DNA of 64,000 nt, from sequence record NZ_CP096760.1; one strand, written 5' to 3'. This DNA is from a plasmid. The notes below the pieces were generated by a model that was not told the origin of the DNA, ran no database searches, and saw nothing but the letters and a program-made list of their open reading frames with translations. The translations under genes were made by a program, and so were the position numbers. Of the stretch, positions 1-64,000 are shown piece by piece; position 1 is the stretch's first letter; each line of letters begins with the position of its first letter.

Positions 1-1
1 G

Positions 2-586
2 AAAGTTACAGAGCCTGAGAAGTTAAAAACTGAGAATGTAACTGAAAAACAAGTACCTAAATCTACACAGCAACGTGTAACGCACTACAACTCTAAGAAG
101 TCGGAAGTTTTACTAGACCGTCTAGGCGGTAGTGCAGACATGATTCTTCTTGAAGCGAGTGATATTGATTTACCAAATGACAAGCTTAAAGAAAAACAAG
201 AAAACCTGTTACGTATCCTGAACAACCAACCGACGGTAATTGGTACACGAGGTAATGTTGAGACAGTTCAAAAGAAAGTAGCTGAGAAGGTCATTATCTT
301 GTTCACCTATTTCAAGAACGGTGGAAACTTAAATAAGGTCATGAGAATCGCATTTGAGACGATTATTACAGATGGTTATATTACAACTGGTAAAGGTGGC
401 AATCTATATAACAACCTGTTGAATGCACATTACTCAGAAGGTACAGCGCGAGCGCAGGCGGGACAGATGCTCCAAATGTTCCCCCTATTGAAAATTGCAA
501 CAAAAGAAGGAAATAAGCTAATTCCAAATGAGCAGTCGCTAATTTTAGCCAAGATGAAAGCTGATCTCTTTCCAAGTGAAAAGTAA
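2..586 (+). CDS. hypothetical protein, 5'-partial (frame open to window start)
   Basis: Frame of listed ORF 140-586 stays open back to nt 2; no recognisable motifs; followed by a hairpin terminator. Confidence 0.35.
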   Translation, partial: KVTEPEKLKTENVTEKQVPKSTQQRVTHYNSKKSEVLLDRLGGSADMILLEASDIDLPNDKLKEKQENLLRILNNQPTVIGTRGNVETVQKKVAEKVIILFTYFKNGGNLNKVMRIAFETIITDGYITTGKGGNLYNNLLNAHYSEGTARAQAGQMLQMFPLLKIATKEGNKLIPNEQSLILAKMKADLFPSEK

Positions 587-603
587 TAGAAAAAAGCGGT
601 AAA

Positions 604-632
604 AAGGGAGTGTCAAACTCCCTTTATTTTTG
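604..632 (+). terminator. rho-independent terminator
   Basis: AGGGAGT-gtcaaa-ACTCCCT stem followed by TTTATTTTTG. Confidence 0.6.
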
Positions 633-770
633 CCTATGTCAAAAACACTATTTTCCTGCTTCTAATTTGCGCGCTAATTACGTTAAAAAAATTTTTATAA
701 AGAAACACTCACGCTGAAAATAAAATTAAATCTAGCGCTTTACAACGCAAAATAGCACTTCTTATATATA

Positions 771-796
771 AGCGCTTACTTATAAATATTGTTATA
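771..796. repeat. outlying copy of prophage palindromic motif (TATATAAGCGCTTACTTATAAATATT)
   Basis: Shares the AAGCGCTTACTTATAA core with the copy at 47049-47076. Confidence 0.5.
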
Positions 797-893
797 CTCT
801 TTTAAAAATATAAAACAGTAGATAGAATCCATATTATTAGTTATCGCTTACTATATATTTCCAGATAATTACATTTACTATTCACTCAACACT

Positions 894-1922
894 GGCTTTG
901 TTGCACAAACCTAGCCTATAAGGTTTATTCAGTCCTATATTTCAAAATGAATAAACCTACTCCTAAAACTTATCGTACAACCAACTGGTCTTCCTATAAT
1001 CGCGCTCTCATTAATCGGGGTAACATTTCCATTTGGTTTGATCCAAACACTCAGTGGTATGCACAACCACAAGACAAGCAAGGTCGAAATCAAACTTACT
1101 CCGATAAGGCTATTCAATGCTGTTTAATGATCAAATCTTTATTTAGACTCTCTTTACGCATGGTCACAGGTTTTGTTCAAAGTCTGATTAAACTTTGTGG
1201 ATTAAATTGGACCGCACCAGATTACAGTACGCTTTGTCGAAGACAAAAACATATTAATATTGCGATTAGCTATCAAAAAAGTAGTGATGGGCTACATCTA
1301 CTCGTCGACTCAACTGGCTTAAAGTTTCTAGGTGAAGGCGAGTGGAAACGTAAGAAACATGAACCTGAATATCGTTGCCAATGGCGTAAGCTTCATATTG
1401 GCATCGATGCTGAAACCTTGCAAATACGTGCAGTACAGCTTACTATAAATAATGTGAGCGATTCGCAAGTACTCGGTGATTTACTTGATCAAATCCCGTT
1501 GAATGAGCAGATTGATTCGGTCTATACCGATGGTGCTTATGACACGAAGCACTGCAGACAAGTCATTCTAGATCGAGATGCACATGCGGTCATTCCGCCA
1601 AGAAAAAATGCAAAACCATGGAAAGATCAGAAATTGAGATCTTTAGAGCGGAATGAGTTACTGAAAACAGTTAAACGTTTAGGAAGAACGCTTTGGAAAA
1701 AATGGGCAGGCTATCATCGTCGAAGTTTAGTTGAAACCAAGATGCATTGCATCAAACTATTGGGGGATAAACTCAGTGCGAGAAACTTTCAGAGCCAAGT
1801 GAATGAGATTCATGCTCGTGTGGCAGTATTAAATAAATTTACAGAATTAGGTCGTCCTCATACCCAAGTTGTCACTTGAATTCTGTTCAAATGAGCAGAG
1901 TGTTGTCTTTTAAATCTTTGTG
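894..1922 (+). mobile_element. IS5-family (IS903-group-like) insertion sequence, copy 1, intact
   Basis: 17-bp terminal inverted repeats GGCTTTGTTGCACAAAG at 894-910 and as reverse complement at 1906-1922. Single 310-aa DDE transposase inside. 9-bp flanks (ctcaacact / gctaacgac) do not match, so no TSD. Confidence 0.8.
947..1879 (+). CDS. IS5-family DDE transposase
   Basis: 310-aa ORF between the IRs; about 80% identical to the frameshifted copy at 13965-14905. Confidence 0.85.
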   Translation: MNKPTPKTYRTTNWSSYNRALINRGNISIWFDPNTQWYAQPQDKQGRNQTYSDKAIQCCLMIKSLFRLSLRMVTGFVQSLIKLCGLNWTAPDYSTLCRRQKHINIAISYQKSSDGLHLLVDSTGLKFLGEGEWKRKKHEPEYRCQWRKLHIGIDAETLQIRAVQLTINNVSDSQVLGDLLDQIPLNEQIDSVYTDGAYDTKHCRQVILDRDAHAVIPPRKNAKPWKDQKLRSLERNELLKTVKRLGRTLWKKWAGYHRRSLVETKMHCIKLLGDKLSARNFQSQVNEIHARVAVLNKFTELGRPHTQVVT

Positions 1923-2277
1923 CAACAAAGCCGCTAACGACTAAAGTTTCACCGGCTTTAGGCTGACCAATGTCTAACAACCCCATATAAGCAGTAAATC
2001 CTGGCATTCCCAAAATATCCAATGCCCAAGATGGATGTTCAGGTTGCATACCTAAGCTTTGACATACAGTCCCATTAGAAATTGCGTAGCCCTGCCAGCC
2101 ATTTCCTGAAAGAACCCACTCGCCTTCTTTGAATTTTGGGTTTTTAGAGGCCACTACTTGACTGACTCTTCCACCGACCATCACTTCGCCAATTTCAACC
2201 GGTGCTGCATATGAGGGAGCATCACTCATGCGACCACACATATAAGGATCGAGTGACAAGTAAATGGTCTTTAACAA
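1923..2277 (-). pseudogene. N-terminal fragment (about 118 aa) of an MDR-superfamily NADP-dependent oxidoreductase, truncated at the IS boundary
   Basis: Native reading frame (..GQPKAGETLVVSG) runs directly into the IS right end at 1922; C-terminal two-thirds absent. Confidence 0.6.
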
Positions 2278-2493
2278 TATCTCGCCTTATTTAAGTTCAT
2301 TGAGTTCAACTTGCTCAATACGAAAATCGCTGTGTTTTGGCTCACCGAGTGGCCGTTTAGCTAAAACGATGCGTTGGTTAATAACTGTTTCCACTCGCAT
2401 AACTCCATGTTTTGTATAAAAGTATTTCTATTGATAATTGAGACTGTTGATTAAAACGTCTTTACATCAATTGTAGATGAGTTATAATAAAAA

Positions 2494-2513
2494 AAATACG
2501 ACTGGTCTATTTT
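2494..2513. promoter_or_regulatory. putative operator AAATAGACCAGTCGTATTT (site 1) upstream of the TetR gene
   Basis: Near-identical to the 6934-6950 site (ATAGAC-cagtc-GTCTAT palindrome); lies in the divergent intergenic region. Confidence 0.45.
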
Positions 2514-2536
2514 TTACAATAGAGTAAATAATTAAT

Positions 2537-3145
2537 ATGAAGCCTAATCCTATTAAAAAGTCTGAAGCGAAGCGCTTACACATTCTTAACACTAGTTCAG
2601 ACCTGATTTTGCATAAAGGTTTTACCGGTGTAGGATTACAGGAAATTTTACAGAACTGTGAGATCCCCAAAGGCTCGTTTTATCATTACTTCCAATCCAA
2701 GGAAGCTTTCGGATGTGAATTGGTACAGCATTATGTAGACAATTACCAAGTCCGTTTAAATGATGTATGGCGTAGTGATAAATCCCCTTATCAAAAGCTA
2801 ATTGAGTATTTTAATTTATGGATAGAAGATCCTGTAACACAGTGTGGTTGGGCGGATAGCTGTTTAATTGTGAAACTTGCCGCAGAAGTTGCCGATCTAT
2901 CTGAAGATATGCGCTCGATTATGTCCGCTGGCGTCGATGATGTAATCGAACGTATTGCTGGTTTAATTGATTTGGGAAAACAGGATCAGTCTATCCAGGC
3001 AGATACTGAGGCCTCGACGTTGGCACAAGTACTTTACCAAATGTGGTTAGGTGCAGCATTACTGAGTAAATTGCAAAAAGATAAAACACCATTACATCAA
3101 GCTCTGAGAGCAACTAAATTTCTATTAAAAAGTGAAGATTCATAA
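2537..3145 (+). CDS. TetR/AcrR-family transcriptional regulator
   Basis: N-terminal TetR HTH (RLHILNTSSDLILHKGFTGVGLQEILQNCEIPKGSFYHYF); 202 aa. Confidence 0.8.
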   Translation: MKPNPIKKSEAKRLHILNTSSDLILHKGFTGVGLQEILQNCEIPKGSFYHYFQSKEAFGCELVQHYVDNYQVRLNDVWRSDKSPYQKLIEYFNLWIEDPVTQCGWADSCLIVKLAAEVADLSEDMRSIMSAGVDDVIERIAGLIDLGKQDQSIQADTEASTLAQVLYQMWLGAALLSKLQKDKTPLHQALRATKFLLKSEDS

Positions 3146-3249
3146 AAATTAGATTAAATATCAATTACATAATTAATGACAGCAGCCCAATGATTACTTA
3201 TTAATGTGTTGCTATTAGATCAATTTACAATCCATGAGTATAGCGCACA

Positions 3250-3480
3250 ATGAATTCTCCTTCTAAAGCCCTCATGTCTCGTATTTTAGTCGGATATTTA
3301 GGCTTATATCCCACACTATTACTGGTACTTACTTTATTAAAGCCAATTACTCAGCATCAAAGTTTCCCGATGATGGTGTTGATTGAAGTCATAGTATTAG
3401 TGCCAGTAACGCAACTGATTTCTTTCCCACTGGCAGGTTGGCTCATTACACAGCTAAAAAATTTTAAGAATTTGTTTTAA
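3250..3480 (+). CDS. small membrane protein (2 predicted TM helices)
   Basis: 76-aa hydrophobic ORF. Confidence 0.4.
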   Translation: MNSPSKALMSRILVGYLGLYPTLLLVLTLLKPITQHQSFPMMVLIEVIVLVPVTQLISFPLAGWLITQLKNFKNLF

Positions 3481-3563
3481 GAAGAATTTATGCTGGCAAC
3501 AGCAATCCTAAGTCCTTATTTTGCCAACCACAACGGTTGGCAAAATAACTCACTTAGTCAATA

Positions 3564-4691
3564 CTAATCTGCGTAAGCTGGATAATCAATATAGCCTTTT
3601 TCTGTCCCACCATACATAGTGCTTGCATCTACTGGATTCAATGGCCAGCCATTGGCGATGCGATCGGGTAAATCTGGATTCGCAATAAATGGGCGTCCAA
3701 ATGCAATTAAATCGGCCAGTCCTGCCTCTAAAATTCGAGTCCCTCTTTCTGCCGTATATCGACCTGCATAAATAATCCGACCACTGAAAGTGTCTCTGAC
3801 ATCTCTACGAAAATCATGAGGAAGTTCTGGTGCATTATCCCAATCAGCTTCTGCAATCGATAAATAGGCAATCCCAACTTCTTCAAGTATTTTTATGGCT
3901 TCAATATAAGTCACATGTGGATCATCTTCAACCAACCCTATGTAAACACGATCTTCCTCTGTACTTTCAAATAGCGGGGCAAAACGCACTCCTAAACGAT
4001 CTGCACCAACCACCTCAGCAACTGCCTCTACTACTTCACGTAAAAAACGCAAACGATTGTTTAGTGATCCACCATATTCATCTTCACGGTGGTTACTATG
4101 TGCAGAGATAAATTGATTCACCAAATAACCATTTGCACAATGAATTTCAACTCCATCAAAACCAGCAGCCAAGGCATTGCGTGCTGCTTGAGCATAGAGT
4201 TGCACTAATTCTTTAACTTCTGCATTGCTTAAAGCACGTGGCATTGAAGGATCAGCCAAGGTCCCAGCATTAGGCCCGGTCTCAATAAACACTTTAACAT
4301 TACTATCAGCCCTAATAGCCGAGGGTGCGACCGGTGATGCATGATTAGGTTGCAAAGATGTATGTGAAACACGCCCAACATGCCAAAGTTGTGCAAAAAT
4401 AATGCCTCCTTTAGCATGCACTGCTTCAGTCACTTTACGCCATCCAGCAATCTGTTCAGGGCTGTAAATACCGGGAGTCCAAGCATAGCCTTGACCACGT
4501 GGCTCGATTTGCGTACCTTCGGTGACCATAAATCCTGCCCCGGCACGCTGTTGATAATAGGTTGCCATCAGTTCATTTGGAATATTCCCTGGCTGAGTAC
4601 TGCGCGACCGCGTTAATGGTGGCAATACAATACGGTTTCGCAAAACATAAGGGCCTAAGCTTAAGTTTTGAAAAAGTATGCTGTCTTTCAT
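3564..4691 (-). CDS. NADH:flavin oxidoreductase, Old Yellow Enzyme family (NemA-like alkene reductase)
   Basis: 375 aa; OYE hallmarks (N-terminal LPPLTRSRS, HCANGYLVNQFIS active-site region). Confidence 0.85.
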   Translation of the reverse strand: MKDSILFQNLSLGPYVLRNRIVLPPLTRSRSTQPGNIPNELMATYYQQRAGAGFMVTEGTQIEPRGQGYAWTPGIYSPEQIAGWRKVTEAVHAKGGIIFAQLWHVGRVSHTSLQPNHASPVAPSAIRADSNVKVFIETGPNAGTLADPSMPRALSNAEVKELVQLYAQAARNALAAGFDGVEIHCANGYLVNQFISAHSNHREDEYGGSLNNRLRFLREVVEAVAEVVGADRLGVRFAPLFESTEEDRVYIGLVEDDPHVTYIEAIKILEEVGIAYLSIAEADWDNAPELPHDFRRDVRDTFSGRIIYAGRYTAERGTRILEAGLADLIAFGRPFIANPDLPDRIANGWPLNPVDASTMYGGTEKGYIDYPAYAD

Positions 4692-4891
4692 TTCATTGTA
4701 TCCAAGTAATCATGACTTAATTGATCTAAATTAAAAAATACCCTTCCTTCCTGTATATAGAAAAATAAAGGAAAGAAAGCTATTAACTCAGACCCTCCAC
4801 CATTAAGTGAGGGTTATTTTGCTTATTGCACCCGTTGCTCAGAGTCAGAAGTTATTCACTGCTAAGCACCACAACAGACGCTAGCTACTCT

Positions 4892-5569
4892 TTATTTCAA
4901 CAATTGAAGTAATGCTGTAGCAGTTGCAGCAGAAGAGGCTGGATTTTGTCCAGTAACCAGCAAGCCATCTACTTGAACATGTACTTGCCAATCATCTACT
5001 TTAGAATAATGACCACCATTTTCTTTAAGCATGTCTTCGACTAAAAATGGTACAATTTCAGTCAAGCCTACAGCAGCCTCCTCAGTATTGCTAAAACCAG
5101 TGACTAATTTACCGCTGACTAAAGGCGCTCCATTACTCGCTTTCACATGACGAAGAACACCTGGGGCATGACACACTGCTGCAACAGGTTTGCCAGACTG
5201 AATCGCCTGTTCAATCAGAGAAATTGAAATCGGATCTTCTGCTAAATCCCACAATGGACCATGCCCGCCTGGATAAAACACCGCATCATAATCAGCTACA
5301 GAAATTTCGCTAAGTTTATGCGTCTGTGCCAATGCTTGCATTGCAGTTGGATCAGCTTCAAAACGATGAGTGGCTTCAGTTTGCGCATCGGCTAAATTAC
5401 TTTTAGGATCTAGTGGTGGCTGCCCACCTTGAGGCGACGCCAGCGTAACTTCAGCACCAGAGTCAATAAAGATGTAATACGGTGCAGCAAGTTCTTCTAG
5501 CCAGAAACCTGTTTTCTTACCAGTATTGCCAAGTTGAACATGTGAGGTTAAAACGACTAAAATTTTCAT
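4892..5569 (-). CDS. DJ-1/PfpI family protein (class I glutamine amidotransferase-like, glyoxalase-III-like)
   Basis: MKILVVLTS..AAVCHAPGVL nucleophile-elbow cysteine; start chosen at the internal Met with a GGAGA RBS. Confidence 0.7.
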   Translation of the reverse strand: MKILVVLTSHVQLGNTGKKTGFWLEELAAPYYIFIDSGAEVTLASPQGGQPPLDPKSNLADAQTEATHRFEADPTAMQALAQTHKLSEISVADYDAVFYPGGHGPLWDLAEDPISISLIEQAIQSGKPVAAVCHAPGVLRHVKASNGAPLVSGKLVTGFSNTEEAAVGLTEIVPFLVEDMLKENGGHYSKVDDWQVHVQVDGLLVTGQNPASSAATATALLQLLK

Positions 5570-5653
5570 GTTATTTCTCCGATAATTTTCATGATTGAGG
5601 AGCATTGTTGCATGATCACTTGCTGTGTGGCGTGAGCATGCCAGATAGCTTAT

Positions 5654-6811
5654 TTAGATGCTCGTCGCAAGAATTTGGCGACTGATCTCTAATGAAACAT
5701 TTTTGTGTTCGCCTAGCCGTGTCAGATTGTGTGATTTAAGTTGCGTAATGATGATCTCAATATCTGTCTCCCCCAGTCCATAATCGCTAAGACGAGTCGG
5801 CAATCCAAGTTGCTCAAAGAAGGCTCGAGTACGAGCAATAGCCGTATCAATACGTTGTTCTTCATCACCTTCGACAATCTGCCAGACACGAGCTGCATAC
5901 TGTAGTAATTTTTCTCGCTTCTCTTGACGACGCACTTGTAGATTGGCCGGCAACACAATGGCCAAGGTACGAGCATGATCAATACCATGTAAAGCCGTGA
6001 GCTCATGTCCAATCAAATGGGTTGACCAATCTTGTGGTACACCAGCTCCAATCAGCCCATTCAGTGCCATGCTAGCAGACCACATCAAATTCGCACGCGT
6101 GTCATAATCTGCTGAATCTTCCAAGATTTTCGGTCCAATCTCAATCAGAGTTTGCAATAGACCTTCGGCAAAACGATCTTGTACTTGTGCATTCACAGGG
6201 TAAGTTAAGTACTGTTCAATGACATGAACAAATGCATCCACCACGCCATTAGCCAACTGGCGCGTCGGCAAGCTAAAGCTTTTATTCGGATCTAGTACGG
6301 AAAATTGCGGAAAAACATAGGGACTGCTAAATGACAATTTGGCTTGGGTCGATTTTCTGGTTACTACACCACCGCTATTCATTTCTGAACCAGTTGCCGG
6401 AAGGGTGAGTACACTCGCAAAAGGCAAAGCTTGAGTAATTTTAGTACCATGGGTTTCTAAAATCTCCCATGTATCCCCTGTATAATTGACTGCTGCTGCA
6501 ATAAATTTAGTACCATCAATTACCGATCCACCACCGACAGCCATCAAGAAATCAATCTTTTGTTCTCGAATCAGCTCTACAGCTTTCATGAGGGTTTCAT
6601 AACTCGGATTCGGCTCAATTCCGCCAAATTCATGAATTTCTCTTGCACCTAATGCTTCACGCACTTCAGCTAAAGTACCATTCTTACGTGCACTTTCACC
6701 ACCAAATAACATTAACACTTTTGCTTCTGTAGGCACATAGTCATTGATTTCAGCTATTGTATCGCCACCAAAAATAATGCGGGTCGGATTATAAAAGTTA
6801 AAATTCAGCAT
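5654..6811 (-). CDS. iron-containing alcohol dehydrogenase, YqhD-like NADPH-dependent aldehyde reductase
   Basis: 385 aa; Fe-ADH signature GGGSVIDGTKFIAAA and metal-binding His motifs. Confidence 0.85.
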   Translation of the reverse strand: MLNFNFYNPTRIIFGGDTIAEINDYVPTEAKVLMLFGGESARKNGTLAEVREALGAREIHEFGGIEPNPSYETLMKAVELIREQKIDFLMAVGGGSVIDGTKFIAAAVNYTGDTWEILETHGTKITQALPFASVLTLPATGSEMNSGGVVTRKSTQAKLSFSSPYVFPQFSVLDPNKSFSLPTRQLANGVVDAFVHVIEQYLTYPVNAQVQDRFAEGLLQTLIEIGPKILEDSADYDTRANLMWSASMALNGLIGAGVPQDWSTHLIGHELTALHGIDHARTLAIVLPANLQVRRQEKREKLLQYAARVWQIVEGDEEQRIDTAIARTRAFFEQLGLPTRLSDYGLGETDIEIIITQLKSHNLTRLGEHKNVSLEISRQILATSI

Positions 6812-6933
6812 ATTTTTATCCTAGGATGATCAGCTAATTGATTTGAAAAGCCACCGTTATTCATCAAATAAACTTTAAAAAATTGGACAATACTGTGGCT
6901 TTTGCCTACACCATGTGCTAACTATACATAAAA

Positions 6934-6950
6934 ATAGACCAGTCGTCTAT
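6934..6950. promoter_or_regulatory. putative operator ATAGACCAGTCGTCTAT (site 2), about 120 bp upstream of the Fe-ADH gene
   Basis: Perfect 6-5-6 palindrome; same 15-mer as the site at 2494-2513. Confidence 0.45.
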
Positions 6951-7041
6951 TTTTTTAAAAAAATTATTTCAGCTTGCCAACTTGAGTGATGCTTAAACAA
7001 ATTCAGGCTTGTTCTATACCACTTTTATTATTGATGTATTT

Positions 7042-7131
7042 TCACGAGCGATTGTTGGATGGAAGATATCAACACGTATGACTATTGACATGGTCGTGAA
7101 CGCATTGGCTGAAACAGTGAATGGCTCATAG
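7042..7131 (+). pseudogene. IS3-family transposase (orfB) remnant, about 30 codons
   Basis: Translation SRAIVGWKISTRMTIDMVVNALAETVNGS aligns to VVGYSLSERMTAQLVCNALNMAI of the intact IS3 orfB at 10702-11571. Confidence 0.55.
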
Positions 7132-7407
7132 AAAATAGCAATGATTAAATATTTTAAAAGCAGATTGGCAAGGTTTAGCAGATGTACAAATGCAGCGCTA
7201 AATTAGATAGATTGGTTCAATATAAGGCATGTGGATTCATTCGTTTATTTACCCTGTTTTGGATATTGACCCATGTAAACGATGAGATTAAGCCAATAAA
7301 TAAAGTAGCCCAACTTGAATAAAAAGCCTCTGACAAACATCATAGGGTTGAAGTGCTGCCTTACATTCAAAATTTCAGACAGCACCCTCATACATTTAAG
7401 CATAGGT

Positions 7408-7710
7408 TTAAGCTGGTAGTTTACTCGCCAAAACATCTACTTTTTCAATAGATGGTGGCTCTGAAAATAGCTCTTCGGCCTGAGCCATCAACGCAGCTGC
7501 AACCTTGCCAGATAAATGCGCTTGGCGACCCGCCTCATCAGGAAATGCATCAAAAATACCAAATGTTGTAGGACCAAGACGAAGGCCAAACCACGCAACT
7601 GTCGCAGGTTCTTCCATTACAATAGGTAAACCGGCTTTAAGAAAAGCTTCCACTTCGTCTTCTTTACCCGGTTTAGCTTCAAGACGGACATATAAAGCTG
7701 TTTTAAGCAT
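7408..7710 (-). CDS. antibiotic-biosynthesis-monooxygenase (ABM) domain protein
   Basis: 100-aa ABM/YgiN-like fold sequence. Confidence 0.65.
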   Translation of the reverse strand: MLKTALYVRLEAKPGKEDEVEAFLKAGLPIVMEEPATVAWFGLRLGPTTFGIFDAFPDEAGRQAHLSGKVAAALMAQAEELFSEPPSIEKVDVLASKLPA

Positions 7711-8033
7711 GACTAAAACTCCATAATTGATTAGAATTCAAACTGAATCTGACATTGCTAATGTATGCATGTCAGAAAGTTTTGTTGTATAAAAGTTAAA
7801 AAAATTTCCCATAGCTGAGCCAAAATTTAGATTTTTATTTCGACATAATGCTATGAATTTATTCAAGTTAATATCATTAACATTTGAATCAAAAATCAAG
7901 ATATGAGATGATTAAATTCAATCTTAGTTATATAAGGATCAATTGACTCTACCTTAGATTTATAAGCTGACCTCTTCATCTGGAGATTATATTGCTCAAG
8001 AAGCATTCAAGAACAACATGTATATCCTCATAT

Positions 8034-8873
8034 CTATGAAAGTTTTTTTGCTAGGAATTTGCTGTGAAACTCTATATGTTTCTCTATAAAGCTCGCAATG
8101 AAGTAATAGCTATGGTCATACCCTTCTCTTAGGTTAAGTGTAAGAGGATATTCTTGTTCCAAACAAATATCACTAAGCAGCTTAGGTCTTAACTGTTCTT
8201 CAAGAAAATCATCAGCTGTTCCCTGATCGACTAAAATAGGTAAATGAACTTCCGCGTTTTTGATTAATTCAATCGCATCATAGCTTTTCCATAAAGTTTC
8301 GTTTTCACCTAGGTAGTGTGTGAAAGCCTTTTTCCCCCAAGGTACTTGGCTAGGTGCAACAATTGGTGCAAAAGCAGAAATACTTTTATACAGCTCAGGG
8401 TTTTTTAACCCAATGACTAATGCACCATGACCACCCATGCTATGCCCCATAATGCTTTGGACTTGGTTGGTCGGAAAATTCAGGTCAATCAGATTTCTGA
8501 GCTCTTCCACAATATAATCATACATTTTGAAATGCTGTGACCAGGGTGCTTGTGTTGCATTCACATAGAATCCTGCACCTTGGCCTAAATCATAATCTGC
8601 ATGATCTGGTACATCTTCTCCACGTGGGCTGGTATCTGGTGCAACAATAATGACTTTATGTTCAGCCGCATACTTTTGTGCTCCGGCTTTAGTAATAAAG
8701 TTCTGTTCGTTGCAAGTCAGCCCTGATAACCAATATAAAACTGGCAACCGCTCATCTTTGTCATGAGGTGGCAGATATATTGAGAATTTCATTGAACAGT
8801 TTAATGCTGTTGACTGATGGCAATACACTTCTTGCGATCCACCAAAAGAAGCATGTTTCTCAATTATTTCCAT
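8034..8873 (-). CDS. fghA: S-formylglutathione hydrolase (esterase D)
   Basis: MEIIEKHASFGGSQEVY.. N-terminus typical of FrmB/FghA; GHSMGGHGAL serine-hydrolase motif. Confidence 0.85.
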   Translation of the reverse strand: MEIIEKHASFGGSQEVYCHQSTALNCSMKFSIYLPPHDKDERLPVLYWLSGLTCNEQNFITKAGAQKYAAEHKVIIVAPDTSPRGEDVPDHADYDLGQGAGFYVNATQAPWSQHFKMYDYIVEELRNLIDLNFPTNQVQSIMGHSMGGHGALVIGLKNPELYKSISAFAPIVAPSQVPWGKKAFTHYLGENETLWKSYDAIELIKNAEVHLPILVDQGTADDFLEEQLRPKLLSDICLEQEYPLTLNLREGYDHSYYFIASFIEKHIEFHSKFLAKKLS

Positions 8874-9101
8874 AATCAATTACCTATGTTGAGCAAGACT
8901 TCATGAGAAATCGAGTAAACAAAGAGTCTGTCATTCTCCACAGAGAATAGTGATTAAGATTTAAAATGTAGGCAGGTTTGTTGAACCTATACACGATGCC
9001 TACACAGATAGATGGGTTTTACAGATAATGTGCCGTTTTAGAGGATTCCATGCATGTCATTCATGATGCACATGCATGGAAAACTATAAGGTCTGACGGA
9101 A

Positions 9102-10235
<1,134 letters not shown>

Positions 10236-10511
10236 CTATTTTAAATATGATTTTAGAATCTTGGCGATTTCAGCCAATTCTTCTTTTCGTTGTTGTTCTG
10301 TGGTTTCACCTGATACTAAAGTGTCCTTTAAATGAACCTCTAACATCTCATTCATTAGACCATTAATAGCACCACGCACAGAGCATATTTGTTGCAGAAT
10401 CGCACCACATTCCACATTGTCTTCTAGCGCTTTTTCAATCGCTTGTGTCTGACCTTTGATCTTTCTGACGCGTAGAAGAATCTTTTTTTTGTCTTCAACC
10501 TGATTAGGCAT
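10236..10511 (-). CDS. frmR: formaldehyde-responsive repressor, CsoR/RcnR family
   Basis: 91 aa, CsoR/RcnR fold; first gene of frmR-frmA-fghA. Confidence 0.8.
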   Translation of the reverse strand: MPNQVEDKKKILLRVRKIKGQTQAIEKALEDNVECGAILQQICSVRGAINGLMNEMLEVHLKDTLVSGETTEQQRKEELAEIAKILKSYLK

Positions 10512-10536
10512 CAGACCTCCTTATTTGCTAGCATTG

Positions 10537-10559
10537 ATACTATAGTACCCCATAGTATA
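10537..10559. promoter_or_regulatory. putative FrmR operator ATACTATAG-TACCCC-ATAGTATA
   Basis: Inverted ATACTAT/ATAGTAT half-sites around a C-tract, 26-48 bp upstream of the frmR start; matches the CsoR/RcnR-family operator architecture. Confidence 0.5.
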
Positions 10560-10701
10560 AGAAAAGCAATATTTTTTATAAATCGAAAATCAAAAAGACC
10601 TTTAGCGAAAATTTTCTATCCCTGTTTTTAGTTTTTTTAAATTAACATCGTAGAGCTGATGATGTGTGCTGAAATAACAGAACACTTTCACTTAGGATAT
10701 T

Positions 10702-11571
10702 CTAGGCAACCAACTTATAAAAGTCCTCTGCCATTTGATTTGGTGTCTTAAAATCCAGTCCTTTCTGAATTCTCTGCTGATTATAAAATAGCTCTATGTA
10801 TTTTGTAATATCTGCTTTGGCTTCTTCCCTCGTTTTATAATTGCGATGATGCACCAATTCGTTCTTTAATATTCCCCAGAAACTTTCAATTGGAGCATTA
10901 TCATAACAGTCTCCTTTCTTACTCATCGAACCATGAAATCCATATTTTTCAATCATGTTACGATATTCATGACTGCAATATTGACTGCCTCTGTCTGAGT
11001 GAACAATTAATCCTTGTGGTGGTTTGCGATTCCTAATTGCCATATTCAGTGCATTGCAGACAAGTTGGGCTGTCATACGTTCACTTAAGCTATAACCAAC
11101 CACTTGTTTGGTACAAAGGTCTTTTAAAGCCGCTAGATACAGCCATCCTTCAGCTGTCCATATGTATGTAATGTCACTTACCCACGCAATGTTGGGAGTA
11201 GTCGCTGTAAAGTTTTGCTCTAACAAATTGTTGTAAACAGAACGACTGTGATCGCTATTTGTTGTCCTTTTAAAACGTTTATGACGTTTACAATACAGTT
11301 GATTTAGCCTTTTTATACAACGGACTGCATACGCGCTAATTTGAGTGCCTTGTGACTGTAAGTACTTCGTTAAGCGAATATGACCATAACTTTCTTTAGT
11401 TTCTTGATGGGCTATTTTGACAAAGATTGTCTGTTGGTTTCTTTGAATAGCTCGTTTACTTAAGCCTTGCTTTACCCAATCATAAAACCTTGATATTGAA
11501 ACTTTAAGCAGTCTAGCCATCATCGTTGTTGGGTAGGTGTTTTTGTACTCTTTCATGTAAGCGTACCTCAC
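10702..11571 (-). CDS. IS3-family transposase OrfB (DDE integrase core)
   Basis: 289-aa rve-domain protein. Confidence 0.85.
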   Translation of the reverse strand: MRYAYMKEYKNTYPTTMMARLLKVSISRFYDWVKQGLSKRAIQRNQQTIFVKIAHQETKESYGHIRLTKYLQSQGTQISAYAVRCIKRLNQLYCKRHKRFKRTTNSDHSRSVYNNLLEQNFTATTPNIAWVSDITYIWTAEGWLYLAALKDLCTKQVVGYSLSERMTAQLVCNALNMAIRNRKPPQGLIVHSDRGSQYCSHEYRNMIEKYGFHGSMSKKGDCYDNAPIESFWGILKNELVHHRNYKTREEAKADITKYIELFYNQQRIQKGLDFKTPNQMAEDFYKLVA

Positions 11572-11866
11572 TGATTTTCCTTGGCAAAGTACGCTGCTGC
11601 TTTTTTAGAAACTCTTTCTCCATTTCGGCAGTTTTGAGTTGTTGTTTGAGCTTTTTATTTTCTTCGAGCAGAGCAACGAGGTCAGGTGAATATTGTTGTG
11701 TTCCCTCTAATGTTCCTGCTTTTGCTTTATTATACCAATTCGACAGCGTTTGCATGGAAACACCAAGTTGTCGTGCTGTTTCCGAGACATTTCCTTGATT
11801 TAACTCAATAGCCTTGATTGCTTCAGCTTTAAATTCTGCCGTATAAATCTTTTGTTTTTTGCTCAT
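11513..11866 (-). CDS. IS3-family transposase OrfA (HTH)
   Basis: 117 aa with HTH and leucine-zipper-like region; overlaps orfB. Confidence 0.85.
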   Translation of the reverse strand: MSKKQKIYTAEFKAEAIKAIELNQGNVSETARQLGVSMQTLSNWYNKAKAGTLEGTQQYSPDLVALLEENKKLKQQLKTAEMEKEFLKKQQRTLPRKISEVRLHERVQKHLPNNDDG

Positions 11867-11958
11867 GGTAAACTCCTGATGAGTATGTTTAGCTTACCAA
11901 GTTAAAGTCTCCGTTTTTGTCAGCACACATCACATTCAGAAGGTTACTTATAATTAAA

Positions 11959-12420
11959 ATGGATTTCTCCATACATACTGATCATACAGTCACGCTTGAA
12001 TTATTAAAAACCTACCTTCGAATGTTCATCAAAAAACTTCATGCACCGAATGATAAAGTTCCACCCATTGTCGGTTTTGTTTGGAAATTAGAATACTCAG
12101 TATTAAAAAGTTACCACTATCATTTCCTATTTTTCATGGATGCGAATACTTTTACAGAAGATAAAAACTTTGCCTATAAACTTGGTGAATTATGGCAAAA
12201 AATAACCTTAAAAAAAGGAATCTATCAAAGCTTCAATCATGAAGAGCAAGTACGTAAAAATCTTGCTATTGGTATACTCACTCATGATGATCAAGAAAAA
12301 ATTGACTCTCTAAATAAGATGATTTATCACATAACCAAAACAGAGCAGTTCATTCTTGAAAGAAGCCAAATTAATCAACGAACATTTGGCTACAGCACCC
12401 GCAAGTATGCAACAAGGTAA
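11959..12420 (+). CDS. HUH-motif (YHYHFLFF) replication-initiator-like protein fragment (YagK/YfjJ / inovirus-Gp2-like), probably 5'-truncated by the IS3 insertion
   Basis: Listed ORF begins inside the IS terminal repeat; first Met outside the IS at 11959; His-hydrophobic-His motif. Confidence 0.35.
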   Translation: MDFSIHTDHTVTLELLKTYLRMFIKKLHAPNDKVPPIVGFVWKLEYSVLKSYHYHFLFFMDANTFTEDKNFAYKLGELWQKITLKKGIYQSFNHEEQVRKNLAIGILTHDDQEKIDSLNKMIYHITKTEQFILERSQINQRTFGYSTRKYATR

Positions 12421-12667
12421 GTTGAATACTTTATAAAGATTTAGCTAGATGTTTCTTTAATTCTGTTCTTTTCTATTCATTCGACACATAAGGTCACGAA
12501 TTACGTAAACCCTATATAAGTTTATTTTTTAAACAGTTGAATACCTTATTTCATACATTAATTTACAGCGTGCCGTTTCATCCTAAGGCTCTAATACAAG
12601 TGTTTTTTAATTCTTGGCAGCCTTGCTAGGAGTCTGTTTAATGTTGAACTAGAAAGAGGAAATCCGC

Positions 12668-13831
12668 ATGCGTGCTCTTACCTATCATGGTGCTAGGGAT
12701 GTACGAGTTGAATCTGTTCCAGATCCAGTGATTCAGGAACCAGATGACGTTATTTTAAGGGTGACAGCCACCGCCATCTGTGGCTCAGATCTGCATTTAT
12801 ACCGGGGAAAAATCCCGGCCACTGAAGACGGTGATATTTTCGGCCATGAATTTATGGGAATTGTAGAAGAAGTCGGCCCAGAAGTAACCGAAGTCAAAAA
12901 AGGTGATCGGGTAATTATTCCCTTTGTGATTGCATGCGGTCACTGTTTTTTCTGTGAACATGAACTCATGGCTGCCTGTGAAAATACCAATACCGGCCGT
13001 GGTGCAATTCTCAATAAAAAACAGATCCCACCAGGGGCAGCTTTATTTGGCTTTAGCCATTTGTATGGTGGTATACCGGGTGGTCAAGCTGAATATGTGC
13101 GGATCCCCAAGGGCAATGTCGGACCATTTAAAGTGCCAGGCTCCCTGCCTGATGAAAAAGTATTATTCCTGACCGATATTCTACCAACCGCCTGGCAAGC
13201 AGTAAACAATGCCCAAGTTGGTCGAGGTTCCAGTGTGGCGATTTATGGTGCTGGCCCAGTCGGTCTGCTGGCTGCTGCCTGTGCGCGGATGCTCGGTGCC
13301 GAGCAGATTTTTATGGTCGATCACCATCCTTATCGTCTGCGTTTCGCACATCAAACCTATGGAGTGATTCCGGTCAATTTTGATGAAGTCGATGCCGCTG
13401 AATTTATCATTCAAAATACCACGGGTTATCGTGGAGTCGATGCCGTCATTGATGCGGTCGGTTTTGAAGCCAAAGGCAGCATGCTGGAAACCGTAATGAC
13501 TAACCTGAAATTAGAAGGTTCGAGTGGTTCAGCGTTAAGACAATGTATTGCAGCGGTCCGCCGCGGCGGTGTGGTGAGTGTACCTGGAGTTTATGCCGGT
13601 CCAATTCATGGCTTCCTGTTTGGTGATGCCTTTGACAAAGGTTTAACCTTTAAAATGGGACAAACTCATGTGCATAATTACTTGCCGCAGTTGCTAGAAC
13701 ATATTGAAAATGGAGATCTGTCTCCAGATCTGATCATTACCCATCGCATGAAACTGGAAGATGCTGCGGAAGGTTACCGTATTTTTGATAAAAAAGAAGA
13801 AGACTGTCGTAAAGTGATTCTGACGCCATAA
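12668..13831 (+). CDS. fdhA: Zn-dependent alcohol dehydrogenase, glutathione-independent formaldehyde dehydrogenase-like
   Basis: 387 aa; [30 protein letters not shown] and DAVGFEA match Pseudomonas FdhA-type enzymes. Confidence 0.75.
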
Positions 13832-13844
13832 ATATGATTAAATG

Positions 13845-13874
13845 AAAGCGCCGTCAGGCGCTTTTTTATTTTTT
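13845..13874 (+). terminator. rho-independent terminator
   Basis: AAAGCGCC-gtca-GGCGCTTT followed by a T-run. Confidence 0.7.
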
Positions 13875-13912
13875 ATCATCATTTTATCAATCCTCTTTTT
13901 CTTGTTTTTAAG

Positions 13913-14959
13913 GGCTTTGTTGCACAAAGATTTGAAATGCAAAGCGCCCCTAATTGAGCCAAATTTAAGGCGTAACTTGGGTAAGTGGTCGACCTAATTC
14001 CGTAAATCTGTTAAGGACTGCTACACGTGCATGGATCTCATTCACTTGGCTATCAAAACTCCTTGCACTGAGTTTATCCCCTAATAATTTAATGCAGTTC
14101 ATCTTAGTTTCAACCAAACTTCGCCGATGATAGCCTGACCATTTTTTCCATAGTGTCCTGCCTAAACGCTTAACTGTTCGAAGTAATTCATTTCGCTCTA
14201 GCGAGCTACTCTTTGTATCTTTCCATGGTTTCGCATTTTTTCTAGGTGGAATCACCGCATGCGCTTGCCGATCTGCAATGACCTGACGGCATTGCTTGGT
14301 GTCATAAGCTCCATCGGTATAAACAGAGTCAATCCTCTCATCTTGTGGAATCTGATTAAGTAAATCACCAAGCACCTGTGAATTACTGACATTATTGGTT
14401 GTAAGCTGAACTGCTCGTATTTGTAGGGTTTTAGAATCTATGCCAATATGAAGTTTACGCCATTGGCGACGATATTCAGGTCCATGTTTCTTGCGTTTCC
14501 ATTCGCTCTCACCTAGAAACTTCATGCCTGTAGAGTCCATGAGTAGATGCAGCCCATCGCTACTTTTTTGGTAGCTGATTACAATATCAATATGCTTTTG
14601 TCTTCTACAAAGCGTGGTGTACGAATATCACTGATATTCGGGGCTGCTCATCCGCAAAGTTTAATCAGACTTTGCAAAAAGCCAGTAACCATACGTAAAG
14701 TCAGACGGAATAAGGATTTAATCATTAAGCAGCATTCGATGGCTGCGTCGGAGTATGTTTGATTTCGCCCTTGTTTGCCTTTTGATGGAGCATACCATTG
14801 CGTAGCAGGATCAAACCAAATGGCAATATTTCTGCGACTCATGAGTGCTCGGTTATATGCTGGCCAATTGGTTGTGCGGTAGATTTTCTGTGTAGGCTTC
14901 TTCATTTGAAAATTATATCGCTGAAAAAGCCGTTACAGATAGGTTTGTGCAACAAAGCC
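13913..14959 (-). mobile_element. IS5-family (IS903-group-like) insertion sequence, copy 2 (diverged, inactivated)
   Basis: Same terminal IRs (GGCTTTGTTGCACAAAG at 13913-13929; reverse complement at 14943-14959); inverted relative to copy 1; no TSD. Confidence 0.75.
13965..14905 (-). pseudogene. IS5-family transposase, frameshifted/interrupted (two ORF pieces 14648-14905 and 13965-14540)
   Basis: N- and C-terminal pieces are each about 80% identical to the intact transposase at 947-1879 but separated by an out-of-frame segment. Confidence 0.75.
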
Positions 14960-15039
14960 CATCGAGTGCTAAATTGCTTGCATTACTTGCAATGGCATCT
15001 GCCAAACGCCCTCTTCAATATAATTATACTCCCATATTA

Positions 15040-15100
15040 CAAGCTTTATATCTATCTAGTTATCTACATTTCTATATTCCTATATTACTACATAACAATA
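15040..15100. repeat. iteron-like TGTAGAAAT/TAGATAGA repeats upstream of the tRNA
   Basis: ctatctagttatctacatttctatattcctatattactacat is the reverse-complement form of the 18.9-19.1 kb repeats. Confidence 0.6.
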
Positions 15101-15141
15101 TTGAAAGTTACTTATAAAACAATATAATATCCTAACTATAT

Positions 15142-15217
15142 TGCGTAGTAGCTCAGTAGGTAGAGCAGCGGACTGTTAATCCGTTGGTCACTGGTTCGAA
15201 CCCAGTCTACGCAGCCA
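15142..15217 (+). tRNA. tRNA-Asn: tRNA-Asn (anticodon GUU)
   Basis: Manual fold: acceptor UGCGUAG/CUACGCA, D-arm GCUC-AGUAGGUA-GAGC, anticodon arm GCGGA-CUGUUAA-UCCGU, T-arm ACUGG-UUCGAAC-CCAGU, discriminator G plus CCA. Closely resembles E. coli tRNA-Asn. Confidence 0.85.
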
Positions 15218-15227
15218 ATCTCCTTAT

Positions 15228-15500
15228 ATGCTCCTCTTGTACTCAGGGACCGAAATGTCATACGCCGACAGAACACCGATGGCAAAATTCTTTGATGCGC
15301 TGGCTTATGAAAAGAATGAAGTAAAAGTTACGCACACAAAGGATAAAAAGGGCGTCCATGAGTCGATTCATGTGAAGTTAAGTAGTGGTTTTGCAAAATT
15401 TGAAAAGAACAATCAAAAATATGAATTTGTCTTTAATCATCAACACCAAGAAATTAATGAAGATTGCTTTACTTCCGTAAAAGAAAAGTTAGTTAAATAA
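15228..15500 (+). CDS. hypothetical protein
   Basis: 90-aa ORF immediately 3' of the tRNA; an alternative start at 15255 (MSYADR) is possible. Confidence 0.4.
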   Translation: MLLLYSGTEMSYADRTPMAKFFDALAYEKNEVKVTHTKDKKGVHESIHVKLSSGFAKFEKNNQKYEFVFNHQHQEINEDCFTSVKEKLVK

Positions 15501-15524
15501 TTAACAATATTAATGGCTTATAAT

Positions 15525-15570
15525 CTATGTAGATTTCTATCTATATTTCTATATTTCTACATAAATTTGT
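15525..15570. repeat. iteron-like repeats (tgtagatttctatctatatttctatatttctacat)
   Basis: Same repeat family as 15040-15100 and 18860-19130. Confidence 0.6.
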
Positions 15571-15733
15571 AATTGTTGATGCAAATTCACCGTTTGCACG
15601 TTTTTAAAATAGAAACGGCTATTTTGCATTTTGAAACGATTGCATTGCTTTTCGAGTAGTAAGCGTTTATATTCTCAATAGTAAAGTATTTTTATACATT
15701 TCTATTTATCACAGGCAGAATAGGTGCAGCGAA

Positions 15734-16060
15734 ATGTTCACAAGAACGGTTCAAACCCTTAAAAATAGCACAGATCTTGTTCAAAGATTTGCTATGCCTG
15801 AAATTCATGAAGATTTTGAATTACGCCGTCTTTCTAATAAAGACCGCTATAAACACTACATTCTTATCTTCAAGAATGTAATCAACCAAAAGAAAGATTG
15901 GGAAGATGTAAAGGTCGTTGCTGAGATTCAGGAACGCAACCATAATCTTCGATTCAATATTAAGATTTCTAAACAGTATCCAGAACTTGCAGATTATGAA
16001 AAGCTTTTAGAAGCTAAAATTAATGCTATCATTAACAATAGCTCATTAGTAATTTCATAA
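15734..16060 (+). CDS. hypothetical protein
   Basis: 108-aa ORF. Confidence 0.5.
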   Translation: MFTRTVQTLKNSTDLVQRFAMPEIHEDFELRRLSNKDRYKHYILIFKNVINQKKDWEDVKVVAEIQERNHNLRFNIKISKQYPELADYEKLLEAKINAIINNSSLVIS

Positions 16061-16075
16061 GAAACAAGGATAACT

Positions 16076-16798
16076 GTGTCTCCTAGTCTTTTAACTCAAG
16101 ATAATTATCAAAAACTTCTTGATCCGCTACCCCTAGACTTTGACTATGAAAAACCTATTGAAACTAGGTTTTTCTTTAATCAAGTATCTGATTCTATTTT
16201 TAAGTTTGTAGAACTTAAAGGCAATCCTGGCTGCGATTATAGTGGCTGCATTGAGGTGCATTATTGCCATTATAATGAAATGGCGAAAGGTGCCATGCTA
16301 GCGATAGCTGAAGACCATTGTGATCCTTATGAAGTTGCAGCCGAGGTATTTAAAGCCGGCTTGGACTACGATTATGAAAAACTAATAGGTCGATATACTT
16401 ATAAGGATTTCACATTTCAGGATCATGAAGAGACCAAATTTGGCAAACAGATCAGAGGGGCATATATTGAAAAAGAATTTCAACAATTTAAAATTGCCAC
16501 TTTCATTTATCAATTTCTGGCGAATAAATATTCACATTTAATAAGCGACAACCAACAAACCTATCAGGGACACAATTTATGGGTTTTAAGTGTTCTTAAA
16601 TGGGGGAAGGTAAAAGCTTATGATTGTATTGAGCAAAAATTTATCAGTTCCTTCCATCCTATAGACGAGTCGAAAGGTTTCAAGCCGTGGTCAATTCCTT
16701 ATAACTTTCCTGAGGAAAATGAAAAGTTTTTAATCATGGATTTTTGCGTGCGAACAGATGTTCCTCTTGCCAACGTAGTGTTAATCGCTCATGGTTAG
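16076..16798 (+). CDS. hypothetical protein
   Basis: 240-aa ORF; followed by a terminator. Confidence 0.5.
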   Translation: MSPSLLTQDNYQKLLDPLPLDFDYEKPIETRFFFNQVSDSIFKFVELKGNPGCDYSGCIEVHYCHYNEMAKGAMLAIAEDHCDPYEVAAEVFKAGLDYDYEKLIGRYTYKDFTFQDHEETKFGKQIRGAYIEKEFQQFKIATFIYQFLANKYSHLISDNQQTYQGHNLWVLSVLKWGKVKAYDCIEQKFISSFHPIDESKGFKPWSIPYNFPEENEKFLIMDFCVRTDVPLANVVLIAHG

Positions 16799-16822
16799 AA
16801 ATTTGATGAAGTTGCTTAAAAT

Positions 16823-16848
16823 AAAGCTCGCTTATTGCGAGCTTTTTT
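16823..16848. terminator. rho-independent terminator (possibly bidirectional)
   Basis: AAAGCTCGC-ttatt-GCGAGCTTT plus T-run; between convergent gene sets. Confidence 0.7.
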
Positions 16849-16873
16849 GTTTGGATGGCTTGATAACCGATTT

Positions 16874-17122
16874 CTAAAACTGCTGATCCAAGTAATCGGC
16901 GTATTCCACAGATTTTCTACTTTTCTCTTTAAGAAGCAAAATAATCTCATTTCTTATGCCTGCAGGAATTGGGCGCTCTCTTGTTATCCATTGTCTAACT
17001 CTGCGTGGATCCACATCAATAGCGCGAGCCAATTCGCTTTGCCAATGCGTGCCGTAGAGTATTTCACCCGCCTGTCTTAATTCTTCCGGCGTCATGCGAG
17101 GCGTATCTTGATCAATCTCCAT
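16874..17122 (-). CDS. HTH DNA-binding protein (Cro/XRE-like)
   Basis: HTH signature SELARAIDVDPRRVRQWITRERPIP; last gene of a minus-strand operon. Confidence 0.55.
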   Translation of the reverse strand: MEIDQDTPRMTPEELRQAGEILYGTHWQSELARAIDVDPRRVRQWITRERPIPAGIRNEIILLLKEKSRKSVEYADYLDQQF

Positions 17123-17180
17123 GATTGCCTTCCCAGCTTAATTAAGCCATCATATTATCCTATCTATTGATAGGTTCAAG

Positions 17181-17522
17181 TTACAATTGATCAATCAAAC
17201 ATTTGTAGCGATCAATATTTTCCTCGGAATTCTCAAGCTCTTCCGTCAAGAAAAACCACACCTCGTTGAATATATTCAATTTCTTTTGAACACCGGCTTT
17301 TATCATATGTGTAGCCATGCCAATGACAAGAAAAATTGCTACCCCTATCCAAAATGGCGGGAAAAACAAACAAAGGAACCCGATAATCAAGCAGCCATTT
17401 GAAATGTACTTAGTGTTTCTAAAGTTCTTTGTTTCTACCGAAATGTTTTCTTTTACCTCCGATAGGACGTTATTAAATTCTTCTTCGCCGACAAGTTGTT
17501 TAATGTGATCTTTAAGCGTCAT
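17181..17522 (-). CDS. small membrane protein (2 TM helices)
   Basis: Hydrophobic core LIIGFLCLFFPPFWIGVAIFLVIGMA. Confidence 0.5.
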   Translation of the reverse strand: MTLKDHIKQLVGEEEFNNVLSEVKENISVETKNFRNTKYISNGCLIIGFLCLFFPPFWIGVAIFLVIGMATHMIKAGVQKKLNIFNEVWFFLTEELENSEENIDRYKCLIDQL

Positions 17523-17629
17523 CTTTTCAGGTTAAAGATCACATGTTTGAGCGCACTCTACAACGAAACATTAAAAACCTGAATCTTATATATCATGATA
17601 CTGGCTCCTGTTAGGAGCCAAAAACTCAC

Positions 17630-17848
17630 TTAAGATAGCCAGGTATGCCATACCCCCATTGCAATCATAGTTGCTCCGGTAAAACCGACAATACAATACC
17701 AAGCCTGCTTAATCTGCGCGATTACCATTTCCTGAATATACATGCTATTGGATAGTTGGGTTACCGACGAGCCTTCTAAATCTCTGCCTAAACTTATACC
17801 ACGGTAGACCGATAACGCTACAAGTGCCATACCAATCAAGATCAACAT
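17630..17848 (-). CDS. small membrane protein (2 TM helices)
   Basis: 72-aa hydrophobic ORF. Confidence 0.45.
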   Translation of the reverse strand: MLILIGMALVALSVYRGISLGRDLEGSSVTQLSNSMYIQEMVIAQIKQAWYCIVGFTGATMIAMGVWHTWLS

Positions 17849-17911
17849 AAGTCACCTCATATGTTCAATGTGATTAGTAGCGATAAATCAAAAAAAGACG
17901 TAGTTATAATT

Positions 17912-18292
17912 TTATGAAAGGGAACTAACGAGATTTTGAACATTTTTCGCCATCTTCTTAATATCCTCATCAGCCCGATTTACTTTAAATTCTAGTCGCT
18001 CAAGCGTAGTGGTAAGGCTTAAATATTTTTCTCGTTCTTCATCGGTTAAGATAGAAATAAAGGCGTCCTCTGGAGACATTGTAGTAAGTCTCGTTTGGTG
18101 CATATCCAAGTTTGCTCGTGCCTCAGATGCCTTCGCGGAAAGCTGGCGTAATCTAGCAGCCTTATTTCTTTCATTCTGCAACGCCGTAAATTTTGACATG
18201 AGTGAAAGAATCAGCAAAGCACCTAAAACAATAATTACAGCAAGCATGTAATAGACACTCCCTAATGACATATGCCCATTATAGTAACCCAA
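17912..18292 (-). CDS. membrane-anchored coiled-coil protein
   Basis: N-terminal TM (VYYMLAVIIVLGALLILSL) then a charged helical region. Confidence 0.5.
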   Translation of the reverse strand: MGYYNGHMSLGSVYYMLAVIIVLGALLILSLMSKFTALQNERNKAARLRQLSAKASEARANLDMHQTRLTTMSPEDAFISILTDEEREKYLSLTTTLERLEFKVNRADEDIKKMAKNVQNLVSSLS

Positions 18293-18859
18293 AACAGCTT
18301 AAAAACAGGCAAAATATGTTAAAAATCAGGCTAATCCGCGATAATTTGAATAGTGGTATATAAAATAATATAAACTACAACTTAGTTAATTGATTTTTAA
18401 GGCATTTTTATAGACTTTATCCTCGGCATTTTCCTTCAGGCAATTAAAGCTGATTTTGGTGTGAATTAATCGTTTTTATAACTCTACTCTATTTCGCGTT
18501 TTTAGAGCGTTTTAAGCAATTTTAAGCATAAGATATAAAGAGAGTCGTCTAAAGATGAAAAATGCGAAATACGCGAAACGGTGAAGAAATACGATAGCTT
18601 TTATGCCGGTTTGAAAGATACATGAGAAGAATCTCTAAAAACCCAAGTGAACCGCGCCTACATTTCCGAGAATAAGAAATATAAGAATGTTCTAAGAAAG
18701 TATATTTATATAATCGAAAACTCTCGGAATACCCAAGTACACCCAAGTCTCGGTAAACGTAGAGATAGAGATACGCGGCTAAAGAAAATCCTCAAACATA
18801 TAAGAAGTGATAGAAATAAACATCAATATAGGCAAACACTTATGCACCAATACTTATAG

Positions 18860-19130
18860 AAATGTAGAAACCTAGATAGATAGAAATATCGAGGAAATAT
18901 ACAAGCAATCTATCTATATAGAAATGTAGAAAACTAGCAATACACAAAGCCAATCATATAGAGATAAAGAACAAGTAAAACTGTGTAGTAATGTAGAAAT
19001 CTATATAGATAGATAACAATAGAACTATACGGATAGACATAGGTAAGCGTAGATAGAGATAGAACAGGTATAAGGAAAATAGCTCAATATTTATCTATAT
19101 AGATATGTAGATAGATAAACAGGTATAAGG
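18860..19130. repeat. iteron array (at least 5 copies of about 21 bp ATCTATATAGAAATGTAGAAA-like units)
   Basis: Copies at about 18868, 18909, 18985, 19095 and 19445; purine-rich on the plus strand; no ORFs. Confidence 0.65.
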
Positions 19131-19261
19131 AGAGAGATAGAGGATATTAAGCACTTAATAGAGAGATAAGACGGTAAAACAAAGGCGAACGGAGTGAGCC
19201 AAAGAATTGTGTGTTTCAATCAATCGTCTTCCTAGCCATTCCTTTGACCAACAGAAAATAT

Positions 19262-19310
19262 AAAAATCAAAACTTCGGGCGACATTCTTATTTTTATAAC
19301 CAAGCACACC
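19262..19310 (+). repeat. about 50-bp direct repeat, copy 1 (AAAAATCAAAACTTCGGGCGACATTCTTATTTTTATAACCAAGC)
   Basis: About 85% identical to 20973-21020. Confidence 0.6.
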
Positions 19311-19573
19311 ACGGCGCACATAGGTAAGCCGGTCAGCTTCACTTCCAGATTAGCCCATACCACTATTATACCTGCACCTCTCTATCTAGGGTTGAGGCAA
19401 TGCACCAATCGCCACACATCGCCATCAACCAATAGGTATGCCTAGGCACTTATGTAGAAATATAGAAATCTATCTACACAGCTATATAAATGGATTTTTA
19501 GTTTTCTAGCTTTGTTTCCTGCTCTATCTCTATACACTGTTATGCATCTAAGTACACATAGAGTTTTACAGTC

Positions 19574-19780
19574 ATGCCTATAAAACAAAACGAGCTAATG
19601 AGCGAGATGGTTAATGCAATCACTACACGCCTTAACGACCTCTATATTCAGTATTACAACGACTTTTTAAGCGTTGAGGCATTTGCACGTTATCACGGTC
19701 TATCTATAGAGGATATGCAAAAGCTGATTGATTTGGGCAGACATGTGAATCACAACAGTCTTTGGAAAGAGGATAAGTAA
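19574..19780 (+). CDS. hypothetical small protein (possible HTH)
   Basis: 68-aa ORF. Confidence 0.4.
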   Translation: MPIKQNELMSEMVNAITTRLNDLYIQYYNDFLSVEAFARYHGLSIEDMQKLIDLGRHVNHNSLWKEDK

Positions 19781-19899
19781 TCATGTTATTTATTCATCCT
19801 GAATTACGCGCTAATGATTGAAGTTAGCGGTATTGGTATTCGAAAATTTAAAGTTATTCCATTGCCAGCGTAAAGTTGGCTTTTTGACGCTGTACCACG

Positions 19900-20321
19900 G
19901 CATACCAAGGCAAAAATAGGACAAACATGGCATGCCTAGGGGTTTACAATCTAGTGAGCGCTTACTATACTTCTGCCAAATGGGTTTTGGGTTGAGATTT
20001 TCTCCCCGACGCGATTTGCTTGATGGGGGTCGTGGCTTATACCGTGTCAGTGGTTTGCACTGTAAAGAAAAGTTCCTTTTCTTGTGGTGGAAATTGGCTA
20101 GGTTAGGTTACGTCTCCCCAAACTCTCTCCAAGATTTTCTAGGCAAAATTCTATGGGGGGGTTTGGGGGGGCGTTCCTTAACGTTAGTGGTTTCCGCTGT
20201 AAGAAAAGGGCATACCAAAATATAGAATATGGAATTTGAAAAATTAAAAACATTTCCTTAGAATTCCAAATCTATCGAATTAACATAACTTACAACAACT
20301 CTGCGTCTGAAAAACTCCTTT
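19900..20321 (+). ncRNA. candidate non-coding locus with two about 50-bp G-tract-headed direct repeats (20024-20072, 20168-20212)
   Basis: G7/G8 runs; repeat units GGGGG..CGT..AGTGGTTT.C.CTGTAA.GAAAAG; the only ORF there (19932-20225) has no RBS and is low-complexity; strong terminator follows. Confidence 0.3.
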
Positions 20322-20352
20322 GCCCGACGTCCCTCTAGGTCGGGCTTTTTTT
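20322..20352 (+). terminator. rho-independent terminator
   Basis: GCCCGAC-gtccctctag-GTCGGGC plus T7. Confidence 0.8.
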
Positions 20353-20512
20353 ATGCTGGATCTTCAAAAATTCGCGGCGCGCATATTGAAAATTAAATTT
20401 CCCCACCTAAATACATGAATTAGTGAAATGCAAACTTACATTAACTAAATTTTGTTACACCTATTTCTTCTTGCTAATATTTTCTTCAACTAAATAAACA
20501 AGGAGTTTAATA

Positions 20513-20938
20513 ATGCTAGTTAAGCGGAAAATGCTGAAAATTCGTCGCCTTGCAAGTAAAGGTAAATTAGCTCAATGGGGCTTTATATCAGCGAACCAAG
20601 CGCAAAAGATTGGGCTAGACAACGGTTTTGTCGTGATTCTTTCATTATTGCAGGGCAAACAGGTAGAACCGAAATTTACCCGCTATAAACTCAGTGATGA
20701 TATCGGCAGCGAATATGGGATTGAAACGGATGCCGACCTTTCATCCATAGATCAAAGCATCATTGATGCCATTGGTGTAGCGGTCGGTGATATTTATGAT
20801 GCTGCGGTAAATTATGATGAGAAAACCGCCTATGAAGATGAGCGGGAAGATTTCGAGCGTACCAATCTCATGTTTATAGATATTGAGACTGGTCATGCCT
20901 ATGACTCAAATCTTAATGAAGCGGTAGGATGGGCATAG
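20513..20938 (+). CDS. hypothetical protein
   Basis: 141-aa ORF with RBS AAGGAG. Confidence 0.55.
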   Translation: MLVKRKMLKIRRLASKGKLAQWGFISANQAQKIGLDNGFVVILSLLQGKQVEPKFTRYKLSDDIGSEYGIETDADLSSIDQSIIDAIGVAVGDIYDAAVNYDEKTAYEDEREDFERTNLMFIDIETGHAYDSNLNEAVGWA

Positions 20939-20972
20939 GCTCATCCTAATATTCCAAAACAGCCCACCAAAA

Positions 20973-21020
20973 AAAATCAAAACTTTGGCCGACATCCTAT
21001 TTTTATAACCAAGCGCCACG
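20973..21020 (+). repeat. about 50-bp direct repeat, copy 2
   Basis: See 19262-19310. Confidence 0.6.
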
Positions 21021-21232
21021 CATCTATATAACCAAAGAGCGCCTAGCAGCTCCTTGGAATGCCACCTTCTTATCTTTAACAACCAAGGCAGACCTAGGAC
21101 TCTAATCACTACCGGGTGCGCGCCCGAACCTCAAGAAAAACCGCCAGCAAACAACCCAATGCATGCCTAGAGAATGTCTGTATAAAGCATATAGATGAAA
21201 CGCGCACGCACGCGAATAGCGGAGTTTATTTA

Positions 21233-21335
21233 TTAGTGCAAGTTTTTTATTAATGAAAATATCGATTAAATTTTATTTGCACTAAATAACTTTCAATCAA
21301 TAAAAAACTTGCACTAAATTTTTATTTGCACTAAT
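21233..21335. promoter_or_regulatory. operator-like repeats TTGCACTAA (x4; one inverted)
   Basis: TTAGTGCAA at 21233-21241; TTGCACTAA at 21277-21285, 21309-21317 and 21327-21335, just upstream of the 21379 gene. Confidence 0.5.
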
Positions 21336-21378
21336 ATTTAATCAAGCAATAAAGCTTACTAACAAAAGGTCAAAAATC

Positions 21379-22179
21379 ATGAATGCACAAGTTAAAAACA
21401 CAGAAATTCTAAACATCTTTGCAGACGTTAATTTTTCAGCTCATGAAGCACGTAATGCAATAGTTATAGATCAAGAGACAATAAAAGCGTATGCAAGACA
21501 GCAGAAAGTAACGAGCAAAGCAGTAGCAGTACAGCTTGATATAGCAAACGCGATCATAAACCGTATGAATAACAAGCTTGAGACAGAACAAAAAATATCA
21601 AGCACGTTATTCAGTGACTTAAAAGAAGCATGTTCACGCTCTATGCTTAATAAAATAGACACGCTTCAAAAAGCTAAGTTTGATTTATCAGATCTAGCAA
21701 CAATCATCGCTCACACTGATAAATCACACATTGACTTTGTACAAGTGAAAGTCATTAGAAAAATCTTTCAAGCGATTACAGCTATCGCTGAAAACGACAG
21801 ACGCAAGCTAGACGGTTACACAATGTCAATCTTGCTAAACTTATTACAGTACGGTTCACTTACGGTTAATGAATGTCGTTTATGCTGCACTACTGAAATA
21901 CGCGCACAGTCGCATGAAAAGAAAGTAAGACAGTATTACTTATCAGCGCACAGCACAGCATCATCACAAGCGTCTAGCTCACGTATGACACTGAGAGCGC
22001 TTAATATCTGTAACGTTGTGAAGTCTGTAAAAGACAGTGAAATAACGTTTAATGAAAATTCTCAGTTTATTGAAGCAGTATTGTCATTCTTACAAATGAA
22101 AGAGAATACACAACAAGAATTAGAGCGCGTACAGCATGACATTAAGAAAGAGTTAAGCGAAAAACAAGCAAGCGCATAA
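21379..22179 (+). CDS. hypothetical protein (266 aa)
   Basis: ORF preceded by the operator-like repeats. Confidence 0.55.
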   Translation: MNAQVKNTEILNIFADVNFSAHEARNAIVIDQETIKAYARQQKVTSKAVAVQLDIANAIINRMNNKLETEQKISSTLFSDLKEACSRSMLNKIDTLQKAKFDLSDLATIIAHTDKSHIDFVQVKVIRKIFQAITAIAENDRRKLDGYTMSILLNLLQYGSLTVNECRLCCTTEIRAQSHEKKVRQYYLSAHSTASSQASSSRMTLRALNICNVVKSVKDSEITFNENSQFIEAVLSFLQMKENTQQELERVQHDIKKELSEKQASA

Positions 22180-22193
22180 TTTAGTAATCAGCG

Positions 22194-22217
22194 ATATTAG
22201 TAAGCACTTACTAATAT
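22194..22217. repeat. prophage palindromic motif copy (ATATTAGTAAGCACTTACTAATAT)
   Basis: Perfect palindrome. Confidence 0.8.
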
Positions 22218-22572
22218 CACTCTAATAGAGAGTAAGAACATGATTAGCAACGAACATAAACTATTAATCGCTGTGTTAATTATGAGACAAGATAACAAGC
22301 GTAATAAGTGAACATGCAAAGATAAAGAAATATAGTAAGTGATTACTATATTTCTTTATATATTAATATCGAAGTCCTAGAAAAAATGCGAATGTGTCGG
22401 GTGCATAGCCTGTGTCAATCGCGACCATTTTCCAAACACCCTTTCACCACCAGGCCTATATAACAAATACTTTACCCTTGCGCCGCTTAAATCCATACAC
22501 TTATCCTTGTCCCAGTACGCCATGTCCATTATTCTTTTCAGGACGACTTTCTAATAATATTTAAGGATCAAT

Positions 22573-23142
22573 ATGAAAAGATTTTTTTTGGCTACTTTGA
22601 TTTTAGTTTGTTCAAATGCAATGGCAGAAGGGGAGGGCCCGTTCGCCGAGTACACCGTGAAACCGAGCGAATCATTAAATGATATAGCCAAGCGTAACGG
22701 GACCACGTGGGCAAAGCTGGCAGAAGACAATGATCTCCCTGATCCACCAACTGTTTATGTTGGGCAAAAGCTGGCAATCATGAAAAAGATGAATAAGGAC
22801 GAATATCTGGCTGCGATTGCAAAGACCCGACCAACGTGCTCAAGCAAAGAAGAATGTGACAAGAAAATGGAAGCTGCTCATTTGTGGGTGAGTAAATACG
22901 CTGATTACAAGATCAGAAGTTCAAATAACGTATTAATCGAAACATACGCTCCGCGCGAGTTCACTGGTGAGATCATCGTAAAGGTTTCTAAGGAGCCTTA
23001 TGGGAAGGGAACCTATGCGATCGTGGCCAACATGTCATGCAATAATCCGAATATGACTAAGCCTTATGACTCGATGACCAGTTGCAAGAGAAACGTTTAT
23101 AAGGAAATTATTAAGTTCAACGATTTCGTTAGTTCTTATTAG
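22573..23142 (+). CDS. secreted LysM-domain protein
   Basis: Signal peptide MKRFFLATLILVCSNAMA; LysM motif YTVKPSESLNDIAKRNGTTWAKLAEDNDL..VYVGQKLAI. Confidence 0.7.
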   Translation: MKRFFLATLILVCSNAMAEGEGPFAEYTVKPSESLNDIAKRNGTTWAKLAEDNDLPDPPTVYVGQKLAIMKKMNKDEYLAAIAKTRPTCSSKEECDKKMEAAHLWVSKYADYKIRSSNNVLIETYAPREFTGEIIVKVSKEPYGKGTYAIVANMSCNNPNMTKPYDSMTSCKRNVYKEIIKFNDFVSSY

Positions 23143-23176
23143 CTTTAAGCTATTTGACCAAGTATAGAGGGAAAAG

Positions 23177-23455
23177 ATGGCTTCAAAGGATGATTTAAAT
23201 TATGTTGCTTACCACATTATCGAAATTCTGGAAGAACAGGGTTTAGATAATTCTTATATTAACGAAAAAATAGATCGTCTTTACGAATTCGGCGAAAATA
23301 AAGCCGCTACATTGCTTTGGGCTTCAAACCAGCTCGATAGTAGAAATTTTAGATTACTTTTGGGCAAACTTAATTTAACTCCCGATCAAGTAAAGATATT
23401 TTGTCGCGTATTGAACAAGCTGAAAAAATATTTGGGCTACAATTTATTGAGCTAA
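23177..23455 (+). CDS. hypothetical protein
   Basis: 92-aa ORF. Confidence 0.45.
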   Translation: MASKDDLNYVAYHIIEILEEQGLDNSYINEKIDRLYEFGENKAATLLWASNQLDSRNFRLLLGKLNLTPDQVKIFCRVLNKLKKYLGYNLLS

Positions 23456-23518
23456 GCTTTTTAATTACCTATGATATTCCGAATAAATTAATGCCCCATA
23501 TATCACTTGGGGCATTTC

Positions 23519-23824
23519 TTACTGCACTTGGCCAGATTTAATTAACTCTAGCGCTTTTTTCTTCAATTCCTTCCTACGCTCTTTTTCAGCAATCTTTTCT
23601 TCGCGAATGGCTTCAATATGCACACCGAAAAGCTGATCAGACAGATTGCCACTTTCAAGCAAACGTGCAAAAGCGTCAACAATCTCGCCTTGAGTGAGTT
23701 TATGCTGTTTTGCCATATTTTCTAAGGTCTGGATTGTCTCTGGACGCAAAGTGATGGATGTTCGAACTAAACCTTTTTCTTTATAAAATTTGGAAGAGTT
23801 AGTAGCTGCCATTATTTGCTCCAA
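23519..23824 (-). CDS. ribbon-helix-helix-like DNA-binding protein
   Basis: RTSITLRPETIQTLENMAKQHKLTQGEIV resembles RHH beta-alpha-alpha; downstream of the helicase on the minus strand. Confidence 0.45.
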   Translation of the reverse strand: MEQIMAATNSSKFYKEKGLVRTSITLRPETIQTLENMAKQHKLTQGEIVDAFARLLESGNLSDQLFGVHIEAIREEKIAEKERRKELKKKALELIKSGQVQ

Positions 23825-23937
23825 TTAAAATTTGATGAAAATTAAAACTTGCATATTATAGTTATTATTGCATTGATCACGCTGAAATACCACAAAATAA
23901 AACGGGCTTGCCCAAAACATTGAACAAGCCCAGAACA

Positions 23938-25647
23938 CTATGCAGCTTTTTTGAAACCGAGCTTTTCAAACTCGAAATTCGCAACGATATTCTCGCCAAA
24001 GCCGGGTGTTTCTCTGATGATCTGTAAACGCTGTCTAGCGTGAGATTTGAGCGTTGAATTGTGCTGGTCTGTGAAATCAACAATAAACGCAACGTTTGGA
24101 CCGAATTTCTTAGCACGTAACCCGCGCCCAATACGCTGGCGTAAGGCAACTTCCGCTTTCCCACCACCGGCAAGAATAATCAACCCGACAGCAGGGACAT
24201 CCACACCCACATCAAGAATTGTTGTTCCAATCAGTACATCAATATCCTTATTGGCAAGTTCGGTGAGCGCAGATTTACGTTCTCCCTGATCATCTTCACC
24301 GCGAATATATCTCGCTCTGATACCTATATCGTCAAACAGCTTCAATAGGGTGTCGCCATGCGAGGTATGCTGGACGAGAACCATCGCCGTCATGCCATAT
24401 TCACGGGCTTTGAGAATTTCCATACAGATGGCATTGTTCCGCTCTTCGTTTTGCACGATTCCCAAGCGATAGGCAGCTTGCCAAGGGGTAATAGAGTGTA
24501 ATTTGGCTGGCTTTTTCTTCAATTCGACGATTTTGAAGTAAGGCTTAGCAAGGATTCCGCGATCAATCAGCATTTTTTCCGTAACCTTGATGGCAATCGG
24601 TCCGGAACAAGCCATCAAACGCATATTTGACTCTTGGCTTTCACGCATGAACGGCGTTCCGGTCAATGCCAAGCGGTAATAGGCGTTTTTACAGTGGCGC
24701 ATGATCTCGTAATACGAATTTCCACCTGCCTCATGTGCTTCTTCGAGAATTACGAACTCAAAAAGCTCCAAAAGCTTGATGGTTTGCTGTCTTACGAGTG
24801 ATTTTTCCTTGAATTTTGCTTCTGCCTTAGCTTGCATCGCTGGCGCCTTGTCCTGAAGCTCCTTTTCATGTTGCAGTGCAAGGTTATGAAGCACTTTTTT
24901 GATTTCGGACTCGACTTTACCGACCTTAATTAGCTGTTTTTTAGTGTCCGAAATCTCTTTTTCGTGTTTTTTGACTACGTTGTCATAAAGGATCTGAAAT
25001 TCCTTCTCTAAAGTCGTCTCTTCCAGCTTGGCGGCGAGGGTTTGAACCATTCCGACCGTCATTTTCTTGATGGAGAGCTGACCTTTTTCATTCACCTGTC
25101 CAAAACTGCCATCACCAATGACCGAACATGCAACGCCATTTGCTTCGAATGCATCTTTCATCTGATACATCAGAATCGAACGGGTTGTTAAAAACAAGGT
25201 AGGGCGGTTAATTCGGGCCTGACACAACATGGCAATGCGTGATTTACCGCCACCAGTAGCGACTTGAGCGATAATCTGGCCATGACGTACAAGACGATCC
25301 ATAACTTCCGGCTGGTAATCGTAACGAGGGTCATATCCGTAACTATCTACCACTGGTCGGGCAGGTCCAAGTGGAGCGGGGAGGGGTTTTCGTGCGAGTT
25401 TTACTTCAAAACCTGCCTTCTTGAGTCGATCCGTAACATGGACTACAAATCCTGCTGGAAAAGAGCACTTGGCAAAGTCAAAAAATGACGATCTGCCATC
25501 CCAACGGTGCTGTCTAAACGCTAGAGTTTCTTCGGCGCCATCCACCAAATAACTAAGCGCCGACTGTACTTCAAGTTTCGCCTCAACAGGAGGCTTGTGT
25601 AGGATGGCATTTACGGCGTCATAAGCGATTGTTACAACTTTTCCCAT
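23938..25647 (-). CDS. SF2 DEAD/DEAH-type DNA helicase with a large coiled-coil insertion
   Basis: Motifs I ATGGGKS, II ILEEAHE, III LTGTP, VI QRIGRGLR; about 130-aa K/E-rich insert between motifs I and II. Confidence 0.8.
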   Translation of the reverse strand: MGKVVTIAYDAVNAILHKPPVEAKLEVQSALSYLVDGAEETLAFRQHRWDGRSSFFDFAKCSFPAGFVVHVTDRLKKAGFEVKLARKPLPAPLGPARPVVDSYGYDPRYDYQPEVMDRLVRHGQIIAQVATGGGKSRIAMLCQARINRPTLFLTTRSILMYQMKDAFEANGVACSVIGDGSFGQVNEKGQLSIKKMTVGMVQTLAAKLEETTLEKEFQILYDNVVKKHEKEISDTKKQLIKVGKVESEIKKVLHNLALQHEKELQDKAPAMQAKAEAKFKEKSLVRQQTIKLLELFEFVILEEAHEAGGNSYYEIMRHCKNAYYRLALTGTPFMRESQESNMRLMACSGPIAIKVTEKMLIDRGILAKPYFKIVELKKKPAKLHSITPWQAAYRLGIVQNEERNNAICMEILKAREYGMTAMVLVQHTSHGDTLLKLFDDIGIRARYIRGEDDQGERKSALTELANKDIDVLIGTTILDVGVDVPAVGLIILAGGGKAEVALRQRIGRGLRAKKFGPNVAFIVDFTDQHNSTLKSHARQRLQIIRETPGFGENIVANFEFEKLGFKKAA

Positions 25648-25684
25648 TTCAATACCTTTTGCATTTGCTTAATATTTGGCTTAA

Positions 25685-25709
25685 ATTATAAGTAAGCACT
25701 TACTAATAT
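25685..25709. repeat. prophage palindromic motif copy (in the divergent helicase/ParB promoter region)
   Basis: ATTATAAGTAAGCACTTACTAATAT. Confidence 0.75.
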
Positions 25710-25725
25710 TTCAAAGTAGTTTCCT

Positions 25726-26364
25726 ATGTCAGTTGAATATTTAGAAATCGACCCAGGAGAGCTTTGGCCTAATCCTTGGAATTCAAACGTCGTATCACCT
25801 GAAAACGAGCGAAAAATCGAAGAAGGTATTAAACGTCACGGTATGTTTAAGCCAATTATCGTTCGTACCCTTCTTGATGGCCGCTTACAGATCATTGGCG
25901 GTCAGCACCGAGCAATGATTGCTAAACGTCTTGGTCTACTCACTGTGCCGGTAATGAACCTTGGGCGCATTGACGAAGCCAGAGCAAAAGAGATCGGTCT
26001 AATCGACAACGGTCGTTATGGCGAAGATGACATCGTTAAGCTCAACGAAATTCTTCATGATCTTGGCGGTATCGATGAATTGATCGATGTAATGCCTTGG
26101 TCAAGTGAAGAAATCGACATCTTCTCTAGCACTAATATAGCGCTGGACGCTCTAAGCGATCTCGATTCGCCATCAGAGGAAGTTGAATTACCCAAGACAA
26201 CCAAAGTTCAAACTCACCAAATCATGCGTTTCAAGGTTCCGATCGAGGACGTAGACGCAATTACCAAACTCATCGAGAAGACCATTAAGGCACAGGGCTT
26301 TACCGAATCCGACAGCTTGACGAATGCAGGGGATGCCTTGGTTTATCTCTTGGGAAGCAAGTAA
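25726..26364 (+). CDS. ParB/Srx (ParB-like nuclease) domain protein 1
   Basis: GMFKPIIV..IIGGQHRAMIAKRLGL N-terminal ParB-box-like domain. Confidence 0.7.
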   Translation: MSVEYLEIDPGELWPNPWNSNVVSPENERKIEEGIKRHGMFKPIIVRTLLDGRLQIIGGQHRAMIAKRLGLLTVPVMNLGRIDEARAKEIGLIDNGRYGEDDIVKLNEILHDLGGIDELIDVMPWSSEEIDIFSSTNIALDALSDLDSPSEEVELPKTTKVQTHQIMRFKVPIEDVDAITKLIEKTIKAQGFTESDSLTNAGDALVYLLGSK

Positions 26365-26380
26365 TGAAACCATATGAAGG

Positions 26381-26995
26381 ATGGGATGGCTAATGACCGA
26401 TTTATCTCAAAAAGGGCAGGTTCGAATGTACCGACGGGGTGGCCAATACCCTGTAGACCTTGAAGCAATCCAGTTTAATGGAAACAACGGCTCCGAAATT
26501 GAACTCTGGCTTGGGGTTCACTGCTCAACCCAAATGAAAACAGTAGCCAGAGTAGGGGGAAATACTGATGAAGACTTTTCCCTTGTCATTCCCGGCATTG
26601 GTACAGCCGAGGCAGGTGATTACATCGCTAAAAACCTAGATGGAACGGTGGTCATCCTCAAGCCAGACTATTTCGAGAGCGAGTTTCAGGAAGTTATCAC
26701 TTTCAACACGCCTGAACAGGAACATGAAGGGGCGGTTCCCGAAGTAGATGACGGCGCCTTGAAGTTTTTGAAGAAGTTCTGCAATGGATACCGCATCGTT
26801 TCAACATGCGACCTAACAGAATTGCAGATTGCAGAAGCCAACGTAGAAGGTCGTCTCTATATCGAACCTGAAGGTGGCTTCGGATGGGTAGCGCTCCCTT
26901 GGGAATTAACTACCGTCAGGGATCGGCAACGCGAAAAGTTCTACCAGATCAACAAGCAGTTGATTGAGCAAACCGATACGCGGGTGGCCGAATGA
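26381..26995 (+). CDS. hypothetical protein
   Basis: 204-aa ORF between the two ParB-like genes. Confidence 0.5.
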   Translation: MGWLMTDLSQKGQVRMYRRGGQYPVDLEAIQFNGNNGSEIELWLGVHCSTQMKTVARVGGNTDEDFSLVIPGIGTAEAGDYIAKNLDGTVVILKPDYFESEFQEVITFNTPEQEHEGAVPEVDDGALKFLKKFCNGYRIVSTCDLTELQIAEANVEGRLYIEPEGGFGWVALPWELTTVRDRQREKFYQINKQLIEQTDTRVAE

Positions 26996-27642
26996 GCGAA
27001 CTAAAAATCCAAATGTGGATTGTTGACGATGTAAAGCCTTACGAACTCAACGCCAAAATCCACAGTGAAGAACAAGTCGCCAAGATTGCCGAGTCGATTG
27101 CCCGCTTCGGTTGGGATCAACCCATTGTGGTAGATAAAAATGGCGTAATCATCAAGGGGCATGGTCGCCGTCTTGCAGCCATCAAGTTAGGTTTAATCGA
27201 AGTACCTGTTCTGGTCCGCGATGACTTGAATGAAGAACAGGTGAAAGCTGCACGCTTGGCCGATAACCGAGTTGCCATTGGTGACATTGATGCCGACCTG
27301 CTCAAGCTGGAGCTGCAATCCATCAACATCGAGTTCCTTGAGGACATCTTCGACAGCAAGGAGCTGGAGTTCATGCAAGCCGACCTCTCCGAAATGAACG
27401 TCGATGTGATTGTTGATGATCTGGACAGCGCGGTAGCCGAGCAACAGCGCCATACGGCAAATGCAGTATCGGAATCGAACGAAAAACCTATCCGAATCGA
27501 CAAGGTTTTAGGGTTCAGCGAAGTATCGGGCAAAGAATCACGTTCCATTCACTACTTTATGGCCATTGCAGAAGATGCAACTGGACTAGAAGGGAAGGAC
27601 GCTTTCGTAACGTATATCAGCAAATTGGTGGAGAGCGCTTAA
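26992..27642 (+). CDS. ParB/Srx domain protein 2
   Basis: KPYELNAKIHSEEQVAKIAESIARFGWDQPIVVD..GHGRRLAA. Confidence 0.7.
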   Translation: MSELKIQMWIVDDVKPYELNAKIHSEEQVAKIAESIARFGWDQPIVVDKNGVIIKGHGRRLAAIKLGLIEVPVLVRDDLNEEQVKAARLADNRVAIGDIDADLLKLELQSINIEFLEDIFDSKELEFMQADLSEMNVDVIVDDLDSAVAEQQRHTANAVSESNEKPIRIDKVLGFSEVSGKESRSIHYFMAIAEDATGLEGKDAFVTYISKLVESA

Positions 27643-28298
27643 TGGCTGTTTATAACATCGATGTCCGATACAAAACGTCAGTTGAGCGTACCGAACGTGT
27701 ACTGGAAATTGCCGAGTCGTTCGGGTTGGGCTTAGATGCGAAGGAATTTGTGGTTTTCGATAACACGCCAATTGAAATCGAGCAGGGAGACATCGTTTAC
27801 ATCACTGGTCAGTCTGGTGGCGGTAAATCGACCCTGCTACGGAAGCTGGCGGAACAAATGGAACAAAGCGGCTTAAAAGTCGCTGACCTGAATGCCATTG
27901 AGCATGATGACCGTCCAATCGTCGACCAGATTGGCGAAACACTAAAAGACGCTCTGGATGTACTCACCATTGCCGGCATCACTGATGCCTATATCTGGCT
28001 AAACAAGTTTGATGCCCTCTCGGACGGCCAACGTTATCGCTTCAAACTGGCAAAACTGATTGAGAGCAAGGCGGACGTCTGGATTGCAGATGAATTTCTT
28101 GCCGTTCTTGATCGAACTGTTGCCAAAGTTGTTGCGTACAACATTCAGAAAATTGCCCGAAAACTCGGAACAACCGTACTGGTTGCCACAACGCATGACG
28201 ACATGGTTGAAGACCTCAACCCAAGCCTCTTCATTGATAAGCGATACCGCGAAAAAGTGGTAATCACCAAAGCACCTGAAGGATTTAAACAAGTATGA
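27642..28298 (+). CDS. stand-alone ABC-type ATPase (no transmembrane domain)
   Basis: Walker A GQSGGGKST, signature LSDGQRYRF, Walker B VWIADEF, H-loop TTHD. Confidence 0.7.
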   Translation: MAVYNIDVRYKTSVERTERVLEIAESFGLGLDAKEFVVFDNTPIEIEQGDIVYITGQSGGGKSTLLRKLAEQMEQSGLKVADLNAIEHDDRPIVDQIGETLKDALDVLTIAGITDAYIWLNKFDALSDGQRYRFKLAKLIESKADVWIADEFLAVLDRTVAKVVAYNIQKIARKLGTTVLVATTHDDMVEDLNPSLFIDKRYREKVVITKAPEGFKQV

Positions 28299-28717
28299 CT
28301 AATCGATCAAAAAAAGTTGTAACTAAAGACACTGTAGATGCTCATGAATTCGCGTCAGAAGCATCCGAAACTGTTGCAGAGCAAATCGTTCAAGCAGAAG
28401 TTGTGGAGCGTTCTGAGAGCGAACCAGCGCAAACCAAGCGCACATTAACCCTATATTCTTCAACCGTCTGCTCACCTTGCAAGACCATCAAGCCGATTCT
28501 GGAAAAACAAATGCTAGGTCGCGCAACCGAATACCATGTGCTGACCATTGATCCAAACAATATCGAACCTGAAATCAAACAGCAGTTTGAAGAAGCGGGC
28601 GTAACGCAAGTGCCTACCCTGATCTGCAAGGAAGATGGCAAAGAGGTAGGTCGTTTATCGGGATACAGTGGTGTTCGACCGCTACTCGATGTCTTGAAAG
28701 CTTGGGAAGTGATTTAA
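28295..28717 (+). CDS. thioredoxin-fold protein (CSPC active site) with an acidic N-terminal extension
   Basis: CxxC motif plus cis-Pro VPT loop. Confidence 0.65.
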   Translation: MTNRSKKVVTKDTVDAHEFASEASETVAEQIVQAEVVERSESEPAQTKRTLTLYSSTVCSPCKTIKPILEKQMLGRATEYHVLTIDPNNIEPEIKQQFEEAGVTQVPTLICKEDGKEVGRLSGYSGVRPLLDVLKAWEVI

Positions 28718-28740
28718 CAAAGGGCGTTTAACGCCCTTAC

Positions 28741-29709
28741 TTGATTGAGAAAGGTATGGAAAAGGTTTTACTCGATACACCAGATATTCTCGTTACTCGT
28801 AAATCACCTAAGCAAAACCACAACCTGTCATTGCTCAAGGACATCATTGTGGAGCCGGGTGACAAGAGTGACTGGGACCTTCTGCACGAATTGCACTACA
28901 AGGCAGAAACGCTGCCGATCGGTTCAAGGTTCTGGAAAGTAACCCTGCATGGCAAGACCATTGGTGTCGGGATTCTGGCTGTTCCCAAAATGTTGCTTTC
29001 GGGTCGTAATGACTTGTTCAAATATCTACGTCCAAACGTCAACGGCAAGGATACCCGCCTGATCAATAAAAGTCGGGCTGAATGGCTAAACGAAAATGTC
29101 TGCACCAATAGCCGACTTGTACTGGACACCATCTACCGTGGTTGCGGGATTGCGTATCGTGCCCAAAATTTAATGATGCGCATGGTGGATAGAAAACATA
29201 CCGAGTTCCAAAGCTCGATGTCGAAATTCAATCCATTCGCGGAAAGGGCAGGCATCAAGTTCACCCCGCCTAAGCAGGCGACCAATTATCAACGCGGTGT
29301 GGACTTCTTTGTGAAATGGTTTGAAACCAAGCATCCGACAGATGTTGTGGGGATTCTGGAGGAGCTGAGCTCCAAACCCGAACCTATCAAAAAGAAGATC
29401 ATCGCTGAAATGCGGAAGTTCTATTACCAATACAGCTCTTTGGAAAAATCCGGCAATAACCGGCTGAATGGTTTTAGCCGTGTAGAGAGCATGCCTGTCG
29501 AAAAGCTGCTAAAGAACATTCAACAACTGGTTTTTGCGTCTCCGTTATATGGGGTCTATACCAATCCTGACTTGATCTACAAAGCCAAACATCCTGAGCA
29601 CGAGATTCCCAAACGGGTATCAATTTTGGCATTTGACTGTCAGAAACCAGACGAACCCCTAAATGTTGAACTCATTAAATCAAGAGGGCTTTTATTCGAA
29701 TGCAATTAG
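28741..29709 (+). CDS. hypothetical protein (322 aa)
   Basis: ORF with RBS. Confidence 0.55.
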   Translation: MIEKGMEKVLLDTPDILVTRKSPKQNHNLSLLKDIIVEPGDKSDWDLLHELHYKAETLPIGSRFWKVTLHGKTIGVGILAVPKMLLSGRNDLFKYLRPNVNGKDTRLINKSRAEWLNENVCTNSRLVLDTIYRGCGIAYRAQNLMMRMVDRKHTEFQSSMSKFNPFAERAGIKFTPPKQATNYQRGVDFFVKWFETKHPTDVVGILEELSSKPEPIKKKIIAEMRKFYYQYSSLEKSGNNRLNGFSRVESMPVEKLLKNIQQLVFASPLYGVYTNPDLIYKAKHPEHEIPKRVSILAFDCQKPDEPLNVELIKSRGLLFECN

Positions 29710-30023
29710 GTCTAACCCCAAAACAGATCGAATTACTGACAAAGATTCGCGATAAAAATCCAGACGGTTCTTTGCTCTCAATCGAACAGCTTCATGACGC
29801 CGTGAGTTACACCTGCACCCGACAAGCCATTACATGCAGCCTAAATTTTCTGATTAAAAGAGGCCTGATTGAGAAGAGCGGGCAAAACGTGGTGAGAAAC
29901 GGGCGTAGATTTACGGTCGTCAGCATCAAGCCATTGGGCGAGGAAATACTAAACGCCTATGTACCTTCGCTACGGCAGGTACTTGTAGAAAATGAGGATG
30001 AGGAAATTGAAAAAATCTTCTAA
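29700..30023 (+). CDS. winged-helix DNA-binding-like small protein
   Basis: 107 aa, basic, helix-rich. Confidence 0.4.
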   Translation: MQLGLTPKQIELLTKIRDKNPDGSLLSIEQLHDAVSYTCTRQAITCSLNFLIKRGLIEKSGQNVVRNGRRFTVVSIKPLGEEILNAYVPSLRQVLVENEDEEIEKIF

Positions 30024-30120
30024 GGTAAAAAGCGTTAAGAAAACCTCGCCAAGTTGGTTCCGCACTCCGTACAATCGCTTATGGTATGTTTTGGTCCAAG
30101 ACCCAAAACAATTCTTGGCT

Positions 30121-30486
30121 ATGGAAGATGAAAGCCATCATGCGCTTTACGAGATTGCTAAAGAGCATTTTCAGTCCCATTTTAAAGCCATCACTTTCTA
30201 TGCCGCCAACAATTCGGGCGAGTTGATTGCCGCGATCTATTATCCGAGGATGTTTGACGCTGACGAAAATGAGGTACTAACCGTGCTTTGCCATGAGTGT
30301 GTTCACATATGGCAGGAATTCGCGGAAAGCCTACATGAACACGAGCCTTCGCGTGAATTTGAGGCTTATACCATTGATGAGATTTTTGGAAACGTCCTGA
30401 CTGAATACCGCAAGTTAGTGGAAATCAATAAAGCCCATACCGAGAGTAAAGCCATTAAACATAAAAAACAGCCCGACCTTGTTTAA
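30121..30486 (+). CDS. HExxH zinc-metallopeptidase-like protein
   Basis: LCHECVHIWQEF..HEHE motif; a start at 29992 is also possible. Confidence 0.4.
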   Translation: MEDESHHALYEIAKEHFQSHFKAITFYAANNSGELIAAIYYPRMFDADENEVLTVLCHECVHIWQEFAESLHEHEPSREFEAYTIDEIFGNVLTEYRKLVEINKAHTESKAIKHKKQPDLV

Positions 30487-30490
30487 TTCC

Positions 30491-30602
30491 GACATTTGGG
30501 TAATTTGGGTTTTCCGCAACTCTTCGAATAATATATTATTAATAAGTGCTTACTTTATTGTATTATTAATATATTCGGAAAACTGCGGAACTCCCAAATG
30601 TC
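30491..30602. repeat. about 110-bp imperfect palindrome centred on a degenerate motif copy (30536-30556)
   Basis: Arms GACATTTGGG..TTCCGCA..CGAATAATATATT (30491-30537) and reverse complement (30569-30602). Confidence 0.6.
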
Positions 30603-30999
30603 CCAAGTACAGGAAATCTTTCTTATCGGCGAAGATTTTGAGCCAGGCATCGTCGGAAATTCTGAAATTGATATTTTATTGGGCCATGACACGGCGATCT
30701 GTGGAGAGTTCGCAATCAGGAAGGAAGATGGCTATACACACTGTCCGGACTATTGCGAGGATAAGAATATAACTTTCAGGGAGTTATACAAATTAAACTT
30801 ACATCCACTCATCCTTCCAGCCAGCCATGAATCCTCCAAAAGACGCTCTAAAAAAGCTTTAGAGAAAGCCGAACAGCTTCAAGACAAGTTTGTTGCAGTC
30901 TTTATTCTTGGCTCTGAATTTTACGTAACCAGACCATTTGAAAGTGAAAATACAGCACTAGCTTGCGTGCTTTGGTATGCGCTTGCTTATTACTCTTAA
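30598..30999 (+). CDS. hypothetical protein
   Basis: 133-aa ORF. Confidence 0.45.
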   Translation: MSQVQEIFLIGEDFEPGIVGNSEIDILLGHDTAICGEFAIRKEDGYTHCPDYCEDKNITFRELYKLNLHPLILPASHESSKRRSKKALEKAEQLQDKFVAVFILGSEFYVTRPFESENTALACVLWYALAYYS

Positions 31000-31005
31000 A
31001 TAAAA

Positions 31006-31026
31006 TTATTAATAAGCGCTTATTAT
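31006..31026. repeat. prophage palindromic motif copy (variant TAATAAGCGCTTATTA)
   Basis: Palindrome upstream of TerS. Confidence 0.7.
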
Positions 31027-31151
31027 TTACTTTTGGTTTTATTTTGCTTATCCTAGAGGCCATCGGACATGTTTGAAATGGTGCGTGTCTGACTTTTTAG
31101 AGGGCGCATATCATTTAGTAGCTGGTACGCGCCTTTTTTTTAGGTGATTGC

Positions 31152-31757
31152 ATGACTGAAGAAACAGCCAACAAACGCAGATACCCTTCAGCAAGTGCTT
31201 GGGCAGAAGCAGAGGCGTTATGGGCTTCTGGTGATGTGACCCTAGAGGACTTAGCCAAGAAAGTCGGGGTAAGCGCAACTTCCGTTTCCCTTCACATGAA
31301 GAAGCGGAAAATCACGAAAGGGGAGAAGGCCAAGGAACATTCCGAGCGTATCTCCAAACAGGTCGCCGAAGATATTTTGTCAGAAGGGACCGTACATAGC
31401 CAAAGAATTAAGGAAACCAAAGAAGAACATTACAAGATGGCGACGGGTCTAGCTCGCCTGACTTGGAATGAAATTGTCACTGCCAAGGCAAAGGGCGGTG
31501 CTTATGCGGCGATTCAACAAAATTTAAAAGCACTAGAAATCGCTTCGAATGTTTTGGCAAAGATCCGCCAAGAACGGTACGCCGTTTTAGGTTTGGATAA
31601 GCCTGATGCTGTAGATGCTACTCAACTTCCGGAATTGGTAATTGAAGAATTGACGGCCGATCAGGTTCAACAATTGAAAGAGCGTGATTTCAACAATGGT
31701 AATTACGACTTTGAAGATGAGGACATGTTAGAGCCATCAAATGATTCAGGGGAATGA
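31152..31757 (+). CDS. terminase small subunit (putative)
   Basis: 201 aa with N-terminal HTH; immediately 5' of TerL. Confidence 0.6.
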   Translation: MTEETANKRRYPSASAWAEAEALWASGDVTLEDLAKKVGVSATSVSLHMKKRKITKGEKAKEHSERISKQVAEDILSEGTVHSQRIKETKEEHYKMATGLARLTWNEIVTAKAKGGAYAAIQQNLKALEIASNVLAKIRQERYAVLGLDKPDAVDATQLPELVIEELTADQVQQLKERDFNNGNYDFEDEDMLEPSNDSGE

Positions 31758-31766
31758 TGGTTTTAG

Positions 31767-33011
31767 ATGGCAGATAAGGTTCGGCTTTCATTGCATCCAA
31801 AGCAAATGGAAGTCTATCTTTCAAATGCTCGATTTCGCGTAGTGGTTGCTGGTCGCCGATGGGGTAAGACCAGCCTTTCGCGTACTCTGATTATCAGTAA
31901 AAGTAGAAAGCCAAGACAAAGAATCTGGTACGTAGCGCCAACTTACCGAATGGCAAAACAAATCATGTGGAAGGATTTGATTGAAGCCATTCCTAGGAAG
32001 TGGGTAGTTAAGATTAACCATTCAAGTCTATCTATTGAACTTGTTAATGGCACCCTGATTGAACTTAAAGGCGCTGATGACCCAGACTCTTTGCGTGGTG
32101 TGGGTATCGATTTCTTGGTATTGGACGAATTCCAAGACATTAGCGAAGAGGCATGGACACAATGTTTGCGTCCTACCCTTGCCTCTACAGGTGGTCATGC
32201 CATCTTTATCGGCACACCTAAAGCATATAACCAGTTATATACCGTCTATATGCAGGGACAAGACCCGAAAAAGGTCAAAGCTGGCCAATGGCAGTCATGG
32301 CAGTTCCCAACCATTACATCTCCATTTATTCCTGAATCGGAAATTGAAGCGGCTAGAGCCGATATGGATGAGAAATCATTCAAGCAGGAATTTTTGGCTT
32401 CCTTCGAAACCATGTCTGGACGTGTTTATTACCCGTTTGATCGTAAGGAACATGTCGGGAAATATCCTTTTGATCCAAAACTGCCAATCTGGATCGGCAT
32501 GGACTTTAACATCGACCCAATGAGTACCGTCATCATGCAGCCGCAACCAAATGGCGAAGTTTGGGTGGTTGATGAGATTGTCCAGTTTGGCTCTAACACG
32601 GAAGAGATTTGTGAAGAGATTGAACGGAAATACTGGCGGTATATGAAACAGATTGTCATTTTCCCCGATCCTGCTGGCGGTCAACGCCAACATGCTCGTG
32701 GTGAGTCCGACTTGGACATCATGCGCGAGAAGGGATTTAAGAAAATTCTTTACAGAAGAAAGCACCCTGCAATTGCCGACAGGGTAAATGCAGTTAACCG
32801 CATGTTGAGAACTGCGGATGGAACAGTTGCATTAAGGGTTGATGAAAAATGTAAGCATTTGATCAATTCATTTGAACAGACCATCTACAAACCAGGTGGA
32901 CGTGATGTTGATAAATCAGGTGGTGTAGAACACAGTGCCGACGCCATTGGATATGCAATCGAACACCAATTCCCACTTCGTAAGATTGAAATTAAAGGCG
33001 TTTCAATTTAA
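31767..33011 (+). CDS. terminase large subunit
   Basis: Walker A VVVAGRRWGKTS, Walker B LVLDEF; 414 aa. Confidence 0.8.
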   Translation: MADKVRLSLHPKQMEVYLSNARFRVVVAGRRWGKTSLSRTLIISKSRKPRQRIWYVAPTYRMAKQIMWKDLIEAIPRKWVVKINHSSLSIELVNGTLIELKGADDPDSLRGVGIDFLVLDEFQDISEEAWTQCLRPTLASTGGHAIFIGTPKAYNQLYTVYMQGQDPKKVKAGQWQSWQFPTITSPFIPESEIEAARADMDEKSFKQEFLASFETMSGRVYYPFDRKEHVGKYPFDPKLPIWIGMDFNIDPMSTVIMQPQPNGEVWVVDEIVQFGSNTEEICEEIERKYWRYMKQIVIFPDPAGGQRQHARGESDLDIMREKGFKKILYRRKHPAIADRVNAVNRMLRTADGTVALRVDEKCKHLINSFEQTIYKPGGRDVDKSGGVEHSADAIGYAIEHQFPLRKIEIKGVSI

Positions 33012-33017
33012 CCTATA

Positions 33018-33039
33018 TTATTAGTAAGCGCTTACTAAT
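33018..33039. repeat. prophage palindromic motif copy (perfect: TATTAGTAAGCGCTTACTAATA)
   Basis: Between TerL and portal. Confidence 0.85.
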
Positions 33040-33056
33040 ATTTTGAAGGCGATAAG

Positions 33057-34727
33057 ATGACAACCGAACTATCCTCATACGACCGACATGCAATAAGTTC
33101 GACCGCTTCCTCAGAAGAAGCGAATGACCCTCTTGTACGTTTAGTATCACGTCGTCATCCACTATATGAAGCCATGTCCAAACACTGGATGTTTATGGAT
33201 GACACCTATAGCGGTGGCAGAGAATGGTTTAATCATCATATCTTCAAATACATCAAAGAGGGTGATGCCGAATTCAAGGATCGTATCTCACGCGCTTATC
33301 GTTTCAACCATACCCGCGAAGTTGTAGATTTAATTAATAAATATTTATTCAAGCAGGAAATCACCCGCAATAAGGTAGATGCTCCTGCCGACGTGGTGAA
33401 GTTTTGGAAAAACTGCACCAAGAGCGGCTTGACGATTAATGATTTCGTTCGCCAGATCAGTAAGAAAACCTCAATTTACGGTCGTATTGGGGTAGTTATT
33501 GATATGGATGCGGTACCAGAAGATCAAAGACCCTTAAACAAACGGGAAGAAAAGGAAGCTGGGCTATCTGCTTACGCCTACATCATCACTCCGCTTCAAA
33601 TGCTGGATTATTCGTTTGATGATCACGGCAAATTAAACTGGATGCTGATTCATGAAGTGGTTCGCGATGATGAGGATCCACTAAATTCAACAGGCAAGGC
33701 GATTCACCGCTTCCGCTTATGGACGAAAACGGAATGGAAACTGTTCGAAAAGCAGAATGATGATCAGAACGGCAAGATTACGATTAAAGAGATTGATCGA
33801 GGTAGCAATACCATTGGTGAAGTCCCAATCATTCTGGCTGACAACATCATTTCAGACGAAGAATATTCTGCACCATCCCTGATCGATGACATCGCCTATC
33901 TGGACAGGGCGGTTGCCAATTATCTATCAAACCTTGACGCCATCATTCAGGACCAAACCTTCAGCCAGTTAGCCATGCCAGTACAAGGCATGCTGCCGGG
34001 CGATGAAAGCGAGAAAAAGCTCATTGAAATGGGCACCAAACGTCTCTTTACCTATGATGGGTCTGATGGCGCAAAACCTTACTACCTATCGCCTGATGTA
34101 AAGCAGGCTGACCTGATCATTCAAGTGGTCACCAAAATCATTAACGAAATCTATCACACCGTTGGGTTGGCCGGCGAAAGAACCAAACAGGATAACGCCG
34201 TAGGTATCGACAATAGTTCTGGTGTAGCTAAAGCCTATGACTTTGAACGGGTAAACGCATTGTTAGCAGCGAAGGCAGATAGCCTTGAAGCGATTGAAAA
34301 CAAAATCGTTGATCTGGTTTGCAAACGTCATGGGGTCAAATTGAAGGAAGACAGCACTCCTTTAGTTTCATATCCAGATAACTTCGATACACGCGGCTTA
34401 TACGACGAATTTGATATTGCTGCACGCCTGATGCTGATTGATGCACCAGAAACCATTCGCAGACATCAAATGGAGTCCATTGTTGAAAAGCTCTTTCCTC
34501 AATTAAGCAAGGCGTTGAAAGACGAAATGCTACGCGACCTAAAGAACTGGCCGACAGACCCTTTGGAAGAGTTGACCAACAGAACTACCGATACGACGGG
34601 AGAGGGGAATCTAAAGCGTAACATTACACGCTCCTCTTCCGGCACACCAACCAAACCATCGTCCAATAGCTCAACAAAGGCGAACAAAAAAACTCGCCAA
34701 GGGCAAGTGACAGAATCAACAAGCTAA
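33057..34727 (+). CDS. portal protein (putative)
   Basis: 556 aa, follows TerL. Confidence 0.6.
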   Translation: MTTELSSYDRHAISSTASSEEANDPLVRLVSRRHPLYEAMSKHWMFMDDTYSGGREWFNHHIFKYIKEGDAEFKDRISRAYRFNHTREVVDLINKYLFKQEITRNKVDAPADVVKFWKNCTKSGLTINDFVRQISKKTSIYGRIGVVIDMDAVPEDQRPLNKREEKEAGLSAYAYIITPLQMLDYSFDDHGKLNWMLIHEVVRDDEDPLNSTGKAIHRFRLWTKTEWKLFEKQNDDQNGKITIKEIDRGSNTIGEVPIILADNIISDEEYSAPSLIDDIAYLDRAVANYLSNLDAIIQDQTFSQLAMPVQGMLPGDESEKKLIEMGTKRLFTYDGSDGAKPYYLSPDVKQADLIIQVVTKIINEIYHTVGLAGERTKQDNAVGIDNSSGVAKAYDFERVNALLAAKADSLEAIENKIVDLVCKRHGVKLKEDSTPLVSYPDNFDTRGLYDEFDIAARLMLIDAPETIRRHQMESIVEKLFPQLSKALKDEMLRDLKNWPTDPLEELTNRTTDTTGEGNLKRNITRSSSGTPTKPSSNSSTKANKKTRQGQVTESTS

Positions 34728-34770
34728 GAGAACAGCGAGATTTTAGCTAAGAGAACAGCGGAGACACATT

Positions 34771-35649
34771 ATGCCTTTATGGATGCAATTACTTATTAAC
34801 GGCGGCGTTTTACGAAACCCAGCAGACGGCGAGGGAAATGACCTCGGCGGTGGCGGTGAGGGCGGCGGTAACAATGACGATGTTACTGACGATGACGATC
34901 AGGGCAAAGAGGCTGATTCGGAAAAAGATAAAGATGATGCCGATGAGCAAAAAGACAAACAGCCTAATGGTGGTAAAAACAAGCTTACCGACAAAGAAGC
35001 TGAATTAATCAAGGAAGTAATGAAACGCAAGGATCGTGAAAAGAAGCTTCTTCAAGAATTTGACGAATTCAAACGCCAGTTTGCAGACATTGATCCAGAA
35101 TTGGCACGTAAGGCAATTGCCGCTCAAAAAGAAAAAGAAACTCGTGAGCTGGAAGAAAAAGGGGAATACGAGCGCGTTAAGCAAAGTATGGCCCAACAGC
35201 ATCAGGCAGAAGTTAATCGTCTGCAACAACAAATTAAAGACTTACAACAACAGTTGGGAAGCAAGGATAGCCAGATCAATGAATTAACTATCGGCTCTAA
35301 CTTCTCACGTTCCGCATACATTGCAGAGGAATTGACCTTAACCCCAAATAAGGCGCGTGCTTTATATGGCGCACACTTTGAAATCGAAAATGGAGAAGTG
35401 ATTGGCTATGACAAACCTCGCGGCGCTGCAAATCGTACTGCATTGGTTGACAGTTATGGCAATCCGTTATCTTTCGACAAAGCGATGCAAAAAATCATCG
35501 AAGCAGATCCAGAGCGAGACACCTTGATCCGCTCTAAAGTTAATCCTGGAGCTGGCTCAAAAACCAAGCAAGAAAATAAAGGTTTGCAGAAAGAGCAACC
35601 TAAGACTTCCTTGGAAAAAATCATGGCTGGCTTAAGGGGTGAAAGTTAA
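34771..35649 (+). CDS. scaffolding protein (putative)
   Basis: Acidic, coiled-coil-rich 292 aa between portal and capsid. Confidence 0.55.
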   Translation: MPLWMQLLINGGVLRNPADGEGNDLGGGGEGGGNNDDVTDDDDQGKEADSEKDKDDADEQKDKQPNGGKNKLTDKEAELIKEVMKRKDREKKLLQEFDEFKRQFADIDPELARKAIAAQKEKETRELEEKGEYERVKQSMAQQHQAEVNRLQQQIKDLQQQLGSKDSQINELTIGSNFSRSAYIAEELTLTPNKARALYGAHFEIENGEVIGYDKPRGAANRTALVDSYGNPLSFDKAMQKIIEADPERDTLIRSKVNPGAGSKTKQENKGLQKEQPKTSLEKIMAGLRGES

Positions 35650-35664
35650 TATTTTCACTAAAAA

Positions 35665-35686
35665 TTATTAGTAAGCGCTTATTGAT
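35665..35686. repeat. prophage palindromic motif copy
   Basis: ATTAGTAAGCGCTTATTGATAA upstream of the capsid gene. Confidence 0.75.
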
Positions 35687-35784
35687 AATCAAATAGGCGT
35701 TTGCTAATATTTGACCAGTAACCATCGGCGCTAGAGAGAGTTAGTTCGTCCGAAGAAAGCTAATCAGTAAATGGAGCATTATTA

Positions 35785-36687
35785 ATGCCTTTATTGCGCG
35801 AAGAAGCGGAAAAACTCTCGAACAACCAACTTGTTCAAGGCGTTGTTGAAGAAATCATTGACCGCGATGACCTTTTTGCCATTTTGCCTTTTACACAAGT
35901 AAATGGTAAGGCATATGTTTACAACCGTGAAAAAACCCTTGGTGGTGCCAACTGGCTTGATCCTAATGAAGTGATCGAAGAAGAAGGCTCAACATTCGAC
36001 GAAGTGACAGCGCATTTACGCATCTTAGCTGGTGACGTTGATGTTGATAAATTCTTAGACTCTACAATGGGTGATACGAACGCTCAAAAGGCGATTCAAA
36101 TCAAGCAAAAGGCCAAAGGTGTTGCTCGCGAATTCCACCGTACTTTGGCTCGTGGTGATTCGAAAACTAACGCGAAAGAGTTTGACGGCTTTGACAAGCT
36201 TGTAACCTCTACTCAAATCGTTGACGCTGGTGCTGACGGCAATCCATTAACTCTTACCATGTTGGACGAATTGTGTGACGCTGTGCCGAATGGCGCAGAC
36301 GTGATCGTAATGCGTCGTGGTACGATCCGTGCCTACCGTGCATTGCTTCGTGCAACCTATGGTACTGATGCCGTAATGCAACAGTTATCTAACTTTGGTC
36401 GCCCAATGCTTACTCACAACGGTATTCCTATCATCATGAATGATTGGATTGCCGGCGATGAAGTGAAAGGCACGAACTCAAAAACCACTTCGATTTATGC
36501 TGTACGCTTAAATGAAGTTGACGGTTTACACGGCCTTTATGGTGGTGGAAATGCAGGTATCGTTGTTGAAGACATCGGTACAGTGCAAAACAAAGATGCT
36601 ACTCGTACACGTATCAAGTGGTACTGTGGTTTAGCTCTTAAATCCACTCGCTCAATTGCAGCAATTCGTGGCGTGACTAATATTTAA
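35785..36687 (+). CDS. major capsid protein (putative)
   Basis: 300 aa; flanked by the motif and a strong terminator. Confidence 0.65.
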   Translation: MPLLREEAEKLSNNQLVQGVVEEIIDRDDLFAILPFTQVNGKAYVYNREKTLGGANWLDPNEVIEEEGSTFDEVTAHLRILAGDVDVDKFLDSTMGDTNAQKAIQIKQKAKGVAREFHRTLARGDSKTNAKEFDGFDKLVTSTQIVDAGADGNPLTLTMLDELCDAVPNGADVIVMRRGTIRAYRALLRATYGTDAVMQQLSNFGRPMLTHNGIPIIMNDWIAGDEVKGTNSKTTSIYAVRLNEVDGLHGLYGGGNAGIVVEDIGTVQNKDATRTRIKWYCGLALKSTRSIAAIRGVTNI

Positions 36688-36693
36688 CTATAA

Positions 36694-36717
36694 ATATTAG
36701 TTAGCACTTATTGATAA
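36694..36717. repeat. prophage palindromic motif copy
   Basis: AATATTAGTTAGCACTTATTGATA, immediately 5' of a terminator. Confidence 0.7.
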
Positions 36718-36718
36718 A

Positions 36719-36746
36719 AAAGAGACTAGAAATAGTCTCTTTTTTA
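36719..36746 (+). terminator. rho-independent terminator after the capsid gene
   Basis: AGAGACTA-gaaa-TAGTCTCT plus T6. Confidence 0.8.
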
Positions 36747-36825
36747 TTGAAAGCATTATTTATATTGATTGTTTAAATATTAGTTATAACTTATTATTTA
36801 ACTAAAATGGCAGGTTGGATTAAGC

Positions 36826-37320
36826 ATGAAATTAAAATTAACCGGAGCTGGATTCGAAAATTATACAGGTCAAATGGGCGTGGTATTTTTTGAAAATGGC
36901 TTATCGAAATATGACGTGATGCCTAATGATGCAATTCGCATTGCAAGTACCATTGGCGCAGTATGGGAAAACGGCGATCCCGCGAATTTAGGTGCAATTC
37001 ATACACAGAACCTTATGACTCCCGCACCTGATATTCGCCAACAGTCGGGACTTGAATTGCTGCACTCGATTACTGGTCATGCTCACTTAAATGCAGATCA
37101 GGTTCAGCAGCATTCCGATCAGGTTGCCAGTTTAACGACTGGGGTAGAAAAGCAGGAAAGTACAGCCAAGAAAGCGGAACCTAAATACACTCAGGAAGCT
37201 TTGGAAAAGATTGCTGATGAAAGTGGCATTGCGGGATTACGCGAGATTGCAGCCGAATTTAATGTCAAAGGCAATTCAATTGCCACATTAATCAAAGCCA
37301 TCATGAATGCACAGGAATAA
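36826..37320 (+). CDS. hypothetical head-associated protein
   Basis: 164-aa ORF. Confidence 0.5.
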   Translation: MKLKLTGAGFENYTGQMGVVFFENGLSKYDVMPNDAIRIASTIGAVWENGDPANLGAIHTQNLMTPAPDIRQQSGLELLHSITGHAHLNADQVQQHSDQVASLTTGVEKQESTAKKAEPKYTQEALEKIADESGIAGLREIAAEFNVKGNSIATLIKAIMNAQE

Positions 37321-37326
37321 TACCTG

Positions 37327-38097
37327 ATGAATTACTACCTTGCCGGAACGTCAGTATCTCTTCCTATCAACTTTGTCGATGACGACGGAAATCCCCTTGA
37401 AGTGACCCAAGGAAGCTACCGTATTGTCGATCAAAACGGTGTAGAGATTAAGCCAAAGGCCGAATTCGATGTCACCCAAACCAAGGTAACTGTAGAGGCT
37501 GAATATAACCAGATTCCCGCTCTCAACCCTATGGAAATCAAGGTTGAGGACATGGACTCAATTGAGATCGATCATTTGCGTATTCTCCAATTTGATCTAA
37601 TCAATCGGGATGGGAATACCTATGCGTTTGACGTCAGCTACCTCATTTCACCAAGAGAACGGTTGATTGTAGGTTTAAACAGTTTTCAGACATTAAATCA
37701 GGCAAAGCTGACAGCATTGACGATGCCGGAAACGGAAGTTTTCCTCACAGAAGGCGAAGTTCGTAAGGTAGCGGCTTTGATTGAGGCGAGACAGCGGATT
37801 TGCACGCTCAATATTCCAAGTGTCAATTTACGAGCCACGACACCATCCGCCTACCAGAAGCTATCAGAGCAATTTAAGGCTGCCTTGAGAAAGGCGCAAG
37901 TTGCGGAAGCGAATGCAATTCTTGGCGGTGGTGATCCCATCGAATTAGCTCTTGCACAGGGCCTTAAATCCAAAACCATTGGCGAAACCCATGAGAGCTA
38001 TATCGGTGGGCGACAACTCAGGTTAGCGGTTAGCAAGGCAACTCTAAGATATTTGAGTGGCTTTGTATCGACAAGCAAGGTTATTGCGAGGGTTTAA
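37327..38097 (+). CDS. hypothetical structural protein
   Basis: 256-aa ORF. Confidence 0.5.
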   Translation: MNYYLAGTSVSLPINFVDDDGNPLEVTQGSYRIVDQNGVEIKPKAEFDVTQTKVTVEAEYNQIPALNPMEIKVEDMDSIEIDHLRILQFDLINRDGNTYAFDVSYLISPRERLIVGLNSFQTLNQAKLTALTMPETEVFLTEGEVRKVAALIEARQRICTLNIPSVNLRATTPSAYQKLSEQFKAALRKAQVAEANAILGGGDPIELALAQGLKSKTIGETHESYIGGRQLRLAVSKATLRYLSGFVSTSKVIARV

Positions 38098-38098
38098 A

Positions 38099-38794
38099 AT
38101 GGACGAACAAAAGCGCTATTTGTTGGATTATTTCTCAATGAGATTCACGAGTCTCATGGATAATTATGTTATGGCAATAAATGGCGCTTTTTTCACTACA
38201 AGGCGCGCAGGCTATACGCCTTCGCAGTATCAGATTGAAAACGCCAAGAATTTTGTGGCTAACGCACATTATTTATTCCTTGAAGCTGCTGGCAACACTC
38301 TTGAGCAGATTGCATCAAATTTGGACGCTCAAGAGGTGGCTTACAACATGTTCGAACTTGAACATGTCAAAAATCAACTTGTATCTATTTCCATTGATAT
38401 GTTGCGCCAAGCGAACCGCGCAATTTCTACAGGAATCCAAAACAAGGCGATTGAACTGCTTGGAAAGAATAATGCTCACGGCGCAATGGGCTTGTTAGTA
38501 CAAAAGAAAATGGCTGAACTGGAAATTACCGCAACAGATAGTGCAGGGCGTAAATGGAGAGAGCCATCTAGTCTTGTAAAAACCATCGTTCGGGATTTCA
38601 TTTATCAATCACTTGTAGATCACCAGATTAAGGCATTGCATGAATCTGGCATTGACCTGATTGCTGTACCTGACATTGATAAGCCTGTGTCCATTCAAGG
38701 GCAGGCAGGTTATGTGGCTTTAAAAGACGTAAGACATCACTTCCATCCGAATGGATATGACTTACCTGTAGGCTACACAGATGTTCACACCTAA
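38099..38794 (+). CDS. hypothetical structural protein
   Basis: Start at MDEQKRY right after the previous stop. Confidence 0.5.
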   Translation: MDEQKRYLLDYFSMRFTSLMDNYVMAINGAFFTTRRAGYTPSQYQIENAKNFVANAHYLFLEAAGNTLEQIASNLDAQEVAYNMFELEHVKNQLVSISIDMLRQANRAISTGIQNKAIELLGKNNAHGAMGLLVQKKMAELEITATDSAGRKWREPSSLVKTIVRDFIYQSLVDHQIKALHESGIDLIAVPDIDKPVSIQGQAGYVALKDVRHHFHPNGYDLPVGYTDVHT

Positions 38795-39131
38795 TCAGTT
38801 CTGCTTCGTTCGGGCAAGGAATGGCTATGATCACTTCGGTTTAGCCAAATTTGGGCTAAGACGAAAGGAACGTTGCGCCATCGTCAAGATGATTCAGCAA
38901 AGCAACAAGACCTCAGTTCGTGCGGACTCGTCTGCTTCGCGCGGCAACGCAAGGGAAGTGGTTGCAGATCTGGTCATTTTGCTTGAACCCAAAACCACGG
39001 CAACCATTGACTCAATCATTGAGTTTGGTGGGGACATGTATGTGGTGAAATCAGTCCATAAACGGTTTGATATTCGCGGCAAGCATGATCACACCGAAGC
39101 GGCATGTACCTACTGGAGTGATAACGAATGA
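38781..39131 (+). CDS. hypothetical head-tail protein
   Basis: 116-aa ORF. Confidence 0.45.
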   Translation: MFTPNQFCFVRARNGYDHFGLAKFGLRRKERCAIVKMIQQSNKTSVRADSSASRGNAREVVADLVILLEPKTTATIDSIIEFGGDMYVVKSVHKRFDIRGKHDHTEAACTYWSDNE

Positions 39132-39514
39132 ATCCACTAATTCCTATCGCTCAAATGCTCAATGATGCAGGGGTCGCCACTTTAGGGCAAAACCTGTTTA
39201 TCAACATGATGCCAATTTCCGTAACAAACGGAATCCTGCTAAGGAATCCAATCAACGGAACCAAAATTGATCATGAGTTAAAGGGTCATTACAACACCGA
39301 ATTCAAGGTCATTGTAAGGACCACCAATTATGAGACGGGTTATAAATTGATGAAGAAGGTATTCAAGCTTCTTACACTGGATAACCATTTTGTTGAAGGT
39401 ATGCACATTAAACAATGTTATCCGGACAATGAGCCAATCGAATATCCGATCTCAGAAGGGAACACTCTCGAACTGGCATCAGACTTCAAGATTGCCTTTA
39501 GCGAGATTACCTAA
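39128..39514 (+). CDS. hypothetical head-tail protein
   Basis: 128-aa ORF, overlaps previous stop. Confidence 0.5.
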   Translation: MNPLIPIAQMLNDAGVATLGQNLFINMMPISVTNGILLRNPINGTKIDHELKGHYNTEFKVIVRTTNYETGYKLMKKVFKLLTLDNHFVEGMHIKQCYPDNEPIEYPISEGNTLELASDFKIAFSEIT

Positions 39515-40011
39515 TGGCCCGAAAGAACCTTCAGACCACAGGACTCAATGAGCTTCGCAAGAAACTCACCAAGTTAAGTGAAATGCCAAATGTTCTGGAT
39601 TCCGAGCTAGGCAGTATTGCCAAACAGATGCGCGATACTGCCAAGGCTATGGCACCCATTGAATATGGTGGATTACGCGAATCGATCAAATATCGTCGGG
39701 TCGGTTATGAACGTAACAAGCTAGGACAGTTCTTTAAGGGAGGCTTGGGTCAGCATACCGTTTACGTTAATTTGAATCAGCCGAGTCGCGGAGCAACGGT
39801 TGCAAAGTATTTCTTCTTTGTACACGAGCACATGAGCGTCGGTCGTACTGGAGGAGAGTTCCAGCCTTCCGAATATTCCGTGATGAATAGCGCACTACTT
39901 GGCGAAGTTGCGGGCGGTCGATTCATGGAACGGGCCAGAGTCAAATACGAAGTGCAAATTACCAAACTTTTGCAGCACAGAGCGGACGAGTTTATTAAAA
40001 CTTTGTTCTAG
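39514..40011 (+). CDS. hypothetical tail-completion-like protein
   Basis: 165-aa ORF. Confidence 0.5.
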   Translation: MARKNLQTTGLNELRKKLTKLSEMPNVLDSELGSIAKQMRDTAKAMAPIEYGGLRESIKYRRVGYERNKLGQFFKGGLGQHTVYVNLNQPSRGATVAKYFFFVHEHMSVGRTGGEFQPSEYSVMNSALLGEVAGGRFMERARVKYEVQITKLLQHRADEFIKTLF

Positions 40012-40055
40012 TGAAAGTGTTTAAATTCCAAACATTATGGTATTCTTGGCAATGC

Positions 40056-40080
40056 AATTATTAGTAAGCGCTTATTAATA
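40056..40080. repeat. prophage palindromic motif copy
   Basis: AATTATTAGTAAGCGCTTATTAATA upstream of the tube gene. Confidence 0.75.
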
Positions 40081-40095
40081 GTATTGGAGTAATGT

Positions 40096-40641
40096 ATGGC
40101 TAACAACGATACCTCAAACGTTAAGCTTGGTGTATGTAAAGTCTTCTTTGGCGGTGTTGATCTTGGCTTCACCAAAGGTGGCGTTGAAGTGACGGTAGAA
40201 ACTGAAACCCACGAAGTTCAAGTAGACCAATACGGTAATACCCCAATTTCTGAATATGTAATGGGTCGTACCATTACCGTAGCCGTTCCTTTGGCTGAAA
40301 CCACGTTAGATAACCTTGTTGCCACTATGCCGGGTGCAAAACTGGTAACAGATTCAACAGCCGGAACTTCAAAAGCCATTGTACCTACAGGCGTTGGCGT
40401 GAACTTGCTTGATTTCGCTGACGAGTTGGTATTGGTTCCTAAAGGCGTAAACGGCTCATTGAACTACAACGATGCAGTACGCGTTCCTAAAGCGGCAACT
40501 CCGGGTGCCATGACCTTTGCTTATAAGCTTGATGAAGAACGAATCTTCAACTGTAACTTCAAAGGCTACCCAGTCATTGAAGGCAATGATGAAGTGCTTT
40601 ATCAGGTCGGCACAGTTACACCACCAGCAGCTAAAGCTTAA
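40096..40641 (+). CDS. major tail (tube) protein (putative)
   Basis: 181 aa; flanked by motif copies and a terminator. Confidence 0.6.
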   Translation: MANNDTSNVKLGVCKVFFGGVDLGFTKGGVEVTVETETHEVQVDQYGNTPISEYVMGRTITVAVPLAETTLDNLVATMPGAKLVTDSTAGTSKAIVPTGVGVNLLDFADELVLVPKGVNGSLNYNDAVRVPKAATPGAMTFAYKLDEERIFNCNFKGYPVIEGNDEVLYQVGTVTPPAAKA

Positions 40642-40651
40642 TTTTCTCACA

Positions 40652-40679
40652 ATATATTAGTAAGCACTTACTAATATAT
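40652..40679. repeat. prophage palindromic motif copy (ATATATTAGTAAGCACTTACTAATATAT)
   Basis: Perfect palindrome. Confidence 0.85.
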
Positions 40680-40683
40680 TTAT

Positions 40684-40712
40684 GCAGCCTCATACCCGTG
40701 AGGCTGCTTTAT
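40684..40712 (+). terminator. rho-independent terminator after the tube gene
   Basis: GCAGCCTCA-taccc-GTGAGGCTGC plus TTTAT. Confidence 0.8.
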
Positions 40713-40735
40713 AAGATTTTTCAGGAAGTTCGCTT

Positions 40736-41089
40736 ATGAAATTACTCAACCTAGATCCATTAGTTAAATCAGTAGAAAAACGTGTAGTCGTCGTAAATGG
40801 AAAAAATCACGAAATCCGCACATTGAATGTGGAGCAGTTTCTCCAAATCGTCGATGAGTCCAAGTCGATTGTGGAACGCGCAGAAAAGGGCGAATTCACA
40901 TTGGCAGATGAAGTTCGCTTAACGAGAAAAGTCGTCGGCTTGGCTATTCCAACCATGACGGAAGAAGAAATCAACAAGCTTGACGTAAGCCAGATTCAAG
41001 CCATTGCTGAATTTGCAAAAGGCAACGACGTCGAAGGGGTAGAGGAAGTCTCATCCGAAGAGACTCAGGAAGACCCAGAGGGAAAGTAG
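40736..41089 (+). CDS. tail assembly chaperone (lambda gpG-like)
   Basis: 117-aa acidic protein before the tape measure; slippery site at its 3' end. Confidence 0.65.
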   Translation: MKLLNLDPLVKSVEKRVVVVNGKNHEIRTLNVEQFLQIVDESKSIVERAEKGEFTLADEVRLTRKVVGLAIPTMTEEEINKLDVSQIQAIAEFAKGNDVEGVEEVSSEETQEDPEGK

Positions 41090-41442
41090 AAGTATTGGCA
41101 ATCGATTTTGGCTTCATCTTTTGCCAAATCATGCACTTCTATTCAATGAGCTATGAATGCGTATTGAAACTACCAATACGCATTTTCTGGCTTCTTAGCA
41201 AAAACATTCAACGCATTCAGGCCAGAAACGACTTACGCCATCTAAACGTTTCTACAGCAGCCACGTTTGGTGCGGCAGCGTTCATGAGCGGTAACAGTAA
41301 ATCTACCTTGACCAAAGACGTTACCGACCAATTACTCGCGGAACGGGGGGATGTCGTAAAAGTTAAATCAAATCCATTAGAAGCCAAATTGGACAGAGAC
41401 GGTCTTGAAATGCTGCGAAGACTTAGCGCACCGAGGCAGTAA
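41080..41442 (+). CDS. gpGT-like -1 frameshift extension (translated as a G-T fusion from the G_GGA_AAG site at 41080-41086)
   Basis: Canonical X_XXY_YYZ heptamer 2 codons before the gpG stop; the -1 frame is open to 41442. Confidence 0.6.
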   Translation, partial: GKVEVLAIDFGFIFCQIMHFYSMSYECVLKLPIRIFWLLSKNIQRIQARNDLRHLNVSTAATFGAAAFMSGNSKSTLTKDVTDQLLAERGDVVKVKSNPLEAKLDRDGLEMLRRLSAPRQ

Positions 41443-41444
41443 AT

Positions 41445-44400
41445 ATGGCTGGCGAAATTAACAATACGCTCAAACTTGATGTCAATCAATTTGACCAAGC
41501 TATTCAAAAGGCATCAGATCGCCTAGATAAGCTAGACAGCAATCTGGGGAAAACCAACGCTTCCGTCGAAAGCTTGGAGAAGATTCTTAGTGGTTTGGGC
41601 GGAGATATTCGCCAGCTCTCTTCCTCATTCAAAACGCTTGATGACAATCTGGCAGCTTCCTTGAAAATGTTAAGTGGGGTTCAGAAAAATACTGACTCAC
41701 TTTCACGCTCATTGGATAGCGTAGACAAATCGGCATCAAAAACTGCCAAAACCACAGCGCAAGCAGCCAAAAGTATTGAAAATTTGGCTGACTTTACGCA
41801 AGCCTACGAGAAAAAGCTCAAAAATTTAAACCCACTTTTGAATAGAGTTTCAAAGGGTCAGCAGATTCTTGAGGCACACGCAAAAGCGACTGGTGACGAA
41901 CTAGAGAAGCAATCAAAACGAACACTTGCGAATAACGCTAGAGCTTTACAGGCTGAGATTAAGAATAACGAGAAGCTGCTCGCTGAACGCCGTGAAATGG
42001 CTTATAAGGCCGCACAGATTCAGAAACGTGCGGAAGTTAATTTAGCAGTACAGCAAAAACTTTATAACGGCACATTCTTCGGCAAGAACAAGAATTCCAC
42101 TTCTGAAAAAGCAGTGGAAATGCGCGCAAATATTGAATTGTGGCGTAAAGAGGCAGATGCGGCCAAGCTTGTTAAGGAGCAAATCAAGTCTGTCATTCGT
42201 GATATTGAATATCAAAATGGCGAGCTGCAAAAAGGTGTAAACCTGCTCAATCAGCAGATTGAACGCACCCGCGCACTTAAAAACCAGCAATCTGTAGAAC
42301 AAGCCAAATCCCGTCAGGAACAAAAGAGCCTAGACACAGCACGTAAACGCCAAGAGCTTGAAAAGAGAACCGAGGCTTGGTGGAAAGAAGCGCTCTTTAA
42401 CCGTGAACGAAGAGAGGAAGAGGCTGAGCGCAGACGCATTGAAAAACGACGTCAATTAGAGCAGGAGTATTCAAACTGGTTTAATCGCGAACTCGACAAA
42501 CGCGAACGCCGAGAAGCCGATGCACGCCTAAAACAGCGCCCTCTAATTCGAAACATCGATGAAGAACGCCAAGCTCAGACACGAACTGCGGATGCTCGTC
42601 GTAAGCTGGAACTTGATTATACGGGTTGGTGGACAAGAACGCTCAATAACCGAGATCAAGCTGCTCAACGCGCTGCCGAGCAGGCGGAACGTGACGCTCA
42701 TCGCGTGAGAATGCAGCAGCTTAATGAAGAGCGTAAGGCTCAAGAGCTATTGCATCGAGAGCAAATGTCTGTTGCCAAAGACCTTGCCGCAATGTACGCA
42801 AGTATCAAGATCAATCAAGGTCTAGGCGGCGCTGTACACAAAAATATGGAATTAGAGCAATCTAAATTCCGTCTATCATTGTGGAATCTTCCAAAAGAAG
42901 AACAAGAACGATTCCTTCAAAAATCCAGAGATTTAACCAAGACTGAGAAATATCTCACCAATACAGAAGCCATTGATGCCCGTCTTGACGCTATGGCTGC
43001 AATGGGTGGCAACCACGAAAAGACCATTGATGCCACATTAGCAACTGCTACCCGTGTGGCTCACATCTTACGTGCAACGGGTAATGAAACAGGTTCAAAC
43101 AGCGACCTAGTGAAAAACTTGTACGGATTCGCCGAATCCCGCCAAGTCATGAACAATGTCGATGAAATTAACAAATCATTCGAGACGCTGTTAAAAATCT
43201 CCAATATTTCAAACGGCAAAATCAAAATTGCCGACGTTGAAACCATTGCGCGTAACATGGGCGGTATGCGAGCTGACGTCTCAGCCGATGGCTGGTTAAA
43301 AATCGCAGCGCTTGGTGAGCAGTTCAAGACCGCTGGTGGTGGTAACGGTGGTGGCGGGGGTATCGCAACCGTAGGTACGATGCTCAAGATGATGGGTTTA
43401 TACGGTTCGGGTAAGACAATTACCAATCGTGCCGTAACCGATCTGATGGGCGCCGATATCCTCAACGAATTCAAGGACGGCGATGCTGAGAAGGCGTTCA
43501 GAGAAAACGCTAAAAATATCAAAGAATTTACCAAAATGATGAAGAACGCGGGCTTCAAGGACTTGAAGTCGATGGGCGAAGATCCGGTTAAGTTCTTCTC
43601 ATCTTTACGCGGTCAGATTCTTGATTACATGATGCGTGAAGATAACTTCACCCGCTTCTTTGGTGAAGGGACCAAGCGTTGGACCTACAACCAGAAAGGT
43701 CAGATGATCAACAGCGAAGGCAAAGTTGTTGATCCGAATGAACAAAACAAAATTGAGCGCACGGGCTTTACTCGTTGGGCTTCTGGCATGGGCTGGTCAA
43801 ATAAAACCGTAGACGGTTTGACCACCATGTTAGATAAACGCTTCATTGACCGCGCAAATGAAGTGGCAGAAAGCGCTAAACGTTCAGCAGAAAGTCAGCA
43901 GGCCCTAAAAGAAGCTCAAGACACATTAAAGGGTAGCACAGACAACCTAATGGCTTCATTGGGACGTTTGGCTGAATCATTTGCTCCGCTTCTACCTTTT
44001 TTAACGGGCTTCGTTAATGGTCTAACCAAAGCGGTAGACGGCATTGCAAACTTGATGAATTTGCATCCCGCAATTGCCATTGTGACAGGTCTTGGAGCTG
44101 GTTTTGGCGCCCTAACCTTAGCGACAAGTTTATTTTTTGGGAAATTAAGCCTAGTTAGTCGCCTAGTTACAACACTCCTTCCTGCATTGGGTGGCTTGGG
44201 TAAGACTGCTCAAACCTCTTCCGGTCAATTGGCTACCGCAACAAGCACTGCAAATAACTTAGGGCAGGCGGTATCAAAAATGGGCGATGGCACAAAAAAT
44301 GTTGTGCCTAAAGTTTCCAATATGAGTACACGCGTCCTTGGCATTTTGGGCGGCATGTTACGCTGGGCAGGCTGGGTCGGGTTAGGACTTCTTGTAGGTC

Positions 44401-47033
44401 AAATGTTCATTTCTTGGCTTGATAGCGTCAACAAGAATGAAACCCCGTTAAGATCATCCTTCCAACGGTTAGTGCAAGGCTTACGGGATGACCTGATCGC
44501 AGGGTTAAAAGGTCTACATACCATCTGGAACAATGCTTTAATCCAGTTAGGCATTGATACAGAAAACGCACGCCGTAATCTCCGTGATTTGGCAAACTAC
44601 AAAGGCGAAGTTTTAAAAATCCCAGTTAAAGGTGTAACGGCTGAAGAGGGCGGTGGCTTTACCTCAACACCTGCAACCCGTGAACTTGGCAAGAAAATCA
44701 CCAAATTGCTTGAGAAGCGGGAGCTTGTACAAAAGGGGAAAGGCTTCTTAACGAATGCGCTTGACGGTGGCAAACAGCAATTAAAAGAAATTGACGATAT
44801 GCTTGCCGGGTACAGACGCGGCATGAAATTAGGCGGGCTGGTTTATATCGAGAAAGGCCCATACGCTGGACAAGTCGTTCTTAAAAAGGACATTGAAAAG
44901 AACGCCAAGCTTCTCAAAAATAAGCAGAAGCAAGCTGCTGCCGCTAAAACTTCGTCTGCAACCTCTACAGGAAGTGTATTACCTACACCGTCAAATCTTG
45001 CCGATTATTCTGCACCGGCAATTGGTTCTGGTGGAGGCTCAACGCCTAAAGAGAAAACTGGACGAGGTTACGATCGCCAATGGAACAACCTATATCGTGC
45101 TGATGTTGAGAAAGCCTTGTTGGGCGCTCAAGACCGCGAGACTGATATTAGTGAAATTCTCGGTCAGCCTGTTGACTACCTCAAGAGAGCGAAGAACGAC
45201 TTTATCGAGCGTTGGATGAGCGGAAAATGGGATGACAATAATGACCCACGCTCACGTCCATTCACGAAGGGTACATACAATCCTGATACAGGTTGGACTA
45301 AGGATCAAATTGACTGGGACGGCATGTACAAAGGTCAACATGTCAATGAGTTCCTTAACGCCCAAATGAAGAAGTTGATGGCCGATGACTACAAGGCATC
45401 AATTCAGTTTGCCGCTGAAAGATCGGCTTCAACAGATGAGGACTTTAAGAACGTCCTTGATCAATTTGTCGAGAATGACACCAAGAAATCTGATGCCTTA
45501 ATGGCTTTAGAACGTCAGTTCGCCCGTTATGAAGTGCGTAATCCAATGGCACTTCAAGCAGGCGGTTATAACGACTTCAAGGACTTTGCGCTTAACCATC
45601 AGGTGGCCAAGGACACTTTATCCAAAGCTTATGAGTCTAAAAACATCAATAAACAACTCTCCATTGACCTAATGGATAGTGAAGTTGATCGACGTCAATC
45701 TTCTGCCGACTATGCGTATGATGAAGTTGCCAAGGAGATCAATGAGCAGCGTAAGGCGCTAGAAAAGCGGATTCAGATTACCAAAACCATGATGGAAAAC
45801 GATGAGGCTGCCAAGAAGGAATATGCAGAACTCATCAAAGCCAAAGAGCTGGCTGAAGAGGAATTCACCAAGCGCTTAATGCTTGAAAATGAAAAGCGTG
45901 TTCGCGCCTCTGAATCCGCAACACAGCAGATGCTACGCCAATACCGTGATCTGAAAGTCGGTATTGAAAGCATTAACCAGAAGTGGACAGAAAGTGCTAT
46001 CGACTCAGTTGCCGACCTCATTACAGGACGGATGAGTTTCAAGGACTTCGACTGGCGTCAAATTGGATCTGATATTTTTGCCGATTATGCAAAAGTCTTT
46101 GTAAAAGATTCAGCAAGTAAGCTAATTACCAACGTAATGGGTAACCAATCCATTTTTGATCTTGGTAAATCCTTATTGAGCGGTAAAGCTGCTGGCGGAA
46201 TGGGCTGGGCATCAGACTTGCTAAATAGATGGCGCGGTTTAGGTCCTTATGCTCCGGCTGTTGACCCAAATACAGGCGAATCTACAAGTGCTGCGGTCAA
46301 TACTGAAATTACTGACACTATACCGCTATTTGACAAACTACGCGCTACCTTAAATCCACTGACTCAAGGATTAAGTTCATTATGGGAAAATGTCAGCAGC
46401 GCATCACAGGGTCTTTGGACTTTTGCGTCAGATGCTATCAGCAAGGCAATTAATGCTTTGTTCCAATGGGCAACAAGCCTGTTAGCATCAAGCACAGCTT
46501 CCAGCGGCTCATCGGGCGGTAACTGGTTAGGTACATTGTTCCAAGTCGGAATGGCCGCTTATGGAGCTTACAGCGGTGCAGGAGCAGGTATTGGAGACAT
46601 TAGTAGCGGTGCTTCATATCAAGTCGGCGGTGGCTTCAACAGCGCTGTAGGTTGGAGTGGTACATCACAGTTCGCCAAGGGTGGAATTTTTACCAACTCT
46701 ATCGTGAATGAACCTACACCGTTTATGTTTGCCAAGGGTGGAAGTTTTGCAAACGGTCTGATGGGAGAAGCAGGGCCAGAAGCAATCATGCCGCTTACTC
46801 GCGATTCATCGGGCAGACTCGGTGTTTCCATGTTGGGAGCGGGTGACGCTTCAAACGACATGCAAAATCACGTTCAAATCCAAATCACCGTAAACAACGA
46901 TGGAAGCTCTTCTACAAGCGCATCTGGCGGTGATGCTCAAGAATATAAACAAATGGCGAAGCAGGTCGAAGCCATTGTCATGAGCACCTTGGACAAACAA
47001 AGCAGACCGGGAGGAAGATTATATAAGAAATAA
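41445..47033 (+). CDS. tail tape measure protein (1862 aa)
   Basis: Long coiled-coil N-terminal half, Gly-rich and hydrophobic segments, lambda-gpH-like C-terminal motif. Confidence 0.85.
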   Translation: MAGEINNTLKLDVNQFDQAIQKASDRLDKLDSNLGKTNASVESLEKILSGLGGDIRQLSSSFKTLDDNLAASLKMLSGVQKNTDSLSRSLDSVDKSASKTAKTTAQAAKSIENLADFTQAYEKKLKNLNPLLNRVSKGQQILEAHAKATGDELEKQSKRTLANNARALQAEIKNNEKLLAERREMAYKAAQIQKRAEVNLAVQQKLYNGTFFGKNKNSTSEKAVEMRANIELWRKEADAAKLVKEQIKSVIRDIEYQNGELQKGVNLLNQQIERTRALKNQQSVEQAKSRQEQKSLDTARKRQELEKRTEAWWKEALFNRERREEEAERRRIEKRRQLEQEYSNWFNRELDKRERREADARLKQRPLIRNIDEERQAQTRTADARRKLELDYTGWWTRTLNNRDQAAQRAAEQAERDAHRVRMQQLNEERKAQELLHREQMSVAKDLAAMYASIKINQGLGGAVHKNMELEQSKFRLSLWNLPKEEQERFLQKSRDLTKTEKYLTNTEAIDARLDAMAAMGGNHEKTIDATLATATRVAHILRATGNETGSNSDLVKNLYGFAESRQVMNNVDEINKSFETLLKISNISNGKIKIADVETIARNMGGMRADVSADGWLKIAALGEQFKTAGGGNGGGGGIATVGTMLKMMGLYGSGKTITNRAVTDLMGADILNEFKDGDAEKAFRENAKNIKEFTKMMKNAGFKDLKSMGEDPVKFFSSLRGQILDYMMREDNFTRFFGEGTKRWTYNQKGQMINSEGKVVDPNEQNKIERTGFTRWASGMGWSNKTVDGLTTMLDKRFIDRANEVAESAKRSAESQQALKEAQDTLKGSTDNLMASLGRLAESFAPLLPFLTGFVNGLTKAVDGIANLMNLHPAIAIVTGLGAGFGALTLATSLFFGKLSLVSRLVTTLLPALGGLGKTAQTSSGQLATATSTANNLGQAVSKMGDGTKNVVPKVSNMSTRVLGILGGMLRWAGWVGLGLLVGQMFISWLDSVNKNETPLRSSFQRLVQGLRDDLIAGLKGLHTIWNNALIQLGIDTENARRNLRDLANYKGEVLKIPVKGVTAEEGGGFTSTPATRELGKKITKLLEKRELVQKGKGFLTNALDGGKQQLKEIDDMLAGYRRGMKLGGLVYIEKGPYAGQVVLKKDIEKNAKLLKNKQKQAAAAKTSSATSTGSVLPTPSNLADYSAPAIGSGGGSTPKEKTGRGYDRQWNNLYRADVEKALLGAQDRETDISEILGQPVDYLKRAKNDFIERWMSGKWDDNNDPRSRPFTKGTYNPDTGWTKDQIDWDGMYKGQHVNEFLNAQMKKLMADDYKASIQFAAERSASTDEDFKNVLDQFVENDTKKSDALMALERQFARYEVRNPMALQAGGYNDFKDFALNHQVAKDTLSKAYESKNINKQLSIDLMDSEVDRRQSSADYAYDEVAKEINEQRKALEKRIQITKTMMENDEAAKKEYAELIKAKELAEEEFTKRLMLENEKRVRASESATQQMLRQYRDLKVGIESINQKWTESAIDSVADLITGRMSFKDFDWRQIGSDIFADYAKVFVKDSASKLITNVMGNQSIFDLGKSLLSGKAAGGMGWASDLLNRWRGLGPYAPAVDPNTGESTSAAVNTEITDTIPLFDKLRATLNPLTQGLSSLWENVSSASQGLWTFASDAISKAINALFQWATSLLASSTASSGSSGGNWLGTLFQVGMAAYGAYSGAGAGIGDISSGASYQVGGGFNSAVGWSGTSQFAKGGIFTNSIVNEPTPFMFAKGGSFANGLMGEAGPEAIMPLTRDSSGRLGVSMLGAGDASNDMQNHVQIQITVNNDGSSSTSASGGDAQEYKQMAKQVEAIVMSTLDKQSRPGGRLYKK

Positions 47034-47048
47034 TATAATTACCCCTTT

Positions 47049-47076
47049 AATATTAGTAAGCGCTTACTTATAATTA
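47049..47076. repeat. prophage palindromic motif copy
   Basis: AATATTAGTAAGCGCTTACTTATAATTA. Confidence 0.8.
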
Positions 47077-47105
47077 GGTGGGCGCTTAATTTCATTCTGA
47101 GTCTT

Positions 47106-47432
47106 ATGGAATTTATTTGGAAGCCCGATTTGGGCGCTGAAAAGTCGAAAAAACCTTCCGTCTCTACGGTCAAGTTTAATGATGGCTACGAAGCCCGTAT
47201 TCCAAATTCTATTAACCCAAGTTTGCGGGTATGGAACTGCACCTTTACCAACAACCTGCAAACGGCAAATGAAATTGACGAGTTTCTTAACAAAGCCAAT
47301 GGCACAACCGCGTTTGATTGGATTGACCCACAAGGCAAAAAGGGCAAGTTCGTCTGCCGCGAATGGAAGATGAATCAAATCAAATTTGGTGTTTTTCAGA
47401 TTACCGCAGTGCTTGAAGAGGTTTATGAATAA
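47106..47432 (+). CDS. minor tail protein, lambda gpM-like
   Basis: 108 aa; gpM-like conserved block. Confidence 0.7.
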   Translation: MEFIWKPDLGAEKSKKPSVSTVKFNDGYEARIPNSINPSLRVWNCTFTNNLQTANEIDEFLNKANGTTAFDWIDPQGKKGKFVCREWKMNQIKFGVFQITAVLEEVYE

Positions 47433-48127
47433 TGGGCGAGAAAATCGCTGTAGCTGAAATTCAATCGTTGTCACCAACAGCAGAAGTTGAACTGTTTGTT
47501 ATTGATACAACTAAATTTGGGGGCGATGTTATTCGTTTTTGTTCTGGCGTAAATGCGTTTCACCAACCGATCTACTGGCAGGGAGAACGCTATGACCCTT
47601 TGCCTATTGAAGCAAGTGACTTTGATGTAAGCAGTCAGGGCACTTTGCCTACGCCTAAGCTAATTCTGGCAAACGTAAGTGGCTTATTTTCGTCACTTGC
47701 GGCGGAGCTGGACAACCTTATTGGATGCAAGGTTATCCGTAAACGTACATTTGGCCGCTTCCTTGACGAAGTGAACTTTCCTAATGGAAATCCCGAAGCC
47801 GACCCAACGCAACATTTGCCAGATCAAATTTGGTTTATTGATCGAAAGGTTAATGAAAGCCGCGTTTCAATTGAATGGGAATTGGCATCAGCCTTTGATT
47901 TCCAAGGCGTTCAACTACCTTTCGGTCAGGTGACCAAGAATGCATGTCGCTGGCAGTACCGTTCGCCAGACTGCGGTTGGACAGGCGGTTATTTCACAAA
48001 GGATGACAAGCCGACAGATGACCCGAATCTTGATGCCTGCGGGAAACGGGTTAGCTCTTGTACTTGCCGATTTGGTGAAAATGCCGTTCTTCCATACGGC
48101 GCATTCCCAGGGGTGCAGCGCGTATGA
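47432..48127 (+). CDS. minor tail protein, lambda gpL-like
   Basis: 231 aa with C-terminal Cys cluster (CGWTGG..CGKRVSSCTCRFGEN). Confidence 0.75.
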   Translation: MGEKIAVAEIQSLSPTAEVELFVIDTTKFGGDVIRFCSGVNAFHQPIYWQGERYDPLPIEASDFDVSSQGTLPTPKLILANVSGLFSSLAAELDNLIGCKVIRKRTFGRFLDEVNFPNGNPEADPTQHLPDQIWFIDRKVNESRVSIEWELASAFDFQGVQLPFGQVTKNACRWQYRSPDCGWTGGYFTKDDKPTDDPNLDACGKRVSSCTCRFGENAVLPYGAFPGVQRV

Positions 48128-48873
48128 TCGACACACGCCTACTTAATGAAATTAAACAACATGCGATGGATTGTTATCCAAATGAAGCTTGTGGCTTTAT
48201 TGTTGTCAATAAATATAAGTTAGCGCTTACTATAAAATGTCGTAACGATTCGCCGTTCCCGAAAACTCAGTTTCTTATTAATCCCGATGAGTATCTTCGC
48301 GCAGAACAGGAAGGTGAAATTGTTGGTGTATGGCATACGCATACCAATGGCAATCCGAAGCCAACCGAATCTGATTTGGCCGGCTGTGAAGTGACAGGCT
48401 TGCCTTGGTACATGCTAATGGTCGAGAAGAAAGGGGACGAATTCCACTTTAACGATCTCGTAGAGTTTTCACCAACCGGATATGAAGCCCCATACGAAGG
48501 TCGTCCATATGTATATGGCTCTTTCGATTGCTGGACGCTTTGCCGCGACTTTTACCTACGTGAGTTTGGTATCGAACTTCGTGACTACCCGCGTGTAGAG
48601 AAGTTCTGGACCAATGAAGAAACCAATTACTTCATCAATAAGTACGAAGAAGTAGGGCTTGTCGATGTGACAAATCAGCCCCTTCAGTACGGCGACATTC
48701 TCTTCATTCAAACCGACGGAAGTGGCAACCCGAACCACGCAGCCATTTATGTCGGTACAGAAAAAATCCTTCATCACTGCGAGGGTCGTTTATCTCGCTA
48801 CGACGCCTATGTCTACGGCTCCTACTGGCTTAAGCACACTGTTAAGCAAATGAGGCACAAAAGTAAATGTTAG
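48124..48873 (+). CDS. tail assembly protein, lambda gpK-like (JAB/MPN plus NlpC/P60)
   Basis: GVWHTHTNGNP JAB motif; C..H NlpC/P60 region. Confidence 0.8.
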   Translation: MIDTRLLNEIKQHAMDCYPNEACGFIVVNKYKLALTIKCRNDSPFPKTQFLINPDEYLRAEQEGEIVGVWHTHTNGNPKPTESDLAGCEVTGLPWYMLMVEKKGDEFHFNDLVEFSPTGYEAPYEGRPYVYGSFDCWTLCRDFYLREFGIELRDYPRVEKFWTNEETNYFINKYEEVGLVDVTNQPLQYGDILFIQTDGSGNPNHAAIYVGTEKILHHCEGRLSRYDAYVYGSYWLKHTVKQMRHKSKC

Positions 48874-49445
48874 TCGATGTTTATTTGCATGGAGAACTTG
48901 GAAAGAAATTTGGCAAAAAGTGGAGCGTTGCCGCGCGAGGTCCAAGTCACGCTTTAAGACTTATCAACGCAAATACCTCTGGTTCATTGGTCAACTGGTT
49001 GCGTGAAAAAGCAGCCAAATTCGCTCATTACCGCGTTTTATGCGAATTCCAAGATGGAACCAAGCGTCAATTATCTGATGAGGATTTTGGCTTGGTTCAC
49101 GGTGAACTCAAAACCATTCGTTTTGTACCTGTGGTTGTCGGTGCAGGTGGTAATGGTGTCTTGCAAACAGTGGTCGGTGTTGTCCTTCTAGTTGCCAGTA
49201 TTTGGTATCCAGCTTTATTACCAACAGCATTCGGGATGCTCGCAGGCGGTATCTCTCAATTACTTGCGCCTAAACCTAAGAAAAATGGCGAGTCCCAACG
49301 AAGAACGTCCCATTACTTCAATGGCACTGAACAGACCGAAGTTCAGGGCGGACCAATTCAGCTCATTTACGGCAGATGTCTAGTTCAGGGAACGCCTATT
49401 TCAGTCGCTATGTCGATTGACCAGTTGTTGTTTGAAGGCGAATAA
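48867..49445 (+). CDS. tail assembly protein, lambda gpI-like
   Basis: 192 aa; hydrophobic C-terminal half; sits between K and J. Confidence 0.7.
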   Translation: MLVDVYLHGELGKKFGKKWSVAARGPSHALRLINANTSGSLVNWLREKAAKFAHYRVLCEFQDGTKRQLSDEDFGLVHGELKTIRFVPVVVGAGGNGVLQTVVGVVLLVASIWYPALLPTAFGMLAGGISQLLAPKPKKNGESQRRTSHYFNGTEQTEVQGGPIQLIYGRCLVQGTPISVAMSIDQLLFEGE

Positions 49446-49468
49446 GCAAGTTAATTTGGGAATGATGT

Positions 49469-52400
49469 ATGAACGCTAAAATTAAGAAATTTGGTTTTCC
49501 TTTACCAATTGCAGGGGCTTCTGGAGGCAGCAAAAGCCCTTCCGTGCCGAGAGAAGATCCAGATAACCTTCAATCTAGCGCGTATGTAAATATCATTGAT
49601 CTAATTGGCGAAGGTCAAATCGGTGGTCTGGTCGATAACGTTGACGGCGACAGTCTTACCGAAAAAGAAAAATCAATCTTTTTTGATGGAACACGCTTAC
49701 GTCATACAAACGGTGAACTGAACTTCGCGAATGTGTCTTGGGCGGAACGGGTCGGTTTACAGCGACAAGACTACATCGAAGGATTTGGCGAAGGGGTAGA
49801 GACTCCTTTTTACAAAAACGTACAGCTTAAATCCGGCATCCCTAGCGCATTTACGGTTTCAAACCCGAATGCAGATCGCGTTCGCATCATTTTGGCCGTG
49901 AACTCTCTTTTGTCTACCGATCGCAGCTCCGGCGATACCTATGGCACTTCCGTAGAGTTCCAAATCAAGTTGTCGGTAAACAACGGCCCTTATGAAATCC
50001 TTGCAACTAAAAAAATCACTGGTAAAACAACATCACGTTATCAGCGTTCTTTCTCTTTCGACCTTCCAAAAAAGAAAGCTGACGGTACACCAATTACCGC
50101 TTGGTCATTCCAGATCACAAGAACAACCCCAGATTCAAATTCATCGTACCTTCAAAACACAACATTCTTCGAGAGTTACTCGGAAGTTGAATTAACCAAG
50201 TTTTCATATCCAAACGTTGCATTGGTCGCTACCCGATTCAGTTCAGAAACGTTTAGTTCAATTCCTAAACGTGAGTATCTGGTAGATGGTCTATTAATCA
50301 AGGTTCCGTCAAACCGCAATAAAGACGGGTCATACACAGGGCCTTGGGATGGTACTTTCAAGCTTGAGTCATCAAGTAACCCTGCATGGATTCTGTATGA
50401 CCTGTTACTTAGCAAACGTTACGGTCTAGGCGAATACATTACGCCTGAAATGATCGACGAAAGCCGTTTGTATGTAATTGGTCAGTATTGCGATCAGCTT
50501 GTAGACGACGGTTTTGGCAACAAAGAACCGCGATACACAATTAACTGCGTTATCAATACTCGTGTTGAAGCGTATGACCTCATTGTCGATATTTGCTCGG
50601 CATTTAACGGCATGGCGTATTGGGCAGGCCATATGGTGGGCTTTACCATCGATGCGCCAGGCACTCCGCAAATGCTGTTCAACAATACCAATATTGTTGG
50701 CGATTTCTCTTATCAGGGAACTTCGAATAAAGACCGTCATTCAGTCGCGGTAGTTACATGGAATGATCCGAATGACGACTACAAACAAGTTCCAGAAGTA
50801 GTTGAAGACCCTGAACTCATTGAACGCTATGGCATTCGCAAAACAGAAGTCATGGCATTCGGGTGTACGTCACGCGGTCAAGCTGCTCGTTATGGCCGTT
50901 GGTTGCTATACAGCGAGCACCAACAGTCAGAAACAATCACATTCAATGTCGGCATTGATGCAGCTCTCCTATTGCCGGGTGATTTGATTTACGTTCAAGA
51001 CCGTGACCGCGCGGGTAAACGTTTTGGTGGACGTTTACTAGATTGCACAGCCAAACAGGCAGTTCTTGATGATCTGGTTGATTTTGGGGAATTTACTGAT
51101 TTGACGCTTGTGATCCGTTTAGAAGATGGGTCATTAGCAGAGCGCGTAATTGCTTCTCATACCAAAAAGACAGTAACCGTTTCTGGACACACCAAAGAAG
51201 TAACAGTGGTGGAATGGGCTGAAGCCTTGACGGTTATGCCTGTCAAATACGCTTTATGGATTATCAAAGCGGCAGAATTACAACCAGTAATCGCTCGCGT
51301 TGTAAACGTTGCTCAAGGTGAAGAAAAGGGCACTTATAACATTACTGCCGTTCCTCACAATCCTAACAAGTATCAATCTATTGAAAATGATTTGATGCTT
51401 GATGTTCCGCCGACTTCAATCTTGAACTCTCGCAATCAGGAACCTCCTGCAAGTGTCGAGATTAAGAGTGAAATTATTACCACTCAAAATGTCGCAAAAA
51501 CTCGCCTCGTTATTAGCTGGAAAGAAGCGAAAAATGCAGCGCGTTATGAAGTCGAATGGAAACGCAATGATGGCAACTGGGTCAAGCTTCCACAGACCAC
51601 TTCATTAAGTATTGAGGTTGAGGATGTATACGCGGGAGCCTATACAGCTCGCGTTGTTGCGTACAACCTTTTTGGCGCACGTTCTTATCCGAAGTATTCA
51701 ACAAGCACCGACGTAAAAGGAAAAGTTGGCAAGCCAACTAATGTCCTTTCTTTGACAACCACGCCGTTATTGTTCGGCATGAAGCTCGATTGGGTTTATC
51801 CGGCAGGTAACTCTGACCTATCACATGTTGTCATTGAAGTGAGTGATCGGGCTGATGGTTCAAACCCTAGATTGCTCGGTAATGTTTCATATCCTACAAA
51901 CACCTTGACTATTCAGGGATTACAGGGCGGTCTTGATCAATGGTACAGAACGAAAACCGTTGATAAGTCTGGCAATGAAAGTGATTGGTCGAACTTCGTT
52001 AAAGGCACGACTGGAAATGACCCAGATCAGGTACTTGATCTAATCTCTGGTCAAATTGGAGAAAGCGACCTTGCAACTGAATTACAGGGCAAGATTGAAA
52101 ATTCAGTAACCGTATCTGAAGCCGCAAAGATTGTTGCTGACAACGCTCAAACGGCAGCAACAAACGCACAAACAGCAGCGACAGATGCCAAAACAGCAGC
52201 TTCCGAAGCTCAAAAAGCAGCAAGCTCTGCCCAGACACAAGCGTCATCGGCTCAACAAATCGCTAGTGAAGCAAGTGCAACAGCGGCTAACGCCAAAAAT
52301 GCAGCAGACCAAGCGGTAACGGCTGCAAATCAAGCAAAAACAGCCGCAGATAATGCAGCGACAACGGCAGCTACGGCAAGTTCTACTGCATCAAAAGCTC

Positions 52401-55400
52401 AAACTACGGCAAACGATGCAGCCGCAGCCGCATCAAAAGTTGCTTCTGATTTAACAACCTCAACAAATCAGTTGAATAAGAAAATTGCTGATGAAACTGA
52501 TGCACGCACAGTGGCAATTTCTAAACTGAATGATGGCCTGACAATTGAAACATCTCAGCGTAAGACAGAAGATGCGGCGCTGTTAAGCAATATTGAGACC
52601 TATAAGTCGAGCACAAATGGCACTTTGTCTAGTCTGCAAACGCAAATTAATACCAACGCGACAAATACAAGCGCAAATACATCAAAAATTTCTTCGCTTG
52701 ACTCTCGTTTAACCACAAACGAAGGCAAAACAGCAGATGCGATTAATGCAGCGGCAACAGCTCAACAAACCGCAAGTTCAGCGGTAGACAAGGCTAATGC
52801 TGTTGCAAACTCCGTTACTGCTCTTAAATCAGAATTAAGCAGCGGAAAAGGCATTAATAACATTGTAGCTCCCTTCTCGGATCCGCAAGAACTTCCAGCT
52901 CTTGGTGGGGCGAGTCGTACCGTAGCTTTGGTGGACTCTGCGTTACGTCGAAACGGCAAGGCTTACAAAGTGTCATTCACGGCGGCGGCTCATTATGTGT
53001 ATTTCGGCACCGCTCAAGCCGCTCTAGCACCATCACAAATGGCGATGCAAGTTGAAGCGGGGCGCGCTTATACATTTAGCGTTTGGTTGAAGGCTTTATC
53101 AACAGCCGTTCCGTCATTCCGTTTCAACATCCTGTGGTTTATTCGTGACCCTAGCACTGGAAACATCACAACAAATGCCGGAATCATTTTTCCACAAGGT
53201 CAAACAGATTCTTACATTGCTCCGAACGCTAACGGCCAACGATACTCATTTAGACCAGTCAACTCACCTGCAAATGCAATCGGCGCTACCGTCTATGTCG
53301 TAGGTAACCCTTCAGGGCCTTCTGCCGGCGAATACCTCATCGATATGTTGATGCTTGAAGAGTCTGTCGGTTCCGAAAAGCCTGCTTCTACGTGGACGGC
53401 GGGTCCTGCTGATCTAAATGCGATTAAGAATGCCTTAGATACAAACGCTGTAGCAATCAACAACCTAATTACACGCGTTTCGAACAACGAGGGGAAAATT
53501 ACATCTCAAGGCAATTTGATCACGCAACTAAACAACAGCATTAATACGATTAATGGAACCCTTTCAAACAAAGCGGATGCTACAGCTTTAAATGCATTAA
53601 CAACTCGCGTTTCTAATGCTGAGGGGCAAATTTCATCACAAGGGTCGTCAATTGTCTCTCTTCAAAACGATCTAGCATCTACCAACAAAGCCGTTTCAAC
53701 CAAAGCTGACTCAAGCGCTCTCAATTCTTTGGATTCAAAAGTCTCAGAAATTGATGGCCGAGTAACAAGTAATGCCAACGCTGTTACATCTCTTCAAGGT
53801 AGTGTTTCGAGCATTGAGAAAGGACTTTCAACCAAAGCAGACGCATCTGCATTAAACAACTACTACACAAAAACTGAGGCTGATTCTGCCGCCTCTGGCG
53901 CAATCGACAAGTTCAACAGTCAATTGACGATTGGTGGTGTAAACGTTGTTGCGAACTCCGAAGCTCCTCGCACTTCAACTGCCGCAACGAATCGCGAATA
54001 TTTACTGTATGAACGTAGCGCCGAATTAAAAGCGTTCTATGACGAAAACCTTGAGAAGCCAATCACGATTTCGTTTGAAATGAGCGTTCCTGTGGCTGGA
54101 CCGGTTCAAGTTTATTCGTCAAATGGTTCTGCTCACCAATTCGTTACTTCCGTTAATGCAATTATCGTAAATCAATTTGCCAAATATTCAGTAACAGTTA
54201 GTCCAAAAGCGCATACGGCAAGTACAACTGTTTCGACAATTGAGTTCTATGGAACGTATGGAACTGGCCGTATCCCGACGATTCGTAAATTACAAATTGA
54301 AGCGGGCACAAAGGCTACCGCTTGGAGTCCAAGCCCTCGTGATACAAAGGCTGCAATTGACGCCAATGCTTCTGCAATTCAAACGACCCAAACAAAAGTT
54401 GACAATATCGATGGTCGGCTAACCACTGCTACAGATTCGATTACGTCACTAAATTCGCGCATGTCTACAGCCGAAGGAAATATCAACAGCACAAATACTG
54501 CGGTTGGTGGACTTTCGACACGCATGGCAACCGCTGAGGGCAAGATCACCAATCAAAGTGATTCAATTGCATCGCTACAAAATAGCGTCACCTCAATCAA
54601 TGGAACACTGGCAAACAAAGCCGATTCAAGCGCGGTCAATAACTTAACTAGCCGAGTGGAAACAGCCGAGGGCAAGATTTCAAGTCAAAGCGGGCAGATT
54701 ACTTCGCTTAGCAATAGCCTTGATCTAACAAACAGTAACTTGAACGACGTAAACGTTCTGGCGCGACTGTTATCTCTTGGCAAGCCTCTACGCGACGATC
54801 CAACTTTCAAAACGACCTCTGCTGGTGGTTTATCTGCATACAGTTTCCCTGCGGGAACTTCATGGGTTAAGCAAACTAAGTCAACAGACAACCCAACTGG
54901 CTCAACCCATGAAATGTTGATCAAAGCAACTCAAGCGTTGGGTGGTGGTTGGTATCCAACTGCACCTACGCTTGTACTCACTGCAAATAAAACCTTCTTA
55001 ATTAAACAAATTATTAAGATGCCAGTGGGTACAAAATTACAAGCCATCGGTAATGCTACGGGTACGGGTGGATACATCCGAATCTTGGGTAATGATCTAG
55101 GAACTGGCAAATTTGAAACGTACTACTCTGTCGTACAAGGTGGGGCTGATTTAAGTGGCTCTACTATTCAAGGTCATTTCCGCGTAATTGCCGGTACTAA
55201 CCCGCCAGTACCAACGGTTGATAATCCAGTCTTTGTGATTCTTGCTTCATACGAAGTATTTGATGTAACGGCTGTAAACGACACCATTCCAAAAGCTTAT
55301 AGCGATGCTATTGCAGCCAATGCGAATGCGATTAACACCCTGTCAAACACTGTCAGCCAGCAGGGTAATACCATTACTTCCCATAGTAATTCTATTACTC

Positions 55401-58400
55401 AACTAAATAACAGCATTTCAAGCATCAACGGCGCACTTTCGAGTAAAGCGGATGCGAGCGCATTACAGTCGCTTGATTCAAAAGTAACACTAATCGACGG
55501 CAAAGTTACATCTAACTCTTCTGCATTAACAGCGTTGCAAAGCAGCTTTGAGGGAATTCCAAATCAAGGCGTGAACTTGCTCGGCCCTGAAATTTCCAAC
55601 CCAATCGAAAAGCCAAATTGGATTTCAGGTCTTCCATTTGAAGTTATTCAATCACCAGATACGGTGAATGTGCGTGCGTTCCAATTCACGATGCCTGCCA
55701 ACACCACTAGCGGCACTTACTTCAACATTGGTGGCGGCCAAGTTCCGCGACAGTGGCTAACAGAAGGTACATACATTTTTAGTTTTGTTGCCAAAACTGT
55801 TGGCGGGACACCACCGCATGCTATTGAGTGGCAACTCTACAATGTAGATAGTACACGCCTGCGCTTTAATATTACCGCAACATTAACCCGCTATAGCGGG
55901 GTGTTCACGGTGCCCGCTGGTGGTGCCGCTGCATGTATGCTGTTAATCGGAAACCCTACAGGCAAACCTGCGGGACAAGTTATCAATATCGAAAGAATGA
56001 TGCTTGAACGGCAAGTTGGCAACAACACAACCCCTTCGGCTTGGATTGCAGGTAGCGACCCAACCGGAATGATTCTTTCAACGCAAGCCAAGGCGACTGA
56101 TTTATTCAACACAGCCACTAGCCAAAACGCCGCGACTGCGGGACGCGTCACTAGCCTCGAAAGTCGCATGACGACCACAGAAGGCAATTTAAACAAAAAG
56201 GCTGATGCTTCTGCGCTTCAAAACCTCGACACGAAAGTTACGAATGTCGATGGCAAAGTAACGTCAAATACCAATGCCATTACAGCTTTAAGTTCAACTT
56301 TAAGCAACGCTACTTCAAGCATTTCAATGAATGCGGGTAATGCACAGGGCGATTGGACATTCTTTAATACGTCAGGCGAATACTCAATTGTTGCACAAGC
56401 GGATGGCCAAGCGGGTCGTGTTATTCAACTTGGAAATAATGCTGGCAATGATATTGTTTGGATGCATCCGAATAACTTCATTCCTTTTGATGCAACTAAG
56501 ACATATCGACTTCGTGCGCGGTATCGCCGTCGTGCCGGAACAGGCACAATTTACCTCGGTGTCTCTCAGAAAACCCCAGACAAGGCACTATACGTAACAA
56601 CAGCCAACGCATTATCGGGCGATATGGGGTCTTCTAACTATGTTGTTAATGCGCACGCACCTGCGATCGATGAATGGCAAGAAATCGTTGCGTATATCAA
56701 AGGTCGATCAGCAGGAGCAGCATCGGGTTCAGGCTCAAAAACAAGCCCACGTACTGTTTCACAACAAGCAGGCTTCATCACGCCGATGTTTATTGCAAAC
56801 TATTCGGCGCAAACGGGCATTGTTGAGCTTGATTACCTAATTCTGGAAGATGCAGAGGCAATTGTTGGCAATGATGCAAATGCATCAGCGATTAGCGCTC
56901 TTGATACCAAAGTATCAGAAGTTGATGGACGCTTAACGACAGCAACAAATTCAATCACTTCGCTTAACTCTCGTATGAGTGCAGCAGAAGGGAATATCTC
57001 AGCGGCAAACTCGGCTCTAAGCGGTCTTTCAACGAGAATGACGGCTGCTGAAAATGGTTTAACCAATCAAAGTAATGCGATTACTAATTTAAGTAACAGC
57101 TTAACGGTTACAACCAATACAGCGAACGCTGCATTGCCTAAGATTCAGGGCGGTACTGGCGCAGCTAAGTTATTTAGAGGCGTTCTTGTATGGCAGCAAA
57201 ACGGCGCAAATCTAACTGGCAATATCGTAATCCAAACGCCAATTACCTTCACAAATAAAATGTTCCGACTTTCACTTACTGGCTATAACTACTTGGCCGC
57301 TAAGAATGAAATTAATCTGAACATTGGGGGCTATGCATATTCGGGCACCTCTCTGCTTCAACATGGAGTGGTAAATTCGGGCACCATGCCAATTCGAGTT
57401 CGCATGGGTGTCCGAAATGGCACAGTAGTCGTTATTTTAACTTCTCAGGCACCAGGCGCTTACTGGCAATATCCAAAATTCAATATCGACGCTGAAATTG
57501 GCTACACAACTCCACCAGATAGTTGGGCCGATGGTTGGTCAGCTAGTTTCATGGCTGAGGCAGACCTCGCATCTAATGGCATTTCTGCAATCATTGAGCC
57601 GTCTTTATTAGACATTTCAACAACGCTTAATGCCACTGCTTCTGCAATTAGTAATCTGACAAATACTGTGTCTCAACAGGGCGATACAATTACTTCTCAC
57701 AGTAATTCTATTACCACCTTAACCAACAAGATTACTAACAATGATTTATCGAATCTTGTTCTTAATCCTGATTTCGTAGACCCGAAAAGCGATTGGACAT
57801 CTGGCGTAATTGTTGATGCGACTGACGCAGCGCCTAACCCGCCTTCTGCAAAAGCATTAAGACTGAATAACCGTGATAGTTATTACGGTCCTTTCGTCAA
57901 ATGTAATGTTGGCGACATGTTCTATGTTTCGGCTTGGTTTGCGACGCCAAATACATCAGCAACCGCTTCTGCCGTGCTTGGTTTCAATACTCGGAACAGC
58001 GCAGGCACTTACACTTGGTATAGCGTTGCCATTAAGTCTACGGACAAAAATGCTTGGGGTATGGTGGAAGGTTATTTCACTGTGCCAAATGGCATGGTTG
58101 ATATTCGACCTTGGCTTCAAGTAAGTATTGCTGCGTCAGAAGCAGCGGGGCAGCAATGGCATGTTACGAACATTCAAGTACGTAACATTACAGGTAATAA
58201 GAAGTTAGCAACCGACTTGCAAGCAACCTCGTCCGCCGTAACTGATTTAACTTCAAAAGTTACAAACATCGACGGTCGTTTAACTTCGGCATCAAATAAT
58301 ATCGTTACGCTCAACAATAGCGTTACAAACATCAATGCCACCCTCGCCCAGAAGGCAGATGCGACAGCCTTAAATTCGCTCTCTAATCGAGTAACCACTG

Positions 58401-60652
58401 CGGAGGGGAATATCACAAGCCAAGGTAATTCAATTACCTCATTGACTAATTCCCTAGCGGTTAGTGGAAAGGCGGGCACAAACCTTCTCATCAAATCCAA
58501 TGTAGTTGGCACTTATGATGGTGTCTCATACCCACACCATACATACAAACTCGGTGAAGATTGGGAAGTTGGGGCTACATATACTTTAATTTGGTGTGCT
58601 GAACATAAACGAGGGACTGGCGATACAAACTCATCACTTGCTGTATACGCAGGTGGTGGCTCACAACATCTGCAAGCCGTAGTAAATACGAATGGTAAGG
58701 TTGTCAGCAAAGTTACCTTTGTTAAAAACAGCGCAGTTGCCTCTGGCCCAATTATCCACTTCTACATGCTCAACCGTCCGACAGCCGACAAGGGTAGCGT
58801 TGGTACGGTTTATTGGGCGGTGCTTGTAAAAGGCGATGTACTCACGACTGATGCTTGGATTCCAAGCCCATATGATTATATCCCTGATAGCAATGCAAAT
58901 GCCGCTGCTATCGCAAATCTTACTAATACAGTAAGTCAGCAAGGCAATACTATTACATCAAATAGCAGCAGCATTACCTCGCTCACTAATCAAATCGGTA
59001 ACACGAAGTCATATTCGCTGGTGACTTTCCGTAACGGCTCTGCCGTTGGCATGCCAAAGGCGGCTGGCGTCTACACTGGAAACAATACGCGATTATATGG
59101 ATTTGGGCGCGGTTTAAATCTCATTGTGTTTAAAAATGGGGATGTTGAAAGCTGTACGCAATATGACACCTATGTCGACATCGTATCTGCATGTAACGCC
59201 ATCTATGCCGCTATCAAGGCGCTTGCATCGGGAACTTACTTTGCAATCGTGGGTACAGATAACATTGGCTCAGTTGGAAATTCAAACCCAAATACTGATT
59301 TACGTGCGCTTTTACTTGCTTCTGGTGCTGGCGACACATATTTCAGATCTTGGAACTGGAATGCTCTTCCTATTTTTGTAGGACGCAAAGACCTAGATGC
59401 AGGCAATGGTATTCTCGGTATGTTTGATTCGACTGTTCCTAATCAGTGGATTGAATACCCGCTTAGTTTTGTGAATGGTGTACCTGTAGGTTTAGGTGAC
59501 TCCCGAACTTTAACCACTCAACTGGATGCAAATGCTTCTGCCATTTCGTCATTGTCGAACACAGTGACTCAACAAGGTAAGGATATTGCTTCACATAGCA
59601 GTAGTATTACCTCGCTAAACAATAGCATCACCAATATTAACGGCACGTTAGCAACAAAAGCAGATAGTTCGGCTCTAACAAACCTCGCCAACCGCGTAAC
59701 TACAACCGAAGGTGCAATTACCTCTCAAGGCTCAAGTATTACTTCGCTGAATGCATCTGTGAATGGCTTATTAAAGGATGTTGCAGTATCCGATACTCGA
59801 TCTACTAATCAGCCTCCATCGTGGTATTGGTCAAACTATCCATTGCGTATCGTTCGCGAGTTCAAGCAAGCCTCTGTGCTAGGTTTGACTGGCATGGGTA
59901 CATATGTCTCCCTTGAAACATACGTTTATTGGATTGACCCATCTGGTGGCCCAATCATTCAAATTGCACGAGGTTCTTCTTCGGCTTTTACTGCTGAACG
60001 AAGAAGTGCTGATTACAACTCGTGGTTCGCATGGTCTCAGGACATTAAAGCATTGAGTGATGGCTTATCGAATAAAGCTGAGGCCTCAGCGCTATCTTCA
60101 CTTGATGCCAAGGTATCAACGATTGATGGAAAAGTCTCAACTCAGGCGACAAGTATTACCAATCTGCAAACAACTGTGGGTGGACATACGGCGTCAATTC
60201 AATCGCAGCAACAATCAATTGATGGATTGAAATCAAGAGCAACTTTGAAGTTGCAATCCGGCAATTTAATTGGCGGTGTTGGGATTGAGAACGATAGCAA
60301 AACCGTTGATTTCATTATTCAGGCTAACAAGTTCGCCATCGCTCCACCATCTAATGCCGCAGCGGGTTCTGTAGCGCCTAAATACGCATTTGTTTATCAA
60401 CCGACAGCCACAACGTTGCCAAATGGAACAGTCGTACCTGCCGGACTGTATTTGGACAATGCGTCAATCGGCTATATCAACGCGGAAAAAATCAATGCCT
60501 CAAGTTTAAGTGCAATTAGCGCAAATCTTGGAACTTTAACCACACTTAAGGATCCAACGAAGCCTAATGGAGCGCGAATGGTTATTACAGGTAGTTTGAC
60601 TACCGTTTATGACGATAACAACGTGGCACGTATTAGATTAGGGATTTGGTAA
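49469..60652 (+). CDS. giant host-specificity / central tail fibre protein (gpJ-like N-terminal third plus long fibre extension), 3727 aa
   Basis: gpJ-like N-terminus and Fn3 region, Ala/Thr/Gln-rich tract (52110-52450), at least 10 serial coiled-coil repeat units and at least 4 CBM-like beta modules. Confidence 0.85.
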   Translation: MNAKIKKFGFPLPIAGASGGSKSPSVPREDPDNLQSSAYVNIIDLIGEGQIGGLVDNVDGDSLTEKEKSIFFDGTRLRHTNGELNFANVSWAERVGLQRQDYIEGFGEGVETPFYKNVQLKSGIPSAFTVSNPNADRVRIILAVNSLLSTDRSSGDTYGTSVEFQIKLSVNNGPYEILATKKITGKTTSRYQRSFSFDLPKKKADGTPITAWSFQITRTTPDSNSSYLQNTTFFESYSEVELTKFSYPNVALVATRFSSETFSSIPKREYLVDGLLIKVPSNRNKDGSYTGPWDGTFKLESSSNPAWILYDLLLSKRYGLGEYITPEMIDESRLYVIGQYCDQLVDDGFGNKEPRYTINCVINTRVEAYDLIVDICSAFNGMAYWAGHMVGFTIDAPGTPQMLFNNTNIVGDFSYQGTSNKDRHSVAVVTWNDPNDDYKQVPEVVEDPELIERYGIRKTEVMAFGCTSRGQAARYGRWLLYSEHQQSETITFNVGIDAALLLPGDLIYVQDRDRAGKRFGGRLLDCTAKQAVLDDLVDFGEFTDLTLVIRLEDGSLAERVIASHTKKTVTVSGHTKEVTVVEWAEALTVMPVKYALWIIKAAELQPVIARVVNVAQGEEKGTYNITAVPHNPNKYQSIENDLMLDVPPTSILNSRNQEPPASVEIKSEIITTQNVAKTRLVISWKEAKNAARYEVEWKRNDGNWVKLPQTTSLSIEVEDVYAGAYTARVVAYNLFGARSYPKYSTSTDVKGKVGKPTNVLSLTTTPLLFGMKLDWVYPAGNSDLSHVVIEVSDRADGSNPRLLGNVSYPTNTLTIQGLQGGLDQWYRTKTVDKSGNESDWSNFVKGTTGNDPDQVLDLISGQIGESDLATELQGKIENSVTVSEAAKIVADNAQTAATNAQTAATDAKTAASEAQKAASSAQTQASSAQQIASEASATAANAKNAADQAVTAANQAKTAADNAATTAATASSTASKAQTTANDAAAAASKVASDLTTSTNQLNKKIADETDARTVAISKLNDGLTIETSQRKTEDAALLSNIETYKSSTNGTLSSLQTQINTNATNTSANTSKISSLDSRLTTNEGKTADAINAAATAQQTASSAVDKANAVANSVTALKSELSSGKGINNIVAPFSDPQELPALGGASRTVALVDSALRRNGKAYKVSFTAAAHYVYFGTAQAALAPSQMAMQVEAGRAYTFSVWLKALSTAVPSFRFNILWFIRDPSTGNITTNAGIIFPQGQTDSYIAPNANGQRYSFRPVNSPANAIGATVYVVGNPSGPSAGEYLIDMLMLEESVGSEKPASTWTAGPADLNAIKNALDTNAVAINNLITRVSNNEGKITSQGNLITQLNNSINTINGTLSNKADATALNALTTRVSNAEGQISSQGSSIVSLQNDLASTNKAVSTKADSSALNSLDSKVSEIDGRVTSNANAVTSLQGSVSSIEKGLSTKADASALNNYYTKTEADSAASGAIDKFNSQLTIGGVNVVANSEAPRTSTAATNREYLLYERSAELKAFYDENLEKPITISFEMSVPVAGPVQVYSSNGSAHQFVTSVNAIIVNQFAKYSVTVSPKAHTASTTVSTIEFYGTYGTGRIPTIRKLQIEAGTKATAWSPSPRDTKAAIDANASAIQTTQTKVDNIDGRLTTATDSITSLNSRMSTAEGNINSTNTAVGGLSTRMATAEGKITNQSDSIASLQNSVTSINGTLANKADSSAVNNLTSRVETAEGKISSQSGQITSLSNSLDLTNSNLNDVNVLARLLSLGKPLRDDPTFKTTSAGGLSAYSFPAGTSWVKQTKSTDNPTGSTHEMLIKATQALGGGWYPTAPTLVLTANKTFLIKQIIKMPVGTKLQAIGNATGTGGYIRILGNDLGTGKFETYYSVVQGGADLSGSTIQGHFRVIAGTNPPVPTVDNPVFVILASYEVFDVTAVNDTIPKAYSDAIAANANAINTLSNTVSQQGNTITSHSNSITQLNNSISSINGALSSKADASALQSLDSKVTLIDGKVTSNSSALTALQSSFEGIPNQGVNLLGPEISNPIEKPNWISGLPFEVIQSPDTVNVRAFQFTMPANTTSGTYFNIGGGQVPRQWLTEGTYIFSFVAKTVGGTPPHAIEWQLYNVDSTRLRFNITATLTRYSGVFTVPAGGAAACMLLIGNPTGKPAGQVINIERMMLERQVGNNTTPSAWIAGSDPTGMILSTQAKATDLFNTATSQNAATAGRVTSLESRMTTTEGNLNKKADASALQNLDTKVTNVDGKVTSNTNAITALSSTLSNATSSISMNAGNAQGDWTFFNTSGEYSIVAQADGQAGRVIQLGNNAGNDIVWMHPNNFIPFDATKTYRLRARYRRRAGTGTIYLGVSQKTPDKALYVTTANALSGDMGSSNYVVNAHAPAIDEWQEIVAYIKGRSAGAASGSGSKTSPRTVSQQAGFITPMFIANYSAQTGIVELDYLILEDAEAIVGNDANASAISALDTKVSEVDGRLTTATNSITSLNSRMSAAEGNISAANSALSGLSTRMTAAENGLTNQSNAITNLSNSLTVTTNTANAALPKIQGGTGAAKLFRGVLVWQQNGANLTGNIVIQTPITFTNKMFRLSLTGYNYLAAKNEINLNIGGYAYSGTSLLQHGVVNSGTMPIRVRMGVRNGTVVVILTSQAPGAYWQYPKFNIDAEIGYTTPPDSWADGWSASFMAEADLASNGISAIIEPSLLDISTTLNATASAISNLTNTVSQQGDTITSHSNSITTLTNKITNNDLSNLVLNPDFVDPKSDWTSGVIVDATDAAPNPPSAKALRLNNRDSYYGPFVKCNVGDMFYVSAWFATPNTSATASAVLGFNTRNSAGTYTWYSVAIKSTDKNAWGMVEGYFTVPNGMVDIRPWLQVSIAASEAAGQQWHVTNIQVRNITGNKKLATDLQATSSAVTDLTSKVTNIDGRLTSASNNIVTLNNSVTNINATLAQKADATALNSLSNRVTTAEGNITSQGNSITSLTNSLAVSGKAGTNLLIKSNVVGTYDGVSYPHHTYKLGEDWEVGATYTLIWCAEHKRGTGDTNSSLAVYAGGGSQHLQAVVNTNGKVVSKVTFVKNSAVASGPIIHFYMLNRPTADKGSVGTVYWAVLVKGDVLTTDAWIPSPYDYIPDSNANAAAIANLTNTVSQQGNTITSNSSSITSLTNQIGNTKSYSLVTFRNGSAVGMPKAAGVYTGNNTRLYGFGRGLNLIVFKNGDVESCTQYDTYVDIVSACNAIYAAIKALASGTYFAIVGTDNIGSVGNSNPNTDLRALLLASGAGDTYFRSWNWNALPIFVGRKDLDAGNGILGMFDSTVPNQWIEYPLSFVNGVPVGLGDSRTLTTQLDANASAISSLSNTVTQQGKDIASHSSSITSLNNSITNINGTLATKADSSALTNLANRVTTTEGAITSQGSSITSLNASVNGLLKDVAVSDTRSTNQPPSWYWSNYPLRIVREFKQASVLGLTGMGTYVSLETYVYWIDPSGGPIIQIARGSSSAFTAERRSADYNSWFAWSQDIKALSDGLSNKAEASALSSLDAKVSTIDGKVSTQATSITNLQTTVGGHTASIQSQQQSIDGLKSRATLKLQSGNLIGGVGIENDSKTVDFIIQANKFAIAPPSNAAAGSVAPKYAFVYQPTATTLPNGTVVPAGLYLDNASIGYINAEKINASSLSAISANLGTLTTLKDPTKPNGARMVITGSLTTVYDDNNVARIRLGIW

Positions 60653-60967
60653 ATGGCAAACGCTAGACTTGAAATAAGGTATCCAGATAACTCAATCGCT
60701 TATGATTCGACAACGGATCATGTAATTACTTTTGTCACTACTGTAACGATTCAACAAAGTTCTTACAGCAAGCAAAACATTGCAGGAATTAATGATGGAC
60801 CTAGGTGGGCTGTTCCAACTGACGCCATCTACACCAATGGTAGATACATAATCTTTAATGTAGAAATCACCTTTGGAAAAACTACTGGTGGAGCACCTGT
60901 AATTTATGCAAAGCATGATTGGGGCCTACCTCCAGAAACAAACACATTTAAAATATTTCATCACTAG
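60653..60967 (+). CDS. hypothetical protein (beta-rich; possibly fibre-associated)
   Basis: 104-aa ORF right after J. Confidence 0.5.
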   Translation: MANARLEIRYPDNSIAYDSTTDHVITFVTTVTIQQSSYSKQNIAGINDGPRWAVPTDAIYTNGRYIIFNVEITFGKTTGGAPVIYAKHDWGLPPETNTFKIFHH

Positions 60968-60980
60968 GAGCTACGCAGTT

Positions 60981-61715
60981 ATGCCCATAGGTATTGAAAT
61001 TAAAGACGATACTGGTGAAGTTGTTCTCAACAGTGAAAGCAAAGTCTTAGTAAAAGCTGGTGAAATCGTATGGACTGCACAAGATATGACCAGTTCTAAT
61101 TGGGCAACAGGTGCTCGTAACCCTGTTACTGGAAAATACGAAACGCTGTTCGTAGCGCCATATAAACTAGCAAGGGATGATCAAATAAACTGGTGGCATG
61201 CTGACGATGCTGTAATTTTTAACCCGCAAACATTCACAGGTAGAGATTCTCAATACCAACCAGGTTTATATCAAGGCATTCATCAGGGACGGCAGACTAT
61301 ATACTGCCGTCAGTATACAGAAGCCTTAGCTATAAGCTCATCTTCATCCGCATATTTAGAAGTACGAAATGCTAACAATGAAATTGTATGGGATTTGCAG
61401 ACCTTCATGAATTCTCCAAGAATTCTTAAAATTGGAACATTTGAAGAAATGGTTGGAATTGATGAATGGAAAGCAAACGTTATACCTAACGGTGTTCCGG
61501 GCAAGATGTGGATATGGGTTGATGGTATAAATTTCTTCTGGTTCAACGGCGAAGGGGGTGATTTGTACCCACTTCCTCCTACACAAAATTTCTTACTAGC
61601 TTGTTTTAAAGATACAACTCTCTATTTGCAACTGAGATTAAGTGAACCTGCTATCGGTGATACAGATACCAGATCTTGGGTAACAACTATTTATGTAGGT
61701 TATATGCCAACTTAA
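60981..61715 (+). CDS. hypothetical protein (beta-rich; possibly paralogous to the previous ORF)
   Basis: Start at MPIGIEIKDD with AGGAG RBS. Confidence 0.55.
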   Translation: MPIGIEIKDDTGEVVLNSESKVLVKAGEIVWTAQDMTSSNWATGARNPVTGKYETLFVAPYKLARDDQINWWHADDAVIFNPQTFTGRDSQYQPGLYQGIHQGRQTIYCRQYTEALAISSSSSAYLEVRNANNEIVWDLQTFMNSPRILKIGTFEEMVGIDEWKANVIPNGVPGKMWIWVDGINFFWFNGEGGDLYPLPPTQNFLLACFKDTTLYLQLRLSEPAIGDTDTRSWVTTIYVGYMPT

Positions 61716-61724
61716 GGAGTCGTT

Positions 61725-61976
61725 ATGTATTTATTAATACTTACTTTGATTTTGAATGGGGCTGAAGTTAATAGCGTAATTGCTGGGGAATTTAAAACAG
61801 AAAGTGCCTGTTCCGCTGAAAGGGCCGAAATAGCTGTCGAAATGGCAAGTAATGAAGCGCATATGGAAAAGCTAAAGGGTTATGACAAAGTAATCATGAA
61901 ATGTGTAAAGCAAGAAGTTAAATTGAACCGACCCGAAATGCCGAAAATTTTATGGAATGGTAAAGAAATTAGCTGA
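61725..61976 (+). CDS. small secreted protein
   Basis: N-terminal signal-like segment MYLLILTLILNGAEVNSVIAG. Confidence 0.45.
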   Translation: MYLLILTLILNGAEVNSVIAGEFKTESACSAERAEIAVEMASNEAHMEKLKGYDKVIMKCVKQEVKLNRPEMPKILWNGKEIS

Positions 61977-62065
61977 CAAACCAGAAGTTTGTACCAGTAA
62001 GGACCTTTGCTAAAGTGCCGTTATTCTAGTCTGCTCTGTTATGATTTACTTTGTATTTAAGTAAT

Positions 62066-62095
62066 AAAAAAGGCTTCTCAAGAAAGCCTTTTTAA
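62066..62095. terminator. bidirectional rho-independent terminator
   Basis: AAAAAGGCTTCT-caag-AGAAAGCCTTTTT between convergent genes. Confidence 0.75.
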
Positions 62096-62108
62096 TGAAG
62101 TCGAATGG

Positions 62109-62312
62109 TTACGCAGTACCGCCATTTTCTTCAGTAGTAGTGGTTTCATCTGCATAGACCAGTCCGACCAAAGCTAGACCAGGAGTCTTCCGATCGTAAA
62201 TCAAGGTCAAGTTTTCAACCGGCTTTCCATTTTGGCCTTCGAGCAAGTTGACTTGCCCTAAAAGAACGTTCAAAAGGTTAGCTTCATCTTTCGTGATCTG
62301 CTTTAATGCCAT
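62109..62312 (-). CDS. hypothetical small protein (moron, antisense to the late operon)
   Basis: 67 aa from the Met with an AGGA RBS. Confidence 0.45.
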   Translation of the reverse strand: MALKQITKDEANLLNVLLGQVNLLEGQNGKPVENLTLIYDRKTPGLALVGLVYADETTTTEENGGTA

Positions 62313-62359
62313 AGTAAACATCCTAAAAATTAAACAACGATAATTTTTACACACTCATA

Positions 62360-62385
62360 AATTATTAGTAAGTGCTTATTTATAA
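62360..62385. repeat. prophage palindromic motif copy
   Basis: AATTATTAGTAAGTGCTTATTTATA before the holin. Confidence 0.7.
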
Positions 62386-62435
62386 AATATAGTAAAAATG
62401 TTATATTTTCTCAACTAATCTAAGGCGAGAAAATC

Positions 62436-62828
62436 ATGACCGAACCAGTATCAACTACTATCGGTGGATTCGCTGCTTGGAAGGCATTTGGCATGACTAT
62501 CGTAGTCGCAATCTGTGTGATGGCAGTTGCGGCTGTAGTGCTCATGATGCGGATGCCGAGATCTCCGAGAGAGTGGGGAGTTGGCTTGATTACCACAGTA
62601 ATTTCAAGCTTGGCTGGCGGCTCTTTCATCATCATCAAATTTAACCTTCACGCTTGGGCAACAGACGTATGGGGAATGATCGCTCTTGGCGGTTTCTTCT
62701 TCACATGTGGCTTGCCGGGGTGGGCTATTGTCCGTTGGATTTTCAACTATATCGAAAAGAAGGAGGGTTCCGACATTTTCGAAGTTGCAACTGATATTAA
62801 AAACGACCTGAAGGAGTTTAAAGATTAA
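62436..62828 (+). CDS. holin (3 TM helices)
   Basis: Three hydrophobic helices, charged C-terminus, directly precedes the endolysin. Confidence 0.7.
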   Translation: MTEPVSTTIGGFAAWKAFGMTIVVAICVMAVAAVVLMMRMPRSPREWGVGLITTVISSLAGGSFIIIKFNLHAWATDVWGMIALGGFFFTCGLPGWAIVRWIFNYIEKKEGSDIFEVATDIKNDLKEFKD

Positions 62829-63466
62829 TGAGTAGCATGGTATCCACGCTTGCATCAGTGCAAATGGCCCAGATTGCACAAACTTATTCTTGGCTTCGGG
62901 CGATGTCAGGAGGAAAGTTAACGCAAGAACAAGTAACCGCTGGTGATGAGATCATTGAAAAAGCGGGTTTAGAAACTTTTGCCAAACTCATTGGTTACAA
63001 ACTTGAATCTGGCGTTACAGGGCAATGGGATATTTCCGAAAAAGGATATGAACTTATTCGTGGATTTGAAGGTTTCAGGAATACGGCATATCTGGATACA
63101 GGCAGTGTACCGACTATCGGGTTCGGAACAATCAAATATCCAAATGGCAAGGCTGTCAGAATGGGTGATACCTGCACACGCGCTCAAGCAGAAGAATGGC
63201 TCAAAAACGATTGTAAGTGGGTTGATGCATGTCTTGATAAGTGTGTGAAAGTGAAGGTGTCGCAAAATCAATTCGATGCACTGGCTTCTTTTGTTTACAA
63301 CGTAGGTGAGACAGCTTTCGTTAAAAGCACAATGCTGGTTTTACTCAACCAAGGCAATTTTACTGGAGCTGCAAATCAGTTTGATCGTTGGGTTTTTGAC
63401 AACGGTAAACGGATTCCTGGTTTGGTTAATCGCCGTTCTGCTGAAAAGAAATTATTTTTAGCATGA
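62828..63466 (+). CDS. endolysin, GH24 lysozyme (T4-lysozyme-like) with an about 70-aa N-terminal extension
   Basis: YELIRGFEGFRNTAYLDTGSVPTIGFGT catalytic region. Confidence 0.85.
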   Translation: MSSMVSTLASVQMAQIAQTYSWLRAMSGGKLTQEQVTAGDEIIEKAGLETFAKLIGYKLESGVTGQWDISEKGYELIRGFEGFRNTAYLDTGSVPTIGFGTIKYPNGKAVRMGDTCTRAQAEEWLKNDCKWVDACLDKCVKVKVSQNQFDALASFVYNVGETAFVKSTMLVLLNQGNFTGAANQFDRWVFDNGKRIPGLVNRRSAEKKLFLA

Positions 63467-63579
63467 AACTTTTAACCCTATTCATGCTGTGCATCCTGAT
63501 TTCAGGATGTACAGCTTCTACTATTCAAAACAATATCCATGTCACTGTTTGTTTACAGTGTGCGCCTATGAGTCGTTAA
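63463..63579 (+). CDS. small lipoprotein, candidate outer-membrane spanin (38 aa; below ORF-track cutoff)
   Basis: MKLLTLFMLCILISGC lipobox; start overlaps the endolysin stop (ATGA). Confidence 0.45.
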   Translation: MKLLTLFMLCILISGCTASTIQNNIHVTVCLQCAPMSR

Positions 63580-63769
63580 TAATGGCTTCTTTTTTTCTTT
63601 CGTTTGTTACATTCCTGATGTTATTCACAACATGCATCATCCTTGTTTTCTCTTATTTCCAAAACAGACATTAATTTGAATTTAAAACTTAAACATGTTT
63701 CGCTTCTTTCTGTGAACTCTTTTTTTTAAAAACGCTCTATGCTTTGAATTACAAGTGTTCTGATAATAA

Positions 63770-63989
63770 CGGTACAAAAATTCCGTTGTGGATAACTTAA
63801 AACCTATTTGAATTTAAAATCTTTTCTTTTTTTCTTTTAGAGGGCCTGAAACGATTGCTAATAAATGCTTTGAAAGCCTATTAAGGTACAAAAACTCCGT
63901 TTCAGCGGTACAAATACTCCGTTTTAACGGTACAAAAAGTTTTAATTACGGTACAAATATTCCTTTTTAACGGTACAAAAATTCTGGCC
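63770..63989 (+). repeat. six direct repeats CGGTACAAA(A/T)A(T/C)TCC(G)TTTT, five of them tandem at 21-22-bp spacing
   Basis: Copies at 63770, 63884, 63906, 63928, 63949 and 63971. Confidence 0.8.
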
Positions 63990-64000
63990 TTTAATTTCAA

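Follow-up and report, generated by a model that had tools for sequence, protein, structure and literature searches.

A repeated palindrome at gene borders of an Acinetobacter phage-plasmid, a putative operator of one dimeric regulator

A palindrome of 16–24 bp occurs in about 30 copies over a ~110-kb Acinetobacter phage-plasmid, of which 64,000 nucleotides (NZ_CP096760.1; hereafter the window) were analyzed together with the complete plasmid (pB84_2). Because related palindromes stand at the same gene junctions in phages of many hosts, the repeat is most likely the docking site of one dimeric regulator. On balance, we favor a double-stranded DNA operator that would be read by one sequence-specific dimer, most likely encoded by the phage-plasmid; for its role, a global repressor or roadblock is slightly favored.

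Copies and anatomy of the palindrome

The repeat is genuine and far above chance. With up to three mismatches, the 16-mer core TAGTAAGCGCTTACTA was matched 15 times in the 64-kb window (0.28 expected), and ATTAGTAAGCGCTTACTAAT was matched nine times (0.01 expected). In pB84_2, 33 matches were found, of which ~28 were intergenic in a genome that is roughly 90% coding. A copy was present at all 11 positions listed in the first-pass annotation, whose coordinates mark the start of a 24-mer, 2–4 nt ahead of the 16-mer core; additional copies that it overlooked were located at 838, 19952, 22333, 36781, and 48217 (Table 1). The description of a repeated perfect palindrome had to be relaxed, as just one perfect 20-mer was found (33020–33039) and the other copies have 1–4 mismatches.

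Across 31 aligned copies, A2, T4, A6, T11, A13, and T15 were invariant, the center was nearly always CG, CA, or TG, and single half-site mismatches were tolerated. The half-sites are 7–8 bp long (T-A-G-T-A-A-G) and are separated by one helical turn, with a free pyrimidine–purine center between them. Conserved half-sites with a free center are characteristic of sites for dimeric DNA-binding proteins, and this anatomy fits the earlier proposal of a site for a single dimeric regulator.

Table 1. Motif copies and a candidate regulator gene (window coordinates)
Position	Strand	Sequence	Description
766..781	.	TATATAAGCGCTTACTTA	Weak, half-site-like; the "twelfth copy" of the first-pass annotation
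838..853	.	TAGTTATCGCTTACTA	2 mismatches; typical ATTAT/TATAT flanks; pB84_2 108257; downstream of the NrdAB module in phage-plasmid DNA, immediately left of the IS5 copy
19952..19967	.	TAGTGAGCGCTTACTA	1 mismatch; inside promoter-like TTTACA-17-TATACT
22198..22213	.	TAGTAAGCACTTACTA	18 nt past the stop codon of gene 21379–22179
22333..22348	.	TAGTAAGTGATTACTA	Shares its 393-bp gap with copy 22198..22213
25690..25705	.	AAGTAAGCACTTACTA	Divergent helicase/ParB gap; ends 20 nt ahead of the ParB-like ATG
30540..30555	.	TAATAAGTGCTTACTT	Degenerate
31010..31025	.	TAATAAGCGCTTATTA	Symmetric G>A / C>T change; 126 nt upstream of TerS-like gene
33022..33037	.		Sole perfect copy; TerL/portal junction; begins 10 nt past TerL stop, ends 19 nt before portal ATG, with a Shine–Dalgarno sequence between copy and ATG
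35669..35684	.		Upstream of major capsid gene
36698..36713	.		Degenerate; 10 nt past capsid stop; stem-loop and T-run (about 36716–36748) directly after
36781..36796	.	TAGTTATAACTTATTA	Degenerate; past capsid terminator, 29 nt before next gene
40062..40077	.		Ends 18 nt upstream of tail-tube (Ig-domain) gene ATG
40658..40673	.		16 nt past tube stop, then GC-rich hairpin
47054..47069	.		20 nt past tape-measure stop; overlaps TTAATA-16-TATAAT and an alternative 14-pair stem
48217..48232	.	AAGTTAGCGCTTACTA	Within C40-peptidase tail gene
62366..62381	.		Divergent gap upstream of putative holin/lysozyme genes
29700..30023	+		Candidate regulator; 107-aa MarR/PadR-like winged-helix protein (structure prediction, pLDDT 86)

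Placement relative to genes, promoters, and terminators

The element, previously framed as a prophage, is a circular phage-plasmid of the pABTJ2/AB_1 type that is syntenic with Salmonella phage SSU5. It harbors an IS5-bounded cargo insert (window 894–14948), in which no convincing motif copy was found. Window positions 1–893 belong to the phage and lie downstream of its NrdAB genes; the twelfth copy, which had been placed 14 kb outside the prophage, therefore lies within phage DNA and not in host DNA, because the circular phage-plasmid carries the IS5-flanked insert.

When the gaps of pB84_2 were sorted by gene orientation, the motif was present in 21 of 47 '++' gaps and three of six divergent gaps, and in none of the seven '--' and four convergent gaps. 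The reported placement at unit boundaries was thus borne out as a position at the borders of rightward transcription units. Contrary to what had been stated, copies are not exclusively intergenic: copy 48217–48232 lies inside a C40-peptidase tail gene (48124–48873), and the full plasmid has two to four further copies within annotated CDSs. Calling the regulator "late" was not warranted either, as copies precede replication and nucleotide-metabolism genes as well. A typical copy starts 10–20 nt past a stop codon, and the capsid and tube genes have copies on both flanks. Six sites end 13–21 nt ahead of the next ATG, with a Shine–Dalgarno sequence between in the cases inspected, and thus cannot be the promoter of that gene, while they can be roadblocks.

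Two copies had been said to abut terminators; a stem-loop with a T-run is visible at 36698 and 40658, although both were absent from the consensus terminator scan. Some copies sit directly upstream of terminators, a motif-then-terminator arrangement that is shared with relatives and is unexplained by the operator model.

The palindrome in the helicase/ParB gap occupies the spacer of a minus-strand TTGAAA-18-TATAAT reading into the helicase gene. This sigma-70-like match (11/12) was the best promoter found in 19000–38000, and the palindrome in its spacer is in a classic operator position. Near the motif, −35 signals were weak and mostly absent, and −10-like hexamers scored equally on both motif sides (mean 4.6 of 6 each); promoter coupling is therefore not demonstrated.

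These signals also bear on an activator-dependent promoter, in which the palindrome would replace the −35 element and abut a −10-like TAATAT/TATAAT, and a phage activator would recruit host RNA polymerase. The idea draws on the late promoters of P1, in which a 9-bp inverted repeat (AAGTTACTT) precedes the −10 hexamer, and we consider it unlikely. As in the Lpa-dependent promoters of P1, an inverted repeat with similar arm letters (AAGT...ACTT) stands beside a −10-like hexamer without a −35 element and is repeated before lytic operons. In most copies, the final arm positions mark the start of a TAnnnT hexamer (weaker among related phages: +14 T, +15 A, +18 A), and the confinement of the motif to rightward and divergent gaps would suit an activator. 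However, the −10-likeness is identical on both sides, and only 12–27 nt remain before the ATG at the six ATG-proximal AB_1 sites and at the TerL/portal site kept throughout the family, so that the Shine–Dalgarno sequence would fall inside the initial transcribed region. Terminators follow several copies within about 10 nt, the distance from palindrome center to −10 is about 6–7 nt (14 nt in P1), and no Lpa homologue was found. The AB_1 sites also differ from those of P1 in number (about 30 vs. 11 copies) and in lying at early/replication genes and directly before start codons.

Conservation in related phages and absence from hosts

A search of related phages, which the first-pass annotation had proposed, turned up related palindromes, some of them at the same gene junctions. 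In SSU5 (portal 54% identical), the motif takes the form AGTAAG-YR-CTTACT and shares the TerL/portal, pre-tube, pre-holin, and helicase/ParB junctions with AB_1. Most of the 73 more distant portal relatives (GC 41–68%) carry TA-AGTCA-N4-TGACT-TA at 4–15 copies per 19 kb and at the same junctions. The TerL/portal position is kept in SSU5 and the distant relatives, and the pre-tube position in SSU5 and Rhizobium phage RHEph10. In 386 instances from relatives, the half-sites were conserved, the central 4 nt were free, and the flanks were symmetric. The half-site varies by lineage (AGTAAG; AGTCA; AATCAA in L182 and RHEph10), a pattern that fits a co-evolving phage protein. Relatives that lack the motif include nickie, L130, and L152, and the absence from nickie, which is syntenic and has the same gene blocks, counts against the activator reading. 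Among the relatives compared, motif presence did not follow that of any gene within ±9 kb of the portal.

Among one genome per species (185,579 species), 52 scattered single matches were found, which is about chance level, and the sole multi-copy contig was this same plasmid. A host REP element was thereby ruled out, and the motif was upheld as a phage-specific signal.

A selfish REP/MITE-like palindromic element would likewise be short, palindromic, multicopy, and intergenic. However, motif positions are kept even at a portal identity of only about 50–60% between phages, which argues against recent spread; host chromosomes lack the element, and no RAYT-like or other transposase is annotated in the backbone besides those of IS elements. 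Promoters of the plasmid's own divergent sigma factor were considered along with it, as pB84_2 encodes a weak Sigma70_r2-like protein. SSU5 and nickie both lack a homologue of this gene, although SSU5 carries the motif, and a monomeric sigma factor needs no palindrome. We regard this pair of explanations as very improbable.

Equally improbable is an RNA or single-stranded DNA hairpin serving as a processing site, mRNA stabilizer, or attenuator at cistron boundaries, and the RNA form put forward earlier is already largely refuted. Such a hairpin would suit the starts shortly past stop codons, the copies flanking the capsid and tube genes, a coding-strand excess of G:T over A:C (10 vs. 2) at one arm position, and an unrelated hairpin between TerL and portal in the motif-less nickie. 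However, no pairing or covariation signal was obtained, as paired cells made up 75.2% in the motif and 74.6% in shuffles, 202 of 500 of which scored as high. Most copies fold weakly (MFE of 0 to −3 kcal/mol), a T:T mismatch recurs mid-stem, the SSU5 instances showed no G:U bias in a manual count, and no Rfam family matched the motif. Family-wide, conservation falls on the arm sequence and leaves the "loop" free, the opposite of a structure-only element. Moreover, copies are missing where the last rightward gene ends in a convergent gap but present in divergent gaps that have no rightward gene upstream.

Candidate readers and mode of regulation

Four genes had been suggested as regulators, of which only 29700–30023 stood out as a predicted winged-helix DNA binder (top PDB matches: MftR, MepR, MarR, and PadR). 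The others gave a weak HTH match (16874–17122), a weak RHH match (23519–23824), or no informative match (19574–19780). The winged-helix protein is conserved across the whole phage family, the motif-less nickie, L130, and L152 included, and its recognition helix did not co-vary with the motif type; it is an unproven candidate reader of the motif.

A host reader may be considered from the 12-bp core GTAAGYRCTTAC (AB_1 and SSU5), which meets the rules for SlmA-binding sites (SBS; GTRAGYRCTYAC). Recruited SlmA would keep the septum off plasmid DNA or block division as phage DNA amplifies. According to Tonthat et al. (PMC3020112), SlmA strictly requires G, T, A, and G at positions 1, 2, 4, and 5; position 3 may be either purine, with A and G equally good, and position 6 either pyrimidine. 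Exact matches to this rule numbered 10 in pB84_2 (0.1 expected), three in SSU5 (0.07 expected), and zero in nickie, and the center varies only as CG, CA, TG, or TA, exactly the tolerated set. No TetR/SlmA homologue encoded by the phage was found, so such a reader would have to be supplied by the host, which would explain one motif in Salmonella and Acinetobacter phages without a common regulator gene. However, most relatives have AGTCA-N4-TGACT, which breaks the SBS rule, at the same genomic positions, so SlmA cannot be the ancestral reader. The invariant A2 and T15 fall outside the 12-mer, T stands at position 3 in eight of 31 copies, and the position-1 G is lost in one half in 12 of 31. The agreement is a 1-in-1000 match among some tens of known operator consensi compared, and hence only weakly significant. 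Curated SlmA families cover Enterobacterales, Vibrionales, Pasteurellales, and Aeromonadales. The AB_1 sites are two to three orders of magnitude denser than the SBS of E. coli and are extended by conserved flanks. We regard SlmA as an intriguing minority reading of the core, and a rather improbable one.

For an operator read by a phage-plasmid protein, sites dispersed in the short gaps of rightward (lytic-cycle) blocks and in divergent control regions would, by their occupancy, set lytic-gene transcription as one block, and a global repressor or roadblock would keep the lytic genes silent during plasmid life. Given a DNA operator, this sign is slightly favored over the alternative, an activator site beside a −10-like hexamer as in the Lpa late promoters. 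RHEph10, which was reportedly isolated as a plaque-forming phage, has the motif, so the site may be needed in lytic growth, as an activator would imply; if RHEph10 is strictly virulent, a repressor role in lysogeny only would be weakened.

Known systems share parts of this arrangement. The C1 operators of P1 are likewise scattered sites of one regulator on a ~100-kb phage-plasmid, at or near promoters of lytic functions; they are asymmetric 17-mers, unlike the palindrome of AB_1. The stoperators of cluster A mycobacteriophages (L5 gp71) are dozens of repressor sites that, like the AB_1 copies, lie in short gaps of co-directional lytic genes; they silence read-through in the lysogen. They are asymmetric 13–14-mers oriented with transcription, whereas the AB_1 motif is symmetric, and their host and phage family are unrelated. 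Palindromes occurring 4–12 times are bound by ParB-family proteins with global effects on transcription in RK2 (KorB, OB) and in the phage-plasmid N15 (SopB). The AB_1 element similarly encodes two ParB_N proteins adjoining one conserved motif copy, although ParB-like genes persist in the motif-less nickie.

The phage-plasmid and its copies of the palindrome

The structural genes of the window (TerL, portal, scaffold, capsid, and tail) were phage genes, and the gene order was that of Salmonella phage SSU5 throughout. Portal identity was approximately 54% with SSU5, Escherichia phage Cyrano, and Klebsiella phage-plasmids and approximately 50% with Pseudomonas phage nickie and Rhizobium phages. 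No close sequenced phage was found in INPHARED (megablast and a 30-mer motif query). As the window DNA was 98-100% identical to circular Acinetobacter baumannii plasmids of 110-117 kb, of which pB84_2 (NZ_CP139838.1; pABTJ2-type) was the closest, the element is a phage-plasmid and not the integrated prophage described in the first-pass annotation. Phage-plasmids of the pABTJ2/AB_1 type are very common in A. baumannii, and the assembly collection has 3,913 blocks in which the portal protein is indexed. Window 1-893 was phage DNA located downstream of the phage SbcCD/NrdAB genes; thus, the copy previously placed outside the prophage lies inside the element. The tRNA-Asn was present also in SSU5 and nickie.

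Several further features of the element were recorded. The cargo block between the two IS5 copies encodes TetR, alkene reductase, DJ-1-like, Fe- and Zn-alcohol dehydrogenase, and formaldehyde-detoxification proteins, and GGCTTTGTTGCACAAA, which occurred four times (window 894-14948), is the IS5 terminal sequence. Other strains carry different DNA left of the second IS5, and the cargo of pB84_2 includes a phosphoethanolamine transferase gene. A single ORF at 49469-60652 encodes a 3,727-aa tail protein with GpJ-like FNIII and Phage-tail_3 domains, the SSU5 counterpart of which is much shorter (1,385 aa). SSU5 and nickie share with the Acinetobacter element a conserved module (25726-28717) of a ParB_N protein, an unknown protein, a second ParB/Srx-like protein, and a P-loop ATPase, which is extended by a thioredoxin-like protein in the Acinetobacter element; the presence of the module in nickie as well makes a plasmid partition function unlikely. 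In a variant (L021 9165-10001; L109), the ParB-like gene was joined almost directly to the portal gene without approximately 6.6 kb (window ~26365-32990), and a motif copy was located near either side of the junction, which may reflect recombination or be an assembly artefact.

Every copy of the palindrome reported in the first-pass annotation was recovered, and additional copies were identified at 19952, 22333, 36781, 48217, and 838. The consensus 20-mer ATTAGTAAGCGCTTACTAAT had nine matches in the window with up to three mismatches (0.01 expected from shuffles), and the 16-mer core TAGTAAGCGCTTACTA had 15 (0.28 expected); the 26-mer form is ATTATTAGTAAGCGCTTACTAATATT. The description of a repeated perfect palindrome was therefore right as to the repetition, but the perfect 20-mer was found only at 33020-33039. 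Likewise, the copies were nearly all intergenic as claimed, except for that at 48217, which lies inside the C40-peptidase tail gene. In the complete plasmid pB84_2, the pattern TAGTAAGNNCTTACTA gave 33 matches with up to three mismatches, approximately 28 of them intergenic; a typical copy started 10-20 nt past the preceding stop codon, and the next ATG lay as close as 13 nt or more than 120 nt away.

The motif occupied 21 of the 47 gaps between rightward genes and three of the six divergent gaps, and it was found in none of the seven gaps inside leftward operons and none of the four convergent gaps; therefore, it is tied to rightward units at their 5' side and not to gene 3' ends. Packaging, head, tail, and lysis genes were preceded or followed by copies, and the genes for DnaB, primase, SbcD, NrdA/B, exonuclease, and a CobT-like protein were also flanked by them, so that the label "late" given earlier to the presumed activator is too narrow. 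Across the family, the capsid and tube genes were bracketed by copies on either side, and the post-capsid copy was followed by a strong terminator hairpin at a constant distance of approximately 9 nt, an arrangement that is explained by none of the models considered. Separately, window 18300-19570 comprises 1.3 kb without called genes, in which TATCTATATAGA occurs four times (18911, 19000, 19092, and 19094) and position 19145 has a weak site resembling the motif; this stretch, which separates the leftward operon from the rightward genes, may act as an iteron or operator region.

Coordinates of features of the element and of comparison loci (window positions unless another locus is named)
Feature	Position	Remark
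IS5 copies	894-1921 and 13913-14948	Bound a 12-kb cargo segment in the phage-plasmid
tRNA-Asn(GTT)	15142-15217	Phage-plasmid gene, not a chromosomal attachment site
Candidate MarR/PadR-like winged-helix protein	29700-30023	Conserved family-wide, just upstream of the packaging genes
Palindrome copy plus terminator	36698-36796, 40658-40705; portal relatives L125 12672, L122 12588, L140 12574, L167 12041	
Divergent sigma-70-like protein	L057 (pB84_2 segment) 24628-25293 = pB84_2 74628-75293	Weak Sigma70_r2 match; outside the window

Conservation in related phages and anatomy of the site

SSU5 carried AGTAAG-YR-CTTACT in about 15-17 copies at the positions occupied in the window, namely between TerL and portal, ahead of the tube and holin genes, behind a minor tail gene, and in the divergent helicase/ParB gap. 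An alignment-based search of IMG/VR retrieved 342 portal relatives, and the 80 best loci were retained; seven of these were the Acinetobacter element itself, and the other 73 had a GC content of 41-68%. Most of the 73 relatives (among the best 80 of 342) carried AGTCA-N4-TGACT in 4-15 copies per 19 kb, and the half-sites AGTAAG (L180 and SSU5-like loci) and AATCAA (L182) were found as variants. Rhizobium phage RHEph10 carried AATCAA-NN-TTGACT before and after the tube gene and after a minor tail gene. The fully syntenic nickie genome lacked the motif, and no repeated intergenic motif of another kind was present in it. The expectation that a phage signal would be conserved in related phages was thus borne out at the same junctions. 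The conserved positions together with the lineage-specific half-sites point to a phage-encoded binding protein that would have co-evolved with its sites.

Other repeats were observed in the compared sequences. SSU5 has a second repeated palindrome, AAACAA-N-TTGTTT, in about 14-16 copies just upstream of early/middle genes (for example, at 81, 30449, 42729, 70220, 82469, and 92759 of L047/L048), and no second repeated motif was found in the Acinetobacter element. Eight metagenomic viral contigs (L005, L006, L007, L009, L011, L013, L015, and L018) contained dense arrays of GTTAGTAAGCGCTTACTAAC with the same 18-bp core, accompanied by variants of this sequence and by other palindromes (TGCACC-N5-GGTGCA); in the stretches fetched, these contigs had no protein in common with the Acinetobacter element.

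Positions A2, T4, A6, T11, A13, and T15 of the palindrome were invariant, G7 and C10 were nearly so, and the two centre bases were almost always CG, CA, or TG. The 386 distinct instances in the relatives gave the consensus T-A-AGTCA-N4-TGACT-T-A, with 1.2-1.9 bits in the half-sites and less than 0.35 bits in the centre. The conserved half-sites form an inverted pair spaced by approximately one turn of the helix, and the centre between them is less constrained, as in the operator of a dimeric protein. This anatomy, seen in AB_1 and in the 386 instances of the relatives, agrees with the earlier proposal of a site for one dimeric regulator.

A scan with TTAGTAAGYRCTTACTAA of one genome per species (185,579 bacterial and archaeal species) returned 52 scattered single matches against approximately 35 expected by chance, and the sole multi-copy contig, from A. 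geminorum, was 99.7% identical to this plasmid. A host REP-like or MITE repeat, the counter-explanation named in the first-pass annotation, is rejected by these chance-level matches and by the 12-kb IS5-bounded cargo segment of the window, which held no convincing copy.

A conserved RNA hairpin or processing site had also been offered as an alternative. The folding energies of 33 copies ranged from -11 to 0 kcal/mol, with most between 0 and -3, and 75.2% of the cells were paired in an alignment of 31 copies compared with 74.6% in shuffles, of which 202 of 500 scored as high. The same alignment showed no excess of compensatory changes, a mid-stem T:T mismatch recurred in eight copies, and Rfam gave no match for the motif. 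A bias of G:T over A:C (10 vs 2) in the AB_1 copies was absent in SSU5 (manual count). The RNA alternative is rejected by the weak folds and by the pair-count test, which revealed no pairing constraint.

Operator, promoter, and SlmA readings

On balance, the palindrome is probably the DNA operator of a transcription regulator, and repression is slightly favoured within this reading. Six pB84_2 copies and the conserved TerL/portal copy of the relatives end 12-27 nt before an ATG, with a Shine-Dalgarno sequence in between in the cases inspected, a geometry in which they cannot be promoters of that gene. In the helicase/ParB gap, the palindrome fills the 18 bp between TTGAAA and TATAAT, and no other site in 19000-38000 matched sigma-70 as well; this also speaks for an operator or roadblock. 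The same reading is favoured by the absence of the motif from the leftward operons, which presumably serve maintenance and lysogeny, and from nickie, the one motif-less syntenic relative examined genome-wide, which appears virulent.

An activator-type promoter, as at the P1 Lpa sites, is unlikely, although -10-like hexamers abut the palindrome arms, -35 elements are mostly missing, and the motif is present in the plaque-forming phage RHEph10. In the directional -10 test, the AT-rich flanks were equally -10-like (mean of 4.6 of 6 on each side), and the 386 instances of the relatives likewise had symmetric flanks with only a faint -10/-35 asymmetry. Individual copies resemble sigma-70 promoters: scores of 11/12 (25714->25685) and 10/12 (47047-47074) were obtained, with examples in some relatives. 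Overall, the flanks were symmetric and the -35 was weak around the copies. No P1 Lpa homologue was detected at E <= 10 by phmmer among all ORFs of the Acinetobacter element and SSU5. The P1 Lpa late promoters have a similar architecture (inverted repeat plus -10), whereas their spacing differs and the flanks here are symmetric.

The nearest known systems include P1 C1 operators, mycobacteriophage L5 stoperators, RK2 KorB sites, and N15 SopB sites. The palindrome resembles the P1, L5, RK2, and N15 systems in logic, yet it departs from every one of them in a defining feature or more, be it symmetry, spacing, or a homologous protein. The stoperators, for example, share the dispersal in short gaps of lytic operons, whereas they are asymmetric and oriented with transcription, and the palindrome and its flanks are symmetric. 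We class the motif as a probable member of the known kind of dispersed operators through which one global regulator acts on a phage or plasmid, here with a putative binding protein.

The E. coli SlmA consensus is GTGAGTACTCAC; positions 1, 2, 4, and 5 must be G, T, A, and G, and position 3 may be any purine and position 6 any pyrimidine (PMC3020112). The palindrome core GTAAGYRCTTAC satisfies this specificity, and exact matches to GTRAGYRCTYAC numbered 10 in pB84_2 (0.1 expected), three in SSU5 (0.07 expected), and none in nickie, far above expectation in the first two. It is nevertheless improbable that the copies are binding sites of a host SlmA, itself putative in Acinetobacter, as the majority AGTCA-N4-TGACT of the relatives breaks the rule at positions 3 and 5 and the conserved positions extend beyond the 12-mer. 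No phage-encoded TetR/SlmA homologue was found; the SlmA query sequence agreed with PDB. There is a slim chance that, in the AGTAAG-type lineages (AB_1 and enterobacterial SSU5-like), the operators double as high-affinity sites of SlmA or of a functional analogue. If so, a 110-kb element would carry approximately as many SlmA sites as the whole E. coli chromosome, and these would hold the division septum away from the DNA of the element or, alternatively, arrest host division as the copy number climbs in lytic growth. Such a hijack of cell division, encoded in DNA rather than in protein, would be new for a mobile element.

Returning to the operator reading, the palindrome would be a regulon-like signal that SSU5-like phages of approximately 110 kb, a broad family with many hosts, have in common. 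One shared putative operator at approximately 30 sites would provide a direct experimental handle on how pABTJ2/AB_1-type elements, which are able to carry cargo, are silenced as plasmids or switched to lytic growth. The paper describing pABTJ2 makes no mention of the repeat, and full-text searches of the literature on SSU5, on Acinetobacter prophage repeats, and for the literal sequences found no description of the palindrome.

Candidate binding proteins

The winged-helix protein encoded just upstream of the packaging genes is a candidate for binding the palindrome. Its homologues matched the HTH_27, MarR_2, PadR, and LexA_DNA_bind families, and its predicted model (pLDDT 86) matched the structures of MftR, MepR, MarR, and PadR. 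Homologues were present in motif-less phages too, and the recognition helix showed no co-variation with the motif type. When the ORFs of 39 portal loci were clustered, none of the genes lying up to 9 kb on either side of the portal tracked the presence of the motif.

Only ParA and the products of window 15734-16060 and 16076-16798 were common to AB_1 and SSU5 and absent from nickie. The latter two had the right phylogenetic profile, yet neither has a family annotation or looks DNA-binding, and they were rejected. The RHH-like ORF at 23519-23812 had no similarity to SSU5_123. Outside the window, pB84_2 encodes an HTH_3 regulator and the sigma-like protein, the gene of which is located between MoxR/CobS-like and DnaE genes and has no homologue in SSU5 or nickie. 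SSU5_121 (L048 46897-47343), annotated as a "transcriptional repressor," is an FljA-like phase-1 flagellin repressor (Pfam Flag1_repress, E 3e-81) and looks like a host-interaction gene rather than a phage immunity repressor.

Follow-up and report, generated by a model that had tools for sequence, protein, structure and literature searches.

A TipJ-type central tail fibre of an Acinetobacter phage-plasmid with a predicted exchangeable stalk of coiled coils and putative glycan-binding modules

The window analysed here (the whole stretch of 64,000 nucleotides from plasmid record NZ_CP096760.1) encodes a protein of 3727 residues that is predicted, from its sequence, to be a central tail fibre of the lambda gpJ/F-pyocin (TipJ) type. 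On balance, the protein is rather likely to be the TipJ fibre of an AB-group phage-plasmid in which a swappable coiled-coil stalk bears knobs of glycan-binding type.

Phage host range in Acinetobacter baumannii, a drug-resistant pathogen of priority status, is limited by the great diversity of its capsules. The protein family may be regarded as a natural modular kit for specificity change which includes exchangeable lectin-type beads, a coiled-coil string and a constant tail tip, and which occurs both in phage-plasmids, for which an infectious form is not known, and in phages that form plaques, AM106 among them. Its alleles, with one to eleven modules in elements otherwise 97–98% identical, provide a ready-made test of module content against capsule type as well as a scaffold for host-range engineering or capsule-typing reagents. 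The system is not of a new kind: J-type fibres and tail-tip proteins decorated with CBMs were known before, and RefSeq already contains the exact protein. Literature searches found no paper analysing the architecture of this TipJ protein.

The gene and its host element

Positions 49469–60652 (+) are occupied by a single intact, ATG-started open reading frame of 11.2 kb, the product of which is identical to RefSeq WP_249374256.1, already annotated as "TipJ family phage tail tip protein". Three closed Acinetobacter plasmids, NZ_CP038645.1 among them, contain the gene at 100% identity and 25 more at 92–97.5%, and collinear genes of 2990–3489 aa occur in plaque-forming phages (the isolated phages AM106, Acba_3-18 and phi1_092021). 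The identical copies in closed plasmids and the collinear genes in isolated phages rule out an assembly artefact, which the initial annotation had considered.

The five open reading frames upstream of J encode homologues of the tape measure protein (TMP), gpM, gpL, gpK and gpI in this order (PHROG matches). The order from tape measure to J also occurs in a sibling locus (Pfam families), where a Rep3 gene adjoins the lysis genes, and the region from TMP to J matches 42 Acinetobacter plasmids of 109–128 kb at 95–100%. On the basis of plasmid size, structural genes and plasmid matches, and not of wGRR, the host element is classified as a phage-plasmid of Acinetobacter of ~110 kb belonging to the AB group, with a predicted siphovirus-type tail; the prophage setting first implied is abandoned. 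The AB group is represented by Acinetobacter plasmids of ~110 kb that carry the phage structural genes in full (Pfeifer et al., 2021).

Domain architecture

The stalk of the protein comprises 11 segments (CC0–CC10) with ~19 copies of a 44-residue unit, alternating with 10 globular modules (M1–M10) between an N-terminal tail-tip region and a C-terminal tip (CT). The features are the following (window positions, strand, description, residues and basis).

49469–52108 (+): TipJ/gpJ tail-tip (hub) region with FNIII-type domains, aa 1–880 (Pfam, PDB, gene order)
52109–52843 (+): CC0, Ala/Thr/Gln-rich heptad coil (aa 881–1010) followed by S/T/N-rich coil, aa 881–1125 (composition, periodicity)
52844–53416 (+): M1, CBM4/9/22-like beta-sandwich, aa 1126–1316 (paralogue of M4; family HMM E 7e-48)
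53417–53923 (+): CC1, three full units and a partial fourth, aa 1317–1485 (unit HMM E 5e-19 to 6e-20)
53924–54343 (+): M2, probable CBM4/9-type beta-sandwich, aa 1486–1625 (jackhmmer, hhalign)
54344–54739 (+): CC2, three units, aa 1626–1757 (unit HMM, P22 gp26 match)
54740–55306 (+): M3, globular, aa 1758–1946 (no PDB or Pfam match)
55307–55546 (+): CC3, two units, aa 1947–2026 (unit HMM)
55547–56062 (+): M4, CBM4/9/16/22-type beta-sandwich, the best-characterised module, aa 2027–2198 (AlphaFold2, Foldseek, profile)
56063–56302 (+): CC4, one full and one partial unit, aa 2199–2278 (unit HMM)
56303–56866 (+): M5, probable CBM_4_9-like module, aa 2279–2466 (Pfam matches of homologues)
56867–57133 (+): CC5, two units, aa 2467–2555 (unit HMM)
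57134–57619 (+): M6, globular, rare among alleles, aa 2556–2717 (in 6 of 120 homologues)
57620–57736 (+): CC6, one unit, aa 2718–2756 (unit HMM)
57737–58195 (+): M7, distant member of the CBM-like M1/M4 family, aa 2757–2909 (iterated family HMM, domain E 4.4e-7)
58196–58462 (+): CC7, two units, aa 2910–2998 (unit HMM; helical in a low-confidence AlphaFold2 model)
58463–58888 (+): M8, beta-rich, weakly CBM-like, aa 2999–3140 (hhalign, homologue match)
58889–58993 (+): CC8, one unit, aa 3141–3175 (unit HMM)
58994–59500 (+): M9, ILEI/FAM3/POMGnT1-stem-type module, aa 3176–3344 (Pfam, profile-PDB)
59501–59767 (+): CC9, two units, aa 3345–3433 (unit HMM)
59768–60055 (+): M10, small conserved module, aa 3434–3529 (in 120 of 120 homologues)
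60056–60238 (+): CC10, the last unit, starting at aa 3536 (nt 60074), aa 3530–3590 (unit HMM)
60239–60652 (+): CT, tip related to J "central straight fibre"/tail-tip fibre domains, aa 3591–3727 (phmmer)

The N-terminal region contains the Pfam domains FNIII-A_GpJ (aa 111–240, E 8e-31; 107 bits, cut-off 27) and Phage-tail_3 (aa 366–516, E 1e-23; 84 bits, cut-off 23) and matches the solved J-type fibres 25vf, 9l9p, 8iyk and 23gd with E-values of 1e-107 to 7e-147, the F2-pyocin fibre 25vf aligning to aa 14–1089 (E 7e-147) and lambda gpJ 8iyk to aa 20–879 (E 1e-107). These domains and structures bear out the initial description of the first third of the protein as gpJ-like with an Fn3 region; the generic Pfam fn3 family gives a weak match under threshold (aa 672–735, E 0.0085). 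No deposited phage exceeds 40% identity to the N-terminus.

Within the protein, an HMM of the 44-residue unit matches 22 times (18 matches at E < 1e-13), and these matches cluster in the 11 segments of the stalk, into which the 10 start positions previously listed for a series of at least 10 repeats all fall. The hydrophobic period of 3.4–3.5 residues, the complete lack of proline in 1108 stalk residues and matches of the P22 gp26 needle coiled coil to stalk units, including the CC2 region (E 7e-9 to 2e-5), uphold the earlier coiled-coil reading and identify the segments as predicted heptad coiled coils, which may be trimeric. A hendecad (11-residue) periodicity, expected from the length of the unit, was rejected as the spectrum peaks at 3.4–3.5 (heptad-type). 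The Ala/Thr/Gln low-complexity tract that had been noticed from the sequence was found at aa 881–994 (nt 52109–52450), with 63% A+T+Q, an Ala period of 3.5 residues and no proline. An AlphaFold2 model of aa 2540–3727, based on an alignment of 22 sequences and of low confidence (mean pLDDT 35), places helices exactly at CC7–CC10.

Globular modules

At least three modules (M1, M4 and M7) are predicted to be beta-sandwiches of the CBM4/9/22 clan, and M2 and M5 probably bring the total to five. The CBM assignments, as well as that of M9 to the ILEI family, are based on family profiles and one structural model, the modules' own scores lying under the Pfam cut-offs. M4 gave a confident AlphaFold2 model (pLDDT 91.7, pTM 0.88) for which the top Foldseek matches in the PDB are CBM22, CBM4-2, CBM16 and CBM61 (probability 1.0, TM 0.55–0.62) and nearly all of the top 25 are CBMs; M4, modelled as a jelly-roll beta-sandwich, is thus superposable on solved CBMs and is the one module examined in this way. 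The M1/M4 family profile matches CBM4-2 and laminarinase CBM4 structures in the PDB (E 4e-7 to 5e-6). Fifteen of 35 M1/M4-family members match Pfam CBM_4_9 (best E 1.2e-6), and the relative P0131 reaches 42.9 bits, while M1 (E 0.064) and M4 themselves score 14.1 and 13.5 bits against a curated cut-off of 25.9. This family is restricted to 42 representative clusters, nearly all of giant proteins, and the M4 fold recurs in many phage tail proteins, some of which are named Tip attachment protein J.

The links among the remaining modules are more distant. With shallow profiles hhalign detects the M1–M4 link alone, and those to M7 and M2 need deeper profiles. Jackhmmer seeded with M2 recruits M1/M4-family domains, and its hhalign probability of 99% is partly circular, the direct family HMM giving only E 0.0086. 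Two of eight M5 homologues match CBM_4_9 (best E 3.7e-5) and hhalign links M5 to the CBM family at 41%; its family profile had no significant match in the PDB. For M8, hhalign to M2 gives 73% (E 3e-5) and one of 12 homologues matches CBM_4_9 (E 0.0067), with nothing significant for its profile against the PDB.

The initial annotation had recognised at least four related, CBM-like beta modules, which correspond to M1, M4, M7 and M8; the total is ten, with M2, M3, M5, M6, M9 and M10. Their relatedness holds for M1 and M4, paralogues of 27% identity, and for M7 through the deeper profile only (E 4e-7), and is weak and indirect for M8. Likewise, CBM resemblance extends to M1, M4 and M7 (profile-PDB E 4e-7, Foldseek) and is weak for M8. 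The reservation that the modules might lack any glycan-binding fold does not apply to M1, M4 and M7, for which the M4 model and the profiles give CBM folds.

M9 is assigned by profile to the ILEI/FAM3/POMGnT1-stem fold. Its Pfam ILEI match covers profile positions 1–89 of 90 (E 2.5e-4; 21.9 bits, cut-off 27), alleles of this region (58–61% identical) score 45 bits, above the cut-off, and the M9 profile finds FAM3B (E 8.7e-6) and POMGnT1 (E 7.4e-5) in the PDB. M9 is missing from AM106, Acba_14, phi1_092021 and pA52-1. M3 is 69–100% identical among alleles, and neither its family profile against the PDB nor a Pfam scan of its homologues gave a match; the profiles of M6, which is lacking in phi1_092021, and of M10, which has many invariant alignment columns, had no match in the PDB.

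By phmmer, CT matches the SU10 tail tip fibre (7z4b_EA, E 1.5e-4, the alignment reaching the last residue) and the "J central straight fiber domain" (9ze4_N, E 2.7e-4). Pfam Phage_Tail_Tip (PF09327) had no match in a Pfam scan of this protein and is present in the giant relatives P0131 and P0133.

Allelic variation and cassette exchange

Modules have been gained, lost and replaced among eight tabulated alleles, which range from 1478 aa (GCA_048991435.1) to 4082 aa (pA52-1); M7, for instance, is triplicated in allele P0001. This confirms the module shuffling raised in the initial annotation. The sibling element plas2_LRT has an allele of 4023 aa. Residues 881–3727 constitute a separately evolving cassette attached to a conserved tail tip (aa 1–880). 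The cassette is common to two phage-plasmid lineages and AM106-like phages with 87–100% DNA identity, whereas the tail tips are only 40–46% identical. In the AM106/Acba phages, DNA identity of 87–91% is limited to gene nt 2740–11070 (homology to AM106 begins at gene nt 2562), the shared DNA stops at the stop codon, and the flanking genes of AM106 are 23–34% identical or unrelated.

A sibling plasmid that is 97–98% identical on both sides bears the 1478-aa, one-module allele; its homology stops at window nt 52161, in CC0, and resumes at nt 60073, at the start of CC10. These positions correspond to the 5' border of the cassette and the 3' junction of the polymorphism, respectively. Blocks of 99.6–99.8% identity abut blocks of 55–70%, and the near-identical blocks shared with AM106 start or end within M3, M4 and M5 too, which rules out the confinement of breakpoints to the coils. 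In the Mu1956 lineage M1–M9 are kept at 97–100% identity and the C-terminus is replaced. A scan of species-representative genomes with the single protein gave 4 loci.

The cassette is thus exchanged, and its modules turn over, among the sibling plasmids and those of a second phage-plasmid lineage as well as temperate phages of the AM106 type; the exchange observed runs between elements sharing near-identical blocks. The gene had been proposed as a recombination hotspot driven by its internal DNA repeats; modules are indeed exchanged, but the repeats (60–76% identity over 66–93 nt in a comparison of the gene DNA with itself) were discarded as recombination substrate because they are too diverged.

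Proposed function and alternative explanations

In the favoured reading the trimeric protein would form a thin, segmented fibre of ~150–200 nm, a length estimated by allowing ~0.15 nm for each of 1108 coil residues and adding the ten knobs. Through many weak, reversible contacts with capsule or lipooligosaccharide (LOS), the divergent lectin-type knobs would concentrate the virion on the cell and guide the tail tip toward the outer membrane. The steps common to J-type tails would then fall to the J hub and the conserved tip at the C-terminus; module swaps would retune the set of surface glycans recognised. The modules suggest multivalent binding of capsule or LOS glycans. As the sibling with the 1478-aa allele shows, the element can persist without most of its modules, and published electron microscopy of Acba phages mentions no long fibre.

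CBM-fold domains can be structural only. A rather unlikely alternative is that specific receptor binding, probably to a protein or to the LOS core, is exerted by the conserved tip (M10, CC10 and CT), the knobs and coils acting mainly as spacers or stabilisers that set fibre length and stiffness and contribute at most non-specific stickiness. Of the distal parts, only M10 and CT occur in essentially all alleles; they are kept at 95–98% identity even in the one-module allele, CT aligns with the tip domains of further fibres, both J-type and SU10, and in lambda the receptor is bound by the distal end of J (PMC11101478). However, replacement of the C-terminus in the Mu1956 lineage, with M1–M9 retained, is hard to explain in this way, the modules have the fastest turnover among alleles, as expected of specificity determinants, and CBM and ILEI folds are typically ligand binders.

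It is improbable that the coil segments are metastable and that binding converts them to a beta-prism in the manner of the F7 pyocin central fibre, a change by which the fibre would shorten, draw the tail tip across the capsule and contribute to tip opening. A 163-residue switch of coiled coil into beta-prism, seeded by a C-terminal beta-prism, has been described in the F7 fibre and predicted for other siphophage central fibres (He et al., 2026). An F-pyocin fibre is the best structural relative of the N-terminus, the C-terminal domain, which is related to central-straight-fibre tips, comes immediately after a coil unit, and the motif SxSxxMxxLxS is somewhat enriched in CC1, CC4 and CC10 (8, 5 and 5 occurrences; shuffle means 2.9, 1.2 and 1.1). 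This enrichment is modest, however, and some is expected in any Ala/Ser/Thr-rich heptad coil; moreover, CC0 alone has no significant similarity to the pyocin coil, CT does not match F-pyocin C-termini, and folded modules interrupt the coils here whereas the pyocin coil is single and continuous. Specific homology of the Ala/Thr/Gln tract to the fold-switching coil was also rejected, the tract alone giving low-complexity matches only. Slightly less probable still is an active device in which the 11 coils convert stepwise to beta-prism once the lectin knobs engage the capsule, reeling in a fibre of ~200 nm; if so, the tail tip would be dragged through the thick Acinetobacter capsule, tip opening would be triggered, and reach and force would be tuned to capsule thickness by how many coil-plus-module links the fibre has (1 to 11 among alleles).

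Since no infectious phage is known from the AB group, function in this element is putative, and this fact, together with the many database homologues that are fragments at contig ends, is what might favour an inflated relic of a defective phage-plasmid or a repeat mis-assembly, a gene without virion function; this reading has already been largely refuted and is very improbable in view of the uninterrupted frame, its identical or near-identical plasmid copies, the collinear genes of plaque-forming phages and internal repeats whose divergence makes assembly collapse unlikely.

Comparison with known tail fibres

Lambda gpJ and F-pyocin fibres (8iyk, 25vf, 9l9p) have the same N-terminal ~880–1000 residues and the same position after gpM, gpL, gpK and gpI as the glycan-binding-type fibre proposed here. 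They are, however, single continuous fibres of ~1130–1200 aa, whereas ~2500 residues of coils and ten modules are inserted here, and a receptor-binding domain of the type found in lambda gpJ was not detectable.

The closest phage counterpart is AM106 orf49, "putative main tail protein, central fiber" (also in Acba_3-18 and phi1_092021; PHROG 2589/11678), which bears the same collinear cassette, with 90–100% protein identity in M2 and M4–M8 and 69% in M3. It differs in the tail tip (40% identical), M1 (45%), the lack of M9, CT (78%) and unrelated neighbouring genes, and AM106 is an integrase-encoding phage whereas the present element is a plasmid.

Adhesion modules of CBM4/9/22 type also decorate tail-tip proteins of Gram-positive siphophages (evolved Tal/Dit/BppU and PblB; review: PMC7291167) and the phi812 baseplate (CBM-cenC protein, 9euf). 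Those systems have one to few CBMs, short linkers and multi-protein baseplates, whereas here one J protein, in a Gram-negative host, carries as many as ten or eleven modules, with long coiled coils between them. The P22 gp26/Sf6-type needle has similar trimeric coiled-coil repeats, but is a plug protein of ~230–300 aa with one coil and no serial modules, and is not fused to J. Finally, M9 resembles the FAM3/ILEI/POMGnT1-stem proteins over the full ILEI profile and in its matches to solved structures, but occurs here as a single bead in a predicted phage fibre.

The J gene and its tail-tip domain

The J gene is a single open reading frame of 3727 codons with an ATG start, and its product is an exact match to a protein in public databases (WP_249374256.1/UQM54121.1). 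Three closed Acinetobacter plasmids (NZ_CP033864.1, NZ_CP038645.1, and NZ_CP139838.1) contain copies with 100% identity to the gene. A further 25 plasmids carry it at 92–97.5% identity across 80% or more of its length, and collinear counterparts of 2990–3489 codons are present in the isolated phages AM106, Acba_3-18 and phi1_092021. Its internal DNA repeats show only 60–76% identity and are therefore too diverged for collapse in assembly, which, together with the identical and collinear copies, rules out an assembly artefact. The features relevant to the tail tip are the following:

41445–47033, tape-measure gene (1862 aa), end-to-end match to PHROG 3394
49469–60652, plus strand, J gene
aa 1–880 of J, gpJ-type N-terminal tail tip

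The five frames upstream of J encode the tape-measure protein and then homologues of gpM, gpL, gpK, and gpI; the AM106 tape measure is shorter (~1320 aa, from its record coordinates). The tail tip matches Pfam FNIII-A_GpJ and Phage-tail_3, both above threshold, as well as the solved chains of the F2-pyocin fibre, lambda gpJ and related proteins (E 1e-107 to 7e-147). The large frame and the lambda gpJ-like first third described in the initial annotation were thus both recovered. The protein belongs to TipJ and is, with near certainty, a central fibre. It is most closely related to the AM106-type "main tail protein, central fiber" and to PHROG 2589/11678, followed by lambda gpJ and the F-pyocin fibres; in function, its nearest analogues are CBM-decorated proteins of Gram-positive siphophages (Tal/Dit/BppU). 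The gene is already annotated, its relatives carry central-fibre labels and every component is of a known kind; a literature search found no paper analysing the coil-and-module architecture of J.

Stalk segments, globular modules and tip

The remainder of the protein (aa 881–3727, here the fibre cassette) comprises:

aa 881–994, Ala/Thr/Gln tract, 63% A+T+Q, Ala period 3.5 residues
CC0–CC10, coiled-coil stalk segments
M1–M10, globular modules between the stalk segments
aa 3591–3727, C-terminal tip (CT)

Past the tract, two kinds of sequence alternate up to the C-terminus. An HMM of the 44-residue unit gave 22 matches to the protein (18 with E < 1e-13) in the 11 segments CC0–CC10. These are coiled-coil stalks: proline is absent from all 1108 residues and hydrophobic positions recur with a period of 3.4–3.5, the sequence is similar to the trimeric coil of the tail needle gp26 of P22 (E 7e-9), and the segments coincide with the helices of a low-confidence structure model, the rest of which failed. 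The low-complexity tract noticed earlier is real, and all 10 repeat starts listed with it lie inside stalk segments; the four or more beta modules proposed correspond to M1, M4, M7, and M8, the full count being 10.

M1 and M4 are paralogues (27% identity) of a rare family: a HMMER search through 1.84 billion representative proteins with the pair as query recovered only 42 clusters, nearly all of them giant proteins (2000–7239 aa) with up to ten copies; 22 of the 42 carry a gpJ N-terminus and most of these 22 the coil unit as well. A family profile built from 35 diverse members matches, at E 4e-7, the solved CBM4-2 of a Rhodothermus xylanase and, at E 5e-6, the CBM4 of a Thermotoga laminarinase, and Pfam CBM_4_9 is matched by 15 of the 35. 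The AlphaFold2 model of M4, obtained from the family alignment, is a beta-sandwich (pLDDT 91.7, pTM 0.88). Its Foldseek matches (probability 1.0, TM 0.55–0.62) include structures of CBM22, CBM4, CBM16, and CBM61 as well as the CBM-cenC protein from the phi812 baseplate, and many phage tail proteins in BFVD match it too. The other modules with an assignment or link are listed below.

Table. Assignment of further globular modules.
M7: distant M1/M4 family member; family HMM domain E 4e-7
M2: probable M1/M4 family member; jackhmmer link and a partly circular hhalign match
M5: probable CBM_4_9-like; two homologues match CBM_4_9 (best E 3.7e-5)
M8: weak CBM link only; hhalign to M2 at 73%, one homologue at 0.0067
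M9: ILEI/FAM3-type; Pfam ILEI E 2.5e-4, 45 bits in homologous alleles

The M9 profile also matches FAM3B (8.7e-6) and the POMGnT1 stem (7.4e-5), and sequence searches with M3, M6, and M10 matched no known family. The window's own modules score below the Pfam per-sequence cut-offs for the CBM4/9/22 clan and ILEI, membership being reached at family level. A glycan-binding type of fold, suggested initially for the beta modules, is thus found for M1, M4, M7, and M9 and plausibly for M2 and M5.

The best BFVD match to M4 is a segmented giant protein of the Acinetobacter jumbo phage vB_AbaM_ME3 (37% identity). Six giants of 4524–7239 aa (P0124, P0125, P0133, P0136, P0138, and P0139) lack the gpJ N-terminus and carry 3–10 CBM4-like modules along with M3/M8/M10-like ones; P0133 additionally has Phage_Tail_Tip. 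Modules of these kinds thus also decorate fibres with other anchors. Some 'phage tail protein' entries of 1948–1962 aa (P0099–P0111, some plasmid-encoded) combine a ParB_N match (aa 22–86, 24 bits, slightly below cut-off), Phage-tail_3 and an ILEI module, which may come from a fusion made in gene calling or from a genuinely unusual N-terminus.

Exchange of the fibre cassette

The fibre part has an evolutionary course of its own within the element: the first 880 aa of J share at most 40% identity with any deposited phage and the flanking genes are 23–34% identical or unrelated to their AM106 counterparts, yet gene nt 2740–11070 are 87–91% identical to AM106 and Acba DNA, the common DNA stops at the stop codon, and along the gene blocks of 99.6–99.8% identity adjoin blocks of 55–70%. 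The clearest instance is a sibling plasmid contig (GCA_048991435.1), 97.9% identical up to nt 52161 and 97.2% from nt 60073 on, in which ~1.2 kb replaces the intervening 7.9 kb, leaving a complete J of 1478 aa with a single module; the right junction coincides with the point where the last 44-residue unit begins (nt 60074).

Table. Alleles of the J protein.
plas2_LRT: 4023 aa; two different M1-like modules
pA52-1: 4082 aa; M5-like module in place of M9
Mu1956 plasmid: 3891 aa; tail tip 46% and M1–M9 97–100% identical, different C-terminus
AM106 and Acba_14: 3489 aa; without M9
phi1_092021: 2990 aa; without M4, M6, and M9

Modules are thus gained, lost and replaced between alleles, in agreement with the shuffling proposed initially, and an A. 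baumannii allele (P0001) with M7 three times in tandem (~aa 712–994, 939–1235, and 1180–1639) is direct evidence of duplication. The internal DNA repeats, regarded at first as a recombination hotspot, are too diverged to act as substrate. Some breakpoints fall inside modules, and exchange likely takes place between co-resident elements with near-identical blocks in common. Most NCBI fibre homologues are labelled 'partial' and lie at contig ends, A. baumannii short-read assemblies routinely breaking inside the gene; the breaks are probably due to near-identical cassette blocks in several resident elements.

Proposed function

J thus consists of a gpJ-type tip and a modular coil-and-knob cassette with CBM-clan and ILEI-type domains and rapid turnover. 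By analogy with established facts on J proteins and CBM-bearing tail proteins of other siphophages, a J trimer would form a thin, beaded fibre reaching an estimated ~150–200 nm out from the tail tip; its divergent lectin-type knobs would contact capsule or lipooligosaccharide multivalently and reversibly, the conserved distal tip and J hub performing later, common steps. A central fibre with multivalent glycan-contacting knobs is, on these analogies, the best overall explanation and a moderately probable one; glycan binding as such would have a roughly even chance or better.

CT aligns with the SU10 "tail tip fiber" right up to its final residue (E 1.5e-4) and with a chain named "J central straight fiber domain" (E 2.7e-4). 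A division of roles in which this conserved tip does the actual receptor binding and the knobs serve as spacers seems unlikely. Less probable still is that the coils are metastable and switch to a beta-prism like the F7 pyocin fibre, towards which a faint pattern in the J coils points. A relic or artefact is scarcely credible for a gene found intact in closed plasmids and with collinear counterparts in isolated phages.

The host element and neighboring genes

The region from tape measure to J matches 42 PLSDB Acinetobacter plasmids of 109–128 kb at 95–100%, and in the sibling locus (L008, 14189–15310) a Rep3 replicase lies just past the lysis genes. The host element is therefore a phage-plasmid and not an integrated prophage; it fits a ~110–117-kb Acinetobacter plasmid of the "AB" type, a group of ~110 kb with two subgroups and no known infectious phage (Pfeifer et al., 2021), with 24000–64000 as the whole phage part. 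The fibre cassette is nevertheless common to plaque-forming AM106-like phages, and the main value of J lies in this link and in the natural allele series.

Two frames follow J:

60653–60967, directly after J, 104 aa, phrog_5669
60906–61715, 269 aa or shorter from an internal start, phrog_4524

Both are kept in the sibling plasmid, are unrelated to AM106 orf50/orf51 at the equivalent position, and are replaced by a DUF4376 protein in the Mu1956 lineage; they may act as chaperones of the fibre or as accessory proteins. Positions 1–24000 have a lower G+C (0.36–0.41), IS transposases at 947–1879 (DDE) and 10702–11571 (rve), and a cluster comprising an Fe-ADH, two Zn-ADH, an esterase, DJ-1/PfpI, and an OYE flavin oxidoreductase, and look like accessory cargo rather than phage genes. 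Relatives of M10-CC10-CT (29–52% identity) occur beyond A. baumannii, in Acinetobacter sp. CFCC 10889 (L004), two contigs of Neisseria sp. WLZKY-1 (L005 and L007) and a Eubacteriales MAG (L006).
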